Origin: an uncultured Gammaproteobacteria bacterium | GTDB lineage: Bacteria > Patescibacteriota > Microgenomatia > UBA10105 | DNA: 64,000 bases | Direction: 5' to 3' | Assembly (NCBI GenBank): GCA_964412165.1 | Contig: CAYPMW010000001.1 | Coordinates: forward strand, 16,316 to 80,315 | Shown: positions 1 to 64,000 of the stretch, piece after piece | Layout of the letters: each line of letters opens with the position of its first letter | How positions within the stretch are numbered: position 1 is the first letter of the stretch | Program-made: the position numbers and the translations under genes | The notes under the pieces: generated by a model | Told to the model about the DNA's origin: nothing | Database searches by the model: none | The model's input: only the letters and a program-made list of their open reading frames with translations

Positions 1-1434
1 ATTTTATTTTTCATCTTCGTTATATTAACATCGATATTTTTAGCTTTTTGGGAACTGGATCAGGTTGATCTTGAAGCGAGTGAGGATATATATATAGCAG
101 ATAGTGTGGGATATCTGCGTCAAGATCCGTATATTGTTCCCCGGCATCATCTGCGAAAACCACATGCTCCAGCGAGTCCTCACCCTTTTTTTGTACAGTT
201 ACTCACATATCTTGTTTTTAGAATATTTGGTTTATCAATATTTTCTGCCAGACTACTCCAAGCAAGTTCATTAATCATTACCACGCTCTTGGTAATGTTT
301 ATTAGTTATCAGCTATATAAATTAAGTATACTAGCTATTTTTTCAGGTTTTATCTATGCAACTATTCCTTTAGTAGTTCGATTTAGCAGAATGGCGGTAC
401 TTGATCCGATGCTAGCACTAATAGTTGCGTTAGGTATGATTTGGTCATGGTCACTTATTTCAGTCAGAGGGAGACACATCTATATTTTTGCAGGTCTTTG
501 TGGTTTAACTCTTGGAATATCGGCGTCAATAAAATTAACTGGTATATTTTACTTTATTCCTTTTGTGATACTACTGTTTCTGTTTTTTATTAAATCTCGA
601 AAAATATTGTATATCAAGGTTTTTTTACTTTTTCTATTCAACGGAGCATTAGTATTCGTATTATTTAATGATCCTTATTCATATATTTACTCCTGGGCAA
701 ATTTTTCAGATCCAAAATATAAAAACATCTCACTTACAGCAATATTAAAGGGTCCTCTGGCATTTCGTTATTGGTACCTGTTCGTTATATCACTTATTGG
801 CTTTGGGATTGTATCAGTATGTATTATCGCAGCTATCCGGTACCGTAGATTTTGGATTTCAAATGAACGAGTATTTATACTTACTTGGTTACTGTCGCCA
901 ATTATTTATCTTATTCTTAACCCCCCTCATATAACCGGGCTTAGTGCTGAATGGTCGTACGTACCGGTGTTTGTTCCTCTTTCACTCATTATAGGAAAAA
1001 CGTTAATTGCTCTGATAAAACGCCAGAATGTAGCAGTCAAGATAAGTGTCATCTGCTTATATTTTGCAACAACCTTTGTGCCTTTACTGAGTTATGGATT
1101 ACGCTTTAAACCAATGCCGCTTGCGTCGTTTCTTCACGCACGCAACGTGGTACGCAACGATTTAGCAGTTACTAAAACAATCTATCGATTAAATCAAGAA
1201 TCACGTAACATTTTAGTGCTTGTACAATTAAAAAGCGTCGGATTTCCACTATGGTTACTTAATGATACGATAAGAACCGAACCTATGTATCGTTCAATTG
1301 ACGTCTATGATTTTGTGGTGACGGATAATCAGGATCTTATAACGACAGTAATTGGTAACGGGTTCACTGTTGTCTCACGTGAAAAGAATCCTACTGAAAG
1401 CGAAATAGTGCTACTTAAAAAAGGTTTGAACTAA
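1..1434 (+). CDS. GT-C fold integral-membrane glycosyltransferase (PMT/ArnT-like), 5' partial at the window edge
   Basis: The reading frame of ORF 106..1434 stays open back to base 1 with no upstream stop. Hydrophobic helices are spread over 440+ aa, as in GT-C enzymes. The family is assigned from architecture only. Confidence 0.45.
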   Translation: MLFFIFVILTSIFLAFWELDQVDLEASEDIYIADSVGYLRQDPYIVPRHHLRKPHAPASPHPFFVQLLTYLVFRIFGLSIFSARLLQASSLIITTLLVMFISYQLYKLSILAIFSGFIYATIPLVVRFSRMAVLDPMLALIVALGMIWSWSLISVRGRHIYIFAGLCGLTLGISASIKLTGIFYFIPFVILLFLFFIKSRKILYIKVFLLFLFNGALVFVLFNDPYSYIYSWANFSDPKYKNISLTAILKGPLAFRYWYLFVISLIGFGIVSVCIIAAIRYRRFWISNERVFILTWLLSPIIYLILNPPHITGLSAEWSYVPVFVPLSLIIGKTLIALIKRQNVAVKISVICLYFATTFVPLLSYGLRFKPMPLASFLHARNVVRNDLAVTKTIYRLNQESRNILVLVQLKSVGFPLWLLNDTIRTEPMYRSIDVYDFVVTDNQDLITTVIGNGFTVVSREKNPTESEIVLLKKGLN

Positions 1435-2841
1435 CCGCTTACAAGGTAATAATGTAATTACTAAGGGTATAAACCAAAATCCAATCAGTAACTCCTTCAG
1501 CCCCTGGGGAAATGCACTTACTTTATATGATTTATACGTTTCCAGCAAAATATTTCGCGCGGGTACCCAATTTATCACGCAGTTTTTCCCCATATTTCTA
1601 AAATTACTCCATGGAAGTTCTACTTGATTGGAAAAAATTGAATTTGCATTAATATAAAATTCGCGATCTGAATAATCAAGTGCATACGGAGCAGTGAAAT
1701 ATTGATTAATGAAAAATATTTCAATAATGAAACTCATTAAAAAGAAATAACGATTTGATTTTTTTTTAAATAATATATTCGCGATGGTTTGCAGTCCAAA
1801 AACGATAAAAAAGGATGTAAAGGGGACAAGTAATGCAATTCGATGCAGTATTTCCCGATTGATGAATTCACCTTGGATTACACGCGCGTGGATGAAGGAA
1901 ATGGAAATTAATACCGCAAATACCGGAAAAATAAGCTCATATTTCTGTTTTTTTATGATAGTAAACATTCCGAGAAGTATTAAGACTACTTTTCCAATAC
2001 TTGTGAGTGTTAACGTCTTGCTTAACCCAAAAAAAACTCCCGCGTAATAGAAAACAGCCGCGACATAAGTTTGTAAGTTAGTATAAAAAGAGGGGGGATT
2101 GAATGCTGTTGCAAAAAGACTTGGAAATAATCGACCAGTAGTATAAACACTTAATCCAATAAACGGCAATATCAATAAAGCAACTGGAGCAATTATTGAT
2201 ATAAGCGAATATTTTTTTCCGGATAATTTGACGATATCCATCACCTGCAAGGCCCAAACCGTGACACTGAAATAAAGCGCAGTTTCTTTGCTTAAAATAT
2301 TAAGACTTAAAAACACAGACGACAGAAATAGATACAATTTACTTCTAGAATTTTTCCATCTCAAGTGAAAATAAATTCCAGATAAAGACCATGCCACGAC
2401 AAACACATCAGCTTTTAAAGTAGAAAGCGCATACGTATCGAAAAAAGGAAAAAATATCGGTAACGAAGCAACACAAAATGCAACCCGAGGCTTAAAAAAA
2501 TTCAGCGCGATTAAAAATATAAAAGGAAAAATAAGAAATCTCGGTATAAAATATACAATATAGATTGCTTTTAAAGTATGTCCGAATAACGCAAAAGAAA
2601 GAGTAAGGAGTAAGGGAACTAGTGGAGGACGTGCCTGTAAACCGGTCAATTGAGGTAAACCCGCGTAATTGTTTAACTCAATAAAACAATATTGTTTTTG
2701 GACATATAACCCATCGGCTTCACCAAGGATTTCTAAAAAGTCCTTTTCAAGAAGATGTATTCGCATAAAAATAGGAATCAATGACAGAATGCAGATTGAG
2801 AGGAATAACCACGAATTTACAGAAAACTGTTTAAATTGCAT
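1411..2841 (-). CDS. GT-C fold membrane glycosyltransferase, ArnT/PMT (GT39/GT83)-like
   Basis: 476-aa ORF that is hydrophobic across its whole length (about 12 predicted helices), with the loops and long C-terminal periplasmic-like tail typical of the 4-amino-arabinose/mannosyl transferase family. Convergent with gene 1, overlapping by 24 nt. Confidence 0.5.
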   Translation of the reverse strand: MQFKQFSVNSWLFLSICILSLIPIFMRIHLLEKDFLEILGEADGLYVQKQYCFIELNNYAGLPQLTGLQARPPLVPLLLTLSFALFGHTLKAIYIVYFIPRFLIFPFIFLIALNFFKPRVAFCVASLPIFFPFFDTYALSTLKADVFVVAWSLSGIYFHLRWKNSRSKLYLFLSSVFLSLNILSKETALYFSVTVWALQVMDIVKLSGKKYSLISIIAPVALLILPFIGLSVYTTGRLFPSLFATAFNPPSFYTNLQTYVAAVFYYAGVFFGLSKTLTLTSIGKVVLILLGMFTIIKKQKYELIFPVFAVLISISFIHARVIQGEFINREILHRIALLVPFTSFFIVFGLQTIANILFKKKSNRYFFLMSFIIEIFFINQYFTAPYALDYSDREFYINANSIFSNQVELPWSNFRNMGKNCVINWVPARNILLETYKSYKVSAFPQGLKELLIGFWFIPLVITLLPCKRLVQTFFK

Positions 2842-3073
2842 ACATATTGAAGTAAAGTAGTTTTTGTTTGCGTAAATCGGTCATCAAATTCCCTATTACG
2901 GTGTGATAATTTTGATTTTAATATTTTGTTACCTTTGTGACTTACAAATAGATGAAATTATTTCTAGTATTCGACATCAAGTATTTCTTTGTCGCATATT
3001 ATAACAATCGATAAAAACTGTCATTCAAGATTCAGTTAAGTAAATGTTATACTCTATTTAGAATTTCTTAAAA

Positions 3074-3859
3074 ATGAAATCCGATCTTACGATTCACATG
3101 ATCGTTAAAAACGAAGAACAGTGGGTGTGGTACGCAATTAATTCAGTACTTAAATTTATTGATCAAATAATTGTTTACGATACTGGATCAAGCGATAATA
3201 CAATAAATATTATTAAAACAATAAAAACCGGCAAATTAATTTTCTCTGAGCTGGGAAATCTTACAGCGCGTGAATTAGTCATACTCCGGAATGATCAGGT
3301 ATATAAAACAGGCACCTCTTGGTTTATGTTGCTCGATGGAGACGAGGTGTGGTCGCAAGCGGGGATACAAGAAGTTCTGCGGAGGATTAAAACGACCCGA
3401 TTACATATATCAGCTTTTATTTCGAAAACTTTAGTGCCCGTTGGTGATTTATTTCATTACCAATCTGATAATGCTGGAAAATATGTAATAAAAAAAAGAC
3501 AGGGGCATTTCAACCTAAGAATTTATAAAAAGATGGAAGGATATCATTGGGAAGGCACATATCCTCTTGAAGCATATGTCAACCGAAGAGGCAAACCAAT
3601 CCAGTCGGAAGAGGACAAACTTGAATTTTTAGATGAACCCTATTGGCATTTGACTCATTTGAAACGCAGTAGTATCGATACTCATATGAAAAGAAAGTTA
3701 GAAGTTGGAGGATATAAAAAAATATATTTACCCGAAGTATTTTTCTACACGAGACCCTGTACGATTCCCTCGCCATGGATATCTTTTGATAATAAGGAAT
3801 TACTTCTAGCTCAGTTTTTAACTCCGTTGATTAAAGTTAAACGAAAACTCGTAACTTGA
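3074..3859 (+). CDS. GT2-like glycosyltransferase (GT-A fold)
   Basis: The N-terminus is HMIVKNEE...YDTGSSDNT and there is a DxD-type motif LLDGDEVW; both are typical of family-2-like nucleotide-sugar transferases. Confidence 0.55.
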   Translation: MKSDLTIHMIVKNEEQWVWYAINSVLKFIDQIIVYDTGSSDNTINIIKTIKTGKLIFSELGNLTARELVILRNDQVYKTGTSWFMLLDGDEVWSQAGIQEVLRRIKTTRLHISAFISKTLVPVGDLFHYQSDNAGKYVIKKRQGHFNLRIYKKMEGYHWEGTYPLEAYVNRRGKPIQSEEDKLEFLDEPYWHLTHLKRSSIDTHMKRKLEVGGYKKIYLPEVFFYTRPCTIPSPWISFDNKELLLAQFLTPLIKVKRKLVT

Positions 3860-3872
3860 TGTTTTTAAACTA

Positions 3873-5078
3873 ATGGAAAATGTGCAAAAGCATAATAAAA
3901 TTATACTCTTAATTACTTTTGGATTATTTCTTCGCCTTATTTTTATTAATCCAGTGCCAGCTCCAGATGCCGCCTCATTCGTAATCTGGTCAGACTATTT
4001 ACACTCTCACAGAATTGCCGATTTATATGAATTTTTACCAAATGGGTATCAACCTTACCCACCGGCATACTATTACGTACTAAAATTTCTTGGATTTCTT
4101 ATATCATTTCTCAAAATACAAAATAATATGTGGTTCGCTCTACTTTTAGTTAAAATTCCTGTATTTATTGCGGATATCGTTGTTGGTCTCCTTATATATA
4201 AATTAGTTCTAGATTGGAAAAAAATTGAGACTAAAGCATTGACGGCAAGTGCATTTTATTTCCTACATCCAGCCGTTATATTTACAGTGTCTGTATGGGG
4301 TCAGATAGACTCGATTATTATATGTTTAACAATGTTAAGTATCTTACTGATTGTAAAAAATAAAACTTTTGCAGGACTAATGTTGTTCACTATAAGTAGT
4401 TTAGTCAAACTACAAACATTTGCCCTATTGCCATTCATGATTTTTTGGTTATTAACCAGAGTTTCACCGAAAAAATTAGTTTTATACATGTTTAGTTGCG
4501 CGTTACTTGTAATACTTCTATCATTACCGCTTCTATTACCTAAAGGCATACATTGGACTCTTTCTTATTATTATAGTTTACCCAACCAATATCCATATAC
4601 ATCCGTGTATTCCTATAGTTTATGGGCTTTATTCGGATTTATGCAATCTGATGGAATAAAACTATTTGGAATACCTTATAAATATGTGGGAATTGGTCTT
4701 TTCTGGATTATCAGTTTTATGATTCTATTACCAATGCAAAAACGAAAATTACATTTTAATTTAATTTTTTTTGCTATATTTTTATTATGGTTTAATTTTG
4801 CTTTTTTTTCAACCCGGATGCATAGTCGCTACTTGATTTATTCATTAGGTTTTATATCAATTTTCTTCCCTCGATTTTCAAAATTAGGAATTGGACTCTC
4901 AATCCTTATGCTTCTTAATTTATTACTACCTCTGAATAATCCCCAATACGTGTATGTGAATCAGATATTAAAAAAACAATTAATCGTCCAGATTTTTGTT
5001 TTATACGCACTCGCTTTATTTGTCTGGAGCATGAAGATTTATTACCAAATGATCAATGCAAAGCAAAAACATGAATAA
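3873..5078 (+). CDS. Polytopic membrane protein, GT-C-like (DUF2029/PMT_2-like) glycosyltransferase
   Basis: 401 aa with at least 10 hydrophobic helices and an aromatic-rich first loop (YEFLPNGYQPYPPAYYYVLKF). The specific family is uncertain. Confidence 0.4.
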   Translation: MENVQKHNKIILLITFGLFLRLIFINPVPAPDAASFVIWSDYLHSHRIADLYEFLPNGYQPYPPAYYYVLKFLGFLISFLKIQNNMWFALLLVKIPVFIADIVVGLLIYKLVLDWKKIETKALTASAFYFLHPAVIFTVSVWGQIDSIIICLTMLSILLIVKNKTFAGLMLFTISSLVKLQTFALLPFMIFWLLTRVSPKKLVLYMFSCALLVILLSLPLLLPKGIHWTLSYYYSLPNQYPYTSVYSYSLWALFGFMQSDGIKLFGIPYKYVGIGLFWIISFMILLPMQKRKLHFNLIFFAIFLLWFNFAFFSTRMHSRYLIYSLGFISIFFPRFSKLGIGLSILMLLNLLLPLNNPQYVYVNQILKKQLIVQIFVLYALALFVWSMKIYYQMINAKQKHE

Positions 5079-6405
5079 AAAAATTATTTATTACCTGGGA
5101 GTAATACTAATTGTACACGTTTGGTTATCGTATGAGGTAAGTTTTACTGCGTGGCCTGAAATGATAACTTATCCCTGGTTGATGGAAAAAGGATTTCTAC
5201 TTTATACCGACGTAATACTACCTTACTTACCATTATTACCCTGGACTTTATTTATTTTTTTCAAGGTATTTGGATTTTCTATAAACAATTTGCATCTTTT
5301 TACGATCATATGGTTGGGAATGATAGATATTTTCATATTTATGATAATCATGAAAAAAAATGGTATTTATCCGGCAATAATCGGTACACTTTTCTTTATC
5401 ATAACCCAATTTTTATTAGAAGGAAATGGATTATGGTTCGATGAATTTGGGATACTATTTATTTTAATAGCATATTTTCTAGTTGAATTTACGAAGGTGT
5501 TTAAGGGTAAATATTTTTTGATGGGTGCACTCATTGGCCTGGCTTTTTTAGTAAAACAAACATACATCCTATTCTTAATTCCTCTATTAAAAAACTATTT
5601 TCCTCATTATAAAAAAATAATATCTATAATTATTGCGGCATTTATCCCATTAGGTGTAGTAATGACCTATTTTTGTATTAATCGACAGTGTCAAGAGTTT
5701 ATGTATTGGAGCATATGGCATCCATTATTTGTGCATTCGCGAATCCCGGGTTTTATGTTACCGCCAAATCGGCGTGAGATTATACTTACTTTGCTGCTGT
5801 TTTTACCTTACCTCGTAATTTTTTTTAATAAACACACACGACTTTGGATAATGGGACTTATATTGTCGTCGTTTCTTATACTTCCACGATTTGCATATTT
5901 TCATTTGATTCCGGCATTAACGTTCGTGAGCATATTATTACCTGAAATTTTAAAAATCAAAAAAATTAAAATGTTAACAGTGATGTATCTGCTACTGTTT
6001 TTCAGTTTAAGCGCATTTTTTATTATAAAATCATGGCAGAAACCAGTGCGCTTTTTTGATCCTGAAGTTTTGAAAGATAGGAATCGATTAGCTGAATCGC
6101 TTCCAACAAATAGTACTATTTATTTTTATAATATACCGGCACATTATTTCGTCATGACACCTTTTACTCCTATTAAGCCATGGGCAGATACGTTTCCGTG
6201 GTATCTGGAAGTGTCTGGCGTCCAAGAGCAAATAATTCAGTCATTACACGATACTCAATATGTGGTACATACACCTTTTCAGAACGAGGGAGATTTTATT
6301 CCCGGCACTTATAAACCGAAGCTGATAAATAAATATTTTCAGGAACATTTTTCACTGCAATCAATGATTACTCCTCAGTTACTCCTATTTAAGCGAGTAT
6401 ACTAA
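5056..6405 (+). CDS. Polytopic membrane protein, probable GT-C-type glycosyl/mannosyltransferase
   Basis: 449 aa, hydrophobic throughout. It overlaps the previous gene by 23 nt in a different frame. The family is inferred from the genomic context and topology only. Confidence 0.35.
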   Translation: MQSKNMNKKIIYYLGVILIVHVWLSYEVSFTAWPEMITYPWLMEKGFLLYTDVILPYLPLLPWTLFIFFKVFGFSINNLHLFTIIWLGMIDIFIFMIIMKKNGIYPAIIGTLFFIITQFLLEGNGLWFDEFGILFILIAYFLVEFTKVFKGKYFLMGALIGLAFLVKQTYILFLIPLLKNYFPHYKKIISIIIAAFIPLGVVMTYFCINRQCQEFMYWSIWHPLFVHSRIPGFMLPPNRREIILTLLLFLPYLVIFFNKHTRLWIMGLILSSFLILPRFAYFHLIPALTFVSILLPEILKIKKIKMLTVMYLLLFFSLSAFFIIKSWQKPVRFFDPEVLKDRNRLAESLPTNSTIYFYNIPAHYFVMTPFTPIKPWADTFPWYLEVSGVQEQIIQSLHDTQYVVHTPFQNEGDFIPGTYKPKLINKYFQEHFSLQSMITPQLLLFKRVY

Positions 6406-6430
6406 CTGTTAACATGTTACAATTTAAACT

Positions 6431-7492
6431 GTGAAAATCGCTTTTTTGTCGTTTTATAATGGCCGAGTAGATAGAGGAGTGGAAGTCGCTACACGGGTTT
6501 TGGCTAAAGGTTTATCGCCACTATTCGATGTAACATTATTCCAAGCTGGGATTAATCAAATGTACGATGTAAAAACTGTCGTATTAAATTCGCAGAAAAA
6601 TTGGCCTGAGGATTCAAGTAATTCATTCTTAAGAATAATATACCTTGATTATTACAGTATAAAGATTTTGTGGTTTACACTACTTTTCCTGCCCTATTTT
6701 ATAAAAGAACGGTATGATGTAGTTGTGCCGACTAATGGAGGATGGCAAAGTGTCATACTGAGGCTCGTGACATGGCTTTACCATAAAAAATTACTTGTGC
6801 AGGGAAACGCTGGAATAGGAAGGGATGACTGGTGGCAATTAGCATGGAAGCCTGACGAATTTATTGCGATCTCACCTCAGGGTTATAAATGGGCTAAAAA
6901 AGTGAGCGCGTCAACCAAGATCCGATATATTCCCTTTGGTGTGTCAGTCGGGCAAATTCTAACTGCCAAACCTGCACATGTTGCGTTAAACAAACCTATT
7001 GTTCTATGTGTGTCAGCATTACTTCCCTACAAAAGAATTGACCTACTTATTCGAGCTGTTTCATTACTGCCGGATGTAAGTTTACTGATTATCGGATTCG
7101 GACCAGACGAAAAACGCATAAGAGATCTAGGTGAAAAAATGCTTGGTAAACGAATTAATCTCTTGACTGAAGTAAAACATAACCAATTATTTTCTTTTTA
7201 CAAGTCAGCTGATGTATTTTCGCTTCCCAGCGCATCAACAGAGGCGCTCGGAATAGTGTATTTGGAAGCTATGGCAGCGGGTTTACCTATAGTAGCACCT
7301 GATGACTATCATAGAAGGTCACTTTTGAAAGATATAGGTATATATGTGGATCCGACTGATGCACCGGAGTATGCGCGCGGAATAAAGAAAGCCTTAGAAG
7401 TTAGCGATAAAAATAGAATTATTGAATTCGCAAAACAGTTTGACTGGGACAAAATCATTCAGACATACGCAGAAGTAATAAGTTCAATGTAG
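6431..7492 (+). CDS. GT4 (GT-B) glycosyltransferase
   Basis: GTG start. The C-terminal motif EALGIVYLEAMAAGLPIVAPDD is the EX7E-type GT1/GT4 signature. Confidence 0.7.
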   Translation: MKIAFLSFYNGRVDRGVEVATRVLAKGLSPLFDVTLFQAGINQMYDVKTVVLNSQKNWPEDSSNSFLRIIYLDYYSIKILWFTLLFLPYFIKERYDVVVPTNGGWQSVILRLVTWLYHKKLLVQGNAGIGRDDWWQLAWKPDEFIAISPQGYKWAKKVSASTKIRYIPFGVSVGQILTAKPAHVALNKPIVLCVSALLPYKRIDLLIRAVSLLPDVSLLIIGFGPDEKRIRDLGEKMLGKRINLLTEVKHNQLFSFYKSADVFSLPSASTEALGIVYLEAMAAGLPIVAPDDYHRRSLLKDIGIYVDPTDAPEYARGIKKALEVSDKNRIIEFAKQFDWDKIIQTYAEVISSM

Positions 7493-7495
7493 TCT

Positions 7496-8329
7496 ATGAA
7501 ATGTAGTGTAATCATACCAGTTTATAACGAGGCATCCGTAATTCTCGATTGTTTACAGTCACTCATTAAACAAACGGTCAAAGCTGAAATTGTAGTAGTG
7601 GATGACGGGTCAACTGATCAAACATCCTTACTTATTAACCAAATTGAAAGATATCTTCCGCTGAAATATCTAACACAAAAGCACCGTGGTCCCGGGGCCG
7701 CTAGAAATTTAGGTGTAATAAATGCGATGGGTAACATACTGGTATTTGTTGATGCCGATATGACTTTTGCTCCTGATTTCATTGAAGATCTTATTGCACC
7801 AATAATTCAAAGTAATACTAAAGGGACTTTTACCACCGAAGAGTTCGTTTCAAATTGGGGAAATATATGGGCGCGATGTTGGAATTTTAATAATAATTTA
7901 TCCGGTAAAAAACGACTTCCTGATAATTATCCTAATACTGCACCGGTTTTTAGAGCGATACTCAAAAGTGAATTTATAAAGGTTCAGGGATTTGATGAAG
8001 AGTCGGGTTGGATTGATGATTGGACGCTTTCGACGAAACTAGGATATAACTCTGTAGCAACAAAGGCTATTTGTTATCATAAGAATCCTGATAATTTACA
8101 CGAGGTTTTCAATCAGGCTATATGGATTGGTAAAAATGAAAATATATCGGGAGATTTAGTGAAAATTATTACAAATGTTCTGCGGTATAATCCAGCAGCA
8201 AGTGTAATGGCCGGGGTGATAAAAATGATACGGTTTAAAGCGCCTGCTTTCGTAATTTTTAAAATTATATATGATCTCGGAATTTTGGTTGGGATATTAA
8301 AAAGTTTTACGGGAATACGATATAGATAA
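7496..8329 (+). CDS. GT2 glycosyltransferase
   Basis: CSVIIPVYNE...VVVDDGSTDQT...VFVDADM are the classic GT2 N-terminal motifs. Confidence 0.75.
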   Translation: MKCSVIIPVYNEASVILDCLQSLIKQTVKAEIVVVDDGSTDQTSLLINQIERYLPLKYLTQKHRGPGAARNLGVINAMGNILVFVDADMTFAPDFIEDLIAPIIQSNTKGTFTTEEFVSNWGNIWARCWNFNNNLSGKKRLPDNYPNTAPVFRAILKSEFIKVQGFDEESGWIDDWTLSTKLGYNSVATKAICYHKNPDNLHEVFNQAIWIGKNENISGDLVKIITNVLRYNPAASVMAGVIKMIRFKAPAFVIFKIIYDLGILVGILKSFTGIRYR

Positions 8330-9720
8330 TGATACTGATTATTTTAGCAAGTTTTATTATTCGGATGGTAAGAATTGATCAATCTCTTTGGCTTGATGAG
8401 GCTGCTCAAGCTATTGAGTCTGCGCGTCCTCTGTCTCAGCAACTTGATATTTCCGGAGATTTTTGGCCACCACTTTATCATATTCTTCTTCATTTTTGGA
8501 TCAGCTTTGGCAGATCTGAAGAATGGTTGCGCCTACTTTCTGTGATATTTGGGGTCGTCACCGTTTATGTCACCTATTTATTTGCTAAGAAAATAACTAG
8601 CCATAAAACTGCTCTATTTGCAGTGATTTTATTGGGTAGTTCACCATTTCATGTGTGGTATTCACAGGAAATTCGACCTTATGCGCTGTCTGCTTTATTG
8701 GGCCTTTTCGCTACCTATTTTCTATTTAATAAAAAGTGGCTCATATACGCTTTTATTAGCTGTGCATTTCTTTATACAATTTATCTAGCCCCTTTTTTGC
8801 TTTTTGCTCATGGAATATGTATTTATATTTTTGAAAAAAAACACTTTTCTCAATGGTTAATTACTGTGAGTCTTGCGGTCGTATTTTTCCTTCCATGGTT
8901 ACCACAATATTATAATCAAATATCAATTGGTAGGGGATTGACTGTCACCTTACCGGGTTGGAGTGAGGTAGTAAGCACTCCACTTCTCAAGGTAGTTCCT
9001 TTGGTTTTCTTAAAATTTTTGATTGGGAGAATTTCTTTTGATAATAAATTTCTTTACGGAGTGGTAGGACTTCTGCTTTTTTTATTCATCGCACACATCT
9101 CATATCAAGCTTTTCAAAAAAACAAAAGATTATTCGGTATAATATCTTTATTTATTGGAGTGCCATTCATTGCGGCATTTTTAGTAAGTATTTGGTTGCC
9201 AATATTGGCTCCACAGAGATTACTTTTTACATTACCATTTTTTTATATTCTCATTTCTTTAGGAGTAATGACCCAGAAAAAGCACCGAGTATTTTTAGTA
9301 GGGTTCTTATTAGTGATACATAGTTACAGCTTATACTTGTATTGGACCCAGCCGCGTTTTCAGCGCGAGCAATGGCGTCAGTCTATTCATTATGTGGAAA
9401 ATAATAGAACATCATCCTCGCTTGCACTTTTCGCATTTCCTGATGCTTTTGCACCATGGCAATGGTATACCAAAAATATGGTCAAGAGTGTTGGTGTAGC
9501 GCCTACGTTTGTTATTGATCCTATGGAGCTTAAAAAATTTGATCCGGTGATCTCTCGCGCAGATCGTCTATTTGTTTATCATTATCTTATGGATCTGACT
9601 GATCCATATAAATATCTTCCTCGGTACCTGCGTTCCCTGGGATTTATTGAGGTTAAAACACGTGATTTTCCTGGAGTTGGCTTTATCACTATCTATGAAA
9701 AAGCTGTTGCATACTATTGA
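8329..9720 (+). CDS. GT-C glycosyltransferase, GT39 (PMT/ArnT)-like
   Basis: 463 aa, polytopic. The first loop carries the DE motif (IDQSLWLDEAAQ) characteristic of PMT/ArnT GT-C enzymes. Confidence 0.55.
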   Translation: MILIILASFIIRMVRIDQSLWLDEAAQAIESARPLSQQLDISGDFWPPLYHILLHFWISFGRSEEWLRLLSVIFGVVTVYVTYLFAKKITSHKTALFAVILLGSSPFHVWYSQEIRPYALSALLGLFATYFLFNKKWLIYAFISCAFLYTIYLAPFLLFAHGICIYIFEKKHFSQWLITVSLAVVFFLPWLPQYYNQISIGRGLTVTLPGWSEVVSTPLLKVVPLVFLKFLIGRISFDNKFLYGVVGLLLFLFIAHISYQAFQKNKRLFGIISLFIGVPFIAAFLVSIWLPILAPQRLLFTLPFFYILISLGVMTQKKHRVFLVGFLLVIHSYSLYLYWTQPRFQREQWRQSIHYVENNRTSSSLALFAFPDAFAPWQWYTKNMVKSVGVAPTFVIDPMELKKFDPVISRADRLFVYHYLMDLTDPYKYLPRYLRSLGFIEVKTRDFPGVGFITIYEKAVAYY

Positions 9721-10432
9721 GAAATTGTTGGGAATCTACCGCTGGCACCCGACAATCGCCCTTCGTTATCTGCCTATTGTTGATGAAATTAAGTCATTAT
9801 CTCTTGAGAATTCTGATATTTTGGAGGTTGGTTCAGGAGGGTTGGGGATTACACCTTACATAAGAAAAAAAGTTATTGGCATTGATGTAGAATTTTCTCC
9901 TCCAATTCACGAGAATTTAATACCTGTAAAAGCTTCAGCGATACGTATACCGTTTAAGGATGATGCATTTGACGTAGTGATTTCAATAGACATGCTCGAA
10001 CATATTGAGGAAAATTACCGCAGGCAAGCAATATTCGAACTACTTAGAGTAACCAGGAAACTATTATGCATCGCAGTTCCTTGCGGGCAGCTATCTCAAA
10101 AACAGGATAGTGAATTAGCTTCTGTATATAAAAAACTACTTAAAAAAGAATTTAATTTTTTTGCAGAACATGAAACATTAGGTCTGCCGGATAAAGACTG
10201 GATAGTCAGTGTAATACATGAAGAAAGCCAAAAACTACAAAAGCAGATTAAACTTAAAACCAACGGGTTTTTAAACTTGGGTTTGCGGTATTTTTTGATG
10301 CGGGGGTGGATATCAAACAATCCATTCGTAAATGTTATTTTCCGGAAAGTTTTACTTATTTTTATACCCTTAATGAGACGATATAATCACGAACCCACTT
10401 ATCGGCAGCATTTTTTTGTTACAATAGGATGA
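9695..10432 (+). CDS. Class I SAM-dependent methyltransferase
   Basis: Motif I LEVGSGGLGI and the post-I acidic residue IGIDVE, plus AFDVVISIDMLEHIEE. The start is set at an internal ATG (MKKLL); the track ORF starts at 9647 and overlaps the upstream gene. Confidence 0.65.
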   Translation: MKKLLHTIEKLLGIYRWHPTIALRYLPIVDEIKSLSLENSDILEVGSGGLGITPYIRKKVIGIDVEFSPPIHENLIPVKASAIRIPFKDDAFDVVISIDMLEHIEENYRRQAIFELLRVTRKLLCIAVPCGQLSQKQDSELASVYKKLLKKEFNFFAEHETLGLPDKDWIVSVIHEESQKLQKQIKLKTNGFLNLGLRYFLMRGWISNNPFVNVIFRKVLLIFIPLMRRYNHEPTYRQHFFVTIG

Positions 10433-11721
10433 TGTTTAGGAAATTAATCGTCCACGGTTTGGCGTTGAGCACTTCAAAAACTGCACAAAATCTTTACTGG
10501 GTTTTTGCCGGAAATGGATTTCTCATTGTGCTTACTTTCTTTGCCACCATTCTTGTAGCTAATTCTGTTTCTAAAGCTGATAATGGGATTTTTTTAGCCC
10601 TTTTGACGCTAGCAAATCTTTTGTCCGAATTAGGCGAGGCAGGTCTTGGATCATCGTTGTCAAGTTTCATCCCCGGGTTGTTACTCATACCAAGCAGTCA
10701 AAATCAACGTGAGGCTAGAACATACTTATCTACCGCATTTAAACTGGAGGTATTTATAAGTTTAATTCTCGGGTTTGGCGTACTCGTTCTTTCATTTCCA
10801 TTATCACGTTGGATTTTTGCTGGTACAAACCCAGTACATGTAATCTTTACAGGGTTAATTACTTCCGTACTCGTGCTGTTTGGTTTTTCCAATTTCGCTC
10901 TTTCTGCATATAAAAAATTCCGGGAAGTAGCGATGATGAATATATTTTACAGTGTAATACGATTAGTGTTGTTGGTATTATTCGCTTTTCTATTCAAACT
11001 TTCAGTGCTTTCCATCCTTATAATCTATCTTCTATCATTTGGCTTTGGATGGATTATTTCCATAATGCTAATTAATAAACAATTTATATTTGAAAAAGCT
11101 TCAAAAGCACATGCTTTGAAACTTATTAAATTTTCAAGTTTACTTGCGATCCAAAAAATCTTTATATCTATATCGAGCCGGTTAGATCTTCTAATGCTCG
11201 TGCCACTCTCAAGTGCAGTAGAAGCAGGAATATATGGTATAGCACAACGTTTTGTACTTATTTATCCCGTAATTATTGGAAGTTTGGGCCAAGTTTTGGC
11301 GCCTCAGTTTGCTGAATTTGCAAAAGGTCATCAGGCAATGCAATTTTTTAAAAAAACTGGAATAGTGATCACGCTGCTACTTATTTCAGAGCTTTTATTT
11401 TATATATTTGCAGAACCTTTAATGTCTCTATTAGTACCAAAATATCAGGAATCAATTCCAGTGTTTCGAGGTTTACTAATCGCCATTACTGGATTTATTA
11501 TTGCGACACCTTTTACTTCATTTCTGATATACACTCTAAAAAAAACGCACGTTACTACTTTTGCCTCGTTTATACAACTGTTCATAATATTTTTATTTAA
11601 TATCTATTTCATACCGAAATATGGAAGATTTGCTCCAGCCATAGGAATTGGAATAGGAAATGTAGTCAGTTGTTTGATTGTAATTGGTGCGAGTGTGTAT
11701 TACTTAGGTAAAGAATCATGA
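10429..11721 (+). CDS. Polysaccharide/oligosaccharide flippase (MOP superfamily, Wzx-like)
   Basis: 430 aa with about 12-14 hydrophobic helices and no soluble domain. It sits inside the glycosyltransferase island. Confidence 0.5.
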   Translation: MMFRKLIVHGLALSTSKTAQNLYWVFAGNGFLIVLTFFATILVANSVSKADNGIFLALLTLANLLSELGEAGLGSSLSSFIPGLLLIPSSQNQREARTYLSTAFKLEVFISLILGFGVLVLSFPLSRWIFAGTNPVHVIFTGLITSVLVLFGFSNFALSAYKKFREVAMMNIFYSVIRLVLLVLFAFLFKLSVLSILIIYLLSFGFGWIISIMLINKQFIFEKASKAHALKLIKFSSLLAIQKIFISISSRLDLLMLVPLSSAVEAGIYGIAQRFVLIYPVIIGSLGQVLAPQFAEFAKGHQAMQFFKKTGIVITLLLISELLFYIFAEPLMSLLVPKYQESIPVFRGLLIAITGFIIATPFTSFLIYTLKKTHVTTFASFIQLFIIFLFNIYFIPKYGRFAPAIGIGIGNVVSCLIVIGASVYYLGKES

Positions 11722-12836
11722 GAGTTGCGATTGATATATCACAAATTGCTTATACAGGTACTGGAATAGAAACTTATACTCGACAGTTAGTAATATCACT
11801 CATGCGTACACATCCAGAGGTTAATCTGATATTATTTGGATTCTCTTTGCGTCAGCATAAAAAATTAACAGATTTTTTAGACCTATTATCAAATGATTTT
11901 GTTAGAGAATCAGCGAAAATATTTTGGCTGCCATCAACAGTTCTCTCATTACTGTGGAACCGTGTACATCGAATTCCAATTGAAACTTTCATCAATCATG
12001 TGGATTTGGTTCATACCTCCGATTGGACTGAACCACCAAGTCATATGCCAAAGGTTACTACTATTCATGATCTCATGATTTTTAAGTATCCAGAAAATTT
12101 TCCCTCAGCAATTATTGATAATCATAAGGCGAAATTATTTTGGGTGAAAAAAGAAAGTAAACTCGTGATTGCGGATTCAGAAAGCACAAAACGAGATATA
12201 ATTGAATATTTGCAGATTCCCGAAAGTAAAATTAGGGTCATATATCTTGGTGTGGATGCTCAATTCTTTCCTCAAACTTCTGAATCAGTCCTCAGGATAA
12301 AAAAACGATATGGGATAAGGAAAGATTATTTATTATGCGTTGGGACTCAAGAACCTAGAAAAAATTTATTTCGTATAGCTCAAGCGTTTAAACAATTAAA
12401 CAGTCATGCTATAGAATTAATAATAGTGGGTAATCCAGGTTGGGGTAATCCTATTAGAGGTAATGAAAATATTAAAGTAGTTGGATATGTAGAGAACAAA
12501 GATTTAGTTTCGCTATACTCGGGAGCAATCGCTTTTATATATCCTTCTTTATATGAAGGTTTCGGTTTACCGCTGCTTGAAGCTATGGCATCAGGGACTC
12601 CGGTATTAACTTCAAATCGTGGTAGTTTAGCAGAAATTGCTGGGAATTTTGCGCATACTATTAATCCAGATCAGACTGAGGATCTGGCCAGCGGAATAAA
12701 GTTTTTGGTCGATATGCCCGAATCAAGAAGAAAAGAAATGATACAAAAGGGAGTACATCATGCTCGGACTTTCACGTGGGAAAAGACTGCTGAGCAATTA
12801 TATCATGTATATCAAGAAATAGTAGAAGGGCTATAA
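11718..12836 (+). CDS. GT4 glycosyltransferase
   Basis: The EGFGLPLLEAMASGTPVLTSNRGSLAEIAG motif. Confidence 0.75.
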   Translation: MRVAIDISQIAYTGTGIETYTRQLVISLMRTHPEVNLILFGFSLRQHKKLTDFLDLLSNDFVRESAKIFWLPSTVLSLLWNRVHRIPIETFINHVDLVHTSDWTEPPSHMPKVTTIHDLMIFKYPENFPSAIIDNHKAKLFWVKKESKLVIADSESTKRDIIEYLQIPESKIRVIYLGVDAQFFPQTSESVLRIKKRYGIRKDYLLCVGTQEPRKNLFRIAQAFKQLNSHAIELIIVGNPGWGNPIRGNENIKVVGYVENKDLVSLYSGAIAFIYPSLYEGFGLPLLEAMASGTPVLTSNRGSLAEIAGNFAHTINPDQTEDLASGIKFLVDMPESRRKEMIQKGVHHARTFTWEKTAEQLYHVYQEIVEGL

Positions 12837-13930
12837 TGTACATAGGAATCGATGCATATGAAGCGAATACTCAGAAACGAGTAGGTATTGGTCAATATGC
12901 ATATCAGCTATTAGTGGAACTGTATCAGACAGATAATAAAAATTCCTACAGATTATTTTTACCTGATAAGCCTCTTTCTGATTTGCCACCGTCCAGATCC
13001 AATTGGAGTTACATAGTTGGAACACCCGGAAAATTCTGGACAATTCACCAATTACCACAACTTCTTAAAAATACTCCAGTTGATCTATTTTTTTCTCTTA
13101 CGCATTATATTCCATGGTTTACAAATATACCTAAAATCTTTTCGATAATGGATCTATCATATATTCATTATCCCTGGATGTTTAATATAAAGGATTATTT
13201 TCAATTACGATATATGACTCACCATTCGGTGATGCATGCACAGAAAATTGTTACCATTTCCCAATTTTGTAAAAGTGAAATAATCAAATTCTATTCATTT
13301 CCAGAAAACGATATAATCGTAATTTACCCCGGGTTATCGAAACTACCAAATTTGTCACCACACGAAATGAGAGTTTTTTTTGATAAATATGATATTTCGA
13401 AAAAATATATCTTATTTGTGGGAACAATTCAGCCGCGGAAAAATATTGTCAGATTAATTGAAGCATACAATAAACTTAATAAAGATATTCAATTAGTAGT
13501 AGTTGGAAAATTGGGCTGGAAATATAAGCCAATTCTGAATGCAATGAATACTAGTTCTAAAAGAGATCAAATATTGATTTTGGATTACGTCAGTTCTCCG
13601 CAGCTGCGATTATTATATGAACATGCTGAGTGTTTCGTATTGCCGTCGCTATATGAAGGATTTGGAATTCCTGTCCTTGAGGCGATTCAGTATGGATGTC
13701 CAATAGTTGTATCAAAACGTTCTAGTTTACCTGAAGTAGCGGGTGAAGCAGGAATCTATATCGATCCTGAAAATAGCGACGATATTGCGCATGGGCTTGA
13801 GATTGCTTTACAATTAAATCCGGAGGAAAAAAATGTGCTGATCAAAAAGGGGCGTGAGCATATAAAAAAATTTAGTTGGAAGTTAAATGGTAATCAATTA
13901 CTTAATTTGTTTAATACTTTTGTATATTAA
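12836..13930 (+). CDS. GT4 glycosyltransferase
   Basis: The EGFGIPVLEAIQYGCPIVVSKRSSLPEVAGEAGIYIDPEN motif. Confidence 0.75.
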   Translation: MYIGIDAYEANTQKRVGIGQYAYQLLVELYQTDNKNSYRLFLPDKPLSDLPPSRSNWSYIVGTPGKFWTIHQLPQLLKNTPVDLFFSLTHYIPWFTNIPKIFSIMDLSYIHYPWMFNIKDYFQLRYMTHHSVMHAQKIVTISQFCKSEIIKFYSFPENDIIVIYPGLSKLPNLSPHEMRVFFDKYDISKKYILFVGTIQPRKNIVRLIEAYNKLNKDIQLVVVGKLGWKYKPILNAMNTSSKRDQILILDYVSSPQLRLLYEHAECFVLPSLYEGFGIPVLEAIQYGCPIVVSKRSSLPEVAGEAGIYIDPENSDDIAHGLEIALQLNPEEKNVLIKKGREHIKKFSWKLNGNQLLNLFNTFVY

Positions 13931-13945
13931 TAGTTTTAAAGGTTT

Positions 13946-14539
13946 ATGAAAGATCGTATGGGACGAGACTTGACGACACAGGAAGTCATTCAAAAAGTTA
14001 TCCAAAGGATAAAATGGATACTTTTAGATATTGAACTTATGTTTTTAACGATAACTGGTTATATACCCATTCATACTATTCGGAAAATTATTTACCGATT
14101 AGCAGGTGTGCGGATAGGTAAAGGATCAACATTACATATGTGGGCAAGATTTTATAATCCTCGTAATATTACCATTGGTGAAGGATCAATAATCGGAGAT
14201 CATGCGATGCTTGATGGAAGAGAAGAAATAAAGATCGGTAGTCATGTCGATATTACATCATGGGTAATGATTTATAACGGAAAGCATGATTATGACAGCG
14301 AGGATTTTCACTCAGTATTTGCTCCAGTGAAAATTGAAGATTATGTGTTTATCGGCCCACGAGTCATCATACTTCCCGGCATAACTGTGGGGAAAGGGGC
14401 AATTATTGGTGCAGGTGCGGTGGTTACAAATAATGTGGAAGCTTATACCATTGTAGGCGGAGTTCCAGCAAAGACCATTGGTATACGAAAAGTAAAAGAT
14501 CTTCATTACCGACTAGGGTGGGCACGATTATTCCAATAA
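13946..14539 (+). CDS. Sugar O-acetyltransferase, left-handed beta-helix (hexapeptide repeat) family
   Basis: Tandem hexapeptide repeats (IGEGSIIGDHAMLDG...VFIGPRVIILPGITVGKGAIIGAGAVV), as in WcaF/WbbJ/maltose O-acetyltransferase-like enzymes. Confidence 0.7.
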   Translation: MKDRMGRDLTTQEVIQKVIQRIKWILLDIELMFLTITGYIPIHTIRKIIYRLAGVRIGKGSTLHMWARFYNPRNITIGEGSIIGDHAMLDGREEIKIGSHVDITSWVMIYNGKHDYDSEDFHSVFAPVKIEDYVFIGPRVIILPGITVGKGAIIGAGAVVTNNVEAYTIVGGVPAKTIGIRKVKDLHYRLGWARLFQ

Positions 14540-14634
14540 GTAAATAGAGTAATTTATCTGCTCAAATGAAGCTAAACAAGAGTGATTATAAAGCCTATAT
14601 TAATTTTCATTGTACAACTTTGACCGTCAATCCG

Positions 14635-14643
14635 TGGTATAAT
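14635..14643 (+). promoter_or_regulatory. Extended -10 promoter element TGgTATAAT, giving a nearly leaderless mRNA for the 1048-aa gene
   Basis: TG at 14635-36 and TATAAT at 14638-43. The ATG is at 14655, so the predicted transcription start leaves a leader of about 5 nt or less. Confidence 0.35.
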
Positions 14644-14654
14644 ACCGTACTTAA

Positions 14655-17600
14655 ATGGTGATGGGGTTAAAAAAAATTCTTGAATGGACTGATACCAATC
14701 TCCTGTTCGTTTTGACAGGATTTTTACTTGCTTTTATCCCTCTTTATCCTAAATTACCTCTTTTTGATGTGATTCCAGGCTACATAGTCAGAGTCAGATT
14801 AGAAGACTTTTTAGTTTTATTAGTAATGGTAATCTGGATTATTCAGATGGTGCGTAAAAAAGCCTCATTTGGACCAAATCCATTAAGTATACCGATACTA
14901 ACGTATCTCCTAATCGGTTTCTTGTCTACATTATCGGCGATTTTTATTACTAAAACGGTTCCGTACGACGTGTTTCATATTGGAAAACTCTACCTTCATT
15001 TTTTCAGAAGAATAGAATATTTCTCTTTATTTTTCATTTTTTTCACTGCTGTCAAAACGAGAAGACAGTTAAAGATTTATCTGTTAATCATCGTTTTAAC
15101 CGTAATTTCTGTTTCGTTGTATGGGTATGGTCAAAAATATTTATACTGGCCAGCTTTTTCAACTATGAATAGAGAGTATGCAAAAGGTTGGGCGCTTTAT
15201 TTAACACAACATGCGCGTGTCATATCCACCTTTGGAGGACATTATGATTTAGCAGCATTTGTAATGATAGTTTTAATTTTATTATGGTCGATTTTGTATG
15301 GGTTAAAAAACGTGTATGCCAAAATCGGAGTCCTATTAGGAATAGCTACTTCATTTTGGTTACTGATTCTAACTGCTTCAAGAACTTCCTTCATTGCCTA
15401 TATGGTAGGAATTACTCTACTTTTTTTCCTATGGACGCTACGTAAAGGATTAAAATGGGCGCTTATTCGTTGGGGTATAGCGGTATTTTTAAGTATGACC
15501 ATTATGCTCACACTTGGGGATTTATCTGAGCGATTCACCAAATTATTAAAAATTGAAGCTCGTCTGAGTGGTATTAAATCATTATTATTTAAACCTCTCG
15601 GAAAACCACCAAGTGGCAACCAAGTCGTGTTTTTGGAAAATAATATTGAAGCAGTTACATCTAAAAGTGATTTTCCACCGCTTCCTGTAAGACCAGGTGA
15701 TGTGATTGAAGATTTTCCAGATGGCATAGAAGCATCAAAAACTGCATCAGGATCAATTACCTTTACTGAGCGTCCACGAACTTATTCTAAAACTGCATTA
15801 GTATATGATCTTTCTACAGGAATTCGATTGGATGCTCTTTGGCCAAGAGCTATTGAAGGATTTAAAAGAAATCCGATATTGGGCTCAGGATATTCAACAC
15901 TCACAAAGATACAAATACAAGAATTTACCGAAGCTGAATCCACTGACAACGATTACCTGCGGGCTTTAGGCGAGACCGGTTTACTTGGTTTTTTTGCTTT
16001 TGGATGGATCTTGTTTACTATTATAATTACGATCTGGAAAAAAAGCCCTTATATTGAAGATAGCGCACTTTATTCTATCTTAGTTGGATTACTAGCCATA
16101 ATAATTGGGTTATTGGTAAACGCAATATATATTGATGTTTTTGAGGCATCAAAAGTAGCATTTTTCTTTTGGGCACTAACGGGTATAATCCTGGGAGGAT
16201 TAAAACTAGTTAAGGAGAATGTTAATATTCGTAGGCACAATTCTCTAGGTATTTCAGATTTAGGACTAATCATCTTTTCAAAATTTATCCAATTAATTAA
16301 ACTAGAAAAAACATATATCATATTATTAGTACTTTTAGCTTTTGTTTTACGTAACTATAATATTAATGAACCACTTGCAGACTGGCACTCATGGCGGCAA
16401 GCAGATACTTCTGCCGTTACAAGAAATTATGTTAGATATGGAATTGATCCGCTCTTTCCTCGTTATGATGACGTCTCATCCTTACAATCTGGTAGACCTA
16501 ATCCTCAGGGGTACCGATTTGTTGAATTCCCGATATACAATATTTTGTCAGTTATAAGCGATAATTTTTTTCCCAATTCAGTTGAATATGCAGGTAGATT
16601 AACTTCAGTTATCGCATCTTTAGGTACACTCATATTGCTATTTAAACTTACACGTAAATACTATTCATTTAAAGTGGCTTTTCTAACCGGCTTTTTTTTC
16701 GCCGTTCTCCCGTACAATATATATTGGTCACGAGTCATACTTCCTGAACCAACATTAGTTTTTTTCACGACAGCCTTACTTTATTGGTTTGACTCATGGC
16801 TTGATACAAATAAACATCGCTATTTAATCATCGCTTCAATAATGGGCGCATTCGCTTTGCTAATTAAATTTACAACCCTTTTTTTTATAGTACCTATACT
16901 TTATATGTGCTGGAAGAAGTGGGGTATAGGATTATTTAGCAAATTATCATTGTATATTTTCGCTATTGCCATAATTACCCCATTTATTCTGTGGCGATTA
17001 CATATTTCCCAATTTCCTGAAGGGATTCCAGCTTTTATGTGGTTATTTAATGGAAATAATATTCGGTTTAAGGGGGCATTTTTTTGGTGGCTATTTGCAG
17101 AAAGGATTGATAAACTAATTTTAGGTGGATGGGGGGTAGTGCTCTTGGTATTGGGATTAGTTAGAAAATCGAGTTCTTTTAACTCACCGAGTAAATTAGG
17201 CTTTCCAACTGACTCAAAACAAAACCTATTTTATTATTGGTTACTTGGACTACTTCTCTATTTAGTTATATTCGCGACAGGAAATGTACAGCATGATTAT
17301 TATCAAATTATTCTTGTTCCAATCATATCATTTTTTCTTGCTTTAGGTGCGGATCTCTTGTTAACGAATAATTCTCTTGTATCGAGTGCTGTATCGCGAA
17401 TCGTTTTTTTCGTAATAGTACTATTTATGCTTATGTTTGGATGGTATCAAGTTAGAGATTTTTATAACATAAATCATCCAGAAATTATTGAAGCAGGAGC
17501 AGAGTTTAACAAATTAGTAGATAATGATCGTGTGAAAGTGATTGCTCCCTATGGTGGAGATACTGCATTTTTGTATCAAACAAATCGTATGGGATGGCCG

Positions 17601-17801
17601 ATTATGGAAGGATCAATCGACGATATGATTGCCAAGGGGGCACATTATTATATCAGTGTCAAGTCAGACGACTTGACAAATGAATTAGATGCAATTGCCA
17701 GTGAGGGGACAGATGTGAAACACCAATTTAAACTAATTAAGAAGACAAATTCATATATAATTATCCAACTGGTACCGGACAAATTACTACCCAAAAAATA
17801 A
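14655..17801 (+). CDS. Fusion protein: N-terminal O-antigen ligase/polymerase-like (Wzy_C) domain plus C-terminal GT39 (PMT/ArnT-like) GT-C domain
   Basis: N-terminal half: many helices, the LTASRTSF motif, a large loop with ALWPRAIEGFKRNPILGSGYST and DNDYLRALGETGLLGF (Wzy_C/WaaL/PglL-like). C-terminal half (from about aa 530): a polytopic GT-C domain with the first-loop motif EPLADWHSWRQADTS. Confidence 0.5.
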   Translation: MVMGLKKILEWTDTNLLFVLTGFLLAFIPLYPKLPLFDVIPGYIVRVRLEDFLVLLVMVIWIIQMVRKKASFGPNPLSIPILTYLLIGFLSTLSAIFITKTVPYDVFHIGKLYLHFFRRIEYFSLFFIFFTAVKTRRQLKIYLLIIVLTVISVSLYGYGQKYLYWPAFSTMNREYAKGWALYLTQHARVISTFGGHYDLAAFVMIVLILLWSILYGLKNVYAKIGVLLGIATSFWLLILTASRTSFIAYMVGITLLFFLWTLRKGLKWALIRWGIAVFLSMTIMLTLGDLSERFTKLLKIEARLSGIKSLLFKPLGKPPSGNQVVFLENNIEAVTSKSDFPPLPVRPGDVIEDFPDGIEASKTASGSITFTERPRTYSKTALVYDLSTGIRLDALWPRAIEGFKRNPILGSGYSTLTKIQIQEFTEAESTDNDYLRALGETGLLGFFAFGWILFTIIITIWKKSPYIEDSALYSILVGLLAIIIGLLVNAIYIDVFEASKVAFFFWALTGIILGGLKLVKENVNIRRHNSLGISDLGLIIFSKFIQLIKLEKTYIILLVLLAFVLRNYNINEPLADWHSWRQADTSAVTRNYVRYGIDPLFPRYDDVSSLQSGRPNPQGYRFVEFPIYNILSVISDNFFPNSVEYAGRLTSVIASLGTLILLFKLTRKYYSFKVAFLTGFFFAVLPYNIYWSRVILPEPTLVFFTTALLYWFDSWLDTNKHRYLIIASIMGAFALLIKFTTLFFIVPILYMCWKKWGIGLFSKLSLYIFAIAIITPFILWRLHISQFPEGIPAFMWLFNGNNIRFKGAFFWWLFAERIDKLILGGWGVVLLVLGLVRKSSSFNSPSKLGFPTDSKQNLFYYWLLGLLLYLVIFATGNVQHDYYQIILVPIISFFLALGADLLLTNNSLVSSAVSRIVFFVIVLFMLMFGWYQVRDFYNINHPEIIEAGAEFNKLVDNDRVKVIAPYGGDTAFLYQTNRMGWPIMEGSIDDMIAKGAHYYISVKSDDLTNELDAIASEGTDVKHQFKLIKKTNSYIIIQLVPDKLLPKK

Positions 17802-17802
17802 T

Positions 17803-18999
17803 ATGAAAGTCCTCATGTTAACGCCCTACTTACCCTATCCACTTATCTCAGGTGGTCAAATCAGATCCTATAATTTATTAAAAAATTTAGCTTTTAAACA
17901 TAATATTACTTTAGTAGCGCTTATTAAAAATGAAGTAGAAAAACAATATATCTCACATATTCAAGAATTCTGTGAAAAAGTAATTGTGGCGAAGCGTCCA
18001 GAGAAACCTTGGACTTTTTTGAATATTATTAAAACCGGTTTGGGATTCTATCCTTTTCTAGTGGTTAGAAATTTTTCAAAAGACGCGAAGAATGCAGTGA
18101 TCAATGAACTTAACACAGATAAATTTGATTTAATACATGCTGAAACGTTTTATGTCATGCCGCATATTCCCAATACAAGTATACCTATACTTCTGGTAGA
18201 GCAAACCATAGAGTATTTAGTTTATCAACATTTTGTTGATACGATGAAAAGTATTCCACTGAGATTCATTTTCTCACTAGACGTATTCAAAATTCGTTTT
18301 TGGGAAGAATTTTTTTGGAAACGGGCGGCTCGGATTGTCGCTATGTCGAAAGCTGATAAGCATGTTATGACTGTACATCTTAAGGATCTTCATGTTTCAA
18401 TAGTTCCAAATGGTGTGGATATTACATTTTTCAAATATCGGAAAAAGTATGTTTCAAAAAACCCAAAAATTCTATTTGTTGGTAATTTCAAATGGTTACA
18501 AAACAGAGAAGCTGTAAATGTATTAGTAAACGAAATCTGGCCTATCATATCATCTAAAATATTAAATGCAGAGTTGTGGATAGTCGGTAAATTTCCCACG
18601 AATGAAATTCTTTCAATGCAGAATGACCGGATTAAAATTTCTGATAATATTCATGATATTCGTTTTGCATACCATACTTCTGATGTATTACTCGCTCCTA
18701 TTTATGGTCCAGGTGGGACACGATATAAAATACTTGAGGCAATGGCATCAGGTATTCCCGTAGTGACAACTCCACAAGGAATTGAAGGACTCGATGTGCG
18801 GGACGAAAAAGAAGCGATAATCCGTAACAACGTTACAGACTTAGCACGTGCCACCATAAAACTTTTAACTAATGATTCTCTTTACCAAATGATATCTATT
18901 AACTCAAATGAGTTTGTACGCAACACGTACAATTGGGCAATTATTGCTCAAGCTCTGGACGAGATTTATAACGAGGTGGCATATGACAAAAAAAATTGA
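17803..18999 (+). CDS. GT4 glycosyltransferase
   Basis: C-terminal motif KILEAMASGIPVVTT with two conserved glutamates, on a GT-B-like scaffold. Confidence 0.65.
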   Translation: MKVLMLTPYLPYPLISGGQIRSYNLLKNLAFKHNITLVALIKNEVEKQYISHIQEFCEKVIVAKRPEKPWTFLNIIKTGLGFYPFLVVRNFSKDAKNAVINELNTDKFDLIHAETFYVMPHIPNTSIPILLVEQTIEYLVYQHFVDTMKSIPLRFIFSLDVFKIRFWEEFFWKRAARIVAMSKADKHVMTVHLKDLHVSIVPNGVDITFFKYRKKYVSKNPKILFVGNFKWLQNREAVNVLVNEIWPIISSKILNAELWIVGKFPTNEILSMQNDRIKISDNIHDIRFAYHTSDVLLAPIYGPGGTRYKILEAMASGIPVVTTPQGIEGLDVRDEKEAIIRNNVTDLARATIKLLTNDSLYQMISINSNEFVRNTYNWAIIAQALDEIYNEVAYDKKN

Positions 19000-19867
19000 T
19001 TTGTCTATAGTTATCGTCTCTCATAATACACGATTACTCCTCAAACGATGTTTAGATACCATGTATTCCAGCTTGTCTAGAGCTCCTTTTACCTATGAAG
19101 TAATCGTTGTTGAAAATAATTCGACTGATGGCACCTTAAAAATGCTCAAATCTTATAAATCAGTAAAAATTATCCTCAACCCCTCAAATTATGGGTATGG
19201 GAAAGCAAATAATCAAGGGATCATGTCTGCAAGAGGCGAAGTGATATTACTTTTAAATTCAGATATTGAAGTACTGAATAATGCAATAGGAGTATTATTT
19301 GCATTTTTTTTGGCACAACCGCAAAATTCTTTCGTAGGAGGGAAATTATTTAATTTAGATTTGACACCACAACCATCATGCGGACCGGCATATTCGTTAA
19401 AGAATATTTTTGTTGCCTTATTTTTAAAGGGTGATTTTAGAGGTAATACAAGATATTCACCAGACACTACGACTGAAGTTGACTGGATTATGGGGTCTTG
19501 CATGATGTTTCATAAATCAATAACAAAGGAAGTGGGTTATTTTGATGAAAACATTTTTATGTATATGGACGAAATAGATTTACAGTATAGAGCCAAAAAA
19601 TTGGGATATAGAATAATTTTTTACCCCGAAGCCAAATTTATACATGTTGGATCTGGAAGTAGTAAAGGGCGTGAACTTCCTATCTTAAATGTTTTTCGCG
19701 GTTTTATTTATTTTTATAAAAAACATTATAATATAGTACATAATCTTATTTTAAGAGTACTATTAATACTCAAATCAAGTATAGCAATCGTGTTTTTTTC
19801 CATATTGAATAATAAATATAATCGAACTATGTATTTAAAAGCTTTAAAAATAGCGTTATCTACGTGA
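18983..19867 (+). CDS. GT2 glycosyltransferase
   Basis: LSIVIVSHN...VIVVENNSTDGT...YGYGKANNQG, followed by a DxD-type motif. The start is taken at the internal ATG (MTKKIDL). Confidence 0.7.
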   Translation: MTKKIDLSIVIVSHNTRLLLKRCLDTMYSSLSRAPFTYEVIVVENNSTDGTLKMLKSYKSVKIILNPSNYGYGKANNQGIMSARGEVILLLNSDIEVLNNAIGVLFAFFLAQPQNSFVGGKLFNLDLTPQPSCGPAYSLKNIFVALFLKGDFRGNTRYSPDTTTEVDWIMGSCMMFHKSITKEVGYFDENIFMYMDEIDLQYRAKKLGYRIIFYPEAKFIHVGSGSSKGRELPILNVFRGFIYFYKKHYNIVHNLILRVLLILKSSIAIVFFSILNNKYNRTMYLKALKIALST

Positions 19868-20766
19868 AAATTGAAGTTTCTATCATTATTCTTAATTATA
19901 ACTCTCAGGATGTTATCCTGAATTGTCTTACTTCAATTCAGAAACATTATAGATCAAAGTTGAAAGATACTTATGAAATTATTGTGGTTGATAATCATTC
20001 GAGCGATAATTCGGTTAAAAATATAAAAGCATTATATCCAGGTGTATTAATTATTGAGAATGATTCGAATGTAGGATTTTCTAAGGGCAATAACCAAGGA
20101 GTTAAAAAAGCCCATGGAAAATATGTATTGTTTTTAAATCCCGATACGCTATTTACTGAAAATGCTCTCGGTCCACTCGTGACATTTATGGATAACCACA
20201 AAGACGTTGGAGTAGCTACTTGCAAAGTTGTATTACAAAATGGGAAGATTGATGACGCATGTCACCGAGGCTTTCCCACTCCTTGGAGAGCATTGACCCA
20301 TTTTACAGGTTTAGGTGTTATTTTTCCGAATTCTATGCTTTTTAACGGATACCATCTCGCATATAAAAGTATTCGAATACCCCATGAGATAGATGCATGC
20401 GCTGGTGCTTTTCTCCTTATTAGGTCAAGTATTGGTAGAAGGTTGCGTTGGCTTGACGAAGATTATTATTGGTATGGTGAAGATTTAGACCTGTGTTACC
20501 GCGTAAAACAATTAGGATACAAAGTGATGTTTCTCCCTCAATATAAAATCCAGCATATAAAAGGAATATCGAGCGGGATAAAAAAACATTCAAAAAAATT
20601 TTCAATAGCCTCAAAACAAACACAGATCACCGCAACCAAATCTCGGTTTGAAGTGATGAGATTATTTTATAATAAACATTACTTAAATTATTATCCTAAT
20701 TGGTTAACAAAATTAGTATTTCTTGGGATTGATATGAAAGAACAGCTAACTCGGTGGAAATTATGA
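19864..20766 (+). CDS. GT2 glycosyltransferase
   Basis: VSIIILNYN...IIVVDNHSSDNS...VGFSKGNNQG...NPDT. GTG start overlapping the upstream stop. Confidence 0.7.
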   Translation: MKIEVSIIILNYNSQDVILNCLTSIQKHYRSKLKDTYEIIVVDNHSSDNSVKNIKALYPGVLIIENDSNVGFSKGNNQGVKKAHGKYVLFLNPDTLFTENALGPLVTFMDNHKDVGVATCKVVLQNGKIDDACHRGFPTPWRALTHFTGLGVIFPNSMLFNGYHLAYKSIRIPHEIDACAGAFLLIRSSIGRRLRWLDEDYYWYGEDLDLCYRVKQLGYKVMFLPQYKIQHIKGISSGIKKHSKKFSIASKQTQITATKSRFEVMRLFYNKHYLNYYPNWLTKLVFLGIDMKEQLTRWKL

Positions 20767-21860
20767 GAATTGGTATCGATGCACGATTATGGAATGAAAC
20801 TGGTGTGGGGAGGTACATCAGAGCATTAGTAAAATATTTACAAAAAATTGATGATAAAAATGAATATATACTGTTTGTTAAAAAAAATGAATATGATTCT
20901 TTACAATTGACAAATGCTCGATGGCGGCTGTTGCTTGCAGATATAAACTGGCATACACTTTCCGAACAATTTGATATACCAAAATTATATATGCAAGCCC
21001 ACCTAGACCTGGTGCATATCCCTTATTTTTCTGTTCCTTATTTTATTTCAAATTCTTTTATTGTCACCATTCATGATTTGACAATATCCAATTTTGCCAC
21101 AGGAAAAGCGACTACCAAACCATGGCCTATATATTTATTAAAAAGACTAGGATATCAGTTTGTACTTTCACATGCACTTTCTAAAGCCAAGCTCATCATC
21201 ACTGTGTCACAAACAGTCAAAAATCAGATTCTTGATACTTATCCGGTAAAGGCGGATAAAATACATGTCACCTATGAGGCGGGAGAACTGGAATATAATT
21301 CAAAAGGCAATACTCGTGTTCCTAAAAAATACATCCTGTACGTCGGTAATGCACATCCACATAAAAATTTAGAACGATTACTGGGTGCATTTAATACATT
21401 AGCTCACATTAATAAAGATTTAAAATTGGTGCTTATTGGAAAACACGATTATTTCTACCAGAGACTCATGAAAAAAATCTCGGACAGGAAGTTACCAGGT
21501 GTAATATTTGTAGGCACAGTTAATAATGGTGAATTGAATATTTGGTATAAACATGCTTTGTGTCTTGTATTTCCTTCTCTATCAGAAGGATTTGGCATCC
21601 CAGGACTTGAGGCAATGGGTTGTGGATGTCCAGTGGTTGCCTCTGATCTACCAATCTTTCATGAAATATATCATGACGCGGCACTTTATTTTGATCCGGG
21701 AGACACTCTTGATATTTCAAATTCTATTCAATCACTGATCGTTGATCAAAAAAAACGCTCAGCCTTAATCAGTAAGGGTAAGCAAATCTTCAAGCTGTAC
21801 AGTTGGGAAAAAATGGCGAGAGAAACTAATATTTTATATGAAAGTAGCACTCGTTTATGA
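20763..21860 (+). CDS. GT4 glycosyltransferase
   Basis: N-terminus MRIGIDAR; C-terminus SEGFGIPGLEAMGCGCPVVASDL. There is an ATGA overlap with the upstream gene. Confidence 0.7.
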   Translation: MRIGIDARLWNETGVGRYIRALVKYLQKIDDKNEYILFVKKNEYDSLQLTNARWRLLLADINWHTLSEQFDIPKLYMQAHLDLVHIPYFSVPYFISNSFIVTIHDLTISNFATGKATTKPWPIYLLKRLGYQFVLSHALSKAKLIITVSQTVKNQILDTYPVKADKIHVTYEAGELEYNSKGNTRVPKKYILYVGNAHPHKNLERLLGAFNTLAHINKDLKLVLIGKHDYFYQRLMKKISDRKLPGVIFVGTVNNGELNIWYKHALCLVFPSLSEGFGIPGLEAMGCGCPVVASDLPIFHEIYHDAALYFDPGDTLDISNSIQSLIVDQKKRSALISKGKQIFKLYSWEKMARETNILYESSTRL

Positions 21861-22941
21861 TCACGTTAATAAAATAGGAGGAGCTGAAAGAATTTTAATA
21901 TTGCTTCATGAAATTTATCCCGAAGCTCCTCTTTATACCGCTGTATATAATAAAAGCGATGCCCAGTGGGCCTCTGTATTTAAAGTTACACCCTCCTTCA
22001 TGCAGTATTTACCCTTTGCAAAATCTAATCATGAGTTTTACCCTTGTTTGCCAATTTTTGCGTTTGAACATTTCCGTTTTGATTCATACGACGTGATAAT
22101 ATCGGTAACATCTGCTGAAGCAAAATGTATTATTACTTCGCCAAATACACTCCATATATGCTATTTACTGACCCCCACTAGATTTATTTGGACTCATTTT
22201 ACTGATTATTTTAAAAATCCATATCTCAAAACTCTCGGATTACCTTTTGTCTCGGCGATGCGTATATGGGATCAATTCGTCTCTCGGCGTCCAGATAAGT
22301 ATGTAGCCATTTCTCAAACAGTAGCCAAACGCATTGAAAAATACTATAATATTTCCCCGCTAATAGTTTATCCCGGCGTAGATGCTGATAGTTATCGGCC
22401 TCTGAACATGCAAAAAAAATCAGGTAAATACTTTCTGATCGTTTCACGTTTAGTTTCGTACAAGCGGATTGATATTGCCATAGAAGCATGTAATGCACTA
22501 CAAATCCCGTTGGTTATTATAGGTAAAGGGAAGGATTATAATGCTTTGCACTCTAGAGCTGGTAGGACAATCTTATTTGTTCATAGCTTGACCGATGATG
22601 AGCTTATTTCGTATTATCAAAATTGTCGTGCATTGATTTTTCCGCAGGAGGAAGATTTCGGTTTAACCGCAGTTGAAGCACTAGCCTGTGGAAAACCGGT
22701 AATCGCATTTCGGAGCGGGGGAGCACTGGAAATAATATCCGAGGGGCTTACGGGAGAATTTTTTTCCCCTCAGACAGCGGAGGCGTTAATAGAAGTTTTG
22801 AAACATTTTGATGAAAAAAAATACGCTGCGTCAGCATGCCGGAATCGTTCACTACGATTTTCAAAAAACCTATTTGTCAAGGAATTTTCGCAGCTGGTGA
22901 AGGAAGAATGGAATCGATTTAAAGATTCCTTATATATATGA
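21838..22941 (+). CDS. GT-B (GT4-like) glycosyltransferase
   Basis: N-terminus MKVALVYDHVNKIGGAERILI; C-terminus EDFGLTAVEALACGKPVIA. Confidence 0.55.
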   Translation: MKVALVYDHVNKIGGAERILILLHEIYPEAPLYTAVYNKSDAQWASVFKVTPSFMQYLPFAKSNHEFYPCLPIFAFEHFRFDSYDVIISVTSAEAKCIITSPNTLHICYLLTPTRFIWTHFTDYFKNPYLKTLGLPFVSAMRIWDQFVSRRPDKYVAISQTVAKRIEKYYNISPLIVYPGVDADSYRPLNMQKKSGKYFLIVSRLVSYKRIDIAIEACNALQIPLVIIGKGKDYNALHSRAGRTILFVHSLTDDELISYYQNCRALIFPQEEDFGLTAVEALACGKPVIAFRSGGALEIISEGLTGEFFSPQTAEALIEVLKHFDEKKYAASACRNRSLRFSKNLFVKEFSQLVKEEWNRFKDSLYI

Positions 22942-24020
22942 AAACTGTTATTTTTGCGGGTGGGGTAGGCACCAGATTATGGCCACTGTCTCGCAAACAT
23001 TCTCCGAAGCAATTTGAAAAAATCATCGGTGATAAATCAACACTGCAGCTTGCTGCACACCGACTTCAACCAGATTTCAATTGGTCAGATATATATGTTT
23101 CAACTGGTATTTCCTATATCAATATCGTAAAAACGCAACTTCCTCAGATTCCTCCGGGTAATATTATTGGGGAGCCGAAAATGCGTGATGTGGGACCGGC
23201 GGTAGGGCTGATGACCTCGATTCTAGCAAAAGAATCACCCTATGAGCCTATGTTGATTTTATGGAGCGATCATCTCGTAAAAAATGAAGAACTTTTTCGA
23301 AAAATACTGTCTGTAGCTGGTAATTTTATTAAAAAGGATTATGAAAAAATAATTTTTATTTCACAAAGACCGCGGTTTGCGAGTGAAAATCTGGGATGGA
23401 TTGAATACGGTGACATCGTATCTACTGTGCAGGGTATACATTTTAATACATTTATCGATTTTCAATACCGTCCTGATGCTGCTACAGCACAAAAGTATTT
23501 TAAAAGCGGTCAACATGCATGGAATTTAGGCTATTTTATTACTACTCCAAAATATTTATGGGATCAATATGAGCGTTTTGCACCAAATCTCCATAAAAAC
23601 ATTCAGAAGATACAAAGAGCATGGGGTACTGATAATTTCAGTGATACCATGGATACAATTTATCCACAGCTTGAGAAAATCTCCTTCGATAATGCCATAC
23701 TTGAAAAACTTAATCCTTCTCAGGCACTGGTGATTTCAGAAAATATAGGATGGAGTGATATAGGTGCATGGGAGGCGCTAAAAGAAGCGCAAGAAAATAC
23801 AGCTGATAAAAATGTGACACAGGGGAAGGTGCTTCTCACTGATACCAGAGATTCTTTAATTTATAATTTTACAGATCAAACTGTAGTGACTATCGATTTG
23901 GACGCTGTTTTGGTGATAAATACGGACGATATAATTCTAGTATGTAAAAAATCTTCCGTACCCAAAATCAAAAAGTTAGTAGAAAGTTTTTCGAACACAG
24001 AGAACGAAAAGTTCACCTAA
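22938..24020 (+). CDS. Mannose-1-phosphate guanylyltransferase-like NDP-sugar pyrophosphorylase
   Basis: N-terminus MKTVIFAGGVGTRLWPLSRKHSPKQF (G-rich nucleotidyltransferase loop); length and layout are ManC/CpsB-like. Confidence 0.6.
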   Translation: MKTVIFAGGVGTRLWPLSRKHSPKQFEKIIGDKSTLQLAAHRLQPDFNWSDIYVSTGISYINIVKTQLPQIPPGNIIGEPKMRDVGPAVGLMTSILAKESPYEPMLILWSDHLVKNEELFRKILSVAGNFIKKDYEKIIFISQRPRFASENLGWIEYGDIVSTVQGIHFNTFIDFQYRPDAATAQKYFKSGQHAWNLGYFITTPKYLWDQYERFAPNLHKNIQKIQRAWGTDNFSDTMDTIYPQLEKISFDNAILEKLNPSQALVISENIGWSDIGAWEALKEAQENTADKNVTQGKVLLTDTRDSLIYNFTDQTVVTIDLDAVLVINTDDIILVCKKSSVPKIKKLVESFSNTENEKFT

Positions 24021-24656
24021 ATGTATACTTTAATAAAACGTGTAATTGATATTTTAGGAGGAGTTCTATTGACGATTATTTTTTCCATACCCGCACTAAT
24101 AGTCGTAATAGCCATTAAATTTGATTCACCAGGTCCTGTGCTTGCGGATACTCCTGAACGTGTAGGTCAAAATGGAAAATTGTTTAAATTATTTAAATTT
24201 CGTTCAATGATAATGAATGCTCATCATCTTCTCCATAACGACCCTAAATTTAATAAATTATATAAACAGTATAAAAAAAATAGTTATAAACTTTATCAAG
24301 ACCCCAGAGTTACACAGGTGGGAAAGTTTATCAGAAAACACTCGCTTGATGAATTACCTCAGCTATTCAATGTTATCAGAGGGGATATGAGTCTTGTTGG
24401 GCCAAGGCCATATTATCCAGATGAATTAGTCGAACAGCAAAAAAAATATCCTCACACTCGAGAATTAGTCGAAATTGTTTTATCTGCAAAACCAGGGATT
24501 ACTGGTGAATGGCAGGTATCAGGGAGAAGTGAAGTCAATTTCGATAAGCGGATTAAAATTGATGCAGAATATGTGAAACGAAAATCTCTCCTACATGATC
24601 TTAAGATTTTACTCAAGAGTCCATTAGCCATGATTACAGGAAAAGGAGCTGTTTGA
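24021..24656 (+). CDS. Priming phosphoglycosyl transferase (bacterial sugar transferase family, small PglC/WbaP-C type)
   Basis: A single N-terminal helix followed by KLFKLFKFRSM...DELPQLFNVIRGDMSLVGPRP, the signature of undecaprenyl-phosphate sugar-1-phosphate transferases. Confidence 0.75.
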   Translation: MYTLIKRVIDILGGVLLTIIFSIPALIVVIAIKFDSPGPVLADTPERVGQNGKLFKLFKFRSMIMNAHHLLHNDPKFNKLYKQYKKNSYKLYQDPRVTQVGKFIRKHSLDELPQLFNVIRGDMSLVGPRPYYPDELVEQQKKYPHTRELVEIVLSAKPGITGEWQVSGRSEVNFDKRIKIDAEYVKRKSLLHDLKILLKSPLAMITGKGAV

Positions 24657-24703
24657 ATTATTAGACCGTATAGATTATATTTATATTTTTGTAATGCGAA
24701 TGT

Positions 24704-26746
24704 ATGAAAAACTTATTCCCAACGTTAAAATTATCTCATGAAAGCGAAGTTATTACACCCCAACTTGAGCCAAAAACCAATACAGAAACATCTCAAGGTG
24801 ATGTATTGATTAGGAAACTGAGTATTTCTTCTAGTATAAAACCCAAGCGTAAATTTGGGATCTTCAAGAGAATACTCCTGGTTATAATACTTATGATTAT
24901 CGTTACAGGAGGAATAAGTATTATATGGGGAGTATTACCTGCGAAAAAAGCATACGATGAAGGAAATAAATTAATTACTGTAGGTAAAGAACTCTCGGAT
25001 TCGCTAAAAAATCAGGATTTGGAACAAGCAAAACAGAAATTACCAGAGGTACGCAGTCAGCTTGAAAGAACTCAAACCGCATGGAGTGGGGTATATCTAC
25101 TTAAATTTGTTCCTTATCTTAATTTATACCATCAGGATGTGGCACATGGCTTAAATGCGGCTTTATACGGCTTAGAAGCACTTGATACCTCAATTTCGGC
25201 GATTGAGCCTTACGCTGATCTTCTTGGGCTTAAAGCAGGTTCAAGTTTCGTATCCGGTTCGGCGGATGAACGGTTACAGCTGGCTGTGAAAACCATGGAC
25301 AAAGTAACTCCTAAGATCAAAGATATAGCCGCCAGCATTGTGAAACTCCAGGAAGAGATTAGTTTAGTTGATCCTAAGAGATATCCTGAAAAAATTAAAG
25401 GTATTTCCGTTAGACCTCGTATTATCGATGGCAAACAGTTAATAGACGACTCGGCAAATTTATTTTTGAGTGCTCAACCACTGCTGGAAATATTACCCCA
25501 GCTTCTCGGAGAACCGGCGTCAAAAAAATATTTGGTTATCTTTCAAAATGACAAAGAATTACGGCCAACTGGTGGTTTTATGACCGCATACGCGATTTTT
25601 AAGATCGAACAGGGAAAATTTATTGTGGAAAAATCAGAAGATATTTATGAGCTTGATAATCGCATTAAAACAAAACGACCTGCTCCTCTGGAAATTCTCA
25701 CCTATCACAAAGAAGTTTATTCATTGTATATCAGAGACAGCAATTTATCTCCAGATTTCCGGATGTCGATGGCGACATTTCAGGAAATGTACCCTGATAA
25801 ATTTGATTTTGACGGAATTATTGCTGTAGATACCCATGTTCTTGTTGAGGCAATTAAAATACTCGGGTCATTCAATATATCAGGAAGAGAGTTTAGTGCA
25901 GAAATCGATAAGCGCTGCGAATGTCCCAAGGTCATTTATGAACTTGAAGATTACGCCACCCGCCCAGTTGCCTATGTGCGAGATACGCGAAAGGATATCA
26001 TAGGACAACTCCTTTATGAAATCATGAAAAAAGCTTTGGGTGTGTCACCGTCCCAGTATTGGGGAAACCTTTTCCAGATGGGACTTCGTGAAATAAATGA
26101 AAAACATATTCTGGCGTGGATGAAAGATGAAAAAGCACAACAAGGTATCGAATCGCTCAATATGGGAGGACGAATTGCCGGAGAAAACATCATTTTAGAG
26201 TACAAAGACAATCAAGGGTGGGACTATATACATATCAATGATTCTAATATGGCAGGGGCAAAATCAAACTTATTCGTACATCATTTTGTCACCCAGAATT
26301 ATGAGGTCGTTGGAGACGGAGAAATCGTCAAAACAGTTACGCTTCAATACAAAAATCCGTATCCCCATTCGGATTGTGGTTTAGAATCAGGGGGGTTATG
26401 TTTAAATGCTTTACTAAGAAACTGGTTTAGGGTATATGTACCTAAAGGAAGTGTACTCATAGAAAGTAAAGGTAGTCAATCACCCAAAGATGGAAAAAGC
26501 GAAGTTGTCAAGGTGAAAGAAGAGCTAGGTAAAACCGTTCTTGAAGGATTTACTGAAGTTAAGCCGTTAGGGAAAGCAGAAGTGGTGATAAAATATAGAT
26601 TACCAATGAGAAAAACAGGAGAGCTTAAATCACTTATACAAAAACAGCCGGGAACAGATGGTCATCAGTATCATATAGAAGTTATGGGTAAAGAGATTGC
26701 TAAATTTAATTTAACGACCGATAAAGTCATCACTGTACCCTTATGA
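24704..26746 (+). CDS. DUF4012-like membrane-anchored extracytoplasmic protein
   Basis: One N-terminal TM helix followed by a 600-aa domain containing LVIFQNDKELRPTGGFMTAYA, which is reminiscent of DUF4012 family proteins. The family assignment is from memory. Confidence 0.45.
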   Translation: MKNLFPTLKLSHESEVITPQLEPKTNTETSQGDVLIRKLSISSSIKPKRKFGIFKRILLVIILMIIVTGGISIIWGVLPAKKAYDEGNKLITVGKELSDSLKNQDLEQAKQKLPEVRSQLERTQTAWSGVYLLKFVPYLNLYHQDVAHGLNAALYGLEALDTSISAIEPYADLLGLKAGSSFVSGSADERLQLAVKTMDKVTPKIKDIAASIVKLQEEISLVDPKRYPEKIKGISVRPRIIDGKQLIDDSANLFLSAQPLLEILPQLLGEPASKKYLVIFQNDKELRPTGGFMTAYAIFKIEQGKFIVEKSEDIYELDNRIKTKRPAPLEILTYHKEVYSLYIRDSNLSPDFRMSMATFQEMYPDKFDFDGIIAVDTHVLVEAIKILGSFNISGREFSAEIDKRCECPKVIYELEDYATRPVAYVRDTRKDIIGQLLYEIMKKALGVSPSQYWGNLFQMGLREINEKHILAWMKDEKAQQGIESLNMGGRIAGENIILEYKDNQGWDYIHINDSNMAGAKSNLFVHHFVTQNYEVVGDGEIVKTVTLQYKNPYPHSDCGLESGGLCLNALLRNWFRVYVPKGSVLIESKGSQSPKDGKSEVVKVKEELGKTVLEGFTEVKPLGKAEVVIKYRLPMRKTGELKSLIQKQPGTDGHQYHIEVMGKEIAKFNLTTDKVITVPL

Positions 26747-27297
26747 CAAGAACTTATAAAACACAAGGTATTATATTATCTCGTCAAAATACAGGTGAAG
26801 CTGACCGAATTATCACACTTTTCAGTAAGCATTTCGGTAAGAAAGTACTCCGTGCGAAAGGCATTAGGAAAATTAAAAGCCGGCGTGCACCATATTTAGA
26901 ACCTTTTTCCCATGTTGATATTTTTTGTCATAAGGGTAAATCATTGGATATCATCACCGAAGTTCAATCGATTGAACCGTATTCATTCATAAGAAGCCGA
27001 CTCGAGAGAGTGGGCTTTGCTTTAAGCGTTCTTGAAATAGTGGATAGATTAACTCCACAACATCAAGAATCAATCGAAGTTTACCTTAAATTAATAGAGT
27101 TTCTCGCCTATCTTAACGATCCAATTACCACTAGAGTTCAGGTAGAATTAATGCTTAAAAATTTTAAACGGAATATACTCATTAGTTTGGGTTTTCTGAA
27201 TAGTGAAAGTATGATAGCAAACACTGATCGTTTGATAGAGTCAATATCTGAGAGAAAACTCAAAAGTCCGCAATTATTGATGTCTTTAAGCCCATAA
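26743..27297 (+). CDS. recO: DNA repair protein RecO (short form)
   Basis: The N-terminal OB-fold pattern KTQGIILSRQNTGEADRIITLFSKHFGK...PFSHVDI. At 184 aa it is shorter than typical RecO. Confidence 0.55.
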   Translation: MTRTYKTQGIILSRQNTGEADRIITLFSKHFGKKVLRAKGIRKIKSRRAPYLEPFSHVDIFCHKGKSLDIITEVQSIEPYSFIRSRLERVGFALSVLEIVDRLTPQHQESIEVYLKLIEFLAYLNDPITTRVQVELMLKNFKRNILISLGFLNSESMIANTDRLIESISERKLKSPQLLMSLSP

Positions 27298-27375
27298 CAG
27301 TAGGGTAAAGATAGAGAACGCTAATTTATAACAGGTTTCACAGACCAATTTTCTGCCCGAGACATCGTATTTGTT

Positions 27376-28551
27376 TTGAAACGAATCTATTTATTTTTCG
27401 TCATCTGGTTTTTTATAACGCAAAGTTTCCAGTGGGTTGCGTATAATAGGCTTAGATTGGTACAGCCGGATAATAAATATTGTAAGCGAGAATATGGTTG
27501 CAATATCTTTATTCCCTCTTCATTTGATTTTCTCACCATGCATTCACGTTGGGATAGTGAATGGTATATCAAAATTGCCCAAACGGGTTATGATTTTTCA
27601 GAAACTGCACAATCAAGTGTGAACTTTTTCCCCTTTTATCCCTGGCTGATTGGTTCACTCTCACATATTATTCCAGATTTTAAAACGGTAAAAAATAGTA
27701 ACTATATTCTCTCTGGTTTTATCATATCCGTTATGTCACTACTGATAGTTATTGGTGTATTATATAACTTATTTCGGGATAAGTGGGGAGTTGAAGTGGC
27801 AGAAAATGCAATTCTGGCAATGCTTACTTTTCCAACCTCTTTTTTCTTCACAGCTGTCTACACAGAATCAGTATTTCTACTCTTTTCCGTTCTCTTATTT
27901 TACTTTTGCAAAAGGAAAAAATTTGTTTGGGCGGCTTTGACTGGATTTTTTGCCGCGCTCACTCGCCCGGTAGGGGTTTTACTCATCATACCCTATAGTA
28001 TAGAACTGGTCTATTCCAGAAAGCTCATTACCAAGAATCAGTTTTATATAGGCCTTTGTAGCTTATTATTTATTACATTAGGGCTGTTTTGGTATATGGT
28101 ACTATTAACATCTCACTATGGTCGGCCGTTTGCATTTATTGAAGCCGCACAGAAATGGGGGAGAGGAAAACCAGCAGAAATAACAAGTTGGGGAAACTAC
28201 ACAAACCTACTAAAATATTTGAATTACGAATACTACTTTTCCGAATCAAGCAGAGCTCACTTGGCACTCGAAACACTTTTTTTAATATTTGGAATTGTGT
28301 TCAGTATAGTGTTAATTATTGACCGAAATATTTCTTATGGTATATGGGCACTTGTTTCAGTACTATTTCCACTATCTAATGGTATCCTTCTCAGCCAAGG
28401 ACGCTATTCCGTCGTAGTTTTTCCCCTGTTTCTTAGTTTAGCTAAAGTAATTACTGGTAATAAATTTCTAACTTTTGGATATTTCACTACTTCAGTACTG
28501 GTATTAAGTTTAGAAACTATATTATTTGTAAATGGCCATTGGGCAGGTTAA
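27376..28551 (+). CDS. GT-C membrane mannosyltransferase-like protein (PIG-V/DUF2029-like)
   Basis: TTG start. The WDSEWYIKIAQTGYDF...NFFPFYPWLIG motif plus 9 or more helices. Confidence 0.5.
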   Translation: MKRIYLFFVIWFFITQSFQWVAYNRLRLVQPDNKYCKREYGCNIFIPSSFDFLTMHSRWDSEWYIKIAQTGYDFSETAQSSVNFFPFYPWLIGSLSHIIPDFKTVKNSNYILSGFIISVMSLLIVIGVLYNLFRDKWGVEVAENAILAMLTFPTSFFFTAVYTESVFLLFSVLLFYFCKRKKFVWAALTGFFAALTRPVGVLLIIPYSIELVYSRKLITKNQFYIGLCSLLFITLGLFWYMVLLTSHYGRPFAFIEAAQKWGRGKPAEITSWGNYTNLLKYLNYEYYFSESSRAHLALETLFLIFGIVFSIVLIIDRNISYGIWALVSVLFPLSNGILLSQGRYSVVVFPLFLSLAKVITGNKFLTFGYFTTSVLVLSLETILFVNGHWAG

Positions 28552-28571
28552 AAAGCTGTATAACACTTGCA

Positions 28572-28599
28572 TTGACAAAAAAAAGGGCTAATTTATAAT
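28572..28599 (+). promoter_or_regulatory. Sigma70-like promoter of glyQS (TTGACA-N16-TATAAT)
   Basis: TTGACA at 28572-77 and TATAAT at 28594-99. Confidence 0.4.
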
Positions 28600-28677
28600 A
28601 ATGTATACGGTAATATCTCAAAAGCATGAGGGTACGGTGTGGTCTATACGCCCTGTATGCATTCGTAACAGGGAAAA

Positions 28678-28732
28678 AGGGTAGTATAACGATTTTTATT
28701 AACTCGTCCCTTATTTCCGGGACGGGTTTTTT
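28678..28732 (+). promoter_or_regulatory. glyQS leader: T-box-like motif plus a terminator/SD-proximal hairpin with a U6 run
   Basis: AGGGTAGTATAACG at 28678-91, then the hairpin CGTCCC(28705-10)/GGGACG(28719-24) and TTTTTT at 28727-32, ending 8 nt before the ATG. The AGGG/CCCT and ACG/CGT alternative pairing mirrors the ileS leader, but the 7-nt bulge TAGTATA does not match tRNA-Gly NCCA. Confidence 0.3.
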
Positions 28733-28739
28733 AGTGAGT

Positions 28740-30143
28740 ATGAATCAATTGGACAAGATAATCAGTTTATGTAAGCGCCGGGGATTTGTCTTTCCCACGA
28801 GCGAAATCTATGGTGGAATGTCAAGCTCGTATGATTACGGTCCATTGGGGGTAGAAATGCTTCGTAGTCTCCGTGATCTTTTTTGGGCAGAATTCGTACA
28901 CAGTCGTGATGATATGGTTGGTCTCGATACGCAAATTCTTCTTCATCCGACTACCTGGATTGCTTCTGGTCATGTGAGTTCTTTCACTGATCCCTTGGTA
29001 GAAGATAAAGTATCTCACAAAAGATACCGTGCAGACCATTTGATTGAAGCATATATTACCGGGCATCCAAATCTCAAAACTGGATCTCACGATCCTAAAA
29101 CTATGACTTTGGATGAGATGGCAAAGTTTATAAAAACATATCTAATAAAAAGTCCTGAAGGGAATGAGATATCCGAGCCAAAGAGATTTAATCTTTTGTT
29201 TGAAACCAAATTGGGTGCGGTAGAAAATACTCAGTCTACACTCTACCTCCGGGGTGAAACTGCGCAGGGAATATTTTCAAATTTTAAAAACGTACTTGAT
29301 TCAACGAGACTAGAACTGCCATTTGGGATTGCCCAAATCGGTAAAGCATTTCGAAACGAAATCACCACAGGACAATTTATATTCCGCACTATTGAACTTG
29401 AACAGGCCGAGATAGAATATTTTTTTAATGCTGACGAAGTGGAATGGCAGAAATTATATGAGTATTGGCGGGAGACGATATGGAATTTCCTGATACATAA
29501 AGTTGGACTCAAGTCAACCCGCCTGCGCTGGAGGAGACATACTGATATAGAAAGAAGCCATTACAGTAAGGAAACATATGATCTCGATTTTGATTATCCG
29601 TTTGGATGGAAGGAACTGTGTGGCTTGGCGTACCGCACAAATTACGACTTGAGTCAACATATGAAATATTCAGGAGCGTCTTTAGAATACGTAGACAAAG
29701 AGACCGGTAGTAAAATCATTCCCCATGTAATTGAACCATCAATAGGACTAAACCGTTTACTATTGTCACTTTTGGTAAATGGTTACTTCGAAGATGGGGA
29801 TCGCGTAGTGCTTAAATTGCACCCTCAAATAGCTCCAATAACAGCGGCAGTTTTTCCATTAGTGGCAAATAAACCTGATTTAGTGCGTAAGGCGCGTGAT
29901 ATATTCAATCGTATGAGGCAGGCAGGGATAAAGACAACCTGGGACGATAGAGGAAATATTGGTAAACGATATTTTTCCCAAGATGAAATCGGAACACCTT
30001 GGTGCATCACTGTGGATTATGATACACTTTCTTTTGATAGCGTCACAGTTCGTGATAGAGATACTAAAAAGCAAGAGCGCGTCGAAATATCTTTGCTACC
30101 TAAATATATAATAAACCGTATGATCCAGAAAGGAGTATTATAA
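28740..30143 (+). CDS. glyQS: Glycine--tRNA ligase, alpha2 (GlyQS) type
   Basis: FPTSEIYGGMSSSYDYGPLGVEMLRSLRDLFW and the class II aaRS core. The start is set at the ATG MNQLD; the track ORF begins further upstream within the leader. Confidence 0.85.
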   Translation: MNQLDKIISLCKRRGFVFPTSEIYGGMSSSYDYGPLGVEMLRSLRDLFWAEFVHSRDDMVGLDTQILLHPTTWIASGHVSSFTDPLVEDKVSHKRYRADHLIEAYITGHPNLKTGSHDPKTMTLDEMAKFIKTYLIKSPEGNEISEPKRFNLLFETKLGAVENTQSTLYLRGETAQGIFSNFKNVLDSTRLELPFGIAQIGKAFRNEITTGQFIFRTIELEQAEIEYFFNADEVEWQKLYEYWRETIWNFLIHKVGLKSTRLRWRRHTDIERSHYSKETYDLDFDYPFGWKELCGLAYRTNYDLSQHMKYSGASLEYVDKETGSKIIPHVIEPSIGLNRLLLSLLVNGYFEDGDRVVLKLHPQIAPITAAVFPLVANKPDLVRKARDIFNRMRQAGIKTTWDDRGNIGKRYFSQDEIGTPWCITVDYDTLSFDSVTVRDRDTKKQERVEISLLPKYIINRMIQKGVL

Positions 30144-30181
30144 AAAACAAAACTGCGATTATAATCACTGCAATAGTACTG

Positions 30182-30601
30182 TTGATAATAATTGGAGGAG
30201 GATACACTGTCATTAAATTTTTCGCATCAAACTCAAAGGTTCAACCGTTGCCCATTGAAACCACTTCACCAAACGTGTACGAACTTGATCCCTCCGTCAC
30301 CGTAGAGCTTACACCGAGGGCTGACAAAAAAGCTGTGAATTTAAGTATCACTAATATACCTCAGGATACCTCACAAATAGAATATGAATTGAGTTATTTG
30401 ACGGGTAACGAATTACCAAAAGGTGCAGTAGGAACTATACGAGTTGATAGTCAGTCGACAATAGAACGAGAAATACTTCTGGGAACATGTTCTAAAAATA
30501 CCTGTACCTATGATGAAGGGGTGAAAAGTGTTACTCTCGTTTTACGCTTCAGTGGTTTACAGGGAATAGCTCAATTTATAAGAGAGTATTCGCTTGATTA
30601 G
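30182..30601 (+). CDS. Hypothetical small membrane-anchored protein
   Basis: The frame is open back to 30146 and encodes a hydrophobic helix (AIIITAIVLLIIIGGG) before a polar domain. The start codon is uncertain: TTG at 30182, or a non-canonical start upstream. Confidence 0.35.
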   Translation: MIIIGGGYTVIKFFASNSKVQPLPIETTSPNVYELDPSVTVELTPRADKKAVNLSITNIPQDTSQIEYELSYLTGNELPKGAVGTIRVDSQSTIEREILLGTCSKNTCTYDEGVKSVTLVLRFSGLQGIAQFIREYSLD

Positions 30602-30743
30602 GTCTCAGTCTCAAGTCTTAGAGGACCAAATAATTCTTGGGAATTTTCTCCAGCCTAATTATAACGTACTTTTTTTTACTCTACATATAGTGTTTCTTCA
30701 GTGGTGAAAACCCCTTGACTTTATTCACGTAAAAAAGGCAAAA

Positions 30744-30771
30744 TGGTGTAAGGTGGTGTAAAATGGTGAAA
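30744..30771 (+). repeat. Three phased direct repeats TGGTG(T/A)AA with 10-bp spacing; candidate MraZ operator
   Basis: TGGTGTAA at 30744-51, TGGTGTAA at 30754-61 and TGGTGAAA at 30764-71. The last repeat overlaps the mraZ ATG at 30763. Confidence 0.45.
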
Positions 30772-31197
30772 GTCTCTAAATTGGGTTTGTTTCTCGGGGA
30801 ATATCGGCATACACTCACGGATAAAAACAGAGTTGCACTGCCAAAACGTATCAGAGTAGAAATTGAAGGATTTGAGGTGATTCTCGCTCAGGGGTATGAC
30901 CAGTGTATTGTGGGATATACAAAAAATACCTGGGAAGATATGGCAATGCAGCCATTAGCCATACCAAGTTATGAAGAACAGGGAAGAGTACTCCGCAGGC
31001 GTTTGTTTTCTACAGCAGTAGTAGTTGAACTTGATACGCAAGGCAGAGCGGTACTACCTGAACGACTGCTTAAATGGGCAACGCTTGAGGGTCAGATTGG
31101 GGAGGAAGTAGTGATAATTGGGGCTGGAGATCATTTCGAGATTTGGCAAATGGATCTATGGGAAAAATATCTTGATCGGATGCAGAATCAGGGGTAA
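30763..31197 (+). CDS. mraZ: Division/cell wall cluster transcriptional regulator MraZ
   Basis: Contains the FLGEYRHTLTDKNRVALPKRIR motif (DxKxR-type) and the second half-repeat; about 144 aa. First gene of the dcw cluster. Confidence 0.8.
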   Translation: MVKVSKLGLFLGEYRHTLTDKNRVALPKRIRVEIEGFEVILAQGYDQCIVGYTKNTWEDMAMQPLAIPSYEEQGRVLRRRLFSTAVVVELDTQGRAVLPERLLKWATLEGQIGEEVVIIGAGDHFEIWQMDLWEKYLDRMQNQG

Positions 31198-31364
31198 CGA
31201 TTGAGGAGATTTGTAAACCTATCGGGTAAGTAGCCTACCCCGGTTTACCTAAACTTAGGAGGTGATTTTTTTGAGTTTTCTACTGAATGGCAATAAAATG
31301 CGTCGCAGATTAGCGCAAATTCTTGCTCAGGCAGCCGAAAGCGAAGCAAATCAGGAAAAGAATA

Positions 31365-32288
31365 ATGAGATTAAACAAGAACAACCAGATACACATACCA
31401 GTTCTGTTGACTGAAGTACTGGGGTATCTACAAGTTGTTCCGGACAATTGGTATATTGATGCGACGGCCGGTTTCGGCGGACATACAGAGAAAATAATAG
31501 ATCAAGGGGGAAGAGTTCTCGCTATTGAATGGGATAAAGATGCAGTTGCATTCTTAGAAGGAAAATTTACAGGTGAAATCAAATCAAGACGGTTAATCAT
31601 AGCGAAAGGAAATTTTATACACGTAAGAAGATTTTCACTGAAATTTGGACTACCAAAGATAAAGGGAATTCTTTTTGATCTGGGAATGTCGACTTTTCAA
31701 ATAAAGAACTCTATGAAAGGATTTTCTTTTTTAAAGCATGAAAAACTGGATATGCGGATGACGGAGGATATTCAGACTGATGCATATACGATTATTAATT
31801 CAAGTAGTTTGGATGAGCTGACCTTTATCTTCATGAAATATGGGGAAGAACGGTTTGCACTTGAAATAGCTCGTGATATCGTCCGTATTCGTAAAGTAAA
31901 ACCAATTAGATACGCTGATGAATTAGCTGAAATAGTAGAGAAAATATATAAATCAAAACATCTACGTATAGAGCAACACGCTGCCACTCAGATTTTTCAA
32001 GCTTTACGTATGTATACAAACCACGAATTAGACAACTTGAAGTTAGCACTGCCTGACTCATATTCACTACTTGATATAGGTGGACGTCTGGTCGTTATCA
32101 GTTTTCATTCGCTCGAAGACCGGATGGTAAAACAACATTTTCAGCGATTCCAAAAAGAACATGGTGCTCTCGAGCTTACTCATAAGCCGATCCGGGCTCG
32201 GAAAGAAGAAATTCAGAGGAACCCATCTGCCCGAAGCGCTAAATTAAGAGTTGTAGGAAAAAATCATTCATATGAAGTCAAATCATAG
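31365..32288 (+). CDS. rsmH: 16S rRNA (cytosine1402-N4)-methyltransferase RsmH
   Basis: HIPVLLTEVLGYL...YIDATAGFGGHTEKII. The start is taken at the internal ATG (MRLNK). Confidence 0.85.
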   Translation: MRLNKNNQIHIPVLLTEVLGYLQVVPDNWYIDATAGFGGHTEKIIDQGGRVLAIEWDKDAVAFLEGKFTGEIKSRRLIIAKGNFIHVRRFSLKFGLPKIKGILFDLGMSTFQIKNSMKGFSFLKHEKLDMRMTEDIQTDAYTIINSSSLDELTFIFMKYGEERFALEIARDIVRIRKVKPIRYADELAEIVEKIYKSKHLRIEQHAATQIFQALRMYTNHELDNLKLALPDSYSLLDIGGRLVVISFHSLEDRMVKQHFQRFQKEHGALELTHKPIRARKEEIQRNPSARSAKLRVVGKNHSYEVKS

Positions 32289-32604
32289 AAAGCTTTCAGA
32301 TATGAGTAGTAAAGCAATTTTTACAGTACTGCCTGTTGTATGTGCTGGATTAATAATTATTCTTTTAGTTATTCAGGTTGTAGTGTCAAACAGGCTTGCG
32401 GCAATGGGATCTCATTTAGTAGAGATCGAGTCTGACATTAATAATTTGAACAATGAAAAAAATCGATTGAGTGAAAAAATTGCTTCATCTTCGTCCCATT
32501 TGACACTGTTACAAAAAGCTCGTGAGATAGGTTTTACTCAGCCGATAAATCCAATGTTTTATACCTCTCAGCAGTCTGTGGCTTTTGATGGTAGTGATAA
32601 TTAA
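32272..32604 (+). CDS. ftsL: Cell division protein FtsL-like
   Basis: 110 aa with a single TM helix and a coiled-coil (NNLNNEKNRLSEKIASS). It sits in the canonical position between rsmH and ftsI. Confidence 0.5.
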   Translation: MKSNHRKLSDMSSKAIFTVLPVVCAGLIIILLVIQVVVSNRLAAMGSHLVEIESDINNLNNEKNRLSEKIASSSSHLTLLQKAREIGFTQPINPMFYTSQQSVAFDGSDN

Positions 32605-32612
32605 ACTCAAGT

Positions 32613-34289
32613 ATGTGGCGGCAACGGCTTATTCTCAGCTTGTTTGTATTTGTATTTATTGCAGTGGCAGTTCGGTTATTTTATTTCCAGATACTAGTAG
32701 GAGAAACTCTTGCACAGGCGGCTTCAAACCAATATTACTTTACTCTTGATTTACTCCCTCAGCGAGGAAAAATAATAACGAGCGACAAGAATCCTTTGGT
32801 TATGAACCAGCCTGCGTATTTAACATATGCTGAAGTAAAAAAAATTGCAAATATTTCAGAATTTACCGATAAAATTTCAACAATTCTTGAGCTGGATAAA
32901 AATGACTTGATAGGTAGACTCAATCAGGAAAAAATTGTTTGGGTATCACTCAAGCACAAAGTAGAAGAAGAAAAACGCCAACAACTAGAGAATTTACAAC
33001 TCACAGGTCTTGGTTTTGAAAAGGAAGGCAAGCGGTATTATCCTGAAGCTTCAATGGCAGCTCAGTTATTGGGTTTTTTAGGGAGTGATGATTACGGTAA
33101 TGATAAAGGATATTTTGGGGTTGAAGGTTACTACAATCGGGCACTCGCTGGAAAATCCGGTTCACTTATCCAAGAGAAGGATGCTCGGGGGTATCCGATG
33201 CTATTAGGGGAAACGCAGCGTATTAATGCAGAAGATGGTCAGGATTTGGTTCTTTATCTTGATCGGACTGTTCAAACGATCATCGAAACTAAATTGGAGG
33301 AGGGAATAAATAAATATGGAGCTAAAGAAGGTTTAATTGGCGTGATGGACCCTACTACGGGTGGAATTCTGGGTATGGCAGCTTGGCCAAAATATGATCC
33401 TCGTGAATATTCAAAATCTGATCAAAACTTGTTTGTAAATCCGTTAGTGGCTGATTCCTACGAACCGGGTTCTATATTTAAGATCATTGTGATGGCATCA
33501 GCCATAAATGAGAAAAAAGTCACTCAAAAAACGGAATTTAACGAGGACGGTCCGATTCAAATTGGAGAGTATCAAATAAAAACGTGGAATGATGTGTACA
33601 AAGGTAAAATCACGACTGCAAAAATCATCGAAACTTCATCAAATCCGGGAATGGTACAAGTCGGAAGACTTTTGGGCAAAGAAAATTTATATAAATATTT
33701 AAAAAAATTTGGTTTCAACGACAAAACCGGTGTTGACTTGGAAGATGAAACTGCCACACCCTTGCGACCATTTGTGGAGTGGGCGGACATAGATTTTGCT
33801 ACAGTAACTTTTGGACAAGGAATAGCCGTAACTCCGACTCAAATGCTTCAAGCTGTATCGGCAATTGCCAATGGTGGTAAATTAATCCGTCCCAGAGTAG
33901 TCAGAGAGATTGTAGACGCAACGGGTAAAGTTTTAGAACACAGGCCGGAGGTGATACGAGAAGTAATCAAGCCGACTGCAGCAAAAATAATCACTGATAT
34001 TATGATTCAGGCGGTAGATAATGGTGAAGTACGTTATTTCAAACCTAAAGGATATAGAATCGCAGGGAAGACTGGCACCGCTCAAGTTCCAATTAAGGGG
34101 CATTACGATCCAGATAAGACAATTGCCTCTTATATTGGTTTTGCTCCGGCTGACAAACCAAAATTTGTTATCATCGTGAGACTCACAGAACCTACACGCA
34201 GTCCATGGGGTTCAACAACCGCTGCTCCAGTGTTTTTCTCGGTAGCTCAAGAGCTGTTTACCTACTATGGAATCCCCCCAACAAATTAG
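32613..34289 (+). CDS. ftsI: Penicillin-binding protein, class B transpeptidase (FtsI/PBP2-like)
   Basis: N-terminal TM helix, the SxxK motif (SIFK) and the KTGT motif (AGKTGTAQ). Confidence 0.8.
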   Translation: MWRQRLILSLFVFVFIAVAVRLFYFQILVGETLAQAASNQYYFTLDLLPQRGKIITSDKNPLVMNQPAYLTYAEVKKIANISEFTDKISTILELDKNDLIGRLNQEKIVWVSLKHKVEEEKRQQLENLQLTGLGFEKEGKRYYPEASMAAQLLGFLGSDDYGNDKGYFGVEGYYNRALAGKSGSLIQEKDARGYPMLLGETQRINAEDGQDLVLYLDRTVQTIIETKLEEGINKYGAKEGLIGVMDPTTGGILGMAAWPKYDPREYSKSDQNLFVNPLVADSYEPGSIFKIIVMASAINEKKVTQKTEFNEDGPIQIGEYQIKTWNDVYKGKITTAKIIETSSNPGMVQVGRLLGKENLYKYLKKFGFNDKTGVDLEDETATPLRPFVEWADIDFATVTFGQGIAVTPTQMLQAVSAIANGGKLIRPRVVREIVDATGKVLEHRPEVIREVIKPTAAKIITDIMIQAVDNGEVRYFKPKGYRIAGKTGTAQVPIKGHYDPDKTIASYIGFAPADKPKFVIIVRLTEPTRSPWGSTTAAPVFFSVAQELFTYYGIPPTN

Positions 34290-34394
34290 TGGATACATTT
34301 TGTTACAATATACAACTATACGGTAATCCGTAATCAAAGGTAATTAAAATTAATTTAGTGGGATAGTCGATTTCACCTGTAAGTTTACATTAAG

Positions 34395-35132
34395 ATGCTT
34401 AGACAAAACCATAATTGCACTGATTACTTTTCAGTATATTCCAGGTGTAACAATTTTCATTGTTTTATTACAGAGCGTGGTAAAGGGAGTTTTCTTGATA
34501 CAACTGAAGCTCTTTCAAGATTTGATGAAATAAAATCCGAATTGGGTATAAACGATGGATCTTTGTATCTTATGAACCAAGTACACTCAAATAAAATACA
34601 GGTGGTAACCTCGAAGTCTCAAAATAACCCTTACGTTGATGCGCTAGTAACTGCTGAAAAAAATATTTACCTCGGAGTGAGAGTGGCAGATTGCGTCCCT
34701 GTATTTTTTTATGACTCTAAAAAAGAAGTGGCGGGAGTGGCTCATGCAGGATGGAAGGGAACACTTGGTAATATAACCAAAAGGGTCATCGATACGTTTA
34801 TTGCGTTTGGCTCGAGTACCGATGACATATATATAGCTATAGGTCCACATATTGGCCCATGTTGTTATAATGTACCTCTGGAAAGAGCTAATTTATTTTC
34901 CGAAACTTTTAGTGATAGTTTAGTCGTATCCACACGTAGCGGTAAGACTTATCTGGATATAGGTCGAGTAAATTACATACAACTAGTGCACATGGGAATT
35001 AAAAAAAACCATATCGACATCCCACCTACCTGCACATCATGTCAAATCGACCGATTTTTTTCCTTTCGTAAAGACTCAAAACCAACATTTGGTGAAATGT
35101 TAGGCGTTATTGGGATGGAGTCTATAGAATGA
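34395..35132 (+). CDS. pgeF: YfiH/PgeF-family (DUF152, laccase-domain) purine nucleoside phosphorylase / peptidoglycan editing factor
   Basis: VRVADCVPVFFYD...VAHAGWKGT...GPHIGPCCYNV, the family motifs including Cys/His ligands. Confidence 0.75.
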   Translation: MLRQNHNCTDYFSVYSRCNNFHCFITERGKGSFLDTTEALSRFDEIKSELGINDGSLYLMNQVHSNKIQVVTSKSQNNPYVDALVTAEKNIYLGVRVADCVPVFFYDSKKEVAGVAHAGWKGTLGNITKRVIDTFIAFGSSTDDIYIAIGPHIGPCCYNVPLERANLFSETFSDSLVVSTRSGKTYLDIGRVNYIQLVHMGIKKNHIDIPPTCTSCQIDRFFSFRKDSKPTFGEMLGVIGMESIE

Positions 35133-36541
35133 GTATGTCACTCTCAGATTCTACCGTCGCCCACTTCGTAGGCATAAAAGGTGTCGCAATGACTAGTCTG
35201 GCAATCATTGCTCAAGAGATGGGAATACAGGTTACTGGATCAGACACCACAGAAGTTTTTCCGACCGATGCAATACTCAAACGATTTGGCATTACTTATA
35301 TGCATGGTTTTTCTCCTAAGCATATTCCTCATAATTGTGATGTTTTGGTATATACAGGAGCGCATGAAGGACAACAGAATCGAGAAGTCATCGCTGCGAA
35401 GAAAAAGGGAATCGCTACCTTACCTCATGCACGGGCGTTAGCCGACGTGATGCGGGAAAAAAAAACCATATCTATAGCTGGTTCACATGGTAAAACAACC
35501 ACGTCTGCTCTTATAAGCAGTATGTTTACCACAGCGGGAACTAATCCATCATATGCTACCGGTTGCGCTGAAATACTGCATTTAGGCAGACCTGCAAAAT
35601 TCGGAACTGGTGAATGGTTTATCGCTGAGGCAGATGAATATGTGACTGATCCGACATCAGATCAGACGCCTCGTTTCCTCTGGCAGTATCCAGAGATTTT
35701 AACGGTGACTAATATAGACTTTGATCATCCCGATGTGTATAAATCCTTAGGTGATGTAATCATGGCGTTTAAACGATTTGCACAAAACGTGAATAATAGC
35801 GGAGCTATAATTCTTAACTACGATGATGATTCATCTATGAATATTGCCTCTACAGTAAAACGAAAATTGTATACGTTTGGACAACATCAGAAAGCAGATT
35901 TTCATATATCAAAGATTACATTCACGAAATATACTACATTTTTTAACCTGCGTTTTAGAAATGATTGGAACCATACCTTTGGGTTGAATATTCCCGGTGA
36001 ACATAATGTGTACAATGCGTCGGCAGCAATTGCTACAAGTTTTTTGGCTAAAATACCGTTAAAAGCTATAACTAAAGCACTTGGGGCATTTAGGGGTACT
36101 AAAAGAAGATTTGAATTGATTAGAGAAATAAATGGCAAGCAATTGTTTGATGATTACGCTCATCATCCTGCTGAAATTCGAGCCACGCTTAAAGCGGCAA
36201 AAAATCGGTATCCACATAACCGTATAATTGTGATATTTCAACCCCATACGTATAGTCGAACTGAAAGTTTGTTACAGGATTTTGGTAAAGCATTTTCTTT
36301 TGCTGACAAGATCGTTCTCATGCCGATTTATGCGTCCGCCCGGGAAAAAACAAGGAATAGTTCGTTGGATTTACGCCTGATAGAATCCATCAGGAGCAAT
36401 AAACCAGAAGCTGTCCGGATGGCCTCAAAATCGCATATGTTACAATACATCAAGTCCTTTTCCAAACCTGGTGATCTAATCATAACCATGGGTGCTGGTA
36501 GCATTTTCTCGTGGTTGGAAGAAATTTTAGAGATTTTGTGA
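35129..36541 (+). CDS. murC: UDP-N-acetylmuramate--L-alanine ligase MurC
   Basis: N-terminus HFVGIKGVAMTSLAIIAQEMGIQVTGSD and the P-loop GSHGKTTT. Confidence 0.85.
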   Translation: MSMSLSDSTVAHFVGIKGVAMTSLAIIAQEMGIQVTGSDTTEVFPTDAILKRFGITYMHGFSPKHIPHNCDVLVYTGAHEGQQNREVIAAKKKGIATLPHARALADVMREKKTISIAGSHGKTTTSALISSMFTTAGTNPSYATGCAEILHLGRPAKFGTGEWFIAEADEYVTDPTSDQTPRFLWQYPEILTVTNIDFDHPDVYKSLGDVIMAFKRFAQNVNNSGAIILNYDDDSSMNIASTVKRKLYTFGQHQKADFHISKITFTKYTTFFNLRFRNDWNHTFGLNIPGEHNVYNASAAIATSFLAKIPLKAITKALGAFRGTKRRFELIREINGKQLFDDYAHHPAEIRATLKAAKNRYPHNRIIVIFQPHTYSRTESLLQDFGKAFSFADKIVLMPIYASAREKTRNSSLDLRLIESIRSNKPEAVRMASKSHMLQYIKSFSKPGDLIITMGAGSIFSWLEEILEIL

Positions 36542-36543
36542 AT

Positions 36544-37536
36544 ATGGACAAGACATTAGTGCGAGAAACGTTACTCAAAAGACTTGAAAAAGGCCAGGTC
36601 GGATTCGATGTGCCATTGGTTCGATACACGACTCTAAAAATAGGTGGACCTGCAGATTTTTTTTACCGAGCACAGACACGTGATGAACTGGAAAAAGCGA
36701 TTAAAACTGCCATAGCAGTCAAATTACCTTATTTTGTTCTTGGTGGGGGATCAAATGTCGTCATATCCGATAAAGGGTTTCGAGGATTTATCATCAAAAA
36801 CGAATCACGTACGATCACCATCATCAAACGCCAAGGATCAATCAAAAAGGGTAAAATTCAATTGCGCCAGGCATTGGTACAAGCTGATTCCGGTGTGTTG
36901 ATAAATCAGCTGGTACGTTTTACCTGTAATGAAGGACTTGGTGGACTTGAACGCCACTTGGGCTTACCAGGAACTGTTGGTGGTGCTCTCTACATGAATT
37001 CAAAATGGACAAAACCACTTACTTACGTTGGCGATGTTTTATATCATGCGAATATAATTGATAGTTCCGGCAATACTAAAACAGTTAACCAGAGTTACTT
37101 TAAATTCGGATATGATCAAAGCATTCTCCAGGAAACCCACGATACGGTACTTAGCGCTACATTCCGTCTTACCACGACAGATAAGAAATTACTTTGGGAA
37201 CGCGCTGAAAGCTCAATGGCATATCGCAGGCAAACGCAGCCGATGGGAGTGGCCACAGCTGGCTGTACGTTTCGTAATATAGCCTTATCTGATGCAATGC
37301 GTATTTCAACGCCGCGCTATACTACCTCAGCTGGTTACTTGGTAGATCAGGTTGGTTTAAAAACCTTTGCGGTTGGCCAAGCTCGTTACTCGGACAAGCA
37401 TGCAAATTTCATCATCAATTCAGGTGAGGCTAGCGCTCATGAGGTGAAACACCTGATTGACGAAGCGAAGAGGCGGGTGAAAGAAAAATTTTCAGTTGAA
37501 ATTCAGCCTGAAATAGTCTTGGTGGGAGAATTTTAA
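36544..37536 (+). CDS. murB: UDP-N-acetylenolpyruvoylglucosamine reductase MurB
   Basis: TTLKIGGPADFF...VLGGGSNVV (the FAD-binding domain). The start is at the ATG immediately after the murC stop. Confidence 0.8.
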   Translation: MDKTLVRETLLKRLEKGQVGFDVPLVRYTTLKIGGPADFFYRAQTRDELEKAIKTAIAVKLPYFVLGGGSNVVISDKGFRGFIIKNESRTITIIKRQGSIKKGKIQLRQALVQADSGVLINQLVRFTCNEGLGGLERHLGLPGTVGGALYMNSKWTKPLTYVGDVLYHANIIDSSGNTKTVNQSYFKFGYDQSILQETHDTVLSATFRLTTTDKKLLWERAESSMAYRRQTQPMGVATAGCTFRNIALSDAMRISTPRYTTSAGYLVDQVGLKTFAVGQARYSDKHANFIINSGEASAHEVKHLIDEAKRRVKEKFSVEIQPEIVLVGEF

Positions 37537-37542
37537 AATCAT

Positions 37543-38871
37543 ATGGATAAATTCCAAGTAACTGGCGGTAAGGCTCTCCGAGGTGAGATTAGTGTCGGTG
37601 GAGCAAAAAATGTAGCGATGAAAGTGATCATTGCTGGTCTTCTTACCGAAGATACAATTACCATACACAATGTTCCCTTTATTTCATCTGTTTTAGGGAC
37701 GACTAGGATAGTTGAACCATTGGGCATGCGGGTTGAACGTACAGATCATACGCTAACGTTATCATCCCGCGGAGTCGAGAATTATAAAATTCCACTTGAA
37801 TACGGAGGTTTATATAGAACTGCCACCATGGTGATTGGTCCGCTGCTTCACCGATTTGGGAAAGCAGTTGTACCAAACCCGGGAGGATGTAGATTGGGTA
37901 AACGTCCGGTCGATTGGCATATGGGGGCATTACAAAGTATGGGTGCAGACATAGTCTACAAAGATGGTTATTACTATGCTGAAACTCGTAAACTCTCCGG
38001 AGCTCGGATTCATTTTCCCAAAAATACTCATACCGGTACAGAAACAGTGATTTTAGCGGCCTGTCTAGCTAAGGGCGAGACAGTAATTGAAAATGCAGCA
38101 CAAGAACCGGAAATCGATGATCTGATTCGTCTTTTGAATTCAATGGGAGCACTCATCAAAAGAGACGGCGCGACGATTCAAATTACAGGCGTGGCAAAAC
38201 TAAAGGGCACTGAGTTTACTATCATGCCAGATCGAAATGAAGTTGTGTCGTATGCAATAGCTGGAATTATTACCAATGGAGACGTAGTCATACATGGTAC
38301 TCAAAGAGAGCACTTACGTACGTTTCTTGATGCGCTTGACACTGTAAATGCGGGGTGGGAGCCCATATCAAGTACTTCAACTCGATTCTTTTGGAAAGGA
38401 AAACTAAAGAGTAGTCAAATTATTACTCGTCCCCATCCGGGTTTTATGACTGATTGGCAAGCCCCATGGGCAGTATTAGCCTCGTACGCAGAGGGAATAT
38501 CCACAATTCACGAAACAGTATTTGAACAACGATTTACCTATGTAATAGAATTAAGAAAGATGGGTGCAAAAATTGATTTCTTTGATCCACCGGTTGATAA
38601 TCAGCAAGACTTTTATAATTTTAACTGGCATAATCGAGATGAAAAAATGCACCAGGCTATTCGCATACAAGGTGCAACTCGGCTACATGAGGCGGTAGTG
38701 GAAATCTCTGATTTGCGCGCTGGGGCGACTTTGGTGATTGCTGCGCTAGTGGCCCAGGGGACAACAATCATCTACGGAGTAGAACACATTGATAGGGGAT
38801 ACGAAGCGTTTGAGGCTCAACTCACTGAGCTCGGGGCTGAAATAGTCCGCGTGAAGGAGTCAAATTTGTGA
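37543..38871 (+). CDS. murA: UDP-N-acetylglucosamine 1-carboxyvinyltransferase MurA
   Basis: MDKFQVTGGKALRGEISVGGAKNVAMKVI and an overall EPT fold. Confidence 0.9.
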   Translation: MDKFQVTGGKALRGEISVGGAKNVAMKVIIAGLLTEDTITIHNVPFISSVLGTTRIVEPLGMRVERTDHTLTLSSRGVENYKIPLEYGGLYRTATMVIGPLLHRFGKAVVPNPGGCRLGKRPVDWHMGALQSMGADIVYKDGYYYAETRKLSGARIHFPKNTHTGTETVILAACLAKGETVIENAAQEPEIDDLIRLLNSMGALIKRDGATIQITGVAKLKGTEFTIMPDRNEVVSYAIAGIITNGDVVIHGTQREHLRTFLDALDTVNAGWEPISSTSTRFFWKGKLKSSQIITRPHPGFMTDWQAPWAVLASYAEGISTIHETVFEQRFTYVIELRKMGAKIDFFDPPVDNQQDFYNFNWHNRDEKMHQAIRIQGATRLHEAVVEISDLRAGATLVIAALVAQGTTIIYGVEHIDRGYEAFEAQLTELGAEIVRVKESNL

Positions 38872-40160
38872 AAAATGTAACAGTAATAGTTTTGGTTGGA
38901 GGAGAGTCACGCAGATTTTGGCCTCTGTCCAATAAAATACTATTTCCTTTAGCTGGAAAAACGTATTTAGAACGTCAAATTGAAAAACTAAAAAAAAACG
39001 GTTTCCCAAATATCCTTGTAGTAACCACACCGTTTATTAAAGAACGTTTTATCGATAAACAAATTGAAGTAATTGTACAAGAAGGGAAAGGTCAGGGAAG
39101 AGCAATTTTATCAGCCAAAGCTAGTATAGGGGCAAAGCCGATTTTAGTCGTAAATGGAGATGATTTGGTAGAGGATGAGTTATTTACATCGATCAAACCA
39201 TTTATTGAAAGCGAGCAAAATTTTCTGGTGGGGATCAAACCAGCAGGATATTTCCCCGGAGGTTATTTAGAATTTGACGGTTCAGAAATAATAGGCATCA
39301 AGGAAAAACCTGGTGAAGGTAACGAACCAAGTACATGTCTAAAGCTAGTTTGCGATTACTATCATGACTGTTCGAAGCTTCTGTCGTATCTAGAACGTAC
39401 TCAAGAGACTGATTTTGATTCACACTATGAATCTGCCCTGAATTTGATGATGAAAGATGGTGAGCGATTTTCTTTGGTACAATACCGTGGAGTATGGCTG
39501 CCTTTAAAATATCCATGGCATGTTCTGGCGATCATGGATTATGTGCTTCAGAAAGAGTTTACCTCCGCTTATTCTCACCCATCTGTATTTATACATAAAA
39601 CTGCGGAAATTTCAGGCGCGGTCGTAATTGATGCGAACGTTAAAATTATGGAGTATGCAAAAATTGTGGGTCCTACTTATATTGGTGCTGGATCAGTCAT
39701 CGGAAATCATACCATGGTTAGATCGTCAATGATTGGTGAACATGCAGTCATTGGATTCGGATCGGATGTGACTAGAAGCTTTATTGGAAACGAGACCTGG
39801 CTTCATACGAACTACGTTGGTGATAGTGTACTTTCCGATAATGTCGGGGTCGGTGCTGGTGCAGTTTTAGCAAATTTACGGCTAGATGAAAAAGAAATCG
39901 AGTCAAGTGTAAATGGGATAAGAATTAACACTAATCGAATCAAAGCTGGCGCTTTTGTAGGAGAGGGGAGTCGAATCGGAATCCAGGCTCAAGTGATGCC
40001 GGGAATAAAAATTGGCAGATTTAGTCTGATCGGGCCAGGTGTGCTTTTAAACGAAGATTTAGGCGATAATAAACGCTGTTATATCAAACAGGAGCACACG
40101 GTAACTGATTATTATCCAGTTAATATCCCTGATCGAGATCGATTCCGCAAATTGCTGTAA
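38868..40160 (+). CDS. GlmU-like bifunctional sugar-1-phosphate nucleotidyltransferase / LbH acyltransferase
   Basis: N-terminus VLVGGESRRFWPLS (NTP-transferase); the C-terminus has a long run of hexapeptide repeats (IGAGSVIGNHTMV...VGVGAGAVLANL). Confidence 0.5.
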   Translation: MKNVTVIVLVGGESRRFWPLSNKILFPLAGKTYLERQIEKLKKNGFPNILVVTTPFIKERFIDKQIEVIVQEGKGQGRAILSAKASIGAKPILVVNGDDLVEDELFTSIKPFIESEQNFLVGIKPAGYFPGGYLEFDGSEIIGIKEKPGEGNEPSTCLKLVCDYYHDCSKLLSYLERTQETDFDSHYESALNLMMKDGERFSLVQYRGVWLPLKYPWHVLAIMDYVLQKEFTSAYSHPSVFIHKTAEISGAVVIDANVKIMEYAKIVGPTYIGAGSVIGNHTMVRSSMIGEHAVIGFGSDVTRSFIGNETWLHTNYVGDSVLSDNVGVGAGAVLANLRLDEKEIESSVNGIRINTNRIKAGAFVGEGSRIGIQAQVMPGIKIGRFSLIGPGVLLNEDLGDNKRCYIKQEHTVTDYYPVNIPDRDRFRKLL

Positions 40161-40172
40161 CACCTGATACAT

Positions 40173-40913
40173 GTGAATGTTCGTATGTTAACACGCCATT
40201 TTCCGATACTCATATTACCAGGTTGGATGATGGATGCAGCTCATTATACTGTTTGTGCGAACGAATTTAAGAATTTAAGGTATGAAACGTACACGGTCTC
40301 GTTTCCGGGTTTTCCAAATGGACCGTCTATTGAAAAAGCATATGGTTTAACTGATTATGTAATATATTTAGATAAATATTTAAAGAAACATCAAATAAAA
40401 AAAGGAATTTTCATCTGTCATTCATTCGGCGGGAGAGTTGCACTTAAGTACCTGTCTCAAAATCCAGATAAAGCTTATGCTTTGATTCTTTCCGGAACAC
40501 CGGGATTTCCTAGCCAGCGCTTATACACAATACTTATTATAGGGCTCACAAAATTAGGAAATATAGTCTCGTACATTCCACCAATACTTTTTTTTCGTAA
40601 TACACTCAAACGTCTGATATATAAACGACTGGGATCAAAAGATTATTATTTTTCCCAAGGACTAATGAAGGAAACCTTCATCCGCATTGTGAATGAATCC
40701 TTAATTGACTATATGAGAAAAATCCGCCTACCAACTCTTCTTTTATGGGGTGAGAAGGACAACATGGTGAAAGTAACAGTTGCGAAAAGGATGCGTGAGG
40801 CAATAAAAAATGTCAGTCTCATAATTATTCCTGGGGGCAATCACAGTTTATTAATTAATCAGCCGAAGCGTTTTGTCCAAGAAGTTGTTGGGTATCTAGA
40901 CAAATTGACATGA
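40173..40913 (+). CDS. Alpha/beta hydrolase fold protein
   Basis: The nucleophile elbow HSFGG, a C-terminal His (GGNHS), and the right length. Confidence 0.55.
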   Translation: MNVRMLTRHFPILILPGWMMDAAHYTVCANEFKNLRYETYTVSFPGFPNGPSIEKAYGLTDYVIYLDKYLKKHQIKKGIFICHSFGGRVALKYLSQNPDKAYALILSGTPGFPSQRLYTILIIGLTKLGNIVSYIPPILFFRNTLKRLIYKRLGSKDYYFSQGLMKETFIRIVNESLIDYMRKIRLPTLLLWGEKDNMVKVTVAKRMREAIKNVSLIIIPGGNHSLLINQPKRFVQEVVGYLDKLT

Positions 40914-42373
40914 AAATTCAAGTTTTAATCGCCCTAGTCTGGGTAATTCGTATAATAGGAAATTTAATGTCCTTCATACATTTATGGTATGTGAAGGAAT
41001 ACCGGTGGGACAGGATGATGGTTCATTTTCGTCGTACACGTCAGGGTAAAATGCTACTGTTTATTCCTTGGCGAATTCCCCCATTTACCCCAAAAACTAT
41101 GTTGATTTCGATTTTTTCAGTACTCACTTTGATACTTTTATATGTTTTTCAACCCGTAACACTCATATGGAAAATATTCATTCTTGATCTTATCACGTTT
41201 CCGGTGGTCAGTTTTTGGGTAACCATATTAGGAATACCAACCCGAATGTATCACCGACGCGTGATTGCCCGTGCCAGAGAAATTATTGCTTCACGTGATA
41301 ATTTGTTGACCGTTGGAATAACTGGGAGTTATGGTAAAAGTTCCACAAAAGAATATCTGTATACGATCCTCAGTCAAAAATATCAAACACTGAAGACGCA
41401 AACAAGTAAAAATTCGGCAATTGGTGTATCAGAGGTAATCCTAAATCACTTAAAACCTGACTATGAACGATTTGTAGTGGAAATGGGGGCGTATAAAACG
41501 CATGATATTGAAGAAATGGCGCTTATTTCCCGACCACAGGTAGGTATCATTACGGCAATCAATGCACAGCATCAAGATCTTTTTGGATCGCTCGAAAATA
41601 CGATACGCACAAAATACGAACTAATTCAAAATCTTTATGGGAAGCGAATTGGGATTTTTAATGCAGACAACGAGTTTACATTTGAGATGGCAGAGAGAGC
41701 GAAAAAAGAAGAATTTACTGTCTTTATATATACTCTACGTCGGGTAATCTTTAAGACCAATCATGTATTTTGGGGAGAAAAAATTAAAGCCACCTTAAAC
41801 GGTCTTGAGATGACTGTTAAATATAATCATTTTTCCCAGCCTGTAATGGTACCGCTACTCGGCAAGCATCAAGCTCAGAATATACTTGCAGCTATTGCTG
41901 GAGCTGTGGCGTTGGGTATGACCTTTAATGAAGCAGTCAGAGCGGCGAGACTGCTTAGGGCAAATCCCAAAACCATGGAACCATTAGCAGGAATAAACGG
42001 CTCGCTATTTATCAATGATACGTTTAATAATAACCCCGATGCGGCAAAGGCAGCCATAGAATTCCTAAAACTATCAAAAGGTAAAAGAATACTAGTGTTT
42101 CAACCCATGATCGAGTTGGGTGAGTTTACCGATGTTGCTCATCGAGAGATTGGAACGTTGGCAGCTCAAATTTGTGATGAAATTCTTTTAACCAATGACA
42201 ATTTTAACGCACCCTTCATGCAGGGTGTACTTAAAGCTAAAAAAAGGGTTAATCTTAGGATAGCAAGTCCTAAAGGGATTGCCGAGCACCTGGCAATCGT
42301 GGTGGCCAAAGATGATACTGTAGTTTTTAAAGGAAAAGAAGCTGAGCTTTCTTTATCACTGCTTACTAAATAA
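40910..42373 (+). CDS. murF: UDP-MurNAc-tripeptide--D-Ala-D-Ala ligase MurF, with an atypical hydrophobic N-terminal region
   Basis: GITGSYGKSSTKE (P-loop), LGKHQAQNILAAIAGAVALG and INDTFNNNPDAAKAA (MurF-type). The first 110 aa or so are hydrophobic and lack the canonical MurF domain 1. Confidence 0.65.
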   Translation: MKIQVLIALVWVIRIIGNLMSFIHLWYVKEYRWDRMMVHFRRTRQGKMLLFIPWRIPPFTPKTMLISIFSVLTLILLYVFQPVTLIWKIFILDLITFPVVSFWVTILGIPTRMYHRRVIARAREIIASRDNLLTVGITGSYGKSSTKEYLYTILSQKYQTLKTQTSKNSAIGVSEVILNHLKPDYERFVVEMGAYKTHDIEEMALISRPQVGIITAINAQHQDLFGSLENTIRTKYELIQNLYGKRIGIFNADNEFTFEMAERAKKEEFTVFIYTLRRVIFKTNHVFWGEKIKATLNGLEMTVKYNHFSQPVMVPLLGKHQAQNILAAIAGAVALGMTFNEAVRAARLLRANPKTMEPLAGINGSLFINDTFNNNPDAAKAAIEFLKLSKGKRILVFQPMIELGEFTDVAHREIGTLAAQICDEILLTNDNFNAPFMQGVLKAKKRVNLRIASPKGIAEHLAIVVAKDDTVVFKGKEAELSLSLLTK

Positions 42374-42376
42374 TAT

Positions 42377-43600
42377 ATGTTTGAGCGGGCTGTACTTATC
42401 GGTGTATCGCCGAATATTGGTTGGGATGACTGGCGTTTAACACTCAAGTTATTATTGCATCCGAGTGAGTGGTACATAGGCATCTGGGTCGGTAAAGTCG
42501 AGGACTGGTTTCATGATTATTTTCGGATCAAACACGCTGTCAGTTTCGACTCAGCCCGATCGGCTTTATATATCCTACTTACATCACTTGAATTGGATAA
42601 GGGGAGTGAGATACTTCTTCAAGCATTTACCTGCACTGCAGTTCCAAATGCCATTTTGGCTTCTGGTTATATGCCAGTATATACCGATATTGATGCAACG
42701 CTTAATCTTGATGCGTCGGATGCTCAAGCGAAACTCTCAAAAAAGACACGCGCTTTGATCATACAACATACATTTGGCGTACCAGCAAATATGGAGAAGG
42801 TATATTCCTTTTGTAAAAATAATAATCTTATTTTAATCGAAGATTGTGCTCATTCACTTAGTGCAACGTTTAAGGGAAAATTAGTAGGCACATTTGGTAA
42901 AGCTGCGATATTCAGTTTCGGTAGAGATAAGCTAATATCTTCGGTTTGTGGTGGAATGCTCATTACAGATGACTCTATTTTATATCAAAAAATAAAAAAG
43001 AGGCAGTCGGAATTGCCATATCCATCTCGGATTTTGATTATAAGGCGGCTTTTGCATCCGTTGATCACGTTACCCGCTATGTATATATATACCTATTTTA
43101 ATCTCGGTAAATTTCTTATCGCCATTTGTAGAGCAAGTGGACTAATTACACATCCGGTGTCAGACGACGAGTCAAGAGGAGTTATGTCACTTCGCGAGAT
43201 AAAAAAATTTCCGGATGCCCTCGCCCAAATGGCATTTCATCAACTCGAGAAACTTCAGGCTATGAATGTTCGTCGTAAACATATTACCGATAGCTATTTC
43301 AAGGCAATTAAAGGGGTAAAATTACCCTCGAAAACTACTGGAGCAGTGTATTTACGGTTTAATCTCCTCAGTTCACGCGCCGACGAGCTGCGTTTCAAGG
43401 CGAAACAAAGGGGTATACTACTGGGTGCGTGGTATAGCCATATTATTGATCCTAAATCAGTTGCTTATAAAAGTGTACGTTATGAAGTGGGCAGTTGCCC
43501 TCATGCAGAAAAGGCAGCTAAAGAATCGGTTAACCTGCCAACGTATTCACTGTTAACAGACAGACAAATAACTGAGGTGATTAAACTGATATCAGTCTAA
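42377..43600 (+). CDS. DegT/DnrJ/EryC1/StrS-family PLP-dependent sugar aminotransferase-like
   Basis: KHAVSFDSARSALYILL...ILLQAFTCTAVPNAI...FSFGRDKLIS (SFxxxK Lys motif). Confidence 0.6.
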   Translation: MFERAVLIGVSPNIGWDDWRLTLKLLLHPSEWYIGIWVGKVEDWFHDYFRIKHAVSFDSARSALYILLTSLELDKGSEILLQAFTCTAVPNAILASGYMPVYTDIDATLNLDASDAQAKLSKKTRALIIQHTFGVPANMEKVYSFCKNNNLILIEDCAHSLSATFKGKLVGTFGKAAIFSFGRDKLISSVCGGMLITDDSILYQKIKKRQSELPYPSRILIIRRLLHPLITLPAMYIYTYFNLGKFLIAICRASGLITHPVSDDESRGVMSLREIKKFPDALAQMAFHQLEKLQAMNVRRKHITDSYFKAIKGVKLPSKTTGAVYLRFNLLSSRADELRFKAKQRGILLGAWYSHIIDPKSVAYKSVRYEVGSCPHAEKAAKESVNLPTYSLLTDRQITEVIKLISV

Positions 43601-44266
43601 ATGATGCCAAACTTAAATGTAATTTCGCTAGAAGTAGGTATGATGCGCACAAAATGTTATCTGATTATTGATTCTGATTCAAGGGGAGCTGTGGTGATCG
43701 ATCCAGGCGACGAAGCGGAATATATTAAAACCATTTTAAATGACCATCATGCAACGTTGACTGAAATAATCGCCACCCACGGTCATTTCGACCATGTTTT
43801 AGGAGTATTTGAACTCCAGTCAGTTTACAACTGTCCATTTTATATGAATTCCAAAGATGAATTTCTTCTCAAAAAGTTGCCATATTCGGTAAAAAAGTAT
43901 CTGAGTTTGCATGACGAGGTATTCATTCCGGAAATCACGAAGCCTTTACAGGTAGATACATCCATTAAATTTTTTGAATTTGCAGTGGAGATTATCGAAA
44001 CCCCTGGGCATACACCAGGTAGTATTAGCCTGTATGTGAAGGATGAAGGAATTTTATTTACTGGGGATACTCTTTTTGCTCAAGGTGGTGTCGGTAGAAC
44101 CGATTTTTCATATTCCAACGCTTCGAAATTACGCGATTCGATCAAAAAGTTATTTCTATTCCCTTTAGATACCGTCATCTATCCAGGACATGGAGAAAAA
44201 TCAACACTCGAAGTTGAATTAGAGTATCATAAAAAATTTTTTTCATACCCAGACGAAAAAGGTTAA
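43601..44266 (+). CDS. MBL-fold metallo-hydrolase (glyoxalase II-like)
   Basis: ATHGHFDHVLG (HxHxDH), ETPGHTPGS, and a downstream GDTLF/HGE. Confidence 0.7.
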   Translation: MMPNLNVISLEVGMMRTKCYLIIDSDSRGAVVIDPGDEAEYIKTILNDHHATLTEIIATHGHFDHVLGVFELQSVYNCPFYMNSKDEFLLKKLPYSVKKYLSLHDEVFIPEITKPLQVDTSIKFFEFAVEIIETPGHTPGSISLYVKDEGILFTGDTLFAQGGVGRTDFSYSNASKLRDSIKKLFLFPLDTVIYPGHGEKSTLEVELEYHKKFFSYPDEKG

Positions 44267-44281
44267 TTAATAAGATGAATT

Positions 44282-45301
44282 ATGGATTTTTTAAAGATTA
44301 AACTTGTCAATAATCTAAGCCACTGGGATAAATTTATCCTAAACAAAAGTCCCTGGAGTTTTTTTCAGTCATACGCGTGGGGAGACGTACAACGTCTCAT
44401 CGGCATAGAGGTAATGCGTTTTGGAGTCTATGATCGTGACAAAATGCGAGGAGCGTTCCAAATGTTCATCATCAAAGCCCGTCGCGGAACATTTATACAC
44501 GTACGGCACGGGCCGGTTTTTGATACCCGGGACCCACATGCGCTGGTCAACTATTGGAATCTATTTACTCATGAAATGGTACGTATCGCGCATGAAAAAG
44601 GTGCTTTTTGTGTCAGAGTAAGTCCAATGTATAAGGATGATTTGGTGTATAGGCAAATGCTCGGTAATTTACATTATATTCCGGCACCAATTCATCGACT
44701 CGATTTCGAGACATGTTGGTTGCTTGATCTTCAAAAAAACGAAGCAGACCTATTTACATCTATGCGTAAAACCACGCGGTATCTTATAAGACAAGCTATT
44801 AAATTAGGAGTTGAGGTAGAGATCTCCCAAAATATAGATGCGTTTCTCAGATTGTATGAACGTACGACTGTTCGCCACCATTTTATACCCCACAAGGGGA
44901 TTCGTGAGGAATACTCGATTTACACTAAAAACAAGCAAGGCATACTCCTTTTAGGAAAATATCGACGGGAAGTTTTATCAGGAGCACTGATTATTTTTTT
45001 TGGTAATCAAGCTATCTATCATCATGGTGCATCATTAGCCAGTAAAATTCCTGCTTCGTATCTTCTTCAGTGGGTAGCGATACAAGAAGCGAGGAAACGC
45101 AAGCTTAAGTTTTATAATTTTGGAGGAATTGCCCCGCCGAACGTACCGCGTCATCCCTGGAGGGGTTTATCGCTTTTTAAAAGAGGGTTTGGTGGAGAGG
45201 AAATTCATTTCATACACGCTCATGATCTTCCCACGAGTCCTCTCTATGGAGTATCATATACACTGGACAAGATAAGAAAAATAGTTCGCGGATACGAATA
45301 A
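44282..45301 (+). CDS. FemAB/FemX-family aminoacyl-tRNA-dependent peptidoglycan peptide-branch transferase-like
   Basis: The N-terminus WDKFILNKSPWSFFQSYAWGDV is characteristic of FemABX proteins; about 340 aa with a duplicated GNAT-like layout. Confidence 0.55.
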   Translation: MDFLKIKLVNNLSHWDKFILNKSPWSFFQSYAWGDVQRLIGIEVMRFGVYDRDKMRGAFQMFIIKARRGTFIHVRHGPVFDTRDPHALVNYWNLFTHEMVRIAHEKGAFCVRVSPMYKDDLVYRQMLGNLHYIPAPIHRLDFETCWLLDLQKNEADLFTSMRKTTRYLIRQAIKLGVEVEISQNIDAFLRLYERTTVRHHFIPHKGIREEYSIYTKNKQGILLLGKYRREVLSGALIIFFGNQAIYHHGASLASKIPASYLLQWVAIQEARKRKLKFYNFGGIAPPNVPRHPWRGLSLFKRGFGGEEIHFIHAHDLPTSPLYGVSYTLDKIRKIVRGYE

Positions 45302-45349
45302 TACTTAAAGCGCCCTAAAAATTGCCGACTTCGATTATAATAAATATAT

Positions 45350-45721
45350 ATGGAAACTATCAGACAGCATCATATTTCCTTAAAAAATGCATTTTCAGGG
45401 ATTTGGTGGGCACTGAGGACCCAGCCGAACTTTAAGATACATCTCACACTTTCTATACTCGCGGTTTTTTTGGGAGTAATATTTAAACTAACACTCCCTG
45501 AATGGGTGATACTCATCTTTACTATTTTTTGGGGACTGGCGACTGAAATGCTTAACACCAGCATTGAGGCGATAACGGATTTAGTTACTCAGGAATGGAG
45601 ACAGGAAGCTAAGATCGCTAAAGACGTATCAGCCGGGATGATGCTCGTAGTGGCACTTGGCGCGCTGTGTATAGGGTTTATATTATTTGTGCCGAAAATA
45701 TGGCATTTGATTATTACCTAA
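45350..45721 (+). CDS. dgkA: Diacylglycerol/undecaprenol kinase (DgkA family)
   Basis: 123 aa with 3 TM helices and the ATEMLNTSIEAITDLV motif. Confidence 0.7.
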   Translation: METIRQHHISLKNAFSGIWWALRTQPNFKIHLTLSILAVFLGVIFKLTLPEWVILIFTIFWGLATEMLNTSIEAITDLVTQEWRQEAKIAKDVSAGMMLVVALGALCIGFILFVPKIWHLIIT

Positions 45722-45725
45722 ACGC

Positions 45726-46766
45726 ATGATCATTATTCTCACCATATTACTTTTTTCCGTAATTCTTAATAGCTTACTTTTCATACCATTCATTAATTTA
45801 CTATATAAGATCAGATTCCAAAGGCAGAAACAGCAAACTAAGGATGCATTTGATCAGCCTACGCCAATTTTTGATAGATTACATAATACTAAAGTTGGAA
45901 TTCCAGTTGGGGGAGGATTATTGATCCTGTTTACGACAGCAATGTTATTTCCCATACTTCTGTTACTTTTCAAATTTTTCTTCATACCCATTACTGCTCT
46001 TTACTCATTGGAACAAGAAGTAAAAATTGTGATGTTTACGTTTTTATCATTTGCGGTACTTGGATTATATGACGATTTAAAAAAGACATTTGATATTAGA
46101 AAAAATGCTTTTTTCGGATTACGGTTGCGTCATAAACTAATCATTGAAATTATTTTATCACTTATCGTTTCTTACTGGATGTTTTTTGAATTAAAAATTC
46201 AAATAATTCATATACCGTTGGTAGGAGTCGTAAGTTTGGGGGTATTTTTCATACCGTTTGCAGTATTTGTGATGGTTGCTTTCAGTAATGCATATAATAT
46301 TACCGATGGGTTAGATGGACTAGCTGCAGGAATTTTGCTTATATCACTTATGGCGTTTCTGGTGATCTCAGCTTCGATTATTGATACGTCTTTGTCAATT
46401 TTTCTCGCTCTCTGGCTTGGAGGAATTCTGGCATTTTTATACTTTAATGTATATCCAGCCAGGATTATATTGGGAGATGTTGGCGCTCTCTCGTTTGGCG
46501 CCACGTTTGCTGTCATTGGACTACTACTCGGTAAAACGTTTGCCTTACTCGTGATTGGAGGAATTTTTGTGATTGAGGTAGCCTCATCGCTCCTTCAGCT
46601 GTTATCAAAAAAATTTCTCAAAAAGAAGGCATTTGAAGTCTCACCACTACATCTACTACTCCAACACCGAGGGTGGCCTGAGCCTAAAGTGGTAATGAGG
46701 TTTTGGATAGTCAGCATTATACTATCCATCTTAGGCCTTTGGTTTGCCTTAATCACCAGACAATAA
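45726..46766 (+). CDS. mraY: Phospho-N-acetylmuramoyl-pentapeptide transferase MraY
   Basis: AFSNAYNITDGLDGLAAG and a polytopic topology. Confidence 0.9.
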   Translation: MIIILTILLFSVILNSLLFIPFINLLYKIRFQRQKQQTKDAFDQPTPIFDRLHNTKVGIPVGGGLLILFTTAMLFPILLLLFKFFFIPITALYSLEQEVKIVMFTFLSFAVLGLYDDLKKTFDIRKNAFFGLRLRHKLIIEIILSLIVSYWMFFELKIQIIHIPLVGVVSLGVFFIPFAVFVMVAFSNAYNITDGLDGLAAGILLISLMAFLVISASIIDTSLSIFLALWLGGILAFLYFNVYPARIILGDVGALSFGATFAVIGLLLGKTFALLVIGGIFVIEVASSLLQLLSKKFLKKKAFEVSPLHLLLQHRGWPEPKVVMRFWIVSIILSILGLWFALITRQ

Positions 46767-46770
46767 ATCT

Positions 46771-48165
46771 ATGGATTTTTCTGATAAAAAAGTTGCCATC
46801 ATGGGGCTTTCTGTTGAAGGGACTGACTCTGCAAAATTTTTTGCTCACGAGGGTGCAGATGTGCATTGTTTCGACAGGCGTTCAAAAGCAGATTTCGTCG
46901 AATCAATCAAAGACTTGGAGCTACTGGGTGTAAAATTTAATTTTGGACCTGACTACCTTTCAGAACTCGAAACATTTGATCTCATAGTCCGAACGCCAGG
47001 CATGAATTTAAATTTACCCCAGTTAGTTAGAGCAAAAGCACGTGGTCAGATTATCACAAGTCTGACTAAGATATTTTTCGAGTTGTGTCAGGCACCGATT
47101 ATTGGTGTCACGGGTACAAAAGGCAAAGGCACGACGTCAGCACTGATCGGAGAGATTCTAAAAACAAACGGAGATATGGTGTATGTGGGAGGAAATATCG
47201 GTACACCGCTTTTATCCCAAGTCAGAAAGATCACGCGGAAAGATTGGATTGTGCTTGAACTTTCGTCATTTCAACTTGAGGATCTTACTCAGAGTCCACA
47301 CATAGCTGTGGTATTAAATATTACTCAAGATCATCTTAAAAATTTTGATCCTTATTCGACAAATTACCATAAAACGAAAGTAGACTATATTCAAGCAAAA
47401 ACATCTTTAGTTAGGTATCAAACGAATGATGATTTCTGTGTGGTTAATGCCGATTACGACGTTTCGAAGACATTTGCGTCATTAACTCAGGCGCAAAAAT
47501 ATTATTTTTCTAGTAAATTTCCCACTCAAGGAGTATATGTAAAAGATAATCAGCTTATATTAGAAATCCGAAATACCTATTTTGAGATTTGTCGTTCAAG
47601 CGAATTTCAGTTGCGTGGAAAGCATAATTGGGAAAATATTGCTGCTGCCTCGCTTTCTGCTTATCTAGCTGGGGCAAGTAAAGATAGCATCCGGCAGGCT
47701 GTTAGAGCATTTCGAGGTCTGGCGCATCGTTTGGAATATGTGGGTGAAAAAAATGGAATCAAGTATTACGACGATTCATTTTCAACTACGCCTGAAACAT
47801 CAATCGCCGCACTAAAATCTTTCGCAGAACCAATCATATTAATTGTAGGCGGTTCAGAAAAGGGGTCTGATTACACCGAGTTGGGTAAAACTATATCTGA
47901 TTCAAAAATTAGATGCATAATTCTTATCGGTACTACTGCAGAAAAAATTGAGAAAGCTGTTTTTCATGCGTGTGAGAGAGCAAAAATTAGAGTACCTCCA
48001 ATTATTAGGCATCCTGGGAATATGGAAGATATAGTCAAAGCCGCTCGCAGTGTGGCATCACCCGGAGATGTAGTACTACTTTCACCAGCATGTGCCTCAT
48101 TTGATATGTTTAAGAATTACAAAGAACGAGGAAAACTTTTCAAACAATATGCCAAGACGAATTGA
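46771..48165 (+). CDS. murD: UDP-N-acetylmuramoylalanine--D-glutamate ligase MurD
   Basis: N-terminal Rossmann KVAIMGLSVEGTDSAKFF and the P-loop GVTGTKGKGTT. Confidence 0.8.
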   Translation: MDFSDKKVAIMGLSVEGTDSAKFFAHEGADVHCFDRRSKADFVESIKDLELLGVKFNFGPDYLSELETFDLIVRTPGMNLNLPQLVRAKARGQIITSLTKIFFELCQAPIIGVTGTKGKGTTSALIGEILKTNGDMVYVGGNIGTPLLSQVRKITRKDWIVLELSSFQLEDLTQSPHIAVVLNITQDHLKNFDPYSTNYHKTKVDYIQAKTSLVRYQTNDDFCVVNADYDVSKTFASLTQAQKYYFSSKFPTQGVYVKDNQLILEIRNTYFEICRSSEFQLRGKHNWENIAAASLSAYLAGASKDSIRQAVRAFRGLAHRLEYVGEKNGIKYYDDSFSTTPETSIAALKSFAEPIILIVGGSEKGSDYTELGKTISDSKIRCIILIGTTAEKIEKAVFHACERAKIRVPPIIRHPGNMEDIVKAARSVASPGDVVLLSPACASFDMFKNYKERGKLFKQYAKTN

Positions 48166-49273
48166 TCACCAAAAGCGCTCACGTGTGGTAACTAAAAGGT
48201 GGAGAATTGATTTACCGCTTCTGGTAACGCTTATTGGTTTATCACTTTTTGGTCTTGTAGCTATATTTAATGCTTCAACAGTGATAGCCTTAAGGGATTT
48301 TGGTAATCAGTACTATTTTTTTAAAGACCAGCTGAAATTTCTCCTCATTGGATTTATTACCCTGGGAGTGATCTCTCAGATTCATTACCGTCATTGGTAT
48401 ATTGTATCAGTACCACTTCTGATAATCACTATACTACTACTACTGGCTGTATTTATTCCAGGGATAGGAGTGCATGCACTAGGAGCTAAACGATGGGTGA
48501 ATCTAGGATTTATCATTCTTCAGCCAACAGAACTTGCCAAATTAACTATCGTGATATATTTATCTGCATGGTTCTCAAGAAAAGAAAAGGGCCGGTTACT
48601 CCCATTTTTAGTTTTAGTCGGACTCATACTTGGATTAGTCATATTACAGCCAGATTTGGGTACAGCGGTTATTATCATCACTATCGCAGGTGTACTATAT
48701 TTTCTCTCTGGTGCTCCACTAAAACATTTTTTTCTTCTGGCACCTCTCCTATTAGGTATTTTTGTAATACTTGCTGTCATCGCTCCCTATCGTTTTACTC
48801 GAATTATGACTTTTTTAAACCCTAATATCGATCCCTTAGGTTCTTCGTATCATATTCGGCAAATACTTATTGCTCTTGGATCAGGAGGTATGTTTGGTGT
48901 TGGGCTTGGTAAATCCAGACAAAAATTTGAATATTTGCCCGAAGCAAACACAGACTCAATTTTTGCGGTGATTGGAGAGGAAATTGGTTTTTTTGGAGCC
49001 CTTGTAATACTTGTATGTTTCCTGTTTATTTTCCACCGGACGTTTCTTATTGCCCGGAAATCACCTGATATGTTCAGTTTCCTTCTCGGATGTGGAATAG
49101 CTACATGGTTCTCAGTCCAAACACTTATTAATTTAGCATCGATGGTAGCGTTGGTGCCTTTAACGGGAGTGCCTTTACCACTTCTATCGTATGGAGGATC
49201 AAATTTGATTAGTCTGCTTATCGGTTTTGGAATTGTGTGTAATATAAGCACAAAATCCTCTCCGCAGACATGA
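48149..49273 (+). CDS. ftsW: SEDS-family peptidoglycan glycosyltransferase FtsW
   Basis: SEDS motifs (LQPSE-like LQPTELAKL, PDLGTAVI and GGSN), at the dcw position between murD and murG. The start is taken at the internal ATG MPRRID. Confidence 0.8.
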   Translation: MPRRIDHQKRSRVVTKRWRIDLPLLVTLIGLSLFGLVAIFNASTVIALRDFGNQYYFFKDQLKFLLIGFITLGVISQIHYRHWYIVSVPLLIITILLLLAVFIPGIGVHALGAKRWVNLGFIILQPTELAKLTIVIYLSAWFSRKEKGRLLPFLVLVGLILGLVILQPDLGTAVIIITIAGVLYFLSGAPLKHFFLLAPLLLGIFVILAVIAPYRFTRIMTFLNPNIDPLGSSYHIRQILIALGSGGMFGVGLGKSRQKFEYLPEANTDSIFAVIGEEIGFFGALVILVCFLFIFHRTFLIARKSPDMFSFLLGCGIATWFSVQTLINLASMVALVPLTGVPLPLLSYGGSNLISLLIGFGIVCNISTKSSPQT

Positions 49274-50370
49274 AGAAGATATTTATTACTGGAGGACATC
49301 TCACACCGGCGCTAGCAATGATTGATGAGCTCAAAAAGCGTGATTTCGGGATTTTTTATATCGGGAGAAAGTACGCCCTTGAAGGCGAATCGGTGGAATC
49401 TGAAGAATGGCGAGTCATGGGTGAAAAAAAAATATCTTTTTTGGAGTTAACGACTGGCCGACTCCAAAGAAGATTAACCTCCTATACAGTTTATTCAATC
49501 TTAAAAATTCCGTTTGGAATTATACAGGCTTCTCGATACGTCACCACTTACAAACCAGATGTAATTCTCTCGTTTGGTGGATATGTAGCTCTACCTCTTG
49601 CCTATGCCGGATGGTTACAAAAAGTGCCCATCGTCACACACGAACAGACGGTTATACAAGGACTAGCCAATCGGTTTATCTCAAAAATATCTGCCAGAAT
49701 CTGTACATCGTGGCCATCTCAAAATTACGCGCGAGGTGATAAATGCACCTATACGGGGAATCCTTTGCGGAAAGAAATCTTTCAGCATAAAACGTTTCCG
49801 CCTAGGAAATCCAACAAACCCGTGATTTATATTACCGGAGGAAATCTTGGTTCCCACTCAATCAATGTACTGATAAAAGAAATGCTTACACCTTTACTTG
49901 AAGATTTTGTTGTAGTTCACCAGTGCGGCAGATCTCGAGTATATAATGATTTTAAATCATTAAGCGATTTACGCTCCAAACTACCGGCGAATTTGCAGGC
50001 TGATTATTATCTATTCGAATATATAGGAGACGACTTAATAGGGACTATCCTAAATGCTGCCGAAATTGTGGTATCAAGAGCCGGCGCCAATACAATTATG
50101 GAACTGATGGCGTTGAGAAAGGCAGCTCTACTTATTCCTTTACCGTGGTCTGGTGGCGCAGAACAACAAAAAAATGCTGAATTTCTAGTCGACCGTAGAG
50201 CAGCACTAGTTCTTAAACAAGAAGATCTTACTTCGGATACATTACTCCGTACAATACATACCGTATACCGAGATCGCCAGATGTATAAAAATAATATGAA
50301 TCAACTACGCTCACTCGTGATATCAGACGCAGCCTCTCGAATCGCTGACGTGATAGAATCCGTACTGTGA
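49270..50370 (+). CDS. murG: Undecaprenyldiphospho-muramoylpentapeptide beta-N-acetylglucosaminyltransferase MurG
   Basis: MKKIFITGGHLTPALAM (the GGTGGH-type N-terminus), a GT28 layout, and the dcw position. Confidence 0.8.
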   Translation: MKKIFITGGHLTPALAMIDELKKRDFGIFYIGRKYALEGESVESEEWRVMGEKKISFLELTTGRLQRRLTSYTVYSILKIPFGIIQASRYVTTYKPDVILSFGGYVALPLAYAGWLQKVPIVTHEQTVIQGLANRFISKISARICTSWPSQNYARGDKCTYTGNPLRKEIFQHKTFPPRKSNKPVIYITGGNLGSHSINVLIKEMLTPLLEDFVVVHQCGRSRVYNDFKSLSDLRSKLPANLQADYYLFEYIGDDLIGTILNAAEIVVSRAGANTIMELMALRKAALLIPLPWSGGAEQQKNAEFLVDRRAALVLKQEDLTSDTLLRTIHTVYRDRQMYKNNMNQLRSLVISDAASRIADVIESVL

Positions 50371-51110
50371 GATATCACACAAGACGTAGATACCAGCCTC
50401 TTCGTTTGGTAGTTAATTTGGTACTGGCAGTATGTCTCCTGTCAATCTTTCTGATTTCTACGGTCTTTAAGCTGAGAACTATCGTAATTTATGGAAGTCC
50501 TCAAGAGTTTACTAATTTTAACTTTCTGAGTCACAGTCAAAATATACTTTTTATAGATACTCACGCTTTAGAAAAAGAAATTTCGTTACGTCATCCTTCA
50601 ATAAAATCGGTTAAGGTAACTAAGCGATTTCCGGATTCGTTAGAAATATATATTGAAGTGCGTACGCCAATTATGAGAATAACTGTAGGTAGTGAGGGAT
50701 TATTTATTGACCAAGAAGGGAAAGTATTGTCTGCTGACGCGAGTCAAAAGCATTTGGATTATCCGACTTTACGCTGCCTAGTTGACAAAGCGAATGTCGG
50801 AGAAGTATTGGATGTGCCAAATATTGTGTTGGTAGCCGAGACAGTTAATACAATTTTGGAACATAAGACAGCAAAAATCAAAGAAGTTTCTTGTCAGGAT
50901 GATGGTAGCTTTAGTTTTTTGGCTGACGGGTTGGAGATAATTATTTCGGCTCAAAATAATCCTGATGATATCGACTCCTCTTTACAATACTTATTTAAAC
51001 AGTTTAGAATAGAAGGAACAAGACCAAAAAAAATTGATCTCCGTTTTAACAAGCCGGTATTTAATCCGGTACAATTTGAAGAGGCATCAGGTACGGAAGA
51101 CTTAGAATGA
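50367..51110 (+). CDS. ftsQ: Cell division protein FtsQ/DivIB-like
   Basis: GTG start in a GTGA overlap. There is a single TM helix and a POTRA-like region. It sits in the position before ftsA. Confidence 0.5.
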   Translation: MRYHTRRRYQPLRLVVNLVLAVCLLSIFLISTVFKLRTIVIYGSPQEFTNFNFLSHSQNILFIDTHALEKEISLRHPSIKSVKVTKRFPDSLEIYIEVRTPIMRITVGSEGLFIDQEGKVLSADASQKHLDYPTLRCLVDKANVGEVLDVPNIVLVAETVNTILEHKTAKIKEVSCQDDGSFSFLADGLEIIISAQNNPDDIDSSLQYLFKQFRIEGTRPKKIDLRFNKPVFNPVQFEEASGTEDLE

Positions 51111-51131
51111 GTATAAAATGAGTTTGTATAT

Positions 51132-52424
51132 ATGCGGGATAAGATCATCGCCGGAATTGATATAGGTACATCAAAAATCACCACAATCATCGCGGCTGTA
51201 AAAGAGGAGGGGCCACTTCATATCATTGGGGTGTCTACTGTTGATAGCAAAGGTTTACGTAAGGGACAGGTAGTAGATATCGAGGATGCGGTAGGTGCGA
51301 TTTCACCCTCACTAGAAGGTGCAGAACGAATGGCTGGGTGTTCGGTTAATAGTGCATTCATAAGTATCGGCGGGAGCCACATTGCTTCGCAAAATTCCCA
51401 TGGTGTAGTAGCAGTTGCCAACCCGGAAACCGAAATTACCCTGCAGGATGTCAATCGAGTGGTTGATGCAGCACGGGCAATTTCATTATCATCTTCGCGT
51501 GAAGTGATTCATGTATTGCCAAGGGGATTTACTGTTGATGGGCAAGATGGTATCGCTGATCCGATTGGTATGACAGGTGTACGGCTTGAAGTGGATACGC
51601 ATCTTGTGACCGGGGGTGCTACTGCTATCAGAAATCTAGAAAAATGCGTACAAGAGTTGGGTGTAACGGTTGAGGGGATGGTTTTTGGAGGACTCGCATC
51701 AGCACAGGCAGTTCTTTCGGATACGGAAAAAGAATTGGGAGTCACACTGGTCGACATAGGAGGCGGTACGACAGATATAGCTATATTTGTGGAAGGCGCA
51801 CTTTCATATTCTTCGGTGATACCGATTGGTGCAAAGAATATCACCAATGATTTAGCCATAGGACTCAGAGTTTCCTTGGAAAGTTCTGAAAAAATAAAGT
51901 TGTTACTGTCACAAAAAAACAGAAGTCCGACACTACCAGATGACGATGCACACAGTAAACAAAAACAGGTCGACGAAATAGACATGAGCGAATTAAATCT
52001 TCCCGAGGATTTAAAAAAAGTTTCACGTAAAACACTGGTCGAAGGGATCATCAAGCCGAGACTTAATGAAATTTTTGCCATGGTAGGGTTGGAGATTAAA
52101 AAGAGCGGTTTCGGAGGTATGACACCTTCAGGTTTAGTACTTTGCGGTGGAGGAGCAGAGACGGTCGGAATAGTTGAGGCAGCACGGAGAAACCTGGCTA
52201 TGCCAGTTCGAGTTGGAATCCCGACTCACGTGACCGGCTTAGTAGATGAGATACTTCTTCCTGCTTATGCAACTGGTGTGGGACTCGTAGTTTATGGGTC
52301 ACGGATGGGCTTACGTGAGGCACAACCACAGTTTTTAAATAAAGTCGGTAAAATAACTGGAAAATTTCCGGTGAAAGGAATATTAGGAAAAGTTCTCGAT
52401 GTACTGAAAACCTTCTTACCCTAA
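51132..52424 (+). CDS. ftsA: Cell division protein FtsA
   Basis: IIAGIDIGTSKITTIIAAV (actin-fold phosphate 1) and later DIGGGTTDIAIF. Confidence 0.85.
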   Translation: MRDKIIAGIDIGTSKITTIIAAVKEEGPLHIIGVSTVDSKGLRKGQVVDIEDAVGAISPSLEGAERMAGCSVNSAFISIGGSHIASQNSHGVVAVANPETEITLQDVNRVVDAARAISLSSSREVIHVLPRGFTVDGQDGIADPIGMTGVRLEVDTHLVTGGATAIRNLEKCVQELGVTVEGMVFGGLASAQAVLSDTEKELGVTLVDIGGGTTDIAIFVEGALSYSSVIPIGAKNITNDLAIGLRVSLESSEKIKLLLSQKNRSPTLPDDDAHSKQKQVDEIDMSELNLPEDLKKVSRKTLVEGIIKPRLNEIFAMVGLEIKKSGFGGMTPSGLVLCGGGAETVGIVEAARRNLAMPVRVGIPTHVTGLVDEILLPAYATGVGLVVYGSRMGLREAQPQFLNKVGKITGKFPVKGILGKVLDVLKTFLP

Positions 52425-52514
52425 AATTAAACCTGCTTGTCTTGGTTGAAGATAACAGTAATTAATGTTAGTATACTGCCTACTATAGTTTGTTCGTTTC
52501 ATTGAAAAACTTTT

Positions 52515-53696
52515 ATGCTCATCAAACCAGATCTAGCACGGTTTGCTAAAATTAAAGTTGTCGGCATTGGTGGCGGTGGAGGAAATGCTCTCAACTCCAT
52601 GATCTCCGAGTCTCAGATTCAGGGTGTTGATTTTATCGGTGTAAATACAGATGCACAAGCGCTTCTGACATGTTTCTCCCCAATCAAAATCCAAATTGGC
52701 GAAAATCTTACCCGAGGTTTGGGATCTGGTGGAAATCCGGAAATAGGCAAGCAGGCAGCGGAAGAGTCCAGAGAAAAAATTAAAGAACATCTTATCGATT
52801 CGGATATGATATTTCTCACATGCGGTGAAGGAGGTGGTACAGGTACCGGGGCAACACCGGTACTGGCCGAAATCGCTAAAGAATTAGGAGTTCTAACAGT
52901 TGCTGTAGCTACAAAGCCATTTTCATTTGAAGGAACACGGAGAATGGTTCAAGCCGAGGAAGGCATCTTAGAATTAAAAGAAAAAGTTGACACACTTATC
53001 GTCATACCCAACCAGAGACTTCTTGATGTAGTTGATAAAAAGCTCACGCTTATAGAGGCGTTTAGAGTTGCTGATAGTGTGCTTGGTCAGGGTGTCCAGG
53101 GAATATCCGATTTAATTACAACTCCTGGACTTATAAATGTTGATTTTGCAGATGTACGTACTATCATGAACAATTCAGGTTCAGCTCTCATGGGTATTGG
53201 TACGGGCACTGGAGAAAATCGCGCGACAGTAGCTGCACGTATGGCGATTGCATCTCCGCTTCTTGAGATTTCAATCGATGGAGCAAAAGGCGTGTTATTC
53301 AATATCACCGGAGGGCAGGACCTGACTATGGCCGAAGTTGATTCGGCAGCAAAAATGATAGCTGAGGCGGTAGATCCCGACGCAAATATCATATTTGGCG
53401 CAACTATTGATGAATCCATGGTCGATCAAGTCAAAATCACGGTGATTGCCACAGGATTTGATGAAACGAGAAAGACCTTACAGGGGCTGACGAGACCGTT
53501 CTCAGTGCATCAGCACATACCTAATTCGAGTATAGCGCAATCCTCCGGTGCGCCTCCTGTTTCCACTACGCCTCAAAATCAGACTGATGATACAAATGGT
53601 AGTTCACCCCTCACTCCACCTACCGCAACTTCGACCGATATCCCTCCAGAAGAAGACCAATGGGACATCCCCGCTTTCCTAAGACAGAGAAGTTAA
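52515..53696 (+). CDS. ftsZ: Cell division GTPase FtsZ
   Basis: [27 protein letters not shown] (T7-region family motifs), and the C-terminal conserved peptide DIPAFLRQ. Confidence 0.95.
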
Positions 53697-54206
53697 ATGG
53701 ATGCAACTTCCCTTCAATTATCCTATAATATATCAATGAGTGGTAAAAGTGAACTAATCATTCCGTCAGCTGAGCTTCCGCGAGAATTATTAGATAACGA
53801 AGCGTTTAGACTTATTGATGAGTTTAGAAAAACATTTCGCGCAACTCCTGAGTTTCTCAAAGCTTTGGGAGAACATTATTTTGGTGAGCTTGATGATGGA
53901 CAACTGATTAAACCTGATAACCAAAGAAGCATTTCTTTCTGGTATAAAGGAGTACCATGGGAGGTTGAAGATAGATATACTGAGGATGGGCAGCGGTTAA
54001 GTGTAACCGTCACTAGTCCTGTCAATTTCCCATTTCAGACAATTTTGATTAGCTTGGTTGCGAAAAGAAAGATAGATCAAAAAAATCAAATTGAACCCAA
54101 AGTTCAGGCGATTGGGATAAATGAATCTTTACAACCGGTTATATACAGAAATTCGCAACAAGCAGTTGATGTTATATTAAGGATCTTAAATTTTTACAAA
54201 ATGTAG
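53697..54206 (+). CDS. Hypothetical protein, translationally coupled to ftsZ
   Basis: Its ATG lies immediately after the ftsZ TAA (53694-96). It is a 169-aa soluble protein with no family I can recognise. Confidence 0.4.
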   Translation: MDATSLQLSYNISMSGKSELIIPSAELPRELLDNEAFRLIDEFRKTFRATPEFLKALGEHYFGELDDGQLIKPDNQRSISFWYKGVPWEVEDRYTEDGQRLSVTVTSPVNFPFQTILISLVAKRKIDQKNQIEPKVQAIGINESLQPVIYRNSQQAVDVILRILNFYKM

Positions 54207-54282
54207 ATTCTGTTATATACTTAATGTAATTAAAAAGCGTTTGACTGGTAATCACCAGGGAATGTGTTTATACATCGCTGAA

Positions 54283-54579
54283 AGAAGAACATAGAGATCC
54301 TGTAATAAAATTCTAGTTAAATCTTGGAATTAAGGTTCAGGATGCGTATATAAGTAGACCTTTCCGGGTAAGCCCGTAATAGCAGGAAGTAAGGGTTGTA
54401 GGTAATAAGTTGTAGGTTGTAGGAAGAAATAAGTTTCTTACAACCCACAACCTACAACTGAAGTAAGGTGGTACCACGAATTAGTTAAGAGTTTAGAATT
54501 AAGTGTTAAGAATTCTAAGTTCTCAAACTATCGTCCTTAGATTCGACTACAATTGTGGTTGGAGATAAGGACCCTTTTT
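54283..54579 (+). promoter_or_regulatory. ileS leader with a T-box-like riboswitch signature (translational, SD-sequestering type)
   Basis: Leader of about 300 nt. Long imperfect hairpin at 54409-54458 (Stem III-like). T-box-like AAGGTGGTACCACG at 54465-78. Sequester hairpin GTCCTTA(54533-39)/TAAGGAC(54566-72) contains the SD AAGGA, followed by TTTTT at 54575-79 and the ATG at 54580. Alternative pairing AAGG(54465-68)/CCTT(54535-38) and ACG(54476-78)/CGT(54532-34) flanks the bulge UGGUACC. Confidence 0.5.
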
Positions 54580-57420
54580 ATGGTAAAAAAACACACATTT
54601 CAACCGGTTTCAGCGAAAGTAAACTTCCCCGAACTTGAAGAACGGATTCTTAAGTTTTGGAAAGAAAATCAGATTTTTGAAAAATCAATTGCAGCGCGAC
54701 CTGCATCAAAAACCTGGACGTTTTTAGACGGACCACCGTTTATTACCGGGCTTCCCCATTACGGGAGCCTTCTATCGAGCATTCCCAAAGATCTCTTCCC
54801 CCGTTACTGGACAATGAAGGGATATCGCGTGCGGCGAGTGTGGGGGTGGGATTGCCATGGACTTCCTGCGGAGAATAAGGTTGAGGATAAGTTGGGAATC
54901 ACGCGGAAAAAAGACATTGAAGAAAAAGTAGGCATCAAGAAATTTATTGAAGAATGCAAACTTTATGTGAGTGACGTTTCAGGAGAGTGGAAATGGTATG
55001 TGGACCATATCGGAAGGTGGGTTGATTTTGCACACGCCTACAAAACTATGGACATGCCGTACATGGAAACGGTGATGTGGGTATTTAAATCGCTCTATGA
55101 TAAAGGATACATTTACAAAGGCTTACGTGTATCACTTTACTGCCCCCATTGCGCCACTCCAATTTCAAATTTTGAAGTGGCAATGGATGCTGATAATTAT
55201 CGGTCAGTGACTGATCCGGGAACAATTTATAAATATCCTCTGCAAGATGTAAAAGATACGTACATATTAGCTTGGTCAACCACGCCGTGGAACAAACTCG
55301 TGACCCCGGCATTAGCGGTAAATCCCAAATTGATATACGTTAAAGTAGCACAGGCAGATGAATATTATATTCTGGCAAAATCTAGGGTAAAAATGCTAAA
55401 TAAGGAGCCTTTTAAAGTGGTAGATGAATTTCTTGGTCAAGAATTGGTAGGCAAAGCTTTCCAGCCACACTACGATTTCTATAAAGTAGATCCTGGTAAG
55501 AAAGCATTTATTATAGTGAACGGCGAGTTTGTGACCGCCGAGGAAGGTACGGGAGTCGTCACGATCGCCGCATACGGTGAGGAAGATTTGGCTGTCATGC
55601 AAAGGGAAAGCATCCAGATTGTCATGCATCTTGACGATGAAGGTATCCTCAAGCCGTTTGTGCCCAAATGGGGTGGAATGTATTATCTCAAAGCAAATAT
55701 TGAGATTAATAAAGATCTTGCGGCCCGTGGACTTATATATGATGATAAACCGTACTCTCATACCGTACCAACCTGCTGGAGATGTCATACACGACTTATA
55801 TTCGCTCCCCAGGATGCTTGGTATGTGAATGTACAATCGCTCAAAAAGAGGATGAAGGAGACTAATGAGGCAGTCAATTGGTTCCCCAAACACTTTAAGT
55901 ATGGTAGATACCTCAAAAGCCTTGAGTTTGCACCTGACTGGTGCATATCAAGGAGTAGATATTGGGGGTCGCCGGTGCCTGTGTGGGAGTGTGAGTGTGG
56001 CGAGAGATTCGTACCGGGTTCGATATCAGAACTAGAGATCCTATCAGGGAAGCATATTGCAGATCTACACAAACCGGCAATTGATCAGGTGACCATAAAG
56101 TGTCCAAAATGTAATCAACAGGCAAAACGCGTTCCTGAAGTGCTTGATAGTTGGATTGAGGCTGGATCTGCGCCTTTTGCTGAGCGTCATTTTCCATTTG
56201 AAAAAGACCTGAGACTCACAGACTTTTTTCCACCTGACTTTATTGTTGAATATACTGGGCAGATCAGAGCCTGGTTTTACGTGTTACACGTACTAGCCAC
56301 TGCGCTTTTTGAATCACACGCGTTTAAAAATGTGGTAGTTACTGGTGTTATTTTAGGAACTGATGGGCGAAAAATGAGCAAAAACTATGGTAATTACCCC
56401 GATCCCAAAGAATTGCTTCAGAAATATGGCGGCGATGCTCTACGCCTGTACCTCATGGGAAGTCCGGTGATGCATGGAGAAGACATTATCATTTCAGAAA
56501 ATGAATACCGCAATCAGGTCAAAGGAATGCTACTCATACTCTGGAACGTATATAACTTTTTTGTAACTAACGCTTTGGTTGATGGGTGGTCTGCGAAAAA
56601 TACTCCCCCCAAACCCGTACATGTTTTGGATAAATGGATCCTCTCCCGTCTTTATGAGCATATAGAGACCATGGCTGAAAAAGGGTATGAAAAGTATGAT
56701 AGCGTGTTTGTCGTACAGTCGGCAGAAAAATTTATACGCGAGTTATCATTATGGTACGTGCGGCGAAGTCGAAATCGCTTCGGGCCAGGTAGTCCGAATT
56801 CCATAGATAAAGAAAGAGCGTACCACACGCTGTGGTTTGTTTTAAAAGAATATGTTAAATCCATATCCCCGTTAATACCATTTGTTACTGAATCAATGTA
56901 TCGCAATCTTACTGGCGAGATTTCGGTTCACCTAGCGGACTGGCCCACACTTCCTTCTGAGTGGCGCAGTGTCATCCTTGAGAAGGATATGACAAATGCG
57001 ATAAAACTGGCATCCCGTGTTCATGCTTTCCGTAAACAGACGGGCGTGATAGTCCGAATTCCTATTAAAACGCTTGAATACACCGGACCAGACGAGATAA
57101 GTGGCCACGTTCGAGAGATACTTCTGGAAGAAATAAATGTGTATGATCTTGTTTACAAAGGCACGTCGAGTGACTATACTGTTTCTGGTAAAACGGATGA
57201 AATAAATCTTGATATTCAAGCAGGGTATGTGCGAAAAATTATCCGGCAAGTACAGAATCTCAGAAAAGAAAAAAAGTTAAACTTGAGCCAGCCGATCAAG
57301 CTCCAATTAGACGCACGCGATAAAGGGAAAATAACCAGCAATTTACTCGAAAAAATTAAGCAAAAAACACTCGCATCTGAAATCGTATGGGGAGACGGTC
57401 TTTCTATTTCGACTGGATAA
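54580..57420 (+). CDS. ileS: Isoleucine--tRNA ligase
   Basis: MVKKHTFQPVSAKVNFPELEERILKFW, the HIGH-region PHYGS, the KMSKS-type GRKMSKNYGN, an editing domain, and a total of about 946 aa. The start is at the internal ATG with the SD AAGGA 9 nt upstream. Confidence 0.9.
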   Translation: MVKKHTFQPVSAKVNFPELEERILKFWKENQIFEKSIAARPASKTWTFLDGPPFITGLPHYGSLLSSIPKDLFPRYWTMKGYRVRRVWGWDCHGLPAENKVEDKLGITRKKDIEEKVGIKKFIEECKLYVSDVSGEWKWYVDHIGRWVDFAHAYKTMDMPYMETVMWVFKSLYDKGYIYKGLRVSLYCPHCATPISNFEVAMDADNYRSVTDPGTIYKYPLQDVKDTYILAWSTTPWNKLVTPALAVNPKLIYVKVAQADEYYILAKSRVKMLNKEPFKVVDEFLGQELVGKAFQPHYDFYKVDPGKKAFIIVNGEFVTAEEGTGVVTIAAYGEEDLAVMQRESIQIVMHLDDEGILKPFVPKWGGMYYLKANIEINKDLAARGLIYDDKPYSHTVPTCWRCHTRLIFAPQDAWYVNVQSLKKRMKETNEAVNWFPKHFKYGRYLKSLEFAPDWCISRSRYWGSPVPVWECECGERFVPGSISELEILSGKHIADLHKPAIDQVTIKCPKCNQQAKRVPEVLDSWIEAGSAPFAERHFPFEKDLRLTDFFPPDFIVEYTGQIRAWFYVLHVLATALFESHAFKNVVVTGVILGTDGRKMSKNYGNYPDPKELLQKYGGDALRLYLMGSPVMHGEDIIISENEYRNQVKGMLLILWNVYNFFVTNALVDGWSAKNTPPKPVHVLDKWILSRLYEHIETMAEKGYEKYDSVFVVQSAEKFIRELSLWYVRRSRNRFGPGSPNSIDKERAYHTLWFVLKEYVKSISPLIPFVTESMYRNLTGEISVHLADWPTLPSEWRSVILEKDMTNAIKLASRVHAFRKQTGVIVRIPIKTLEYTGPDEISGHVREILLEEINVYDLVYKGTSSDYTVSGKTDEINLDIQAGYVRKIIRQVQNLRKEKKLNLSQPIKLQLDARDKGKITSNLLEKIKQKTLASEIVWGDGLSISTG

Positions 57421-58454
57421 TTTTTTTTCCGGTTGTACTTTTAAGTAGTATTAGTCTGGTTACTCTTCTATCAATAGGGCACAATTTTTTTTATTCTCAA
57501 TTATTATTTGTATTTTTAGGACTGGTATTATTTTATCTCCTGTCTCGGTTTGATTTCTCAATATTTCAATATTTGGTTTATTTCCTCTATATCGCCTGCA
57601 TTCTATTTCTCCTTTTATCATTTTTGGGGCCAAATGTCCGAGGATCATCTCGTTGGCTGGAAATTGGTGATTTTCGTTTGCAACCTTCTGAATTTATTAA
57701 GCCCTTTCTCTGTCTCAGTTTTGCCGGATTTATTATGCGTCATCCACCTCTTAAAATAAAAACAATTCTTATCCATACCATAATCATGCTGGTGCCGAGT
57801 TTACTTGTTTTTCTTCAGCCCGATTTAGGTAATTCACTCATTTTTGCCAGTATTTGGCTCTCTCTCATGATATTTGGAGGAATTTCACTTCGATATATCG
57901 CGGCCGTATTCCTAGGAGGGATAAGTATTATACCTCTCTCATTTTCGTTTCTTCGCGAGTATCAGCGTTTAAGAATACTAGCGTTTCTTAATCCTTGGTT
58001 TGATCCACAAGGTGCCGGATACAATGCGATACAATCGATGATTACAGTGGGTTCTGGGCAGCTTTTTGGCCGCGGATTTGGTAAAGGCACCCAATCTTTT
58101 TTGAAATTTTTACCTGAACACCACACCGATTTTATTTTTGCAGCCTTGACTGAATTATTTGGGTTTATGGGAAGCACGGTCGTATTAGTTTTGTATTTTG
58201 TATTTTTATGGAGGCTACTTAGTCATATCCGAAACCATGCGCATAATAAAATGGTTGTCTTATATATATCAGGTCTGTTTATACAGCTATTCGTCCAGAT
58301 TGTGATTAATATTGGTATGAACATGGGGATTGTACCGATCACGGGGATTACGCTACCGTTCCTTTCGTATGGCGGAAGTTCACTCCTCACTTCATGGATA
58401 AGTTTAGGAATTTTGATGTCTGCTATTCAAAAACCGCGCGTAGTGGAAAATTAG
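57387..58454 (+). CDS. Second SEDS-family protein (RodA/FtsW-like)
   Basis: LQPSEFIKP, QPDLGNS and SYGGSSLL motifs, with 10 helices. It overlaps the ileS end by 34 nt. Confidence 0.7.
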   Translation: MGRRSFYFDWIIFFPVVLLSSISLVTLLSIGHNFFYSQLLFVFLGLVLFYLLSRFDFSIFQYLVYFLYIACILFLLLSFLGPNVRGSSRWLEIGDFRLQPSEFIKPFLCLSFAGFIMRHPPLKIKTILIHTIIMLVPSLLVFLQPDLGNSLIFASIWLSLMIFGGISLRYIAAVFLGGISIIPLSFSFLREYQRLRILAFLNPWFDPQGAGYNAIQSMITVGSGQLFGRGFGKGTQSFLKFLPEHHTDFIFAALTELFGFMGSTVVLVLYFVFLWRLLSHIRNHAHNKMVVLYISGLFIQLFVQIVINIGMNMGIVPITGITLPFLSYGGSSLLTSWISLGILMSAIQKPRVVEN

Positions 58455-58467
58455 CTTTTCCATTCCA

Positions 58468-58496
58468 TTGCAAAAAAACAATAATTTTGTTAAGAT
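58468..58496 (+). promoter_or_regulatory. Sigma70-like promoter upstream of rplU (TTGCAA-N17-TAAGAT)
   Basis: TTGCAA at 58468-73 and TAAGAT at 58491-96. Confidence 0.4.
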
Positions 58497-58517
58497 ACGC
58501 TCAGTCAGCCGACATTT

Positions 58518-58545
58518 GACCTGGATACCGCCAGGTCTTTGTTTT
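58518..58545 (+). terminator. Hairpin plus U-run in the rplU leader; intrinsic-terminator-like, and/or the terminator of the upstream SEDS gene
   Basis: GACCTGG(58518-24)-ATACCG-CCAGGTC(58531-37) followed by TTTGTTTT at 58538-45, 5 nt before the rplU ATG. Confidence 0.45.
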
Positions 58546-58550
58546 AAAGT

Positions 58551-58913
58551 ATGTTTGCTATTGTTAAAATCGGTGCTCACCAGTACCGAGTTTCACCAGG
58601 AGACTCGATCCGTGTCGACCATATCGAAGGCAAAGTTGGGGATATCACCTATCTTCCAGCTTTACTTGTGGTAGAAGGAGGTAATGTTCGTGTAGGAAAA
58701 GAGGTTAGAGCGGTGAAAATACCAGCAATCATCAAAAGTCATGGAAAAGGTGAAAAAATTGATACGTATCGGTTTAAAGCAAAATCAAGATACCGTAAGC
58801 ACCGCGGCTTTCGCACCTTTGCAACTACACTGGAAATTAAACAGTGGGAAGAGAGTGAATTACCCCAAAAACCCCTCGCAAAACGGAGAATCTCCGTAAA
58901 AAGAAAAAAATGA
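58551..58913 (+). CDS. rplU: 50S ribosomal protein L21
   Basis: MFAIVKIGAHQYRVSPGDSIRVDHIEG, the classic bL21 N-terminus. Confidence 0.9.
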   Translation: MFAIVKIGAHQYRVSPGDSIRVDHIEGKVGDITYLPALLVVEGGNVRVGKEVRAVKIPAIIKSHGKGEKIDTYRFKAKSRYRKHRGFRTFATTLEIKQWEESELPQKPLAKRRISVKRKK

Positions 58914-60091
58914 CCGAGTACCTTTTTATTTTAGGGTACGCATATGAATTATGCGAAGCGGAGCTGCGTCATTTTTTAAATTTAAACTATCCCGGGTCGA
59001 TCATAACTCCACTTCATAAACCAGTGTGCATGATAAAAACTACCCAAACTATAGACCCCACGCAAGTGATCGGCATCCTTGGGGGAGTGGTTAAAATTGC
59101 CAAAGTTCGTGATGTCATACCAGCTCCAACGTCAAGTCACTTACGGCGTTTCTTTGATGACTATGATGCACGTACACTTATATTCGGAATTAGTTCTTAC
59201 GGAAGCCCAGAGAAAAACTCAAGGACAATCCTACCGGAATTGAAAGCCATTTTACAGAAAAAGATAACCCACGTGCGGTTTATCGAACCGAAGGTAGGGA
59301 GTAGTTTATCGAGTGTAGTAGTAAAAAAACAACACGTGAAGGAAATTATTTTGGTTGAAACCCATTTAGGTTGGTATGTAGGAGAAACCCTTACAGTACA
59401 GGATCCAGACGAGTGGAGTAGCCGCGATACCAAGCGTCCTCATATCTCTCCAAAATCAGGGATGTTGCCTCTTAAAGTTGCGCGGATGATGGTCAACTTA
59501 GCACTTTCTCAGGGGGATAAAACCGGTTGTTTACTTGATCCATTTTGTGGTATGGGGACTATCCTAGGAGAAGCATTAGTGTCAGGATGGAGTGTAGTTG
59601 GCAGTGACCTCTCCCGCGACGCAGTACAAAAAACCCGTGAAAATCTTCTTTGGCTATCCCAACGTAATCCGTCATTAAAAAGAAAGTTTCAGGTATTTGT
59701 ATCAGACGCCACCCACATTTCCAAAAGTATCATTAAACCTCAAATAGATGCTATTGTGTCCGAGCCATTTCTTGGAGCTTTATTTGAGAAAAAAGGTGAG
59801 CTACTTTACCAGAAAGGGCTAAAAGTCACAGAAACTAGTATTCGAGATATGTTTAAAGGGCTTGAGAAACTCTATCTTGGTGCATTCAAAGACTGGCGAA
59901 ATATTCTCAGACCGAATGCCAGGATCGTGATTGCATTGCCACAACTTTCCTATGATAACCAACTGTATATCGTGAAAAATCTCATTGACAAGTGTGAAAA
60001 AGTGGGATATACTTTCACACAAAATACTCTTAAATATTGCAGGCCCCACGCAATTGTAAAACGAAGTATTCATATATTTACTTTCAAATAA
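58910..60091 (+). CDS. THUMP-domain class I SAM-dependent RNA methyltransferase (UPF0020, RlmL/Trm14-like)
   Basis: N-terminus LFILGYAYELCEAELRHF (THUMP-type start), motif I LDPFCGMGTILGEA, and the motif IV-like VSEPFLG. There is an ATGA overlap with rplU. Confidence 0.5.
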   Translation: MTEYLFILGYAYELCEAELRHFLNLNYPGSIITPLHKPVCMIKTTQTIDPTQVIGILGGVVKIAKVRDVIPAPTSSHLRRFFDDYDARTLIFGISSYGSPEKNSRTILPELKAILQKKITHVRFIEPKVGSSLSSVVVKKQHVKEIILVETHLGWYVGETLTVQDPDEWSSRDTKRPHISPKSGMLPLKVARMMVNLALSQGDKTGCLLDPFCGMGTILGEALVSGWSVVGSDLSRDAVQKTRENLLWLSQRNPSLKRKFQVFVSDATHISKSIIKPQIDAIVSEPFLGALFEKKGELLYQKGLKVTETSIRDMFKGLEKLYLGAFKDWRNILRPNARIVIALPQLSYDNQLYIVKNLIDKCEKVGYTFTQNTLKYCRPHAIVKRSIHIFTFK

Positions 60092-60095
60092 CACT

Positions 60096-60344
60096 ATGGC
60101 ACATATAAAAACCGGTGGAACAACCAAAGGCAACAGAGATTCCCGGTCAAAACGGCTTGGGGTGAAAATTTATGGTGGTCAACGTGCCATAGTGGGGAGT
60201 ATCATAGTGAGACAAAAAGGTACCAAAGTTCACCCCGGTCAGGGGACATCCATGGGTAAAGATTTTTCGATATTTGCTAAAGTTGATGGACTGGTACGAT
60301 TTAAAACAAACGCAGGAAAAAAATACGTCTTAGTAAAGGTATAA
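60096..60344 (+). CDS. rpmA: 50S ribosomal protein L27 (no N-terminal propeptide)
   Basis: MAHIKTGGTTKGNRDSRSKRLGVKIYGGQ...VRQKGTKVHPG. Confidence 0.9.
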   Translation: MAHIKTGGTTKGNRDSRSKRLGVKIYGGQRAIVGSIIVRQKGTKVHPGQGTSMGKDFSIFAKVDGLVRFKTNAGKKYVLVKV

Positions 60345-61178
60345 ATGGCTGATCCTAATCAAATCATTGAACTTGAGATAGATTTGTTACAACCAAATCC
60401 GTTGCAACCTCGCAGTATTATCACTGCAGAATCATTAAAAGATTTATCGAGTTCCATCAAAGAAAGCGGGATACTTGAACCATTAGTGGTAGCCAAAACT
60501 CCAGCTGGATATCAAATTATTGCCGGTGAGCGCAGATGGCGGGCGGCTAAACTAGCTGGGTTGGCCCACGTGCCGGTCCTCATCAAAGAAACGACTGCCA
60601 GGGAAATGCTGGAAATGGCGATTGTGGAAAATGTCCAGCGGGAGGATCTCAATCCGATTGAAAGAGCTCAAGCGTTTGAACGGTTGATTGAGGAATTTGG
60701 GTTACCTGTTTCAGAAATTGCCAAACGGATTGGTAAAAGCGATTCTTATGTTTCAAATACAATTCGACTTCTGACGCTTCCGGATGCCATCAAAGATGGT
60801 CTCATGTCTGGGTCAATCACAGAAGGTCATGCTCGGGCAATTGCCGGGTTAGGTGATGTCAAGCTGATGGTGGACGCATATAAAGCAATACTATCTGAAA
60901 GTGCCTCGGTGAGGAAAACCGAGGACCTCGTCAGACGCCTCAAATCCGAGACACAACAAAAACCACATTCACGAATTGAACGCATACATAATGAAGAGCT
61001 TGACCGTATAGCTCAAAACTTGGCGCAGGAAGTAGAGGGTTTAGTGAAAATCACTCAATCCAAAGTTGAAGCGCGGATTGTTTATGTGATCAGGGGAAAT
61101 TTAGAAAAAACCTCCCAAATTATTAAAGAAATCCACCGCCGGATGACTCAAAGGCCAATAATTCAAAACCCAGCGTAA
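60345..61178 (+). CDS. parB: ParB/Spo0J-family partition (or Noc-like) protein; no adjacent parA
   Basis: LLQPNPLQPR (box I) and IAGERRWRAAKLAG (the GERRxRA box II), plus an HTH region. Confidence 0.8.
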   Translation: MADPNQIIELEIDLLQPNPLQPRSIITAESLKDLSSSIKESGILEPLVVAKTPAGYQIIAGERRWRAAKLAGLAHVPVLIKETTAREMLEMAIVENVQREDLNPIERAQAFERLIEEFGLPVSEIAKRIGKSDSYVSNTIRLLTLPDAIKDGLMSGSITEGHARAIAGLGDVKLMVDAYKAILSESASVRKTEDLVRRLKSETQQKPHSRIERIHNEELDRIAQNLAQEVEGLVKITQSKVEARIVYVIRGNLEKTSQIIKEIHRRMTQRPIIQNPA

Positions 61179-61738
61179 GTGATTCTTGATACCGTCCCAA
61201 ATTTACTAAATGGCCAATAGACGAGTTGAGATCTACCAATAATTGCGTCTTTGTGAATGGTTCCCCATTCCCGAGAATCAGAACTGCGTGATCTGTTGTC
61301 GCCGACGACAAATATGTGGTCTTCAGGTACGACAATGTCTTTACCTTCTTTTAAGTAAGCTCCTTGGTGGGTAGTGACATTTATTCCGATATAAGGTTCT
61401 TCCAAGACTTTCCCATTGATATAAAAGTGGTTGTTCTCAAGTTTTATCTCATCCCCGGGAAGGCCGATGATCCGCTTAATAAAATCAATATCCGGGTTTT
61501 GAGGAGACTTAAAGACGACTACGTCTCCCCGTTTCGGATCGCTAAATTTATATTCGAACTTATTGGTGAGTATATATTCTCCGTCTGTAAAGTTTGGTTC
61601 CATTGAAGCGCCTTTCACTTGGTGTGGTTGGTAGAGGAATAAGTACACCACGACAAATATAGCCAGTGCCACGACGATTGACTCCATGATGTCAAATAAA
61701 AAGCCAAAAATATGCTTTATGATGACCAAAAAAAACAT
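61163..61738 (-). CDS. lepB: Signal peptidase I
   Basis: An N-terminal TM helix, the GASMEPNF (Ser box) and VVGDNRSRSSDSREWG (GDNR box) motifs. Confidence 0.8.
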   Translation of the reverse strand: MFFLVIIKHIFGFLFDIMESIVVALAIFVVVYLFLYQPHQVKGASMEPNFTDGEYILTNKFEYKFSDPKRGDVVVFKSPQNPDIDFIKRIIGLPGDEIKLENNHFYINGKVLEEPYIGINVTTHQGAYLKEGKDIVVPEDHIFVVGDNRSRSSDSREWGTIHKDAIIGRSQLVYWPFSKFGTVSRITYAGF

Positions 61739-61741
61739 ATA

Positions 61742-61770
61742 AAAAGGCCTTCCTGAAGTTGAAGGCTCCC
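61742..61770 (-). promoter_or_regulatory. lepB leader hairpin whose 3' arm carries the SD, followed by a U-run abutting the start codon
   Basis: On the minus-strand RNA: GCCUUC-AACUUCAG-GAAGGC, then CUUUUUAU, then AUG. The SD GGAAGG is 9 nt from the AUG and lies in the stem. Confidence 0.4.
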
Positions 61771-61786
61771 ATTACCCAAACCTGGG

Positions 61787-61823
61787 TTAGATAAAGTATA
61801 AACAAATGTTATAATACATGCAA
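61787..61823. promoter_or_regulatory. Interleaved divergent promoters: + strand for tRNA-Val and - strand for lepB
   Basis: Plus strand: TTAGAT(61787-92)-N17-TATAAT(61810-15). Minus strand: TTGCAT (complement of 61818-23)-N17-TATACT (complement of 61795-800). Confidence 0.35.
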
Positions 61824-61852
61824 TACTTTTTCCAAGAACGAATAACACAGCA

Positions 61853-61925
61853 GGATCCGTAGCTCAGTTGGGAGAGCGTTCGGTTCACATCCGAAAGGTC
61901 GATGGTCCGAGTCCATCCGGATCCA
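61853..61925 (+). tRNA. tRNA-Val (anticodon CAC)
   Basis: A 73-nt cloverleaf: acceptor GGATCCG/CGGATCC, D arm GCTC-AGTTGGGA-GAGC, anticodon stem TTCGG/CCGAA with loop TTCACAT (anticodon CAC), T arm GATGG-TCCGAGT-CCATC, and discriminator A. The CCA end is not encoded. Confidence 0.85.
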
Positions 61926-61942
61926 CAGTTTTGCATCACGGT

Positions 61943-64000
61943 TCACTGATTCTGCAAGGAGTTTATAAGCTGGTAAATTGTCCCCAAAAGAAGCGTTTTA
62001 CCATTGAGATTGATGAGTCTTGGATAAAATGAATTGATATCTCTCTCCATTCGTTTCAATTGATCTATTGCTCTACCTGTTTTTTCTTCTTTTGCGTATC
62101 TTTCAGTTACTTCAGTTTTAAGAAGTAGGCTTTTATACAGAGTTTTATTGGTGATCCATTTAAGATCGAATGCCGAATGCAAATCATTGCGCAAGGTTTT
62201 GAAATTCACCGCAGTGTCGATATTAGTACTTGATAAGTCAGTTGGATTATATATCAGACTATACGTATCTGTATCATTTTTTCCCGCTACCCCCGAAAAG
62301 TTTTTCATTTCGACATTTGCGTCCTGATCATAAAAATAGACATCTAACCTATATTCTTCTAAGGTGGGAGAGGTGATGAGTATTTGATAGGAATCTTTTT
62401 TAGGTTGTTTTAAATAAAGTACTTTTAGGGGTTTTGCGCCACTGGGCTTGCGGGATGATTCGTTAAACAGAGGATACTCAAGAAATTCACTTCCATGAAG
62501 ATTGCCACTACTATCACTAAGAGTTAGAGAAACTTTTGGATCAACTGCCATAGCGATATATGAAAAATCACTATTGGTGAGAGTATAATATCCAATCCGT
62601 CGTATCGTCTCATAATAGGGTGCCAAAGTCGTCCTGTCTGTATAAAACGGGTCCTTGATCGAATATGAATCTCCAGATTGTTCTGTTGCAACCACAAAAT
62701 GACTGTTACTCGGGCTTTGGGGATGATTCACATCGAGAATTACCGGACTGTTTGGACTTAGTGCATTTGACAAATCCGCGGTAGGTGAAGCATGATATTC
62801 AAGTTGTGGACTTGTGGGATCTAGTTCATGACTCAAACGCGTAAGCCGCGATACTAGTAGCCAATTAGTAGCTCCATTTCTAAACGATCCGTCGTTTTGC
62901 GACCGCATCCATTCATTGAGAGTTCCAGGAGTAAGATCCTTTGTCGGAAGAGGAGACGTGTTAGCGGAGAAGTCCCCGGGAGTCTTGGTGACGTTAAAGT
63001 ACTTCAGAATCATTGAAACAGAAGTGAGAGCGCAACCATATGCTGCTACGGTTTTTTGTCCGGTACCCGACCAATTATCAGCGTGATCATACGTATCGTC
63101 CCCCCACTCAGGATTGGCTTGGGAAAAATAGGGGAAAGGGACATAATCCTCTGCAAGCCCAATCCGCCAATTTGCTCCATCATGCCCGGCATAATACATT
63201 CGTAATTTGTGAGCATCGCGAATGACTCGCGGAGCAGCAATCATCGTATCATCAAAATCATTAGTTAATGTATTTCCAATAGTTAGAATGTGGTTCGTAT
63301 CTTTTGTCCAATAGATTCCATCAGTCGAAGTCGCATGGCTGATATACCTTGGGGGAACACCAGCGTGGTACCACATATGATACGAGTTATCGTCAATATA
63401 AACTGAAGGCGCTGCAACGGTATTAGCTTCCCAACTTAGTGTAGGTTCAAGAACGGGATTTGCATTTCTGGTCCATATAAATCCATCGGGAGATGTGGCA
63501 TATCCAATTCGCCAAGTTCCATTACTATCTCTCGCCCCGTACCATAATTTATACATATCTTCATGAAAGACCACTTCAGGCGTATTCACTCCTTCAGCTT
63601 CCCATGGTACCGAACTTTTAGTAAATATAAAATGATGTTCAGACCAATTAATACCGTCACTTGAACTAGAGCGACTTATTCTAAAAGATTCTTTTTGAGA
63701 AAAATTAAAAGATGAAAACCACATGGTATATGTATTACCACCAAATATTACTGAAGGTTCACCCAATTCTTGCTCCCAAGAATCATTTGGTTTAGGAGTT
63801 AAAACTGGATTATTATAAAATTTAATCCAATTAATACCTTCGTTTGAGGTCGCAAGTCCTATTTGTCCTACTTTTCCATTAAATCCTGTGTACCACATTT
63901 TATATCCTGTTTTATCAATTACAACTCTTGGGGCACTTACCAACTGATTATCCCACTGATTTATTTGTCCAATACCTAGTATAGGATTACTCCTTTTCAT
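61943..64000 (-). CDS. Secreted/surface multi-domain protein: N-terminal beta-propeller repeats (GH43/GH130-like blades) plus a C39-like papain-fold cysteine peptidase domain. The start codon coincides with the window end and the gene may continue beyond it.
   Basis: Five or more repeats of the pattern P.V.......Y.MWY.G. Further on, AAYGCALTSVSMILKYF (Cys) and HFVVATE...IKDPF (His/Asp) resemble Peptidase_C39-like domains. TGA stop at 61943-45. Confidence 0.45.
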   Translation of the reverse strand: MKRSNPILGIGQINQWDNQLVSAPRVVIDKTGYKMWYTGFNGKVGQIGLATSNEGINWIKFYNNPVLTPKPNDSWEQELGEPSVIFGGNTYTMWFSSFNFSQKESFRISRSSSSDGINWSEHHFIFTKSSVPWEAEGVNTPEVVFHEDMYKLWYGARDSNGTWRIGYATSPDGFIWTRNANPVLEPTLSWEANTVAAPSVYIDDNSYHMWYHAGVPPRYISHATSTDGIYWTKDTNHILTIGNTLTNDFDDTMIAAPRVIRDAHKLRMYYAGHDGANWRIGLAEDYVPFPYFSQANPEWGDDTYDHADNWSGTGQKTVAAYGCALTSVSMILKYFNVTKTPGDFSANTSPLPTKDLTPGTLNEWMRSQNDGSFRNGATNWLLVSRLTRLSHELDPTSPQLEYHASPTADLSNALSPNSPVILDVNHPQSPSNSHFVVATEQSGDSYSIKDPFYTDRTTLAPYYETIRRIGYYTLTNSDFSYIAMAVDPKVSLTLSDSSGNLHGSEFLEYPLFNESSRKPSGAKPLKVLYLKQPKKDSYQILITSPTLEEYRLDVYFYDQDANVEMKNFSGVAGKNDTDTYSLIYNPTDLSSTNIDTAVNFKTLRNDLHSAFDLKWITNKTLYKSLLLKTEVTERYAKEEKTGRAIDQLKRMERDINSFYPRLINLNGKTLLLGTIYQLINSLQNQ

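What the first reader, a model, noticed from the sequence alone, without database searches (positions are those of the whole stretch)
34290..48165. The dcw cluster lacks murE, and carries a DegT aminotransferase, an MBL hydrolase and a FemAB-like transferase between murF and mraY
The gene order is ftsI-pgeF-murC-murB-murA-glmU-like-hydrolase-murF-degT-MBL-femAB-dgkA-mraY-murD-ftsW-murG. MurC, MurD and MurF are present but no MurE-like ligase lies in the cluster, where it is almost universally found between ftsI and murF. Instead the cluster contains a FemABX-family aminoacyl-transferase-like gene (44282-45301), a sugar aminotransferase-like gene (42377-43600) and a metallo-hydrolase. Together with glyQS just upstream of the cluster, this hints at a non-canonical stem peptide, branch or amino-sugar modification of lipid II.
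Basis: partly seen in the sequence, partly recalled or inferred. Interest (0 to 1): 0.5.

Follow-up and report, generated by a model that had tools for sequence, protein, structure and literature searches.

The report
CPR cell-wall operon missing murE
The cell-wall gene cluster of this ultra-small (CPR) bacterium really lacks murE and carries extra enzymes, but the extras are a block conserved across the group, including in relatives that keep murE, so murE has most likely just moved elsewhere; the unusual part is a membrane-anchored MurF.

Summary
The gene order is as described, and the whole 64 kb holds only three Mur ligases (MurC, MurD and a MurF-like one), so there is no murE. An independent assembly reproduces the ftsI-pgeF junction.

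The accessory genes do not stand in for murE. The block alpha/beta-hydrolase, MurF-like ligase, DegT, FemX-like is conserved across CPR bacteria: hydrolase upstream in 57/59 loci, and DegT or FemX-like downstream in 39/39. Every relative checked has this block and also keeps a short murE beside ftsI or murC. murD is missing from four related clusters, so Mur ligase genes do move out of this cluster. murE is therefore most likely elsewhere in this genome, but I could not test that.

The FemAB-like protein groups with peptidoglycan Fem transferases (S. aureus FemX, E 1.9e-34), which supports a branched stem peptide. The MBL hydrolase is a variable passenger.

The "MurF" has its UDP-binding N-domain replaced by a conserved three-helix membrane domain. 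Non-CPR homologues (one checked, in Tissierella) sit beside ddl, so it probably is MurF. DegT carries a family-specific insertion of about 50 residues. The roles of DegT and the hydrolase remain unknown.

I found no published description of this MurF form.

The parts
28626..30143 (+). glyS, dimeric-type glycine--tRNA ligase, just upstream of the cluster
   Evidence: NF003211, 575 bits (cutoff 312). Same position in the independent contig L092. A functional link to the Fem transferase was not tested.
30763..34289 (+). mraZ (30763-31197), rsmH (31323-32288), ftsL-like ORF (32272-32604), ftsI (32613-34289)
   Evidence: Pfam MraZ, Methyltransf_5, PBP_dimer + Transpeptidase. The ftsL call rests on position and on a weak DivIC hit in relatives.
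34290..34394 (.). 105-bp ftsI-pgeF spacer, the place where relatives carry a short murE
   Evidence: Relatives L005, L087 and L089 have a 390-406-aa MurE here (TIGR01085, 370-377 bits for L005 and L087, cutoff 257). No MurE-like sequence in the window. Junction reproduced in L092.
34395..35132 (+). pgeF, peptidoglycan editing factor
   Evidence: TIGR00726, 182 bits (cutoff 141).
35129..38871 (+). murC (35129-36541), murB (36511-37536), murA (37543-38871)
   Evidence: TIGR01082, 412 bits. Pfam MurB_C/FAD_binding_4 and EPSP_synthase E 7e-78.
38868..40160 (+). archaeal-type bifunctional GlmU-like sugar-1-phosphate nucleotidylyltransferase/acetyltransferase
   Evidence: TIGR03992, 213 bits (below cutoff 292), NTP_transferase + Hexapep. 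Conserved at this position in Gottesmanbacteria-type loci, sometimes followed by glmS.
40173..40913 (+). alpha/beta serine hydrolase, the constant upstream partner of the membrane MurF; overlaps its start by 4 bp
   Evidence: Pfam Abhydrolase_1. Directly upstream of the ligase in 57/59 testable loci, CPR and non-CPR. Ser84, Asp196 and His224 are 100% conserved in 67 homologues. Best solved relatives are generic esterases and lipases.
40910..41284 (+). N-terminal membrane domain of the MurF-like ligase: three long helices plus a conserved cytoplasmic loop helix with the motif W..KEYRxDRMxxH
   Evidence: Hydropathy segments 1-25, 59-87 and 88-110. Invariant R14, W26, K29, E30, Y31, R32, D34, R35, M36, H39 and D93 in 40 homologues. 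AlphaFold model, pLDDT 92.7, helices 2-28, 33-42, 61-80 and 85-127. Found only in ligases of this family among 1.84 billion representatives.
41285..42373 (+). MurF-like ATP-binding and C-terminal domains of the same protein
   Evidence: TIGR01143, 208 bits (cutoff 288.6), matching profile positions 73-405 only. The nine best solved folds are all MurF, E 1e-27 to 5e-23. P-loop GITGSYGKSST and motif DTFNNNP are present.
42377..43600 (+). DegT/DnrJ/EryC1-family PLP aminotransferase with a family-specific insertion of about 50 residues
   Evidence: PF01041, E 7e-58. Invariant Lys185 and Asp156. The profile aligns to solved sugar aminotransferases in two pieces, with profile positions 213-276 unmatched. 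Directly downstream of the ligase in 41/50 CPR-type loci.
43601..44266 (+). metallo-beta-lactamase-fold hydrolase, a variable insert
   Evidence: PF00753, E 1e-30. GloB model 102 bits, below cutoff 201. Present in the window and L087/L088, absent from L003, L005 and L089.
44282..45301 (+). FemX-like aminoacyl-tRNA-dependent transferase, without the coiled-coil arm of S. aureus FemX
   Evidence: PF02388, 110 bits. Family profile versus the PDB: 6snr FemX E 1.9e-34, FemA 1e-21, Weissella FemX 1e-19. Invariant F299-K300-x-G-F-x-G. Within 5 kb of the ligase in 37/39 CPR-type loci.
45350..46766 (+). DAGK_prokar kinase (45350-45721, probably an undecaprenol kinase) and mraY (45726-46766)
   Evidence: PF01219, E 7e-31. 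TIGR00445 mraY, 187 bits (cutoff 192, just below) and PF00953. The undecaprenol-kinase role is inferred from Gram-positive DgkA homologues (background knowledge).
46771..53696 (+). murD (46771-48165), ftsW (48092-49273), murG (49270-50370), ftsQ (50367-51110), ftsA (51132-52424), ftsZ (52515-53696)
   Evidence: TIGR01087, 373 bits. Pfam FTSW_RODA_SPOVE, Glyco_transf_28, POTRA_1/FtsQ, FtsA, Tubulin/FtsZ_C.

Best explanation
This is the extended division-and-cell-wall operon of a bacterium related to Candidatus Gottesmanbacteria (CPR/Patescibacteria). It encodes nearly the whole lipid II pathway.

The stretch hydrolase, membrane-MurF, DegT, (MBL), FemX-like, kinase, MraY is not a local oddity. 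It is a block conserved across the lineage.

1. The 487-aa ligase is the organism's MurF, the enzyme that adds D-Ala-D-Ala. Its UDP-binding domain 1 has been replaced by a conserved three-helix membrane domain, which places the last ligation step at the membrane next to MraY.
2. The FemX-like enzyme takes an amino acid from an aminoacyl-tRNA and adds it to the free amino group of the position-3 diamino acid of the precursor. This would give a branched, Gram-positive-style stem peptide.
3. The serine hydrolase (always paired with the ligase) and the DegT-type PLP enzyme (usually present) are conserved accessory enzymes acting on the same precursors. Their substrates are unknown.
4. The MBL hydrolase is a passenger.
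5. MurE is not replaced. Relatives with the same block keep a short murE that lacks domain 1, next to ftsI or murC. In this genome murE has left the cluster and most likely lies elsewhere on the chromosome.

Shown here: gene identities, the domain replacement, conserved synteny, murE in relatives, and the authenticity of the junction. Inferred: all enzymatic activities, the acceptor and donor of the Fem enzyme, and the relocation of murE.
For: Gene identities.

Taxonomy: the best relatives of the ligase, MurE and FemAB are named Gottesmanbacteria or Patescibacteria.

The ligase is a MurF:
- MurF is its best NCBIfam model.
- Its nine best solved folds are all MurF.
- It is the only MurF-like gene in clusters that otherwise contain murA, B, C, D, E, G, I and mraY.
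- Non-CPR homologues with the same kind of membrane N-terminus lie next to ddl in 15 loci. One was checked in a named genome, Tissierella sp. MB52-C2.

Membrane domain.

Conserved block: hydrolase 57/59, DegT 41/50, FemAB 37/39, either one 39/39. It occurs in two different genomic contexts: the dcw cluster, and mreC-mreD-pbp2-lysS-serS-...-ftsQ.

Fem membership.

murE in relatives:
- L005, L087 and L089, between ftsI and pgeF.
- L009, L010 and L033, directly before murC.
- All 120 best MurE hits are 366-430 aa. At least 14 share a contig length with ligase hits, which suggests they lie on the same contigs.

Precedent for relocation: murD is absent from the cluster in L003, L007, L033 and L089.

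Junction authenticity.
Against: - The rest of this genome could not be searched, so relocation of murE is an inference, not an observation.
- The ligase scores below the curated MurF cutoff (208 versus 288.6 bits) and lacks the domain that binds UDP in known MurF. Its substrate may therefore differ.
- No ddl, alr or murI is present in the window, and no ddl lies within 10 kb of any CPR-type locus. A supply of D-Ala-D-Ala is assumed, not shown.
- No keto-sugar-forming enzyme for DegT was found in the 64 kb. Nothing explains why DegT and the hydrolase are so tightly linked to MurF.
- The Fem enzyme scores far below the equivalog cutoff for Weissella FemX (35 versus 500 bits), so its donor and acceptor are open.
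Confidence: 0.6

Rival explanations
1. murE is truly lost in this organism. The stem peptide is built without a MurE step. For example, the membrane MurF-like ligase could extend the L-Ala-D-Glu dipeptide directly, and the Fem-like enzyme and DegT could supply the amino group needed for cross-linking.
For: There is no murE in 64 kb, although the cluster is otherwise complete. The junction is real. The ligase is divergent and lacks domain 1.
Against: All invariant residues of the ligase family are retained in the window protein, so nothing suggests a changed specificity compared with relatives that have murE. The accessory block is identical in relatives with murE. murD is likewise missing from four related clusters, although it must exist in those genomes. 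Fem enzymes add to amines and cannot replace a carboxylate-activating ligase (established mechanism).
Confidence: 0.08
2. In CPR bacteria, DegT plus the Fem-like enzyme replace alanine racemase plus Ddl. The Fem-like enzyme would make a dipeptide from an aminoacyl-tRNA, the PLP enzyme would adjust its N-terminal residue, and the membrane MurF would ligate that dipeptide.
For: In the non-CPR branch of the ligase family the neighbour is ddl (15/15 loci) and never DegT or FemAB. In the CPR branch it is DegT and/or FemAB (39/39) and never ddl within 10 kb. Gottesmanbacteria-type clusters hold every other cytoplasmic step, including murI, glmS and glmU, but no ddl or alr. Aminoacyl-tRNA synthetase genes lie next to the block: serS in 25/38 loci and lysS in 18/29.
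Against: The split between the two arrangements is a single clean split on the ligase tree, so it may simply reflect inherited gene order. Whole genomes were not searched for ddl. tRNA-bound amino acids are L-isomers or glycine, whereas the FtsI-type transpeptidase encoded here is expected to need a D-Ala-D-Ala-like end. The Fem profile is closest to lipid II branch-adding enzymes. Eight loci have FemAB without DegT.
Confidence: 0.1
3. DegT, MBL and the Fem-like gene have nothing to do with peptidoglycan. They would modify a surface glycan, for example an aminoacylated amino sugar made by the large glycosylation cluster upstream, and merely sit inside the operon.
For: The window carries a 27-kb glycan cluster with a PglC-like Bac_transf, a hexapeptide acetyltransferase and many glycosyltransferases. 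DegT enzymes normally act on nucleotide keto-sugars. One NCBIfam Fem model is linked to exopolysaccharide systems.
Against: DegT and FemAB follow the MurF-like gene in dozens of loci that have no such glycan cluster nearby, flanked by pbp2 and ftsQ or by mraY. The genes overlap or abut one another. The Fem profile matches peptidoglycan Fem enzymes far better than the others. No sugar dehydratase or oxidoreductase is present in the window.
Confidence: 0.12

Closest known systems
Canonical dcw cluster (mraZ-rsmH-ftsL-ftsI-murE-murF-mraY-murD-ftsW-murG-murC-ddl-ftsQAZ)
   Same: Same core genes on the same strand. mraZ-rsmH-ftsL-ftsI lie at the 5' end, and mraY-murD-ftsW-murG-ftsQ-ftsA-ftsZ at the 3' end.
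   Different: No murE and no ddl. pgeF, murC, murB, murA, a GlmU-like gene, a serine hydrolase, DegT, MBL, a Fem transferase and a DgkA-type kinase are inserted between ftsI and mraY. Relatives add glmS and murI.
MurF, UDP-MurNAc-tripeptide:D-Ala-D-Ala ligase (E. coli 1GG4, A. baumannii 4QF5, P. aeruginosa 4CVK)
   Same: The central ATP-binding and C-terminal domains match. MurF is the best sequence model and the nine best solved folds are MurF, at 23-25% identity over about 385 columns. Non-CPR homologues lie next to ddl.
   Different: Domain 1 (about 80 residues, UDP-binding) is replaced by a ~125-residue domain of three membrane helices plus a conserved basic loop. The score is below the curated cutoff. 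It is always preceded by a serine hydrolase gene.
FemX / FemA / FemB peptidoglycan branch transferases (S. aureus FemX 6SNR, Weissella viridescens FemX 1NE9)
   Same: The two-lobed Fem fold family and the conserved F-K-x-G-F-x-G segment. The profile matches over nearly the full length. The length of 339 aa is close to Weissella FemX (335 aa), with no coiled-coil arm.
   Different: Only about 20% identical, and far below the equivalog cutoff. Donor tRNA and acceptor are unknown. It is fixed in an operon with MurF and a DegT enzyme, an arrangement I do not know from Firmicutes.
MurT/GatD lipid II amidation complex
   Same: MurT is a Mur-ligase homologue that lacks domain 1 and acts on lipid-linked rather than UDP-linked precursor. 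It is the precedent for the idea that loss of domain 1 goes with a lipid substrate. Weak sequence hits only.
   Different: MurT has a DUF1727 C-terminal domain, is not an integral membrane protein, and pairs with a glutaminase. The protein here is MurF-like throughout domains 2 and 3.
ddl-murF operon of Firmicutes, as seen in Tissierella sp. MB52-C2 (CP133261)
   Same: Hydrolase, membrane-MurF, ddl lie in a row. The ligase has the same kind of membrane N-terminus, with related motifs LHMxQLEGY and KKPLVFT.
   Different: In the non-CPR loci the ligase is followed by ddl and never by DegT or FemAB. The CPR form is the reverse.
VlmL/VlmA of valanimycin biosynthesis (a seryl-tRNA synthetase next to a Fem-like seryl transferase; recalled from background knowledge, not tested here)
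   Same: An aminoacyl-tRNA synthetase gene adjacent to a Fem-family transferase. This resembles serS and lysS upstream of the block in many CPR loci, and glyS upstream here.
   Different: In CPR genomes these are probably the only copies of the housekeeping synthetases, so the adjacency may be coincidental.

Membership tests
MurE (TIGR01085, UDP-N-acetylmuramyl-tripeptide synthetase) | An ORF in the window that scores as MurE | tested here: not met
   Only three Mur-ligase ORFs in 64 kb. None has MurE as best model (MurE scores 79-94 bits versus cutoff 257). tblastn with a relative's MurE finds only murC and murD.
MurE (TIGR01085, UDP-N-acetylmuramyl-tripeptide synthetase) | Presence in close relatives at the canonical position | tested here: met
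   L005 scores 377 bits and L087 370 bits (cutoff 257). Both proteins lack domain 1 (profile positions 71-74 onward). The Arg of the DNPR motif is kept (EDYR or EDPR).
MurF (TIGR01143) | Whole-protein score at or above the curated cutoff | tested here: not met
   208 bits versus 288.6 (window). 240 (L005), 208 (L003) and 234 (Tissierella) are also below.
MurF (TIGR01143) | Central ATP-binding domain with P-loop, and a C-terminal domain of MurF type | tested here: met
   Mur_ligase_M E 1e-34 and Mur_ligase_C E 7e-12. The nine best solved folds are MurF.
MurF (TIGR01143) | N-terminal domain 1 that binds the UDP moiety | tested here: not met
   Alignments start at profile position 73 and at E. 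coli MurF residue 92. Residues 1-125 form three membrane helices instead.
MurF (TIGR01143) | Ligates D-Ala-D-Ala to the tripeptide precursor | not testable with these tools
   The only support is contextual: adjacency to ddl in 15 non-CPR loci, and being the sole MurF-like gene in complete clusters.
FemABX transferases (PF02388) | Pfam gathering score and full-length similarity to solved peptidoglycan Fem enzymes | tested here: met
   110 bits versus cutoff 24. Profile versus 6snr E 1.9e-34, 1lrz 1e-21, 1ne9 1e-19.
FemABX transferases (PF02388) | Conserved Phe-Lys segment near the C-terminus, used in known FemX for tRNA-end binding and catalysis | tested here: inconclusive
   F299, K300, G302, F303 and G305 are invariant in 23 CPR sequences and align with FKK of S. 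aureus FemX and FemA. Equivalence to Weissella F304/K305 is recalled from memory. The printed alignment to 3gkr stops before that segment.
FemABX transferases (PF02388) | Uses aminoacyl-tRNA to acylate the side-chain amine of position 3 in UDP-MurNAc-pentapeptide or lipid II | not testable with these tools
   The equivalog model NF047883 scores only 35 bits versus cutoff 500.
DegT/DnrJ/EryC1 sugar aminotransferases (PF01041) | Family score and the catalytic PLP lysine | tested here: met
   E 7e-58. Invariant K185 in FSFGRDK and D156 in EDCAH.
DegT/DnrJ/EryC1 sugar aminotransferases (PF01041) | Membership of a characterised subfamily (PseC, LegC, WecE, ArnB and others) | tested here: not met
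   The best is PseC at 140 bits versus cutoff 423. A ~50-residue insertion has no counterpart in solved enzymes.
DegT/DnrJ/EryC1 sugar aminotransferases (PF01041) | A partner enzyme that makes the keto-sugar substrate | tested here: not met
   No dehydratase or sugar oxidoreductase among the annotated ORFs of the 64 kb, or in the conserved block.
Metallo-beta-lactamase fold / glyoxalase II (PF00753, TIGR03413) | Fold-family score; equivalog score; conservation within the block | tested here: inconclusive
   Pfam cutoff met (107 bits). GloB equivalog not met (102 versus 201). Present in only 2 of 5 Gottesmanbacteria-type genomes examined.

The most novel reading that the evidence does not exclude
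In CPR bacteria, and in some Firmicutes, the last steps of stem-peptide assembly are not cytoplasmic reactions on UDP-MurNAc-peptides. They would take place at the membrane, on lipid-linked MurNAc-peptide. They would be carried out by a MurE that has lost its UDP-binding domain and a MurF whose UDP-binding domain has become a three-helix membrane domain with a conserved basic loop. These would work in a complex with a serine hydrolase, a PLP enzyme with a hydrophobic insertion, and a lipid II-type Fem transferase. In that case MraY would accept a shorter precursor, and the textbook order of the pathway would not hold in this large part of the bacterial tree.
Probability: 0.15. Interest if true: 0.85.

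Novelty: new variant of a known kind. Interest (0 to 1): 0.55.

Why it matters
Peptidoglycan precursor synthesis is one of the best-studied bacterial pathways and a major antibiotic target. MurE and MurF are described as soluble enzymes that recognise the UDP handle through domain 1.

This analysis indicates that a whole radiation of uncultured bacteria, and at least one cultured Firmicute genus (Tissierella), use a MurF with that domain replaced by a conserved membrane domain. This MurF is always encoded with a serine hydrolase. In CPR bacteria it comes with a Fem transferase and usually a PLP enzyme.

If the ligase works on lipid-linked substrate, the order of steps in the pathway differs in these organisms. 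Even if it does not, the block predicts that CPR cell walls are branched like those of Gram-positive bacteria. It also points to two conserved enzymes of unknown function in an essential pathway.

The missing murE by itself is probably a gene-order event of little consequence.

Tried and rejected
- Whole-genome search for murE. This was not possible. The window's proteins occur only on short Logan contigs of 1.5-7.5 kb from SRR12113383/4. The single genome-contig scan returned only two distant loci and not the source genome.
- A degraded murE remnant in the window. Relaxed tblastn (E up to 10) shows nothing in or near 34290-34394.
- Misassembly at the ftsI-pgeF junction. Rejected, because an independent contig spans it. 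The exact-match look-up of FtsI failed, probably because of the single mismatch.
- ddl in CPR genomes. A Ddl profile search returned only Firmicutes (Tissierellia), so it says nothing about CPR. Supplementary Table S6 of PMC11809585 lists murA-G and mraY only, and is not informative on ddl.
- Literature searches. Searches on CPR murE, murF, FemX, ddl and alanine racemase, and on a transmembrane MurF, found no description of this ligase form. The only relevant result was a passing listing of femX in Patescibacteria MAGs.
- Membrane segments in DegT, the hydrolase or the Fem protein. None reaches the hydropathy threshold, so only the ligase is an integral membrane protein.
- Promoter and terminator scans. 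Counts are at chance level.
- tRNA genes near the cluster. None; the only tRNA is tRNA-Val at 61853.
- The AFDB fold library was unavailable.
- The hydrolase profile matches only generic esterases and gives no specific function.

Full report
**1. Observation**

Pfam and NCBIfam scans identify, all on the + strand: glyS, mraZ, rsmH, an ftsL-like ORF, ftsI, pgeF, murC, murB, murA, an archaeal-type GlmU-like enzyme, an alpha/beta-hydrolase, a MurF-like ligase, a DegT aminotransferase, an MBL-fold hydrolase, a FemAB-family protein, a DAGK_prokar kinase, mraY, murD, ftsW, murG, ftsQ, ftsA and ftsZ.

- MurC (412 bits, cutoff 335) and MurD (373 bits, cutoff 212) pass their equivalog cutoffs.
- A phmmer and tblastn search of the whole 64 kb with the three window ligases, and with a relative's MurE, finds no fourth Mur ligase.
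- The ftsI-pgeF spacer is 105 bp.
- A 7.5-kb contig assembled independently from run SRR12113383 is 99.99% identical to window 28535-36008 and spans the same junction.
- The rest of the window is a 27-kb glycosylation cluster, recO, ileS, rodA and housekeeping genes. It holds no ddl, alr, murI or sugar dehydratase.

**2. The organism**

The closest homologues of the ligase, the Fem-like protein and relatives' MurE are named Candidatus Gottesmanbacteria or Patescibacteria. The nearest ligase homologue outside the source sample is only about 50% identical, so this is a divergent lineage in or near that group.

**3. The 'murF' is unusual**

- MurF is its best model, but the score is 208 bits against a cutoff of 288.6, and the alignment covers only profile positions 73-405.
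- The first ~125 residues are hydrophobic.
- In 40 homologues this region holds invariant residues: R14, W26, K29, E30, Y31, R32, D34, R35, M36, H39 and D93. The motif is W..KEYRxDRMxxH.
- An AlphaFold model (pLDDT 92.7, pTM 0.88) gives helices 2-28, 33-42, 61-80 and 85-127, followed by a Mur-ligase body.
- The nine best solved matches of that body are all MurF, with E 1e-27 to 5e-23.
- The many basic residues in the 27-62 loop and after helix 3 place the loop and the ligase body in the cytoplasm. This is an inference from the positive-inside rule.
- Searched alone against 1.84 billion representative proteins, the N-terminal domain hits only 45 proteins. Nearly all are 470-560-aa ligases or fragments of them.

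So the UDP-binding domain 1 of MurF has been replaced by a dedicated membrane domain.

**4. The accessory genes form a conserved block**

I kept the 80 best loci. I annotated all loci with the window proteins as references.

| Feature | Count |
|---|---|
| Hydrolase directly upstream of the ligase | 57 of 59 testable loci |
| DegT directly downstream (CPR-type loci) | 41 of 50 |
| FemAB-like gene within 5 kb (CPR-type loci) | 37 of 39 |
| DegT or FemAB-like (CPR-type loci) | 39 of 39 |

The block occurs in two contexts:
- Gottesmanbacteria-type dcw clusters: murE-murC-murB-murA-glmU-(glmS)-hydrolase-ligase-DegT-Fem-(dgkA)-mraY.
- A second type: mreC-mreD-pbp2-lysS-serS-hydrolase-ligase-DegT-Fem-ftsQ.

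Fifteen further loci have hydrolase-ligase-ddl, or ddl-hydrolase-ligase, and never DegT or Fem. These form a separate clade on a ligase tree.
- Their Ddl proteins are closest to Tissierellia, which are Firmicutes.
- The cultured Tissierella sp. MB52-C2 has hydrolase-ligase(504 aa)-ddl.
- These ligases also have a membrane N-terminus, with related motifs LHMxQLEGY and KKPLVFT.
- The Tissierella Ddl passes Ddl subfamily cutoffs.

Adjacency to ddl is what one expects of a working MurF in Firmicutes.

**5. murE**

Three relatives have a 390-406-aa Mur ligase between ftsI and pgeF: GCA_040960095.1, GCA_018829345.1 and GCA_964621305.1. Two of these were scored, and both pass the MurE model: 377 and 370 bits, cutoff 257. 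Three more loci have murE directly before murC.

These MurE proteins lack domain 1. Their alignments begin at profile position 71-74.

A profile search shows that this short form is the rule. All 120 best hits are 366-430 aa with only the middle and C-terminal Pfam domains.

The relatives' MurE keeps the arginine of the DNPR motif, as EDYR or EDPR. In characterised MurE enzymes this goes with a carboxyl-bearing diamino acid such as diaminopimelate. That point is background knowledge and an inference.

Because every one of these relatives also has the full hydrolase-ligase-DegT-Fem block, the block cannot be a replacement for MurE.

murD is absent from the cluster in L003, L007, L033 and L089. 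Mur ligase genes therefore do move out of the cluster in this clade. I put relocation of murE at roughly 80-85% and true loss at under 10%. I could not test this, because neither the genome nor longer contigs of this organism were reachable.

**6. The Fem-like protein**

It passes the Pfam cutoff (110 bits, cutoff 24). A profile of 23 CPR homologues matches:
- S. aureus FemX (lipid II:glycine glycyltransferase) at E 1.9e-34.
- FemA at 1e-21.
- Weissella FemX at 1e-19.
- A tRNA-dependent peptide synthase from natural-product chemistry at only 3e-11, over half its length.

F299-K300-x-G-F-x-G is invariant and aligns with the FKK segment of the staphylococcal enzymes. At 339 aa it lacks the coiled-coil arm.

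femX has been listed in passing for Patescibacteria MAGs (PMC12992704).

**7. The other block members**

*DegT.* It keeps the PLP lysine (K185) and Asp156. No characterised subfamily claims it; the best is PseC at 140 bits against a cutoff of 423. Its profile aligns to solved sugar aminotransferases in two pieces, leaving a conserved, rather hydrophobic insertion of about 50 residues unmatched. That insertion does not reach the hydropathy threshold for a membrane segment. No enzyme that could make a keto-sugar substrate is in the block or the window.

*Hydrolase.* It has a fully conserved Ser-Asp-His triad across 67 CPR and non-CPR homologues. It resembles only generic esterases.

*MBL protein.* It is found in the window and one related genome, and not in three others. 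Other relatives carry a Colicin_V/CAP protein at that spot instead.

*DAGK_prokar gene.* Sitting before mraY, it fits an undecaprenol kinase. This is an inference from Gram-positive DgkA.

**8. Aminoacyl-tRNA synthetase neighbours**

- glyS lies upstream of mraZ here.
- In the second context, serS (25/38) and lysS (18/29; LysRS confirmed against solved structures) sit directly upstream of the hydrolase.

This fits a tRNA-dependent step. However, these are probably the only copies of housekeeping genes, so I treat it as a hint only.

**9. Most likely mechanism**

- MurC and MurD build UDP-MurNAc-L-Ala-D-Glu.
- A MurE encoded elsewhere adds the diamino acid.
- The membrane-anchored MurF adds D-Ala-D-Ala close to MraY.
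- The Fem-like enzyme adds a branch amino acid from an aminoacyl-tRNA to the side-chain amine of position 3.
- The kinase supplies undecaprenyl phosphate.
- The hydrolase and DegT act on the same precursors in ways not yet known.

Shown: identities, domain architecture, synteny and murE in relatives. Inferred: every activity.

Confidence in this composite is about 0.6. The rivals are true loss of murE (0.08), DegT plus Fem replacing Alr plus Ddl (0.10), and a glycan rather than peptidoglycan role for DegT/Fem/MBL (0.12).

**10. Comparison with what is known, and novelty**

The cluster is a dcw cluster. The Fem protein is a member of the Fem family. The ligase works like MurF and is its closest relative, but it fails two formal membership tests: the curated score and domain 1.

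Loss of domain 1 has a precedent in MurT, which acts on lipid II. That is the basis for the most novel reading, that MurE and MurF here act on lipid-linked precursor. I give it about 15%.

I found no description of a membrane-domain MurF, of the hydrolase pairing, or of the MurF-DegT-Fem operon in the searchable literature. Public annotation simply calls these proteins MurF.

I rate this a new variant of a known kind. The murE gap is probably unimportant. The conserved block and the altered ligases are the interesting part.

**11. Limits**

- No whole-genome search was possible.
- The tree is a simple neighbour-joining tree.
- Locus annotation relied on single-sequence phmmer references.
- The contig-length matching is indirect.
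- All functional statements await biochemistry.

Noticed in passing
window 40910-41284; also L091 8467-9981 (Tissierella sp. MB52-C2, CP133261): MurF with its UDP-binding domain replaced by a conserved three-helix membrane domain. It is widespread in CPR bacteria and also present in cultured Firmicutes, so it could be studied in a cultivable organism.
   Followed up: yes
L005 2435-3616; L087 1634-2854; L089 2493-3665: Gottesmanbacteria MurE is uniformly short (384-406 aa). It lacks domain 1 and starts with a conserved hydrophobic helix just before the P-loop. All 120 best database hits have this form.
   Followed up: partly
L049 6414-9285 and about 25 other loci: lysS and serS sit immediately upstream of the hydrolase-MurF-DegT-Fem block, after mreC-mreD-pbp2, in a large group of CPR loci. 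This may be relevant to the tRNA donor of the Fem enzyme.
   Followed up: partly
L087 17711-19124 (also L088): A bAvd accessory gene plus a reverse transcriptase (RVT_1), which looks like a diversity-generating retroelement, is inserted inside the dcw cluster between the Fem gene and dgkA in a related genome.
   Followed up: no
L087 12743-13711; L089 12624-13592: A Colicin_V + CAP domain protein lies between DegT and the Fem gene in two relatives, at the spot where the window has the MBL gene.
   Followed up: no
window 14655-17801: A 1048-aa protein combines an O-antigen-ligase (Wzy_C) domain with a PMT-type glycosyltransferase domain. It lies within a 27-kb glycosylation cluster (window 1-27 kb) that holds at least five PMT-like proteins.
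   Followed up: no
window 30182-30601 and 53697-54206: Two conserved-position ORFs (139 aa between glyS and mraZ; 169 aa right after ftsZ) have no Pfam or NCBIfam match.
   Followed up: no
window 48092-48165: The longest ftsW ORF (GTG start) overlaps the end of murD by 74 bp. The true ftsW start is probably further downstream.
   Followed up: no
L004 8761-10552: A Microgenomates genome (SPRUCE_40) has two tandem, more distant Fem-like genes in a different, non-dcw context.
   Followed up: no
window 61943-64000 (- strand, runs off the end): A large protein with a GH130-like segment and a C39-like peptidase domain.
   Followed up: no

What the first reader, a model, noticed from the sequence alone, without database searches (positions are those of the whole stretch)
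40910..42373. MurF with a hydrophobic, membrane-like N-terminal region in place of canonical domain 1
The central and C-terminal domains are MurF-like (GITGSYGKSSTKE; LGKHQAQNILAAIAGA; INDTFNNNPDAAK). The first 110 residues or so (MKIQVLIALVWVIRIIGNLMSFIHLW...TLILLYVFQPVTLIWKIFILDLITFPVVSFWVTILGI) are strongly hydrophobic and show none of the N-terminal UDP-MurNAc-tripeptide-binding motifs. A membrane-tethered Mur ligase would put the last cytoplasmic step next to MraY.
Basis: seen in the sequence. Interest (0 to 1): 0.5.

Follow-up and report, generated by a model that had tools for sequence, protein, structure and literature searches.

The report
Membrane-embedded MurF cell-wall ligase in CPR bacteria
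The enzyme that normally finishes the soluble cell-wall precursor (MurF) has here swapped its nucleotide-binding first domain for a conserved three-helix membrane module, an undescribed design shared across ultra-small CPR/Patescibacteria that ties a "cytoplasmic" step to the membrane.

Summary
ORF 40910-42373 encodes a 487-aa protein. Residues 131-487 are a MurF-type Mur ligase by HMMs, motifs and predicted structure (top 9 PDB matches are all MurF). Residues 1-130 match no known domain. They form three transmembrane helices plus a linker helix (AF2 pLDDT 92). The positive-inside rule gives N-terminus out and ligase in.

The N-terminal part is translated and under selection. 118 of 119 full-length homologs keep it, and the cytoplasmic loop 29-60 (motif W-x-x-KEYRxDR) is the most conserved segment of the protein. 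The candidate internal start M113 is not conserved.

A profile of the module finds about 300 clusters at 50% identity, always at the N-terminus of MurF-like proteins. There is a 3-TM class (Gottesmanbacteria, Woesebacteria) and a 5-TM class (Magasanikbacteria, Peregrinibacteria). The gene lies in a near-invariant dcw cluster, inside a CPR-wide cassette: abhydrolase, TM-MurF, DegT-like, FemAB. Relatives' MurE also lacks domain 1.

Most likely this is the lineage's MurF, fixed at the membrane with the conserved loop replacing domain 1. A lipid-linked substrate cannot be excluded. Nine full-text literature searches found no description of it. Verdict: new variant of a known kind.

The parts
40910..42373 (+). 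Whole gene: integral-membrane MurF-type ligase (487 aa plus stop)
   Evidence: ORF list and sequence. Homologs of the same length cover 97-100% of it.
40913..40993 (+). TM helix 1 (residues 2-28), N-terminus outside. W11, R14 and N18 are invariant within the 3-TM class.
   Evidence: AF2 DSSP helix 2-28. Hydropathy 2.26. K+R before it averages 0.1. Conservation.
40994..41089 (+). Cytoplasmic juxtamembrane loop (residues 29-60) carrying the invariant K29-E30-Y31-R32-x-D34-R35 motif, H39 and G46. It is the most conserved segment of the protein.
   Evidence: Entropy 1.13 against 1.38 for Mur_M. KEYRxDR frequency 0.98-1.0 in both the 3-TM (n=131) and 5-TM (n=151) classes. Mean K+R 7.8 in the 24-sequence alignment and 8.8 in 122 family members, so it is on the inside.
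41090..41149 (+). TM helix 2 (residues 61-80)
   Evidence: AF2 helix 61-80. Hydropathy 2.2.
41150..41161 (+). Short external turn (residues 81-84)
   Evidence: K+R = 0 in all aligned sequences. Break between helices 61-80 and 85-107.
41162..41230 (+). TM helix 3 (residues 85-107), with D93 and F97-P98 conserved in the 3-TM class
   Evidence: AF2 helix 85-107. Hydropathy 2.22. Conservation.
41234..41290 (+). Basic linker helix (residues 109-127; Y114-H115 conserved). It runs from TM3 straight into the first strand of the ATP-binding domain.
   Evidence: AF2 helix 109-127, continuous with TM3 in the N-terminal-only model (H85-128). K+R 4.7-4.8.
41318..41899 (+). Mur ligase middle (ATP-binding) domain, residues 137-330. 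P-loop G136-T146 lies at nt 41315-41347. E191, H221 and K235 align with conserved E. coli MurF positions.
   Evidence: Pfam PF08245, E 1e-34. Alignment to 1GG4. Invariant columns.
41975..42337 (+). Mur ligase C-terminal domain, residues 356-476, with MurF-type motifs NDTFNNNP (369-376, nt 42014-42037) and PMIELG (399-404)
   Evidence: Pfam PF02875, E 6.5e-12. Alignment to E. coli MurF DDSYNANV / GDMAELG. Invariant columns.
40173..40913 (+). Upstream alpha/beta-hydrolase, translationally coupled (ATGA overlap). First gene of the conserved cassette.
   Evidence: Pfam Abhydrolase_1/6. Directly upstream in every related locus that spans this position, in both the 3-TM and 5-TM classes.
42377..43600 (+). 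Downstream DegT/DnrJ/EryC1-type PLP enzyme, a cassette member
   Evidence: Pfam PF01041, E 7e-58. Only its N-terminal half matches sugar aminotransferases. Always directly downstream.
44282..45301 (+). FemAB-family peptidyltransferase, a cassette member
   Evidence: Pfam PF02388. Conserved after DegT in both classes.
45726..46766 (+). MraY, the next enzyme of the pathway and an integral membrane protein, 3.3 kb downstream
   Evidence: Pfam Glycos_transf_4. Many TM peaks.

Best explanation
This is the lineage's MurF, the ATP-dependent ligase that adds D-Ala-D-Ala to the MurNAc-tripeptide precursor, built as an integral membrane protein. The canonical UDP-binding domain 1 has been replaced by a three-helix membrane module. 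The N-terminus is outside, and the ligase and a conserved basic loop are inside.

A rigid helix continuous with TM3 holds the ATP-binding domain close to the inner face of the membrane. The invariant juxtamembrane loop (W-x-x-KEYRxDR) then sits where domain 1 would normally hold the diphosphate end of the substrate. I infer that the loop takes over that role, or docks a partner such as MraY or MurE, or both. On this reading UDP-MurNAc-pentapeptide is made at the membrane surface, next to MraY.

Shown here: real translation, topology, MurF-type catalytic body, family-wide conservation, genomic context. Inferred: D-Ala-D-Ala ligase activity, the role of the loop, and hand-over to MraY.
For: - MurF identity of residues 131-487. 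TIGR01143 murF is the best family at 208 bits, against MurD 93, MurE 81 and MurC 60. The best PDB sequence hits are MurF. The top 9 Foldseek hits are all MurF, E 4e-27 to 1e-22. The P-loop, E191, H221, K235, GxHxxxN, D-x-F-N-N-N-P and M-x-E-L-G positions are invariant.
- The membrane module is real. AF2 gives pLDDT 91.9 full-length and 93.5 for the module alone, with helices 2-28, 61-80 and 85-107. K+R alternates 0.1/8.8/0.8/4.7 in 122 3-TM proteins and 0.1/6.9/0.7/5.3/0.9/6.1 in 92 5-TM proteins. The 5-TM class differs by an even-numbered, two-helix insertion, which preserves the topology.
- It is more than an anchor. Loop 29-60 is the most conserved segment. KEYRxDR is 98-100% conserved in both classes.
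- It is the only MurF-type gene in each near-invariant dcw cluster, alongside MurA, B, C, (D), E, MraY, MurG and a transpeptidase PBP.
- In MurE and MurF crystal structures the substrate's pyrophosphate lies at the boundary between the N-terminal and middle domains (PMC6113224). In this protein that boundary is the membrane surface.
Against: - No biochemical data exist.
- The TIGR01143 score is below its curated cut-off (208 against 288.6).
- No Ddl or Alr is in the window, so the D-Ala-D-Ala supply is unverified.
- I could not scan whole genomes for a second, canonical MurF.
- The constant association with a DegT-like enzyme and an alpha/beta-hydrolase is not explained by a plain MurF role.
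Confidence: 0.55

Rival explanations
1. The protein is the same, but its substrate is lipid-linked. It would add D-Ala-D-Ala to undecaprenyl-PP-MurNAc-tripeptide at the membrane, with the TM module and basic loop binding the polyprenyl-diphosphate. Together with the domain-1-less MurE, this implies a re-ordered pathway in which MraY acts after MurD.
For: - Loss of the UDP-binding domain in both late ligases. MurF has it replaced by a membrane module. The relatives' MurE is 393 aa, starts at profile position 71, and 120 of 120 top homologs are 366-422 aa. MurC and MurD keep full-length N-domains.
- MurT, the known Mur ligase that works on lipid II, also lacks domain 1. The stated rationale is that the pyrophosphate marks where the substrate leaves the membrane, so an N-domain would clash with it (PMC6113224).
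- FemAB, a cassette partner, belongs to a family whose S. aureus members act on lipid II.
- The basic residues K29, R32 and R35 sit at the membrane interface.
Against: - No direct evidence.
- MraY would have to transfer a dipeptide or tripeptide precursor.
- The short MurE has no membrane segment.
- The basic loop could equally bind the UDP diphosphate.
- The gene order does not require a re-ordered pathway.
Confidence: 0.22
2. It is a MurF-derived amide ligase with a different job. It would attach another amino acid or dipeptide, or act on a modified sugar acceptor, together with the co-conserved alpha/beta-hydrolase, DegT-like PLP enzyme and FemAB.
For: - The four-gene cassette is conserved in both classes, even where it lies away from the other mur genes.
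- The score is below the MurF curated cut-off.
- The cassette partners have no equivalog assignment.
Against: - It is the only MurF-type gene in an otherwise complete dcw set that includes a D,D-transpeptidase PBP, which needs a D-Ala-D-Ala terminus.
- The MurF-specific C-domain motifs are invariant.
- Structural neighbours are MurF, ahead of MurE, MurC and MurT.
Confidence: 0.1
3. The module is a passive membrane anchor only. Its conserved motif serves folding or insertion, not substrate or partner binding.
For: - The intramembrane R14, N18 and D93 are class-specific and could simply be packing residues.
- The relatives' MurE works, by inference, with no domain 1 at all.
Against: - A simple anchor rarely has its cytoplasmic loop as the most conserved part of the protein.
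- It would also be unlikely to keep a seven-residue charged motif at 98-100% across classes whose TM helices have otherwise diverged.
Confidence: 0.1
4. Annotation artefact: the true start is downstream (for example M113) and the hydrophobic stretch is not translated.
For: A 375-aa database entry, 100% identical, starts at M113. An AGGA lies 12-16 nt upstream of that ATG.
Against: - That entry is on a 1,482-bp contig and is cut at the contig end.
- M113 is Met in 1 of 24 homologs.
- The N-terminal region is conserved at protein level in about 300 clusters.
- The other two frames carry 15 and 4 stops.
- The start is translationally coupled to the upstream gene here and in relatives.
Confidence: 0.01

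Closest known systems
Canonical MurF (UDP-MurNAc-tripeptide:D-Ala-D-Ala ligase; e.g. E. coli 1GG4, A. baumannii 4QF5, P. aeruginosa 4CVK)
   Same: Middle ATP-binding domain and C-terminal domain. The P-loop, Mg/His/Lys catalytic positions and the MurF-type C-domain motifs are shared. It is the best HMM and best structural match, and the gene lies in the dcw cluster upstream of mraY.
   Different: The soluble alpha/beta domain 1 that binds the UDP end of the substrate is absent. A 3-TM (or 5-TM) membrane module with a conserved KEYRxDR loop replaces it. The score is below the curated MurF cut-off.
MurT (of the MurT/GatD lipid II amidotransferase)
   Same: A Mur-ligase-fold enzyme lacking domain 1 whose closest structural relatives are MurF. 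It works at the membrane on a lipid-linked precursor (PMC6113224).
   Different: MurT is a soluble or peripheral protein with no TM helices, works with GatD, and amidates D-Glu. The MurT model (NF045635) does not appear among the target's NCBIfam hits.
PgsB/CapB of the poly-gamma-glutamate synthetase complex
   Same: A Mur-ligase-superfamily amide ligase with a hydrophobic N-terminal segment. It is membrane-localised with a cytoplasmic catalytic domain (PMC7490850).
   Different: It has a single signal/anchor-like segment, polymerises glutamate, belongs to the PgsBCA(E) complex, and shows no MurF-specific motifs. No PgsB family appears among the target's hits.
Natural Mur chimeras (MurE-MurF, MurD-FtsW, MraY-MurG)
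   Same: Evolutionary solutions that physically couple Mur steps to each other or to membrane proteins (PMC10214165).
   Different: Those are fusions of complete, recognisable enzymes. Here a domain is replaced by a dedicated small membrane module that has no detectable free-standing homolog.

Membership tests
MurF (TIGR01143 / UDP-MurNAc-tripeptide--D-Ala-D-Ala ligase) | Mur ligase middle domain with an ATP-binding P-loop (GxxGK[ST]) | tested here: met
   PF08245, E 1e-34, residues 137-330. G136-ITGSYGKSS-T146 is invariant in homologs.
MurF (TIGR01143 / UDP-MurNAc-tripeptide--D-Ala-D-Ala ligase) | Mur ligase C-terminal domain with MurF-type motifs (D-x-[YF]-N-x-N-P; M-x-E-L-G; conserved His) | tested here: met
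   PF02875, E 6.5e-12. NDTFNNNP, PMIELG and H411 align to E. coli MurF DDSYNANV, DMAELG and H, and are invariant.
MurF (TIGR01143 / UDP-MurNAc-tripeptide--D-Ala-D-Ala ligase) | Score at or above the curated family cut-off | tested here: not met
   208.0 bits against a cut-off of 288.6. It is still the best-scoring family by a wide margin.
MurF (TIGR01143 / UDP-MurNAc-tripeptide--D-Ala-D-Ala ligase) | N-terminal domain 1 (alpha/beta, binds the UDP end of the substrate) | tested here: not met
   The HMM aligns only from profile position 73. There is no Pfam hit in residues 1-130. AF2 predicts an all-helical membrane bundle. As controls, MurC and MurD of the same window align full-length.
MurF (TIGR01143 / UDP-MurNAc-tripeptide--D-Ala-D-Ala ligase) | Closest 3-D neighbours are MurF rather than other Mur ligases | tested here: met
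   Foldseek against PDB: ranks 1-9 are all MurF (E 4e-27 to 1e-22), and MurE/MurC begin at rank 11.
MurF (TIGR01143 / UDP-MurNAc-tripeptide--D-Ala-D-Ala ligase) | Sole MurF-type gene within a dcw cluster containing the other Mur enzymes and MraY | tested here: met
   True for the cluster in the window and in 40+ related loci. Whole genomes could not be scanned.
MurF (TIGR01143 / UDP-MurNAc-tripeptide--D-Ala-D-Ala ligase) | Catalyses ATP-dependent addition of D-Ala-D-Ala to UDP-MurNAc-tripeptide | not testable with these tools
   Requires enzymology or complementation.
MurT (lipid II isoglutaminyl synthase subunit) | Match to the MurT model / DUF1727 C-terminal domain, and partnership with GatD | tested here: not met
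   NF045635 is not among the hits at E<=1. The C-domain is PF02875. No GatD-like gene is adjacent.
PgsB/CapB poly-gamma-glutamate synthetase | Match to a PgsB model, with pgsC/pgsA neighbours | tested here: not met
   No PgsB family among the NCBIfam hits. The neighbours are peptidoglycan genes.
Integral membrane protein (multi-pass, N-out/C-in) | Three or more hydrophobic helices of about 20 residues with positive-inside charge alternation, conserved in homologs | tested here: met
   Hydropathy, AF2 helices and K+R alternation in 122 + 92 family members. Experimental topology was not tested.

The most novel reading that the evidence does not exclude
In Gottesmanbacteria-type CPR bacteria, and possibly CPR generally, the peptidoglycan pathway is re-ordered. 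MurC and MurD, which keep their UDP-binding domains, would work on the nucleotide precursor. MraY would then transfer the short precursor to undecaprenyl phosphate. The domain-1-less MurE and the membrane-embedded MurF would complete the stem peptide on the lipid carrier, with the KEYRxDR loop binding the polyprenyl-diphosphate and FemAB acting next in the same membrane-proximal cassette.
Probability: 0.15. Interest if true: 0.9.

Novelty: new variant of a known kind. Interest (0 to 1): 0.62.

Why it matters
MurC-F are textbook soluble cytoplasmic enzymes. How their product reaches the membrane enzyme MraY, whether by free diffusion or through an organised complex, is a long-standing question. 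It has so far been approached through weak interactions and rare gene fusions.

A naturally membrane-integrated MurF, conserved across a large bacterial radiation, has three consequences:
- It shows that domain 1 is dispensable or replaceable.
- It gives a defined system in which to test membrane-coupled precursor synthesis, or even lipid-linked stem-peptide assembly.
- It adds a concrete, sequence-defined peculiarity to the poorly understood CPR cell envelope. The W-x-x-KEYRxDR motif could also serve as a lineage marker and an annotation rule.

The parallel loss of domain 1 in MurE, and the conserved abhydrolase, MurF, DegT, FemAB cassette, suggest that the late steps of wall-precursor synthesis differ systematically in these organisms.

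Tried and rejected
- Downstream start (M113 and other internal Met/Val/Leu codons): rejected.
- Hidden canonical domain 1: rejected.
- Free-standing version of the module. The short hits checked (130 and 136 aa) run off contig ends, so they are fragments.
- AFDB Foldseek search: the library was unavailable.
- Naming of the distant class through cluster look-up: almost no names returned. This was solved with a second homology search.
- Literature: nine full-text searches (MurF / Mur ligase with transmembrane, CPR, Patescibacteria, Parcubacteria, Gottesmanbacteria, membrane-anchored, lipid-linked) found no description of a membrane-embedded MurF. The survey of natural Mur chimeras does not mention one.
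- Ddl, Alr, MurE or a second MurF in the window: none found. For a 64-kb window this says nothing about the rest of the genome.
- Specific functions for the alpha/beta-hydrolase, DegT-like and FemAB partners: no equivalog-level match.
- Distance from the conserved loop to the substrate site: could not be measured, because model coordinates are not exposed.
Full report
**Observation.** Its ATG overlaps the stop codon of the upstream gene (ATGA). The three quoted MurF-like motifs are present, at residues 136-148, 317-332 and 368-380. Pfam recognises only the Mur ligase middle domain (137-330, E 1e-34) and C-terminal domain (356-476, E 6.5e-12), and nothing at E<=1 in residues 1-130. The full-length MurF model TIGR01143 is the best NCBIfam family at 208 bits, against MurD 93, MurE 81 and MurC 60. 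It aligns only from profile position 73 onto residues 131-475 and stays below its curated cut-off of 288.6. E. coli MurF (1GG4) aligns from its residue 102. As controls, MurC and MurD from the same window align full-length to their models. Hydropathy peaks of 2.2-2.3 (19-residue windows) occur at about 1-26, 62-86 and 88-110. Among twelve neighbouring cell-wall proteins, only the true membrane proteins MraY and DAGK reach such values.

**Not an annotation artefact.** The top 120 homologs (45-52% identity; named ones are Ca. Gottesmanbacteria or Patescibacteria) are 466-501 aa and cover 97-100% of the query. Of the 119 full-length ones, 118 have KEYRxDR at about residue 30, and the P-loop sits at about residue 136 in the 116 where the search pattern finds it. 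In a 24-sequence alignment, the loop 29-60 is the most conserved segment of the whole protein: mean entropy 1.13, against 1.38 for the catalytic middle domain. Invariant positions include W11, R14, N18, L25, W26, K29, E30, Y31, R32, D34, R35, H39, D93, P110 and H115; F97 is invariant in this alignment and nearly so in the 30-sequence N-terminal alignment. The candidate internal start M113 is Met in only 1 of 24 sequences. The single 375-aa database entry that starts there lies on a 1,482-bp contig and is simply cut off. The other two reading frames of the N-terminal region carry 15 and 4 stop codons.

**Anatomy and topology.** AlphaFold2 with the family alignment gives a confident model (mean pLDDT 91.9, pTM 0.87). 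It has helices 2-28, 33-42, 61-80 and 85-107, then a helix 109-127 that leads directly into the first beta-strand and P-loop of the ATP-binding domain. The module modelled alone is equally confident (pLDDT 93.5), and there TM3 and the linker form one continuous helix, 85-128. Lys+Arg counts alternate as expected for a membrane protein. In 122 family members the values are 0.1 (N-terminus), 8.8 (loop 1), 0.8 (turn) and 4.7 (linker). By the positive-inside rule, the N-terminus is outside, and the conserved loop and the ligase are cytoplasmic.

**The catalytic body is MurF-type.** Foldseek places nine MurF crystal structures at ranks 1-9 (E 4e-27 to 1e-22, TM about 0.55-0.73 over about 385 columns), ahead of MurE and MurC. 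The alignment with E. coli MurF matches the P-loop, E191, H221, K235, GKHxxxN, NDTFNNNP (E. coli DDSYNANV) and PMIELG (E. coli DMAELG). All of these are invariant in the family.

**Genomic context.** The window carries a dcw-type cluster in this order: RsmH, PBP, PgeF, MurC, MurB, MurA, GlmU-like nucleotidyl/acetyltransferase, alpha/beta-hydrolase, the target, DegT-like PLP enzyme, MBL hydrolase, FemAB, DAGK, MraY, MurD, FtsW, MurG, FtsA. In 40+ related loci this order is almost invariant, and the TM form is the only MurF-type gene in each cluster. Relatives also carry a 393-aa MurE between PBP and PgeF. It passes the MurE cut-off (376 bits against 257) but starts at profile position 71, so it too lacks domain 1. 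The 120 best homologs of that MurE are 366-422 aa, the shortest being an alternative gene call of the same gene. The window is the only locus without murE at that site, and no MurE occurs anywhere in its 64 kb. In the 5-TM class the gene is not in a dcw cluster, yet the cassette of alpha/beta-hydrolase, TM-MurF, DegT-like and FemAB is retained. There it is preceded by seryl-tRNA synthetase and followed, in two of the four loci, by a POTRA/FtsQ-like gene.

**Mechanism.** The best-supported reading is that this is the lineage's MurF built as an integral membrane protein. The ligase is held against the inner face of the membrane by a rigid helix continuous with TM3. The invariant basic loop occupies the place of the lost domain 1. 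The MurT/GatD structural paper notes that in MurE (4C12) and MurF (4CVK) complexes the substrate's pyrophosphate lies at the boundary between the N-terminal and middle domains. It adds that for a Mur ligase acting on lipid II, that boundary is where the membrane must be (PMC6113224). In the present protein that boundary is the membrane surface. This geometry fits two alternatives:
- (a) The UDP-MurNAc-tripeptide is bound with its diphosphate on the KEYRxDR loop, and the product is released next to MraY. I rate this more likely (0.55) because it needs no change to the rest of the pathway.
- (b) The substrate is a lipid-linked tripeptide. I rate this 0.22. It is made attractive by the parallel loss of domain 1 in MurE, while MurC and MurD keep theirs, and by the MurT precedent.

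Smaller possibilities are a diverged ligase function tied to the DegT, hydrolase and FemAB partners (0.10) and a purely passive anchor (0.10). The artefact explanation is essentially excluded (0.01).

**Comparison with known systems.** The protein works like MurF and is its closest relative. It nevertheless fails two formal membership criteria: domain 1 is absent, and the score is below the curated cut-off. It resembles MurT in lacking domain 1 and being geared to the membrane. It resembles PgsB/CapB in being a Mur-type ligase with a hydrophobic N-terminus (PMC7490850). It resembles MurD-FtsW and MraY-MurG chimeras in coupling Mur steps to the membrane (PMC10214165). It is not a member of any of those families.

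**Novelty.** Nine full-text searches found no description of a membrane-embedded MurF, and targeted reading of the Mur-chimera survey found none either. Databases simply label these proteins MurF. I therefore class it as a new variant of a known kind.

**Limits.**
- No biochemistry is available.
- Whole genomes could not be scanned for a second MurF, Ddl or Alr.
- Many MAG record titles are unreliable, for example 'uncultured Gammaproteobacteria' on loci with typical Patescibacteria synteny.

Noticed in passing
window 34290-34394 (between PBP 32613-34289 and PgeF 34395-35132): All related loci that span this position carry a 393-aa murE here. The window has only a 105-bp gap, and there is no MurE anywhere in its 64 kb. 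The gene may have moved elsewhere in this genome, or been lost.
   Followed up: partly
L001:2435-3616, L003:2306-3487 and equivalents in L006-L046: MurE of this lineage is about 390 aa and lacks the canonical N-terminal domain 1. It scores 376 bits on TIGR01085 (above the cut-off) but aligns only from profile position 71. The 120 best homologs are 366-422 aa. MurC and MurD keep their N-domains.
   Followed up: yes
window 40173-45301; L047:9270-13864; L050:7262-11878; L051:405-4801; L052:7254-11912: A four-gene cassette (alpha/beta-hydrolase, TM-MurF, DegT-like PLP enzyme, FemAB) is conserved across distant CPR lineages, often with overlapping stops and starts. In the 5-TM class it lies away from the other mur genes and directly follows seryl-tRNA synthetase. 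The roles of the hydrolase and the PLP enzyme are unknown.
   Followed up: partly
window 42377-43600: The DegT-like protein matches sugar aminotransferase models (PseC, LegC, WecE, ArnB) only over its N-terminal half (residues about 35-208 of 407). The C-terminal half is divergent.
   Followed up: no
window 1-24020: A large glycosylation/polysaccharide block precedes the dcw cluster. It holds four PMT/PMT_2-type membrane glycosyltransferases, numerous GT2 and GT4 enzymes, a Wzx-like flippase (Polysacc_synt), a methyltransferase and a mannose-1-P guanylyltransferase-like gene.
   Followed up: partly
window 54553-58454: A second SEDS protein (FtsW/RodA family, 57387-58454) follows a 955-aa ORF (54553-57420) that I did not examine. 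This may be an elongation-type PBP/RodA pair in addition to the FtsW at 48092-49273.
   Followed up: no
L005-L046 record titles; P0232, P0287: Many MAGs that carry the typical Patescibacteria dcw synteny are titled 'uncultured Gammaproteobacteria bacterium'. Single family members are labelled Bathyarchaeia or Kapabacteria. These are probably taxonomic mislabels or mis-binning in public records.
   Followed up: no
P0232 (571 aa), P0265 (597 aa): Some family members are longer. P0232 has KEYRxDR at residue 56, with an extra hydrophobic segment ahead of it. An added single helix would flip the N-terminus to the inside. I did not examine this further.
   Followed up: no

Follow-up and report, generated by a model that had tools for sequence, protein, structure and literature searches.

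What controls ileS at this locus, and at which level? The gene follows a long leader that a preliminary description had taken for a translational T-box at positions 54283-54579 of the window, i.e., of the whole 64-kb stretch of DNA analyzed here. All sequence features listed in that description are found where it had placed them, including AAGGTGGTACCACG, the helix that holds the Shine–Dalgarno sequence (SD), T5 at 54575-79 and the ATG at 54580. The element itself is longer, as a start at 54283 cuts off Stem I and the specifier; its real extent is roughly 54228-54579. Judging from sequence, folding and comparison with relatives, this leader is almost certainly a T-box riboswitch for tRNA-Ile, for which tRNA binding and a response to charging are predicted. 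With only slightly less assurance, we propose as the core claim that this tRNA-Ile T-box possesses an OFF hairpin that masks the SD and at the same time resembles a terminator.

Identification of the ileS leader

The regulated ORF was assigned to ileS by family search (Table 1), with ftsZ and a 169-aa ORF as upstream neighbors and rodA downstream. Directly 3' of the upstream stop codon we found a sigma-70-type promoter, and −10 boxes of the TGnTATAnT type occur at equal distance in relatives, as judged by eye. The transcript would start at about 54228, and from the promoter position it follows that the leader measures roughly 350 nt.

Table 1. Features of the ileS leader, listed by position in the window
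Feature	Position	Strand	Basis
Sigma-70-type promoter: −35 TTTACA 54193-98, 17-nt spacer, −10 TATACT 54216-21	54193..54221	+	10/12 matches
Stem I domain	54236..54279	+	Stem I pairs covary, 86 sequences
Stem I base helix AGCG/CGCU	54236-39 / 54276-79	+	model alignment and folding
K-turn-like UUU bulge 54240-42 and GA 54243-44	54240-44	+	sequence pattern (putative)
Specifier hairpin CUGG 54245-48 / CCAG 54255-58, loop UAAUCA 54249-54	54245-58	+	R1 alignment, relatives
Specifier AUC (Ile) 54251-53 and conserved 3' purine A 54254	54251..54254	+	aligned triplet versus gene
Extra optional hairpin at Stem I base	54262-75	+	folding
Stem II	54280..54364	+	R1 alignment, folding
Stem II lower helix GAAAG/CUUUC	54280-84 / 54360-64	+	98% paired, 5/5 pairs covary
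Stem II purine string AAGAA	54285-89	+	R1 alignment, folding
Stem II lineage-specific distal extension (earlier "nested hairpin")	54291-54351	+	folding
Stem II S-turn AGUAGA	54353-58	+	R1 alignment, folding
Stem IIA CGGG-UAAG-CCCG, part of the IIA/B element	54365..54376	+	RF00230 and R1 alignments
Stem III, greatly elongated, local GTTGTAGG repeats and complements	54394..54459	+	folding; RF00230 position
Antiterminator/antisequestrator (ON state)	54464..54539	+	alignment, folding, covariation
A1 UAAGG/CCUUA	54464-68 / 54535-39	+	covaries in relatives
7-nt bulge UGGUACC; UGGU 54469-72 predicted to take the tRNA 3' end	54469-75	+	T-box structures, PMC7583486
A2 ACGA/UCGU	54476-79 / 54531-34	+	covaries in relatives
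Hairpin inserted as A2 cap	54482-54530	+	folding
OFF hairpin, putative terminator/SD sequestrator	54533..54572	+	folding, −20.8 to −21.9 kcal/mol, z=−6.6
OFF hairpin lower stem GTCCTTA/TAAGGAC	54533-39 / 54566-72	+	sequence, folding
OFF hairpin upper stem	54542-50 / 54555-63	+	folding
Putative SD AAGGA, 8 nt 5' of AUG, in OFF hairpin 3' arm	54567..54571	+	sequence and spacing
CC spacer between OFF stem and U5	54573-74	+	sequence
U5 tract: possible terminator tail and SD-AUG spacer	54575..54579	+	sequence
ileS, isoleucine--tRNA ligase, regulated gene	54580..57420	+	TIGR00392, 719.8 bits

The preliminary description had assigned the leader to a T-box specific for tRNA-Ile, and this is borne out by a covariance model (R1) together with the match between specifier codon and gene. 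R1 was built from 26 relatives with the window excluded from training. On the 64-kb window it gave a sole match, at 54230-54456, with 64.5 bits and E=2.2e-17, in which the AUCA loop, Stem II, the S-turn and IIA were placed with high posterior probability. The 3' end of this match was wrongly set on Stem III (54395-54456), because the window carries a 66-nt Stem III and a 49-nt insertion in A2. From this it follows that the T-box core at 54464-54539 adds nothing to the 64.5-bit score; it was assigned by sequence and folding, not by R1.

In this core, AAGGTGGTACCACG at 54465-78 matches 12 of 14 T-box consensus positions. The 14-mer alone is not significant: with up to two mismatches it occurs once in the window, where 0.29 occurrences are expected, and 23 of 100 shuffles reach that count. 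TGGNACC likewise occurs at chance frequency (19 versus 18.8 expected). Significance is carried by the whole architecture and by the comparison with relatives.

When Rfam was run on the whole window at gathering score, a tRNA-Val was the only match. The T-box family RF00230, which the preliminary description had suggested for a scan, gave 31.4 bits with E=1.8e-5 on the leader by itself (321-nt scan), so the E-value speaks for a T-box while the gathering score of 93 is not reached; on a 501-nt stretch it gave 14.9 bits with a partial alignment. On the leader, RF00230 placed Stem II, IIA/B, Stem III and the T-box and deleted Stem I, and it is the missing distal Stem I that leaves the score at 31 bits. 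Relatives scored 33-72 bits with the same model, also below 93. The group as a whole, at 31-72 bits, is hence invisible to Rfam-based annotation and needs a dedicated model.

The leader contains unusually large insertions. An independent assembly (L201) has an identical leader across 361 nt, and in a further assembly (L202) it differs solely in about 18 nt at the contig end. The insertions are thus no assembly artefacts.

Relatives and covariation

For comparison we used 80 genome loci retrieved with the window IleS (58-69% identity). They belong without exception to CPR/Patescibacteria of Microgenomatia type, namely Gottesman-, Levy-, Woese-, Davies- and Roizmanbacteria; the preliminary description had considered a CPR-like lineage. 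Nine of the 80 carry AAGGTGGTACC[A/G]CG 40-80 nt upstream of ileS. R1 matched the same nine loci and no others, and five of these lie outside its training set. No T-box is present at the remaining 71 loci; among the closest of these, several possess nothing but a promoter, placed about 15 nt upstream of the ATG. In the nine leaders, the order of elements equals that of the window. They start with an extended −10 box, followed by AGC/GCU closing a short hairpin with a terminal loop ..AUCA.., then GAAGAA ... AGUAGA, CCGGGUAAGCCCG and an optional hairpin, and end with T-box, hairpin, U-run and ATG. An AUC-bearing Stem I, to which the preliminary description had tied its reading, is present in these orthologous ileS leaders.

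Beyond these genomes, a pattern for the S-turn/IIA core yielded at least 120 metagenome matches, 80 of which were kept. UGGNACC follows 16-145 nt downstream in about 65 of the 80, and most of them sit upstream of ileS. Identity drops to 67-68% for the full-length IleS that ranks next to the identical protein. The closest relative, L098 (81% identical over 111 aa), has a leader that shares the conserved cores only. R1 scored short-Stem-I ileS relatives at 55-105 bits, and the window lies below most of them.

Covariation was analyzed in 86 aligned R1 matches. MAFFT alignments slipped register in Stem I and in the A1 3' strand, and we hence used a model-based alignment; this alignment is fitted to the model, leans to the model structure and includes the training sequences. 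On this basis, 90.9% of the pair cells were standard versus 67.4% in shuffles, and 523 cells were changed on both sides versus about 150. The covariation score was 0.60, compared with 0.19 in shuffles and 0.03-0.12 when partners were slid by 1-3 columns. A1 was 92% and A2 90% paired, and all nine pairs of these helices covaried, as did the Stem I helices.

Stem I and the specifier

Stem I in the window is ultrashort, consisting of a 4-bp hairpin with a 6-nt loop, and its terminal loop presents the specifier. In every ileS relative, a hairpin of 4-7 bp exposes AUC and a following purine in its terminal loop, and its stem sequence is free to vary. Agreement between the specifier codon and the regulated gene is the classical T-box criterion. 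In the aligned columns, ATC was found in 50 of 52 ileS loci. Other genes come with other triplets, i.e., GAC (L117, L143, L155) or AAC (L139, L141) before non-discriminating AspRS, GAC before an archaeal-type PEP carboxylase (L115) and GTC before three valS-like loci whose products are about 25% identical to the window IleS. Two valS loci confirmed by family search (L125, L138) lack a clean triplet in the specifier alignment. The correspondence of codon and gene fixes the specifier register.

The preliminary description had sought the specifier further downstream, at ATC 54321-23 in the loop of a nested hairpin. This hairpin exists (about 54296-54345), as does the triplet. We rejected it as specifier because it belongs to the distal part of Stem II, an extension that the relatives do not share; the true AUC is the one at 54251-53.

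Stem II, Stem IIA/B and Stem III

For Stem II, RF00230 proposed the pairing UAAGGUU/GACCUUU. We discarded this placement, since GAAAG/CUUUC is the helix that is conserved and covaries in relatives. Stem IIA is invariant across all R1 matches, although the retrieval pattern partly forces this invariance. The region of the IIB pseudoknot is nearly invariant and offers little variation to score.

A long hairpin preceding the T-box had been noted before at 54409-58. Folding extends it to 54394-54459 and it occupies the position of Stem III. Its folding energy is −28.3 kcal/mol versus −9.3 kcal/mol in shuffles (z=−7.4). The repeats within it have no other copy in the window, and we thus dropped the idea that the insertions are dispersed repeats, as these are present only at the leader. 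Each of the large insertions is self-contained and lengthens its host helix at a site that is variable among relatives.

Two exclusive folds at the 3' end

The pairing of AAGG with CCTT and of ACG with CGT around TGGTACC, put forward in the preliminary description as an antiterminator-like element, is the one that is conserved and covaries in relatives, and the SD indeed lies in the competing helix GTCCTTA/TAAGGAC. Positions 54533-39 are common to the ON and the OFF fold, and the two folds are hence mutually exclusive. As had been suggested, we compared their energies: across 54459-54585, the lowest energy is that of the OFF fold, −35.6 kcal/mol, versus −27.4 kcal/mol for the ON fold. From this it follows that the leader is OFF by default and that tRNA binding must supply about 8 kcal/mol, as is the case for other T-boxes. 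No second SD was found in the window between the hairpin and the AUG.

The discriminator of bacterial tRNA-Ile normally is A73, and U54472, the N of UGGN, would pair with it. A tRNA-Ile gene was found neither in the window nor among 120 loci.

Proposed mechanism

We modelled the mechanism on solved T-box-tRNA complexes (PMC7583486); tRNA binding, the charging response and the level of control in the ileS leader are predicted by this analogy. The anticodon GAU of tRNA-Ile would pair with AUC 54251-53, displayed in the terminal loop of the ultrashort Stem I. Stem II with its S-turn and Stem IIA/B might back this anticodon contact and so replace the absent platform for the tRNA elbow. If the tRNA is uncharged, its ACCA 3' end could pair with UGGU 54469-72, stabilizing A1 and A2 in the ON state. 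Positions 54533-39 would then be kept from 54566-72 and the OFF hairpin barred, such that the polymerase enters ileS and the SD AAGGA stays free. With charged tRNA or no tRNA, the more stable OFF hairpin would form and bury the SD. Together with CC and U5, this hairpin would be similar to an intrinsic terminator that ends at the AUG.

Control of transcription, translation or both

We think that the OFF hairpin works at both levels. Masking of the SD probably contributes to ileS control: as the SD lies in the OFF helix and is spaced 8 nt from the AUG, masking is structurally unavoidable once the helix forms. For termination the case is more finely balanced, with the chances of a contribution slightly better than even. 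As a terminator, the window hairpin is sub-canonical, with three G-C pairs among seven in the lower stem, the CC spacer and a tract of only U5, and it escaped a simple terminator scan, its loop being too long for the consensus of that scan. In 12 of 13 relatives of the same layout, the stem leads straight into U6-U9 with the AUG 0-1 nt further on and the SD in the 3' arm; the stems of these 12 have −14 to −23.5 kcal/mol. Since the terminator features of the window are weakened, SD masking may weigh more here.

In other short-Stem-I ileS T-boxes, 11 to >700 nt separate the terminator from the start codon, and in some cases this interval includes an ORF. At L098, the terminator lies at least 200 nt from the start codon, as found by eye after the automatic classifier had missed it, and such a remote terminator cannot be an SD sequestrator. 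Among the platforms of 41 loci, 14 had an abutting terminator, 10 a remote one and 17 none or one that was not parsed. The classifier is conservative, missing the terminators at L098, L113 and L132, and the terminator counts are thus lower bounds. U-runs are absent from high-GC loci of the same architecture. Our guess, from GC content alone, is that these loci are actinobacterial-like.

Purely translational and purely transcriptional readings are sub-cases of our best explanation and differ from it in the level of output only. The former, favored by the preliminary description, takes the hairpin 54533-72 as an SD sequestrator and nothing else, with U5 as an A/U-rich spacer. The presence of the SD in the helix stands, and the well-spaced AAGGA in the 3' arm fits this reading. 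Moreover, translational T-boxes have been described as marked by an ultrashort Stem I and by insertions in Stem III and A2 (PMC7583486, PMC11297988), and the terminator features of the window are weak. Translation as the sole output did not hold up as well, because a U-run follows the hairpin and the relatives of the same layout possess canonical terminators: their strong stems run into uridine tracts that would be needless for sequestering an SD, whereas high-GC loci of equal architecture do without them. The terminators of related short-Stem-I T-boxes far from ileS speak against it, too. We thus regard a purely translational T-box as unlikely, with roughly a quarter of our confidence.

Conversely, the leader could be a purely transcriptional attenuator in which hairpin and U-tract terminate and AAGGA is the mere complement of the CCUU strand. 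The terminator 3' arm of every T-box must repeat the purine-rich 5' strand, and terminators are common in the short-Stem-I class. At L154, the arm contains AAGGA, but 11 nt separate the end of the U-run from the AUG, and the AAGGA is thus located well outside normal SD spacing. In the window, by contrast, the sole SD would be paired in any full-length RNA refolded to OFF, and the U-tract comprises few uridines and does not directly join the stem. This reading appears less likely still than the translational one. The copying of the purine-rich T-box strand (AAGG...) by the terminator arm also has a consequence for the dual reading that we prefer: a start codon that slid to the U-run would turn the terminator into an SD sequestrator.

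We further considered a decaying, non-functional T-box relic, broken by four or five insertions, which would agree with the loss of T-boxes from most related CPR loci, with the promoter close to the ATG in several of the nearest ones, and with the size of the insertions and the modest R1 score of the window. The core is intact all the same, i.e., AUCA, AAGAA, AGUAGA, CGGG/CCCG, UGGUACC and CCUUA are all present. All helices are still complementary, each insertion lengthens a helix by a self-contained unit where insertions are tolerated, and the ON and OFF folds exclude each other with a plausible energy gap. A relic is therefore very improbable. A chance likeness to the T-box consensus in AT-rich intergenic DNA, for which one could quote the motif counts, the 23% of shuffles and the unmet Rfam gathering score, is already refuted by E=2e-17 from the window-blind R1, by homologous leaders before the orthologous gene, and by covariation and codon-gene correspondence.

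Implications

CPR bacteria have minimal genomes, little known regulation and obtain amino acids from hosts. The predicted tRNA-charging sensor on ileS would mean that CPR bacteria monitor amino-acid supply directly. Full-text literature searches returned no paper tying T-boxes to CPR, Patescibacteria or named CPR groups, which in itself does not prove their absence from the literature, and a recent perspective on Patescibacteria mentions riboswitches solely as prospective tools. If our reading is true, natural control of an aminoacyl-tRNA synthetase by a riboswitch-type element would be described here for CPR for the first time.

Reviews use kinetic arguments to link elbow docking by a long Stem I to regulation of transcription, and a short Stem I to regulation of translation (PMC7583486, PMC11297988). 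In the loci analyzed here, an ultrashort Stem I and a terminator-type platform are combined in at least 24 of 41. Short-Stem-I T-boxes with terminators thus are natural tests of whether elbow docking is needed for co-transcriptional decisions. The coupling of short-Stem-I T-boxes to terminators in uncultured lineages is a more interesting lead than the window alone. The window subgroup, with its terminator fused to SD and start codon, would be a plausible evolutionary bridge between the T-box classes. Taken jointly, we give an even chance to the proposal that short-Stem-I T-boxes are widespread in CPR and uncultured low-GC bacteria and commonly drive terminators, with the window subgroup as an intermediate. 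If so, they would be neither an actinobacterial nor a translation-only speciality, even though they lack the elbow platform that has been regarded as a requirement for rapid co-transcriptional capture of the tRNA, and the single hairpin of the window subgroup would show a route from transcriptional to translational T-boxes.

Comparison with known T-boxes

As far as its sequence tells, the ileS leader has the T-box architecture known from actinobacterial ileS; its CPR lineage, the terminator-like platform and the hairpin at the Stem I base set it apart. With canonical T-boxes of the RF00230 type (Bacillus subtilis tyrS, glyQS), it shares the T-box sequence, the 7-nt bulge, the switch between A1/A2 and a hairpin with U-run, the order of Stem II, IIA/B and Stem III, and a K-turn-like Stem I base. 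In contrast to these class I elements, the window has no distal Stem I, for which 92 model positions shrink to 2 nt. Absent from its Stem I is the distal platform, i.e., the AG bulge and distal loop for elbow docking. Moreover, the specifier lies in a terminal instead of an internal loop, and the terminator abuts the start codon and contains the SD.

Translational "class II" ileS T-boxes are known from Mycobacterium tuberculosis and smegmatis and from Nocardia farcinica (6UFG/6UFM; Sherwood et al. 2015, as covered in PMC7583486). The likeness to actinobacterial ileS T-boxes that the preliminary description had pointed out is real, as the short-Stem-I architecture is shared: both precede ileS, present AUC and a purine at the tip of an ultrashort Stem I without elbow platform, contain Stem II with S-turn and IIA/B, carry insertions in Stem III and A2, and have their SD within the OFF helix, on its 3' side. 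For the actinobacterial elements, the Stem II domain is described as essential (PMC7583486, PMC11297988). Such insertions are typical of short-Stem-I T-boxes (PMC7583486). The window differs in belonging to low-GC CPR/Patescibacteria (Microgenomatia), in an extra hairpin at the Stem I base and in a U-run abutting the AUG, which in relatives belongs to a canonical terminator. No U-run is expected in translational class II T-boxes, whereas the window has U5, 2 nt past the stem. TBDB ran its class II model on Actinobacteria only (PMC7778990).

Also close are the short-Stem-I ileS T-boxes of uncultured low-GC bacteria (L091, L093, L095, L098, L126, L129, L154 and others), which have the same cores and the AUCA loop. 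With terminators that precede ileS by 11 to >700 nt, they cannot mask an SD. The window, in contrast, belongs to a subgroup in which the terminator has moved against the AUG.

Genes flanking ileS and Stem III of its leader

Upstream of the predicted tRNA-Ile T-box, the ftsZ stop codon is immediately followed by the first base of a 169-aa ORF, whose own stop codon falls within the ileS promoter, in the spacer that separates the −35 and −10 boxes. This ORF had no match in NCBIfam. The ileS 3′ end is overlapped by a rodA-like ORF, which reached 335 bits with TIGR02210 at a cutoff of 336.7. The 34-nt overlap suggests co-transcription of ileS and the rodA-like ORF, and the T-box may thus act on rodA as well.

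Stem III of the T-box consists of three direct copies of GTTGTAGG together with their complements, and no further copies were found elsewhere in the window. It looks as if Stem III was lengthened through local repeat expansion.

Features of the window and of T-boxes in relatives (L numbers: loci in Microgenomatia genomes or metagenome contigs)
Feature	Locus	Position or motif
169-aa ORF	window	53697-54206
Stem III	window	54394-54459
ileS/rodA-like overlap	window	57387-57420
T-box before phosphoenolpyruvate carboxylase	L115	~45 nt 5′ of ORF at 9128 (oriented coordinates)
Apical specifier, aspartate--tRNA(Asn) ligase	L117, L143, L155	GAC (Asp)
Apical specifier, aspartate--tRNA(Asn) ligase	L139, L141	AAC (Asn)
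Variable bulge position, ileS	L104, L107, L108	A (UGGA)
Variable bulge position, ileS	L111, L129	C (UGGC)

Leaders and T-boxes in relatives

Many of the relatives, among them L002, L008, L009, L011 and L014, stem from TPA MAG records titled 'uncultured Gammaproteobacteria bacterium'. Their IleS proteins are 58-69% identical to that of the window and are intermixed with Gottesman- and Levybacteria records in the IleS ranking. The organism labels on these records look wrong.

In the closest Gottesmanbacteria relatives (L001, L003, L006, L007), ileS lacks a leader altogether. About 25 nt 5′ of the gene lies a conserved CCTGATATAAT(A/G)AAGAAAnCAGTATG, which sets a -10 box about 15 nt upstream of the ATG. 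The 5′ UTR would accordingly be very short and have no obvious SD. In L008, the last ~120 nt 5′ of ileS contain an SD-bearing hairpin and a U-run (CCGCTCGTCCTT...AAGGAGAGCGGTTTTATAATG) that resemble the T-box subgroup. The T-box core is absent from this leader, and R1, a covariance model built from 26 relatives without the window, did not match it. The L008 leader may be the remnant of a T-box that has decayed, or it may belong to another type of leader.

For the ileS T-boxes with A or C in place of U at the variable bulge position, tRNA-Ile of the respective lineages would be expected, by base complementarity, to carry a discriminator different from A73.

Short-Stem-I T-boxes also precede genes for non-discriminating aspartate--tRNA(Asn) ligases. 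As their specifiers read either Asp or Asn, this enzyme family appears to be under tRNA-Asp control in some lineages and under tRNA-Asn control in others. In L115, the gene downstream of the T-box encodes a phosphoenolpyruvate carboxylase of archaeal type (493 bits with TIGR02751), an unusual target for a T-box; the specifier is GAC (Asp). Presumably, tRNA-Asp charging is here tied to oxaloacetate supply.

Many ileS T-boxes with ultrashort Stem I on low-GC metagenome contigs are followed by canonical terminators positioned 11 to more than 700 nt upstream of ileS, in some loci with a small ORF between terminator and ileS. These remote terminators were called by the conservative automatic classifier in L091, L092, L093, L095, L099, L126, L129, L130, L154 and L157, and were judged by eye in L098, L113, L132, L134 and L140. 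Their occurrence together with an ultrashort Stem I runs contrary to the usual pairing of a short Stem I with translational control.
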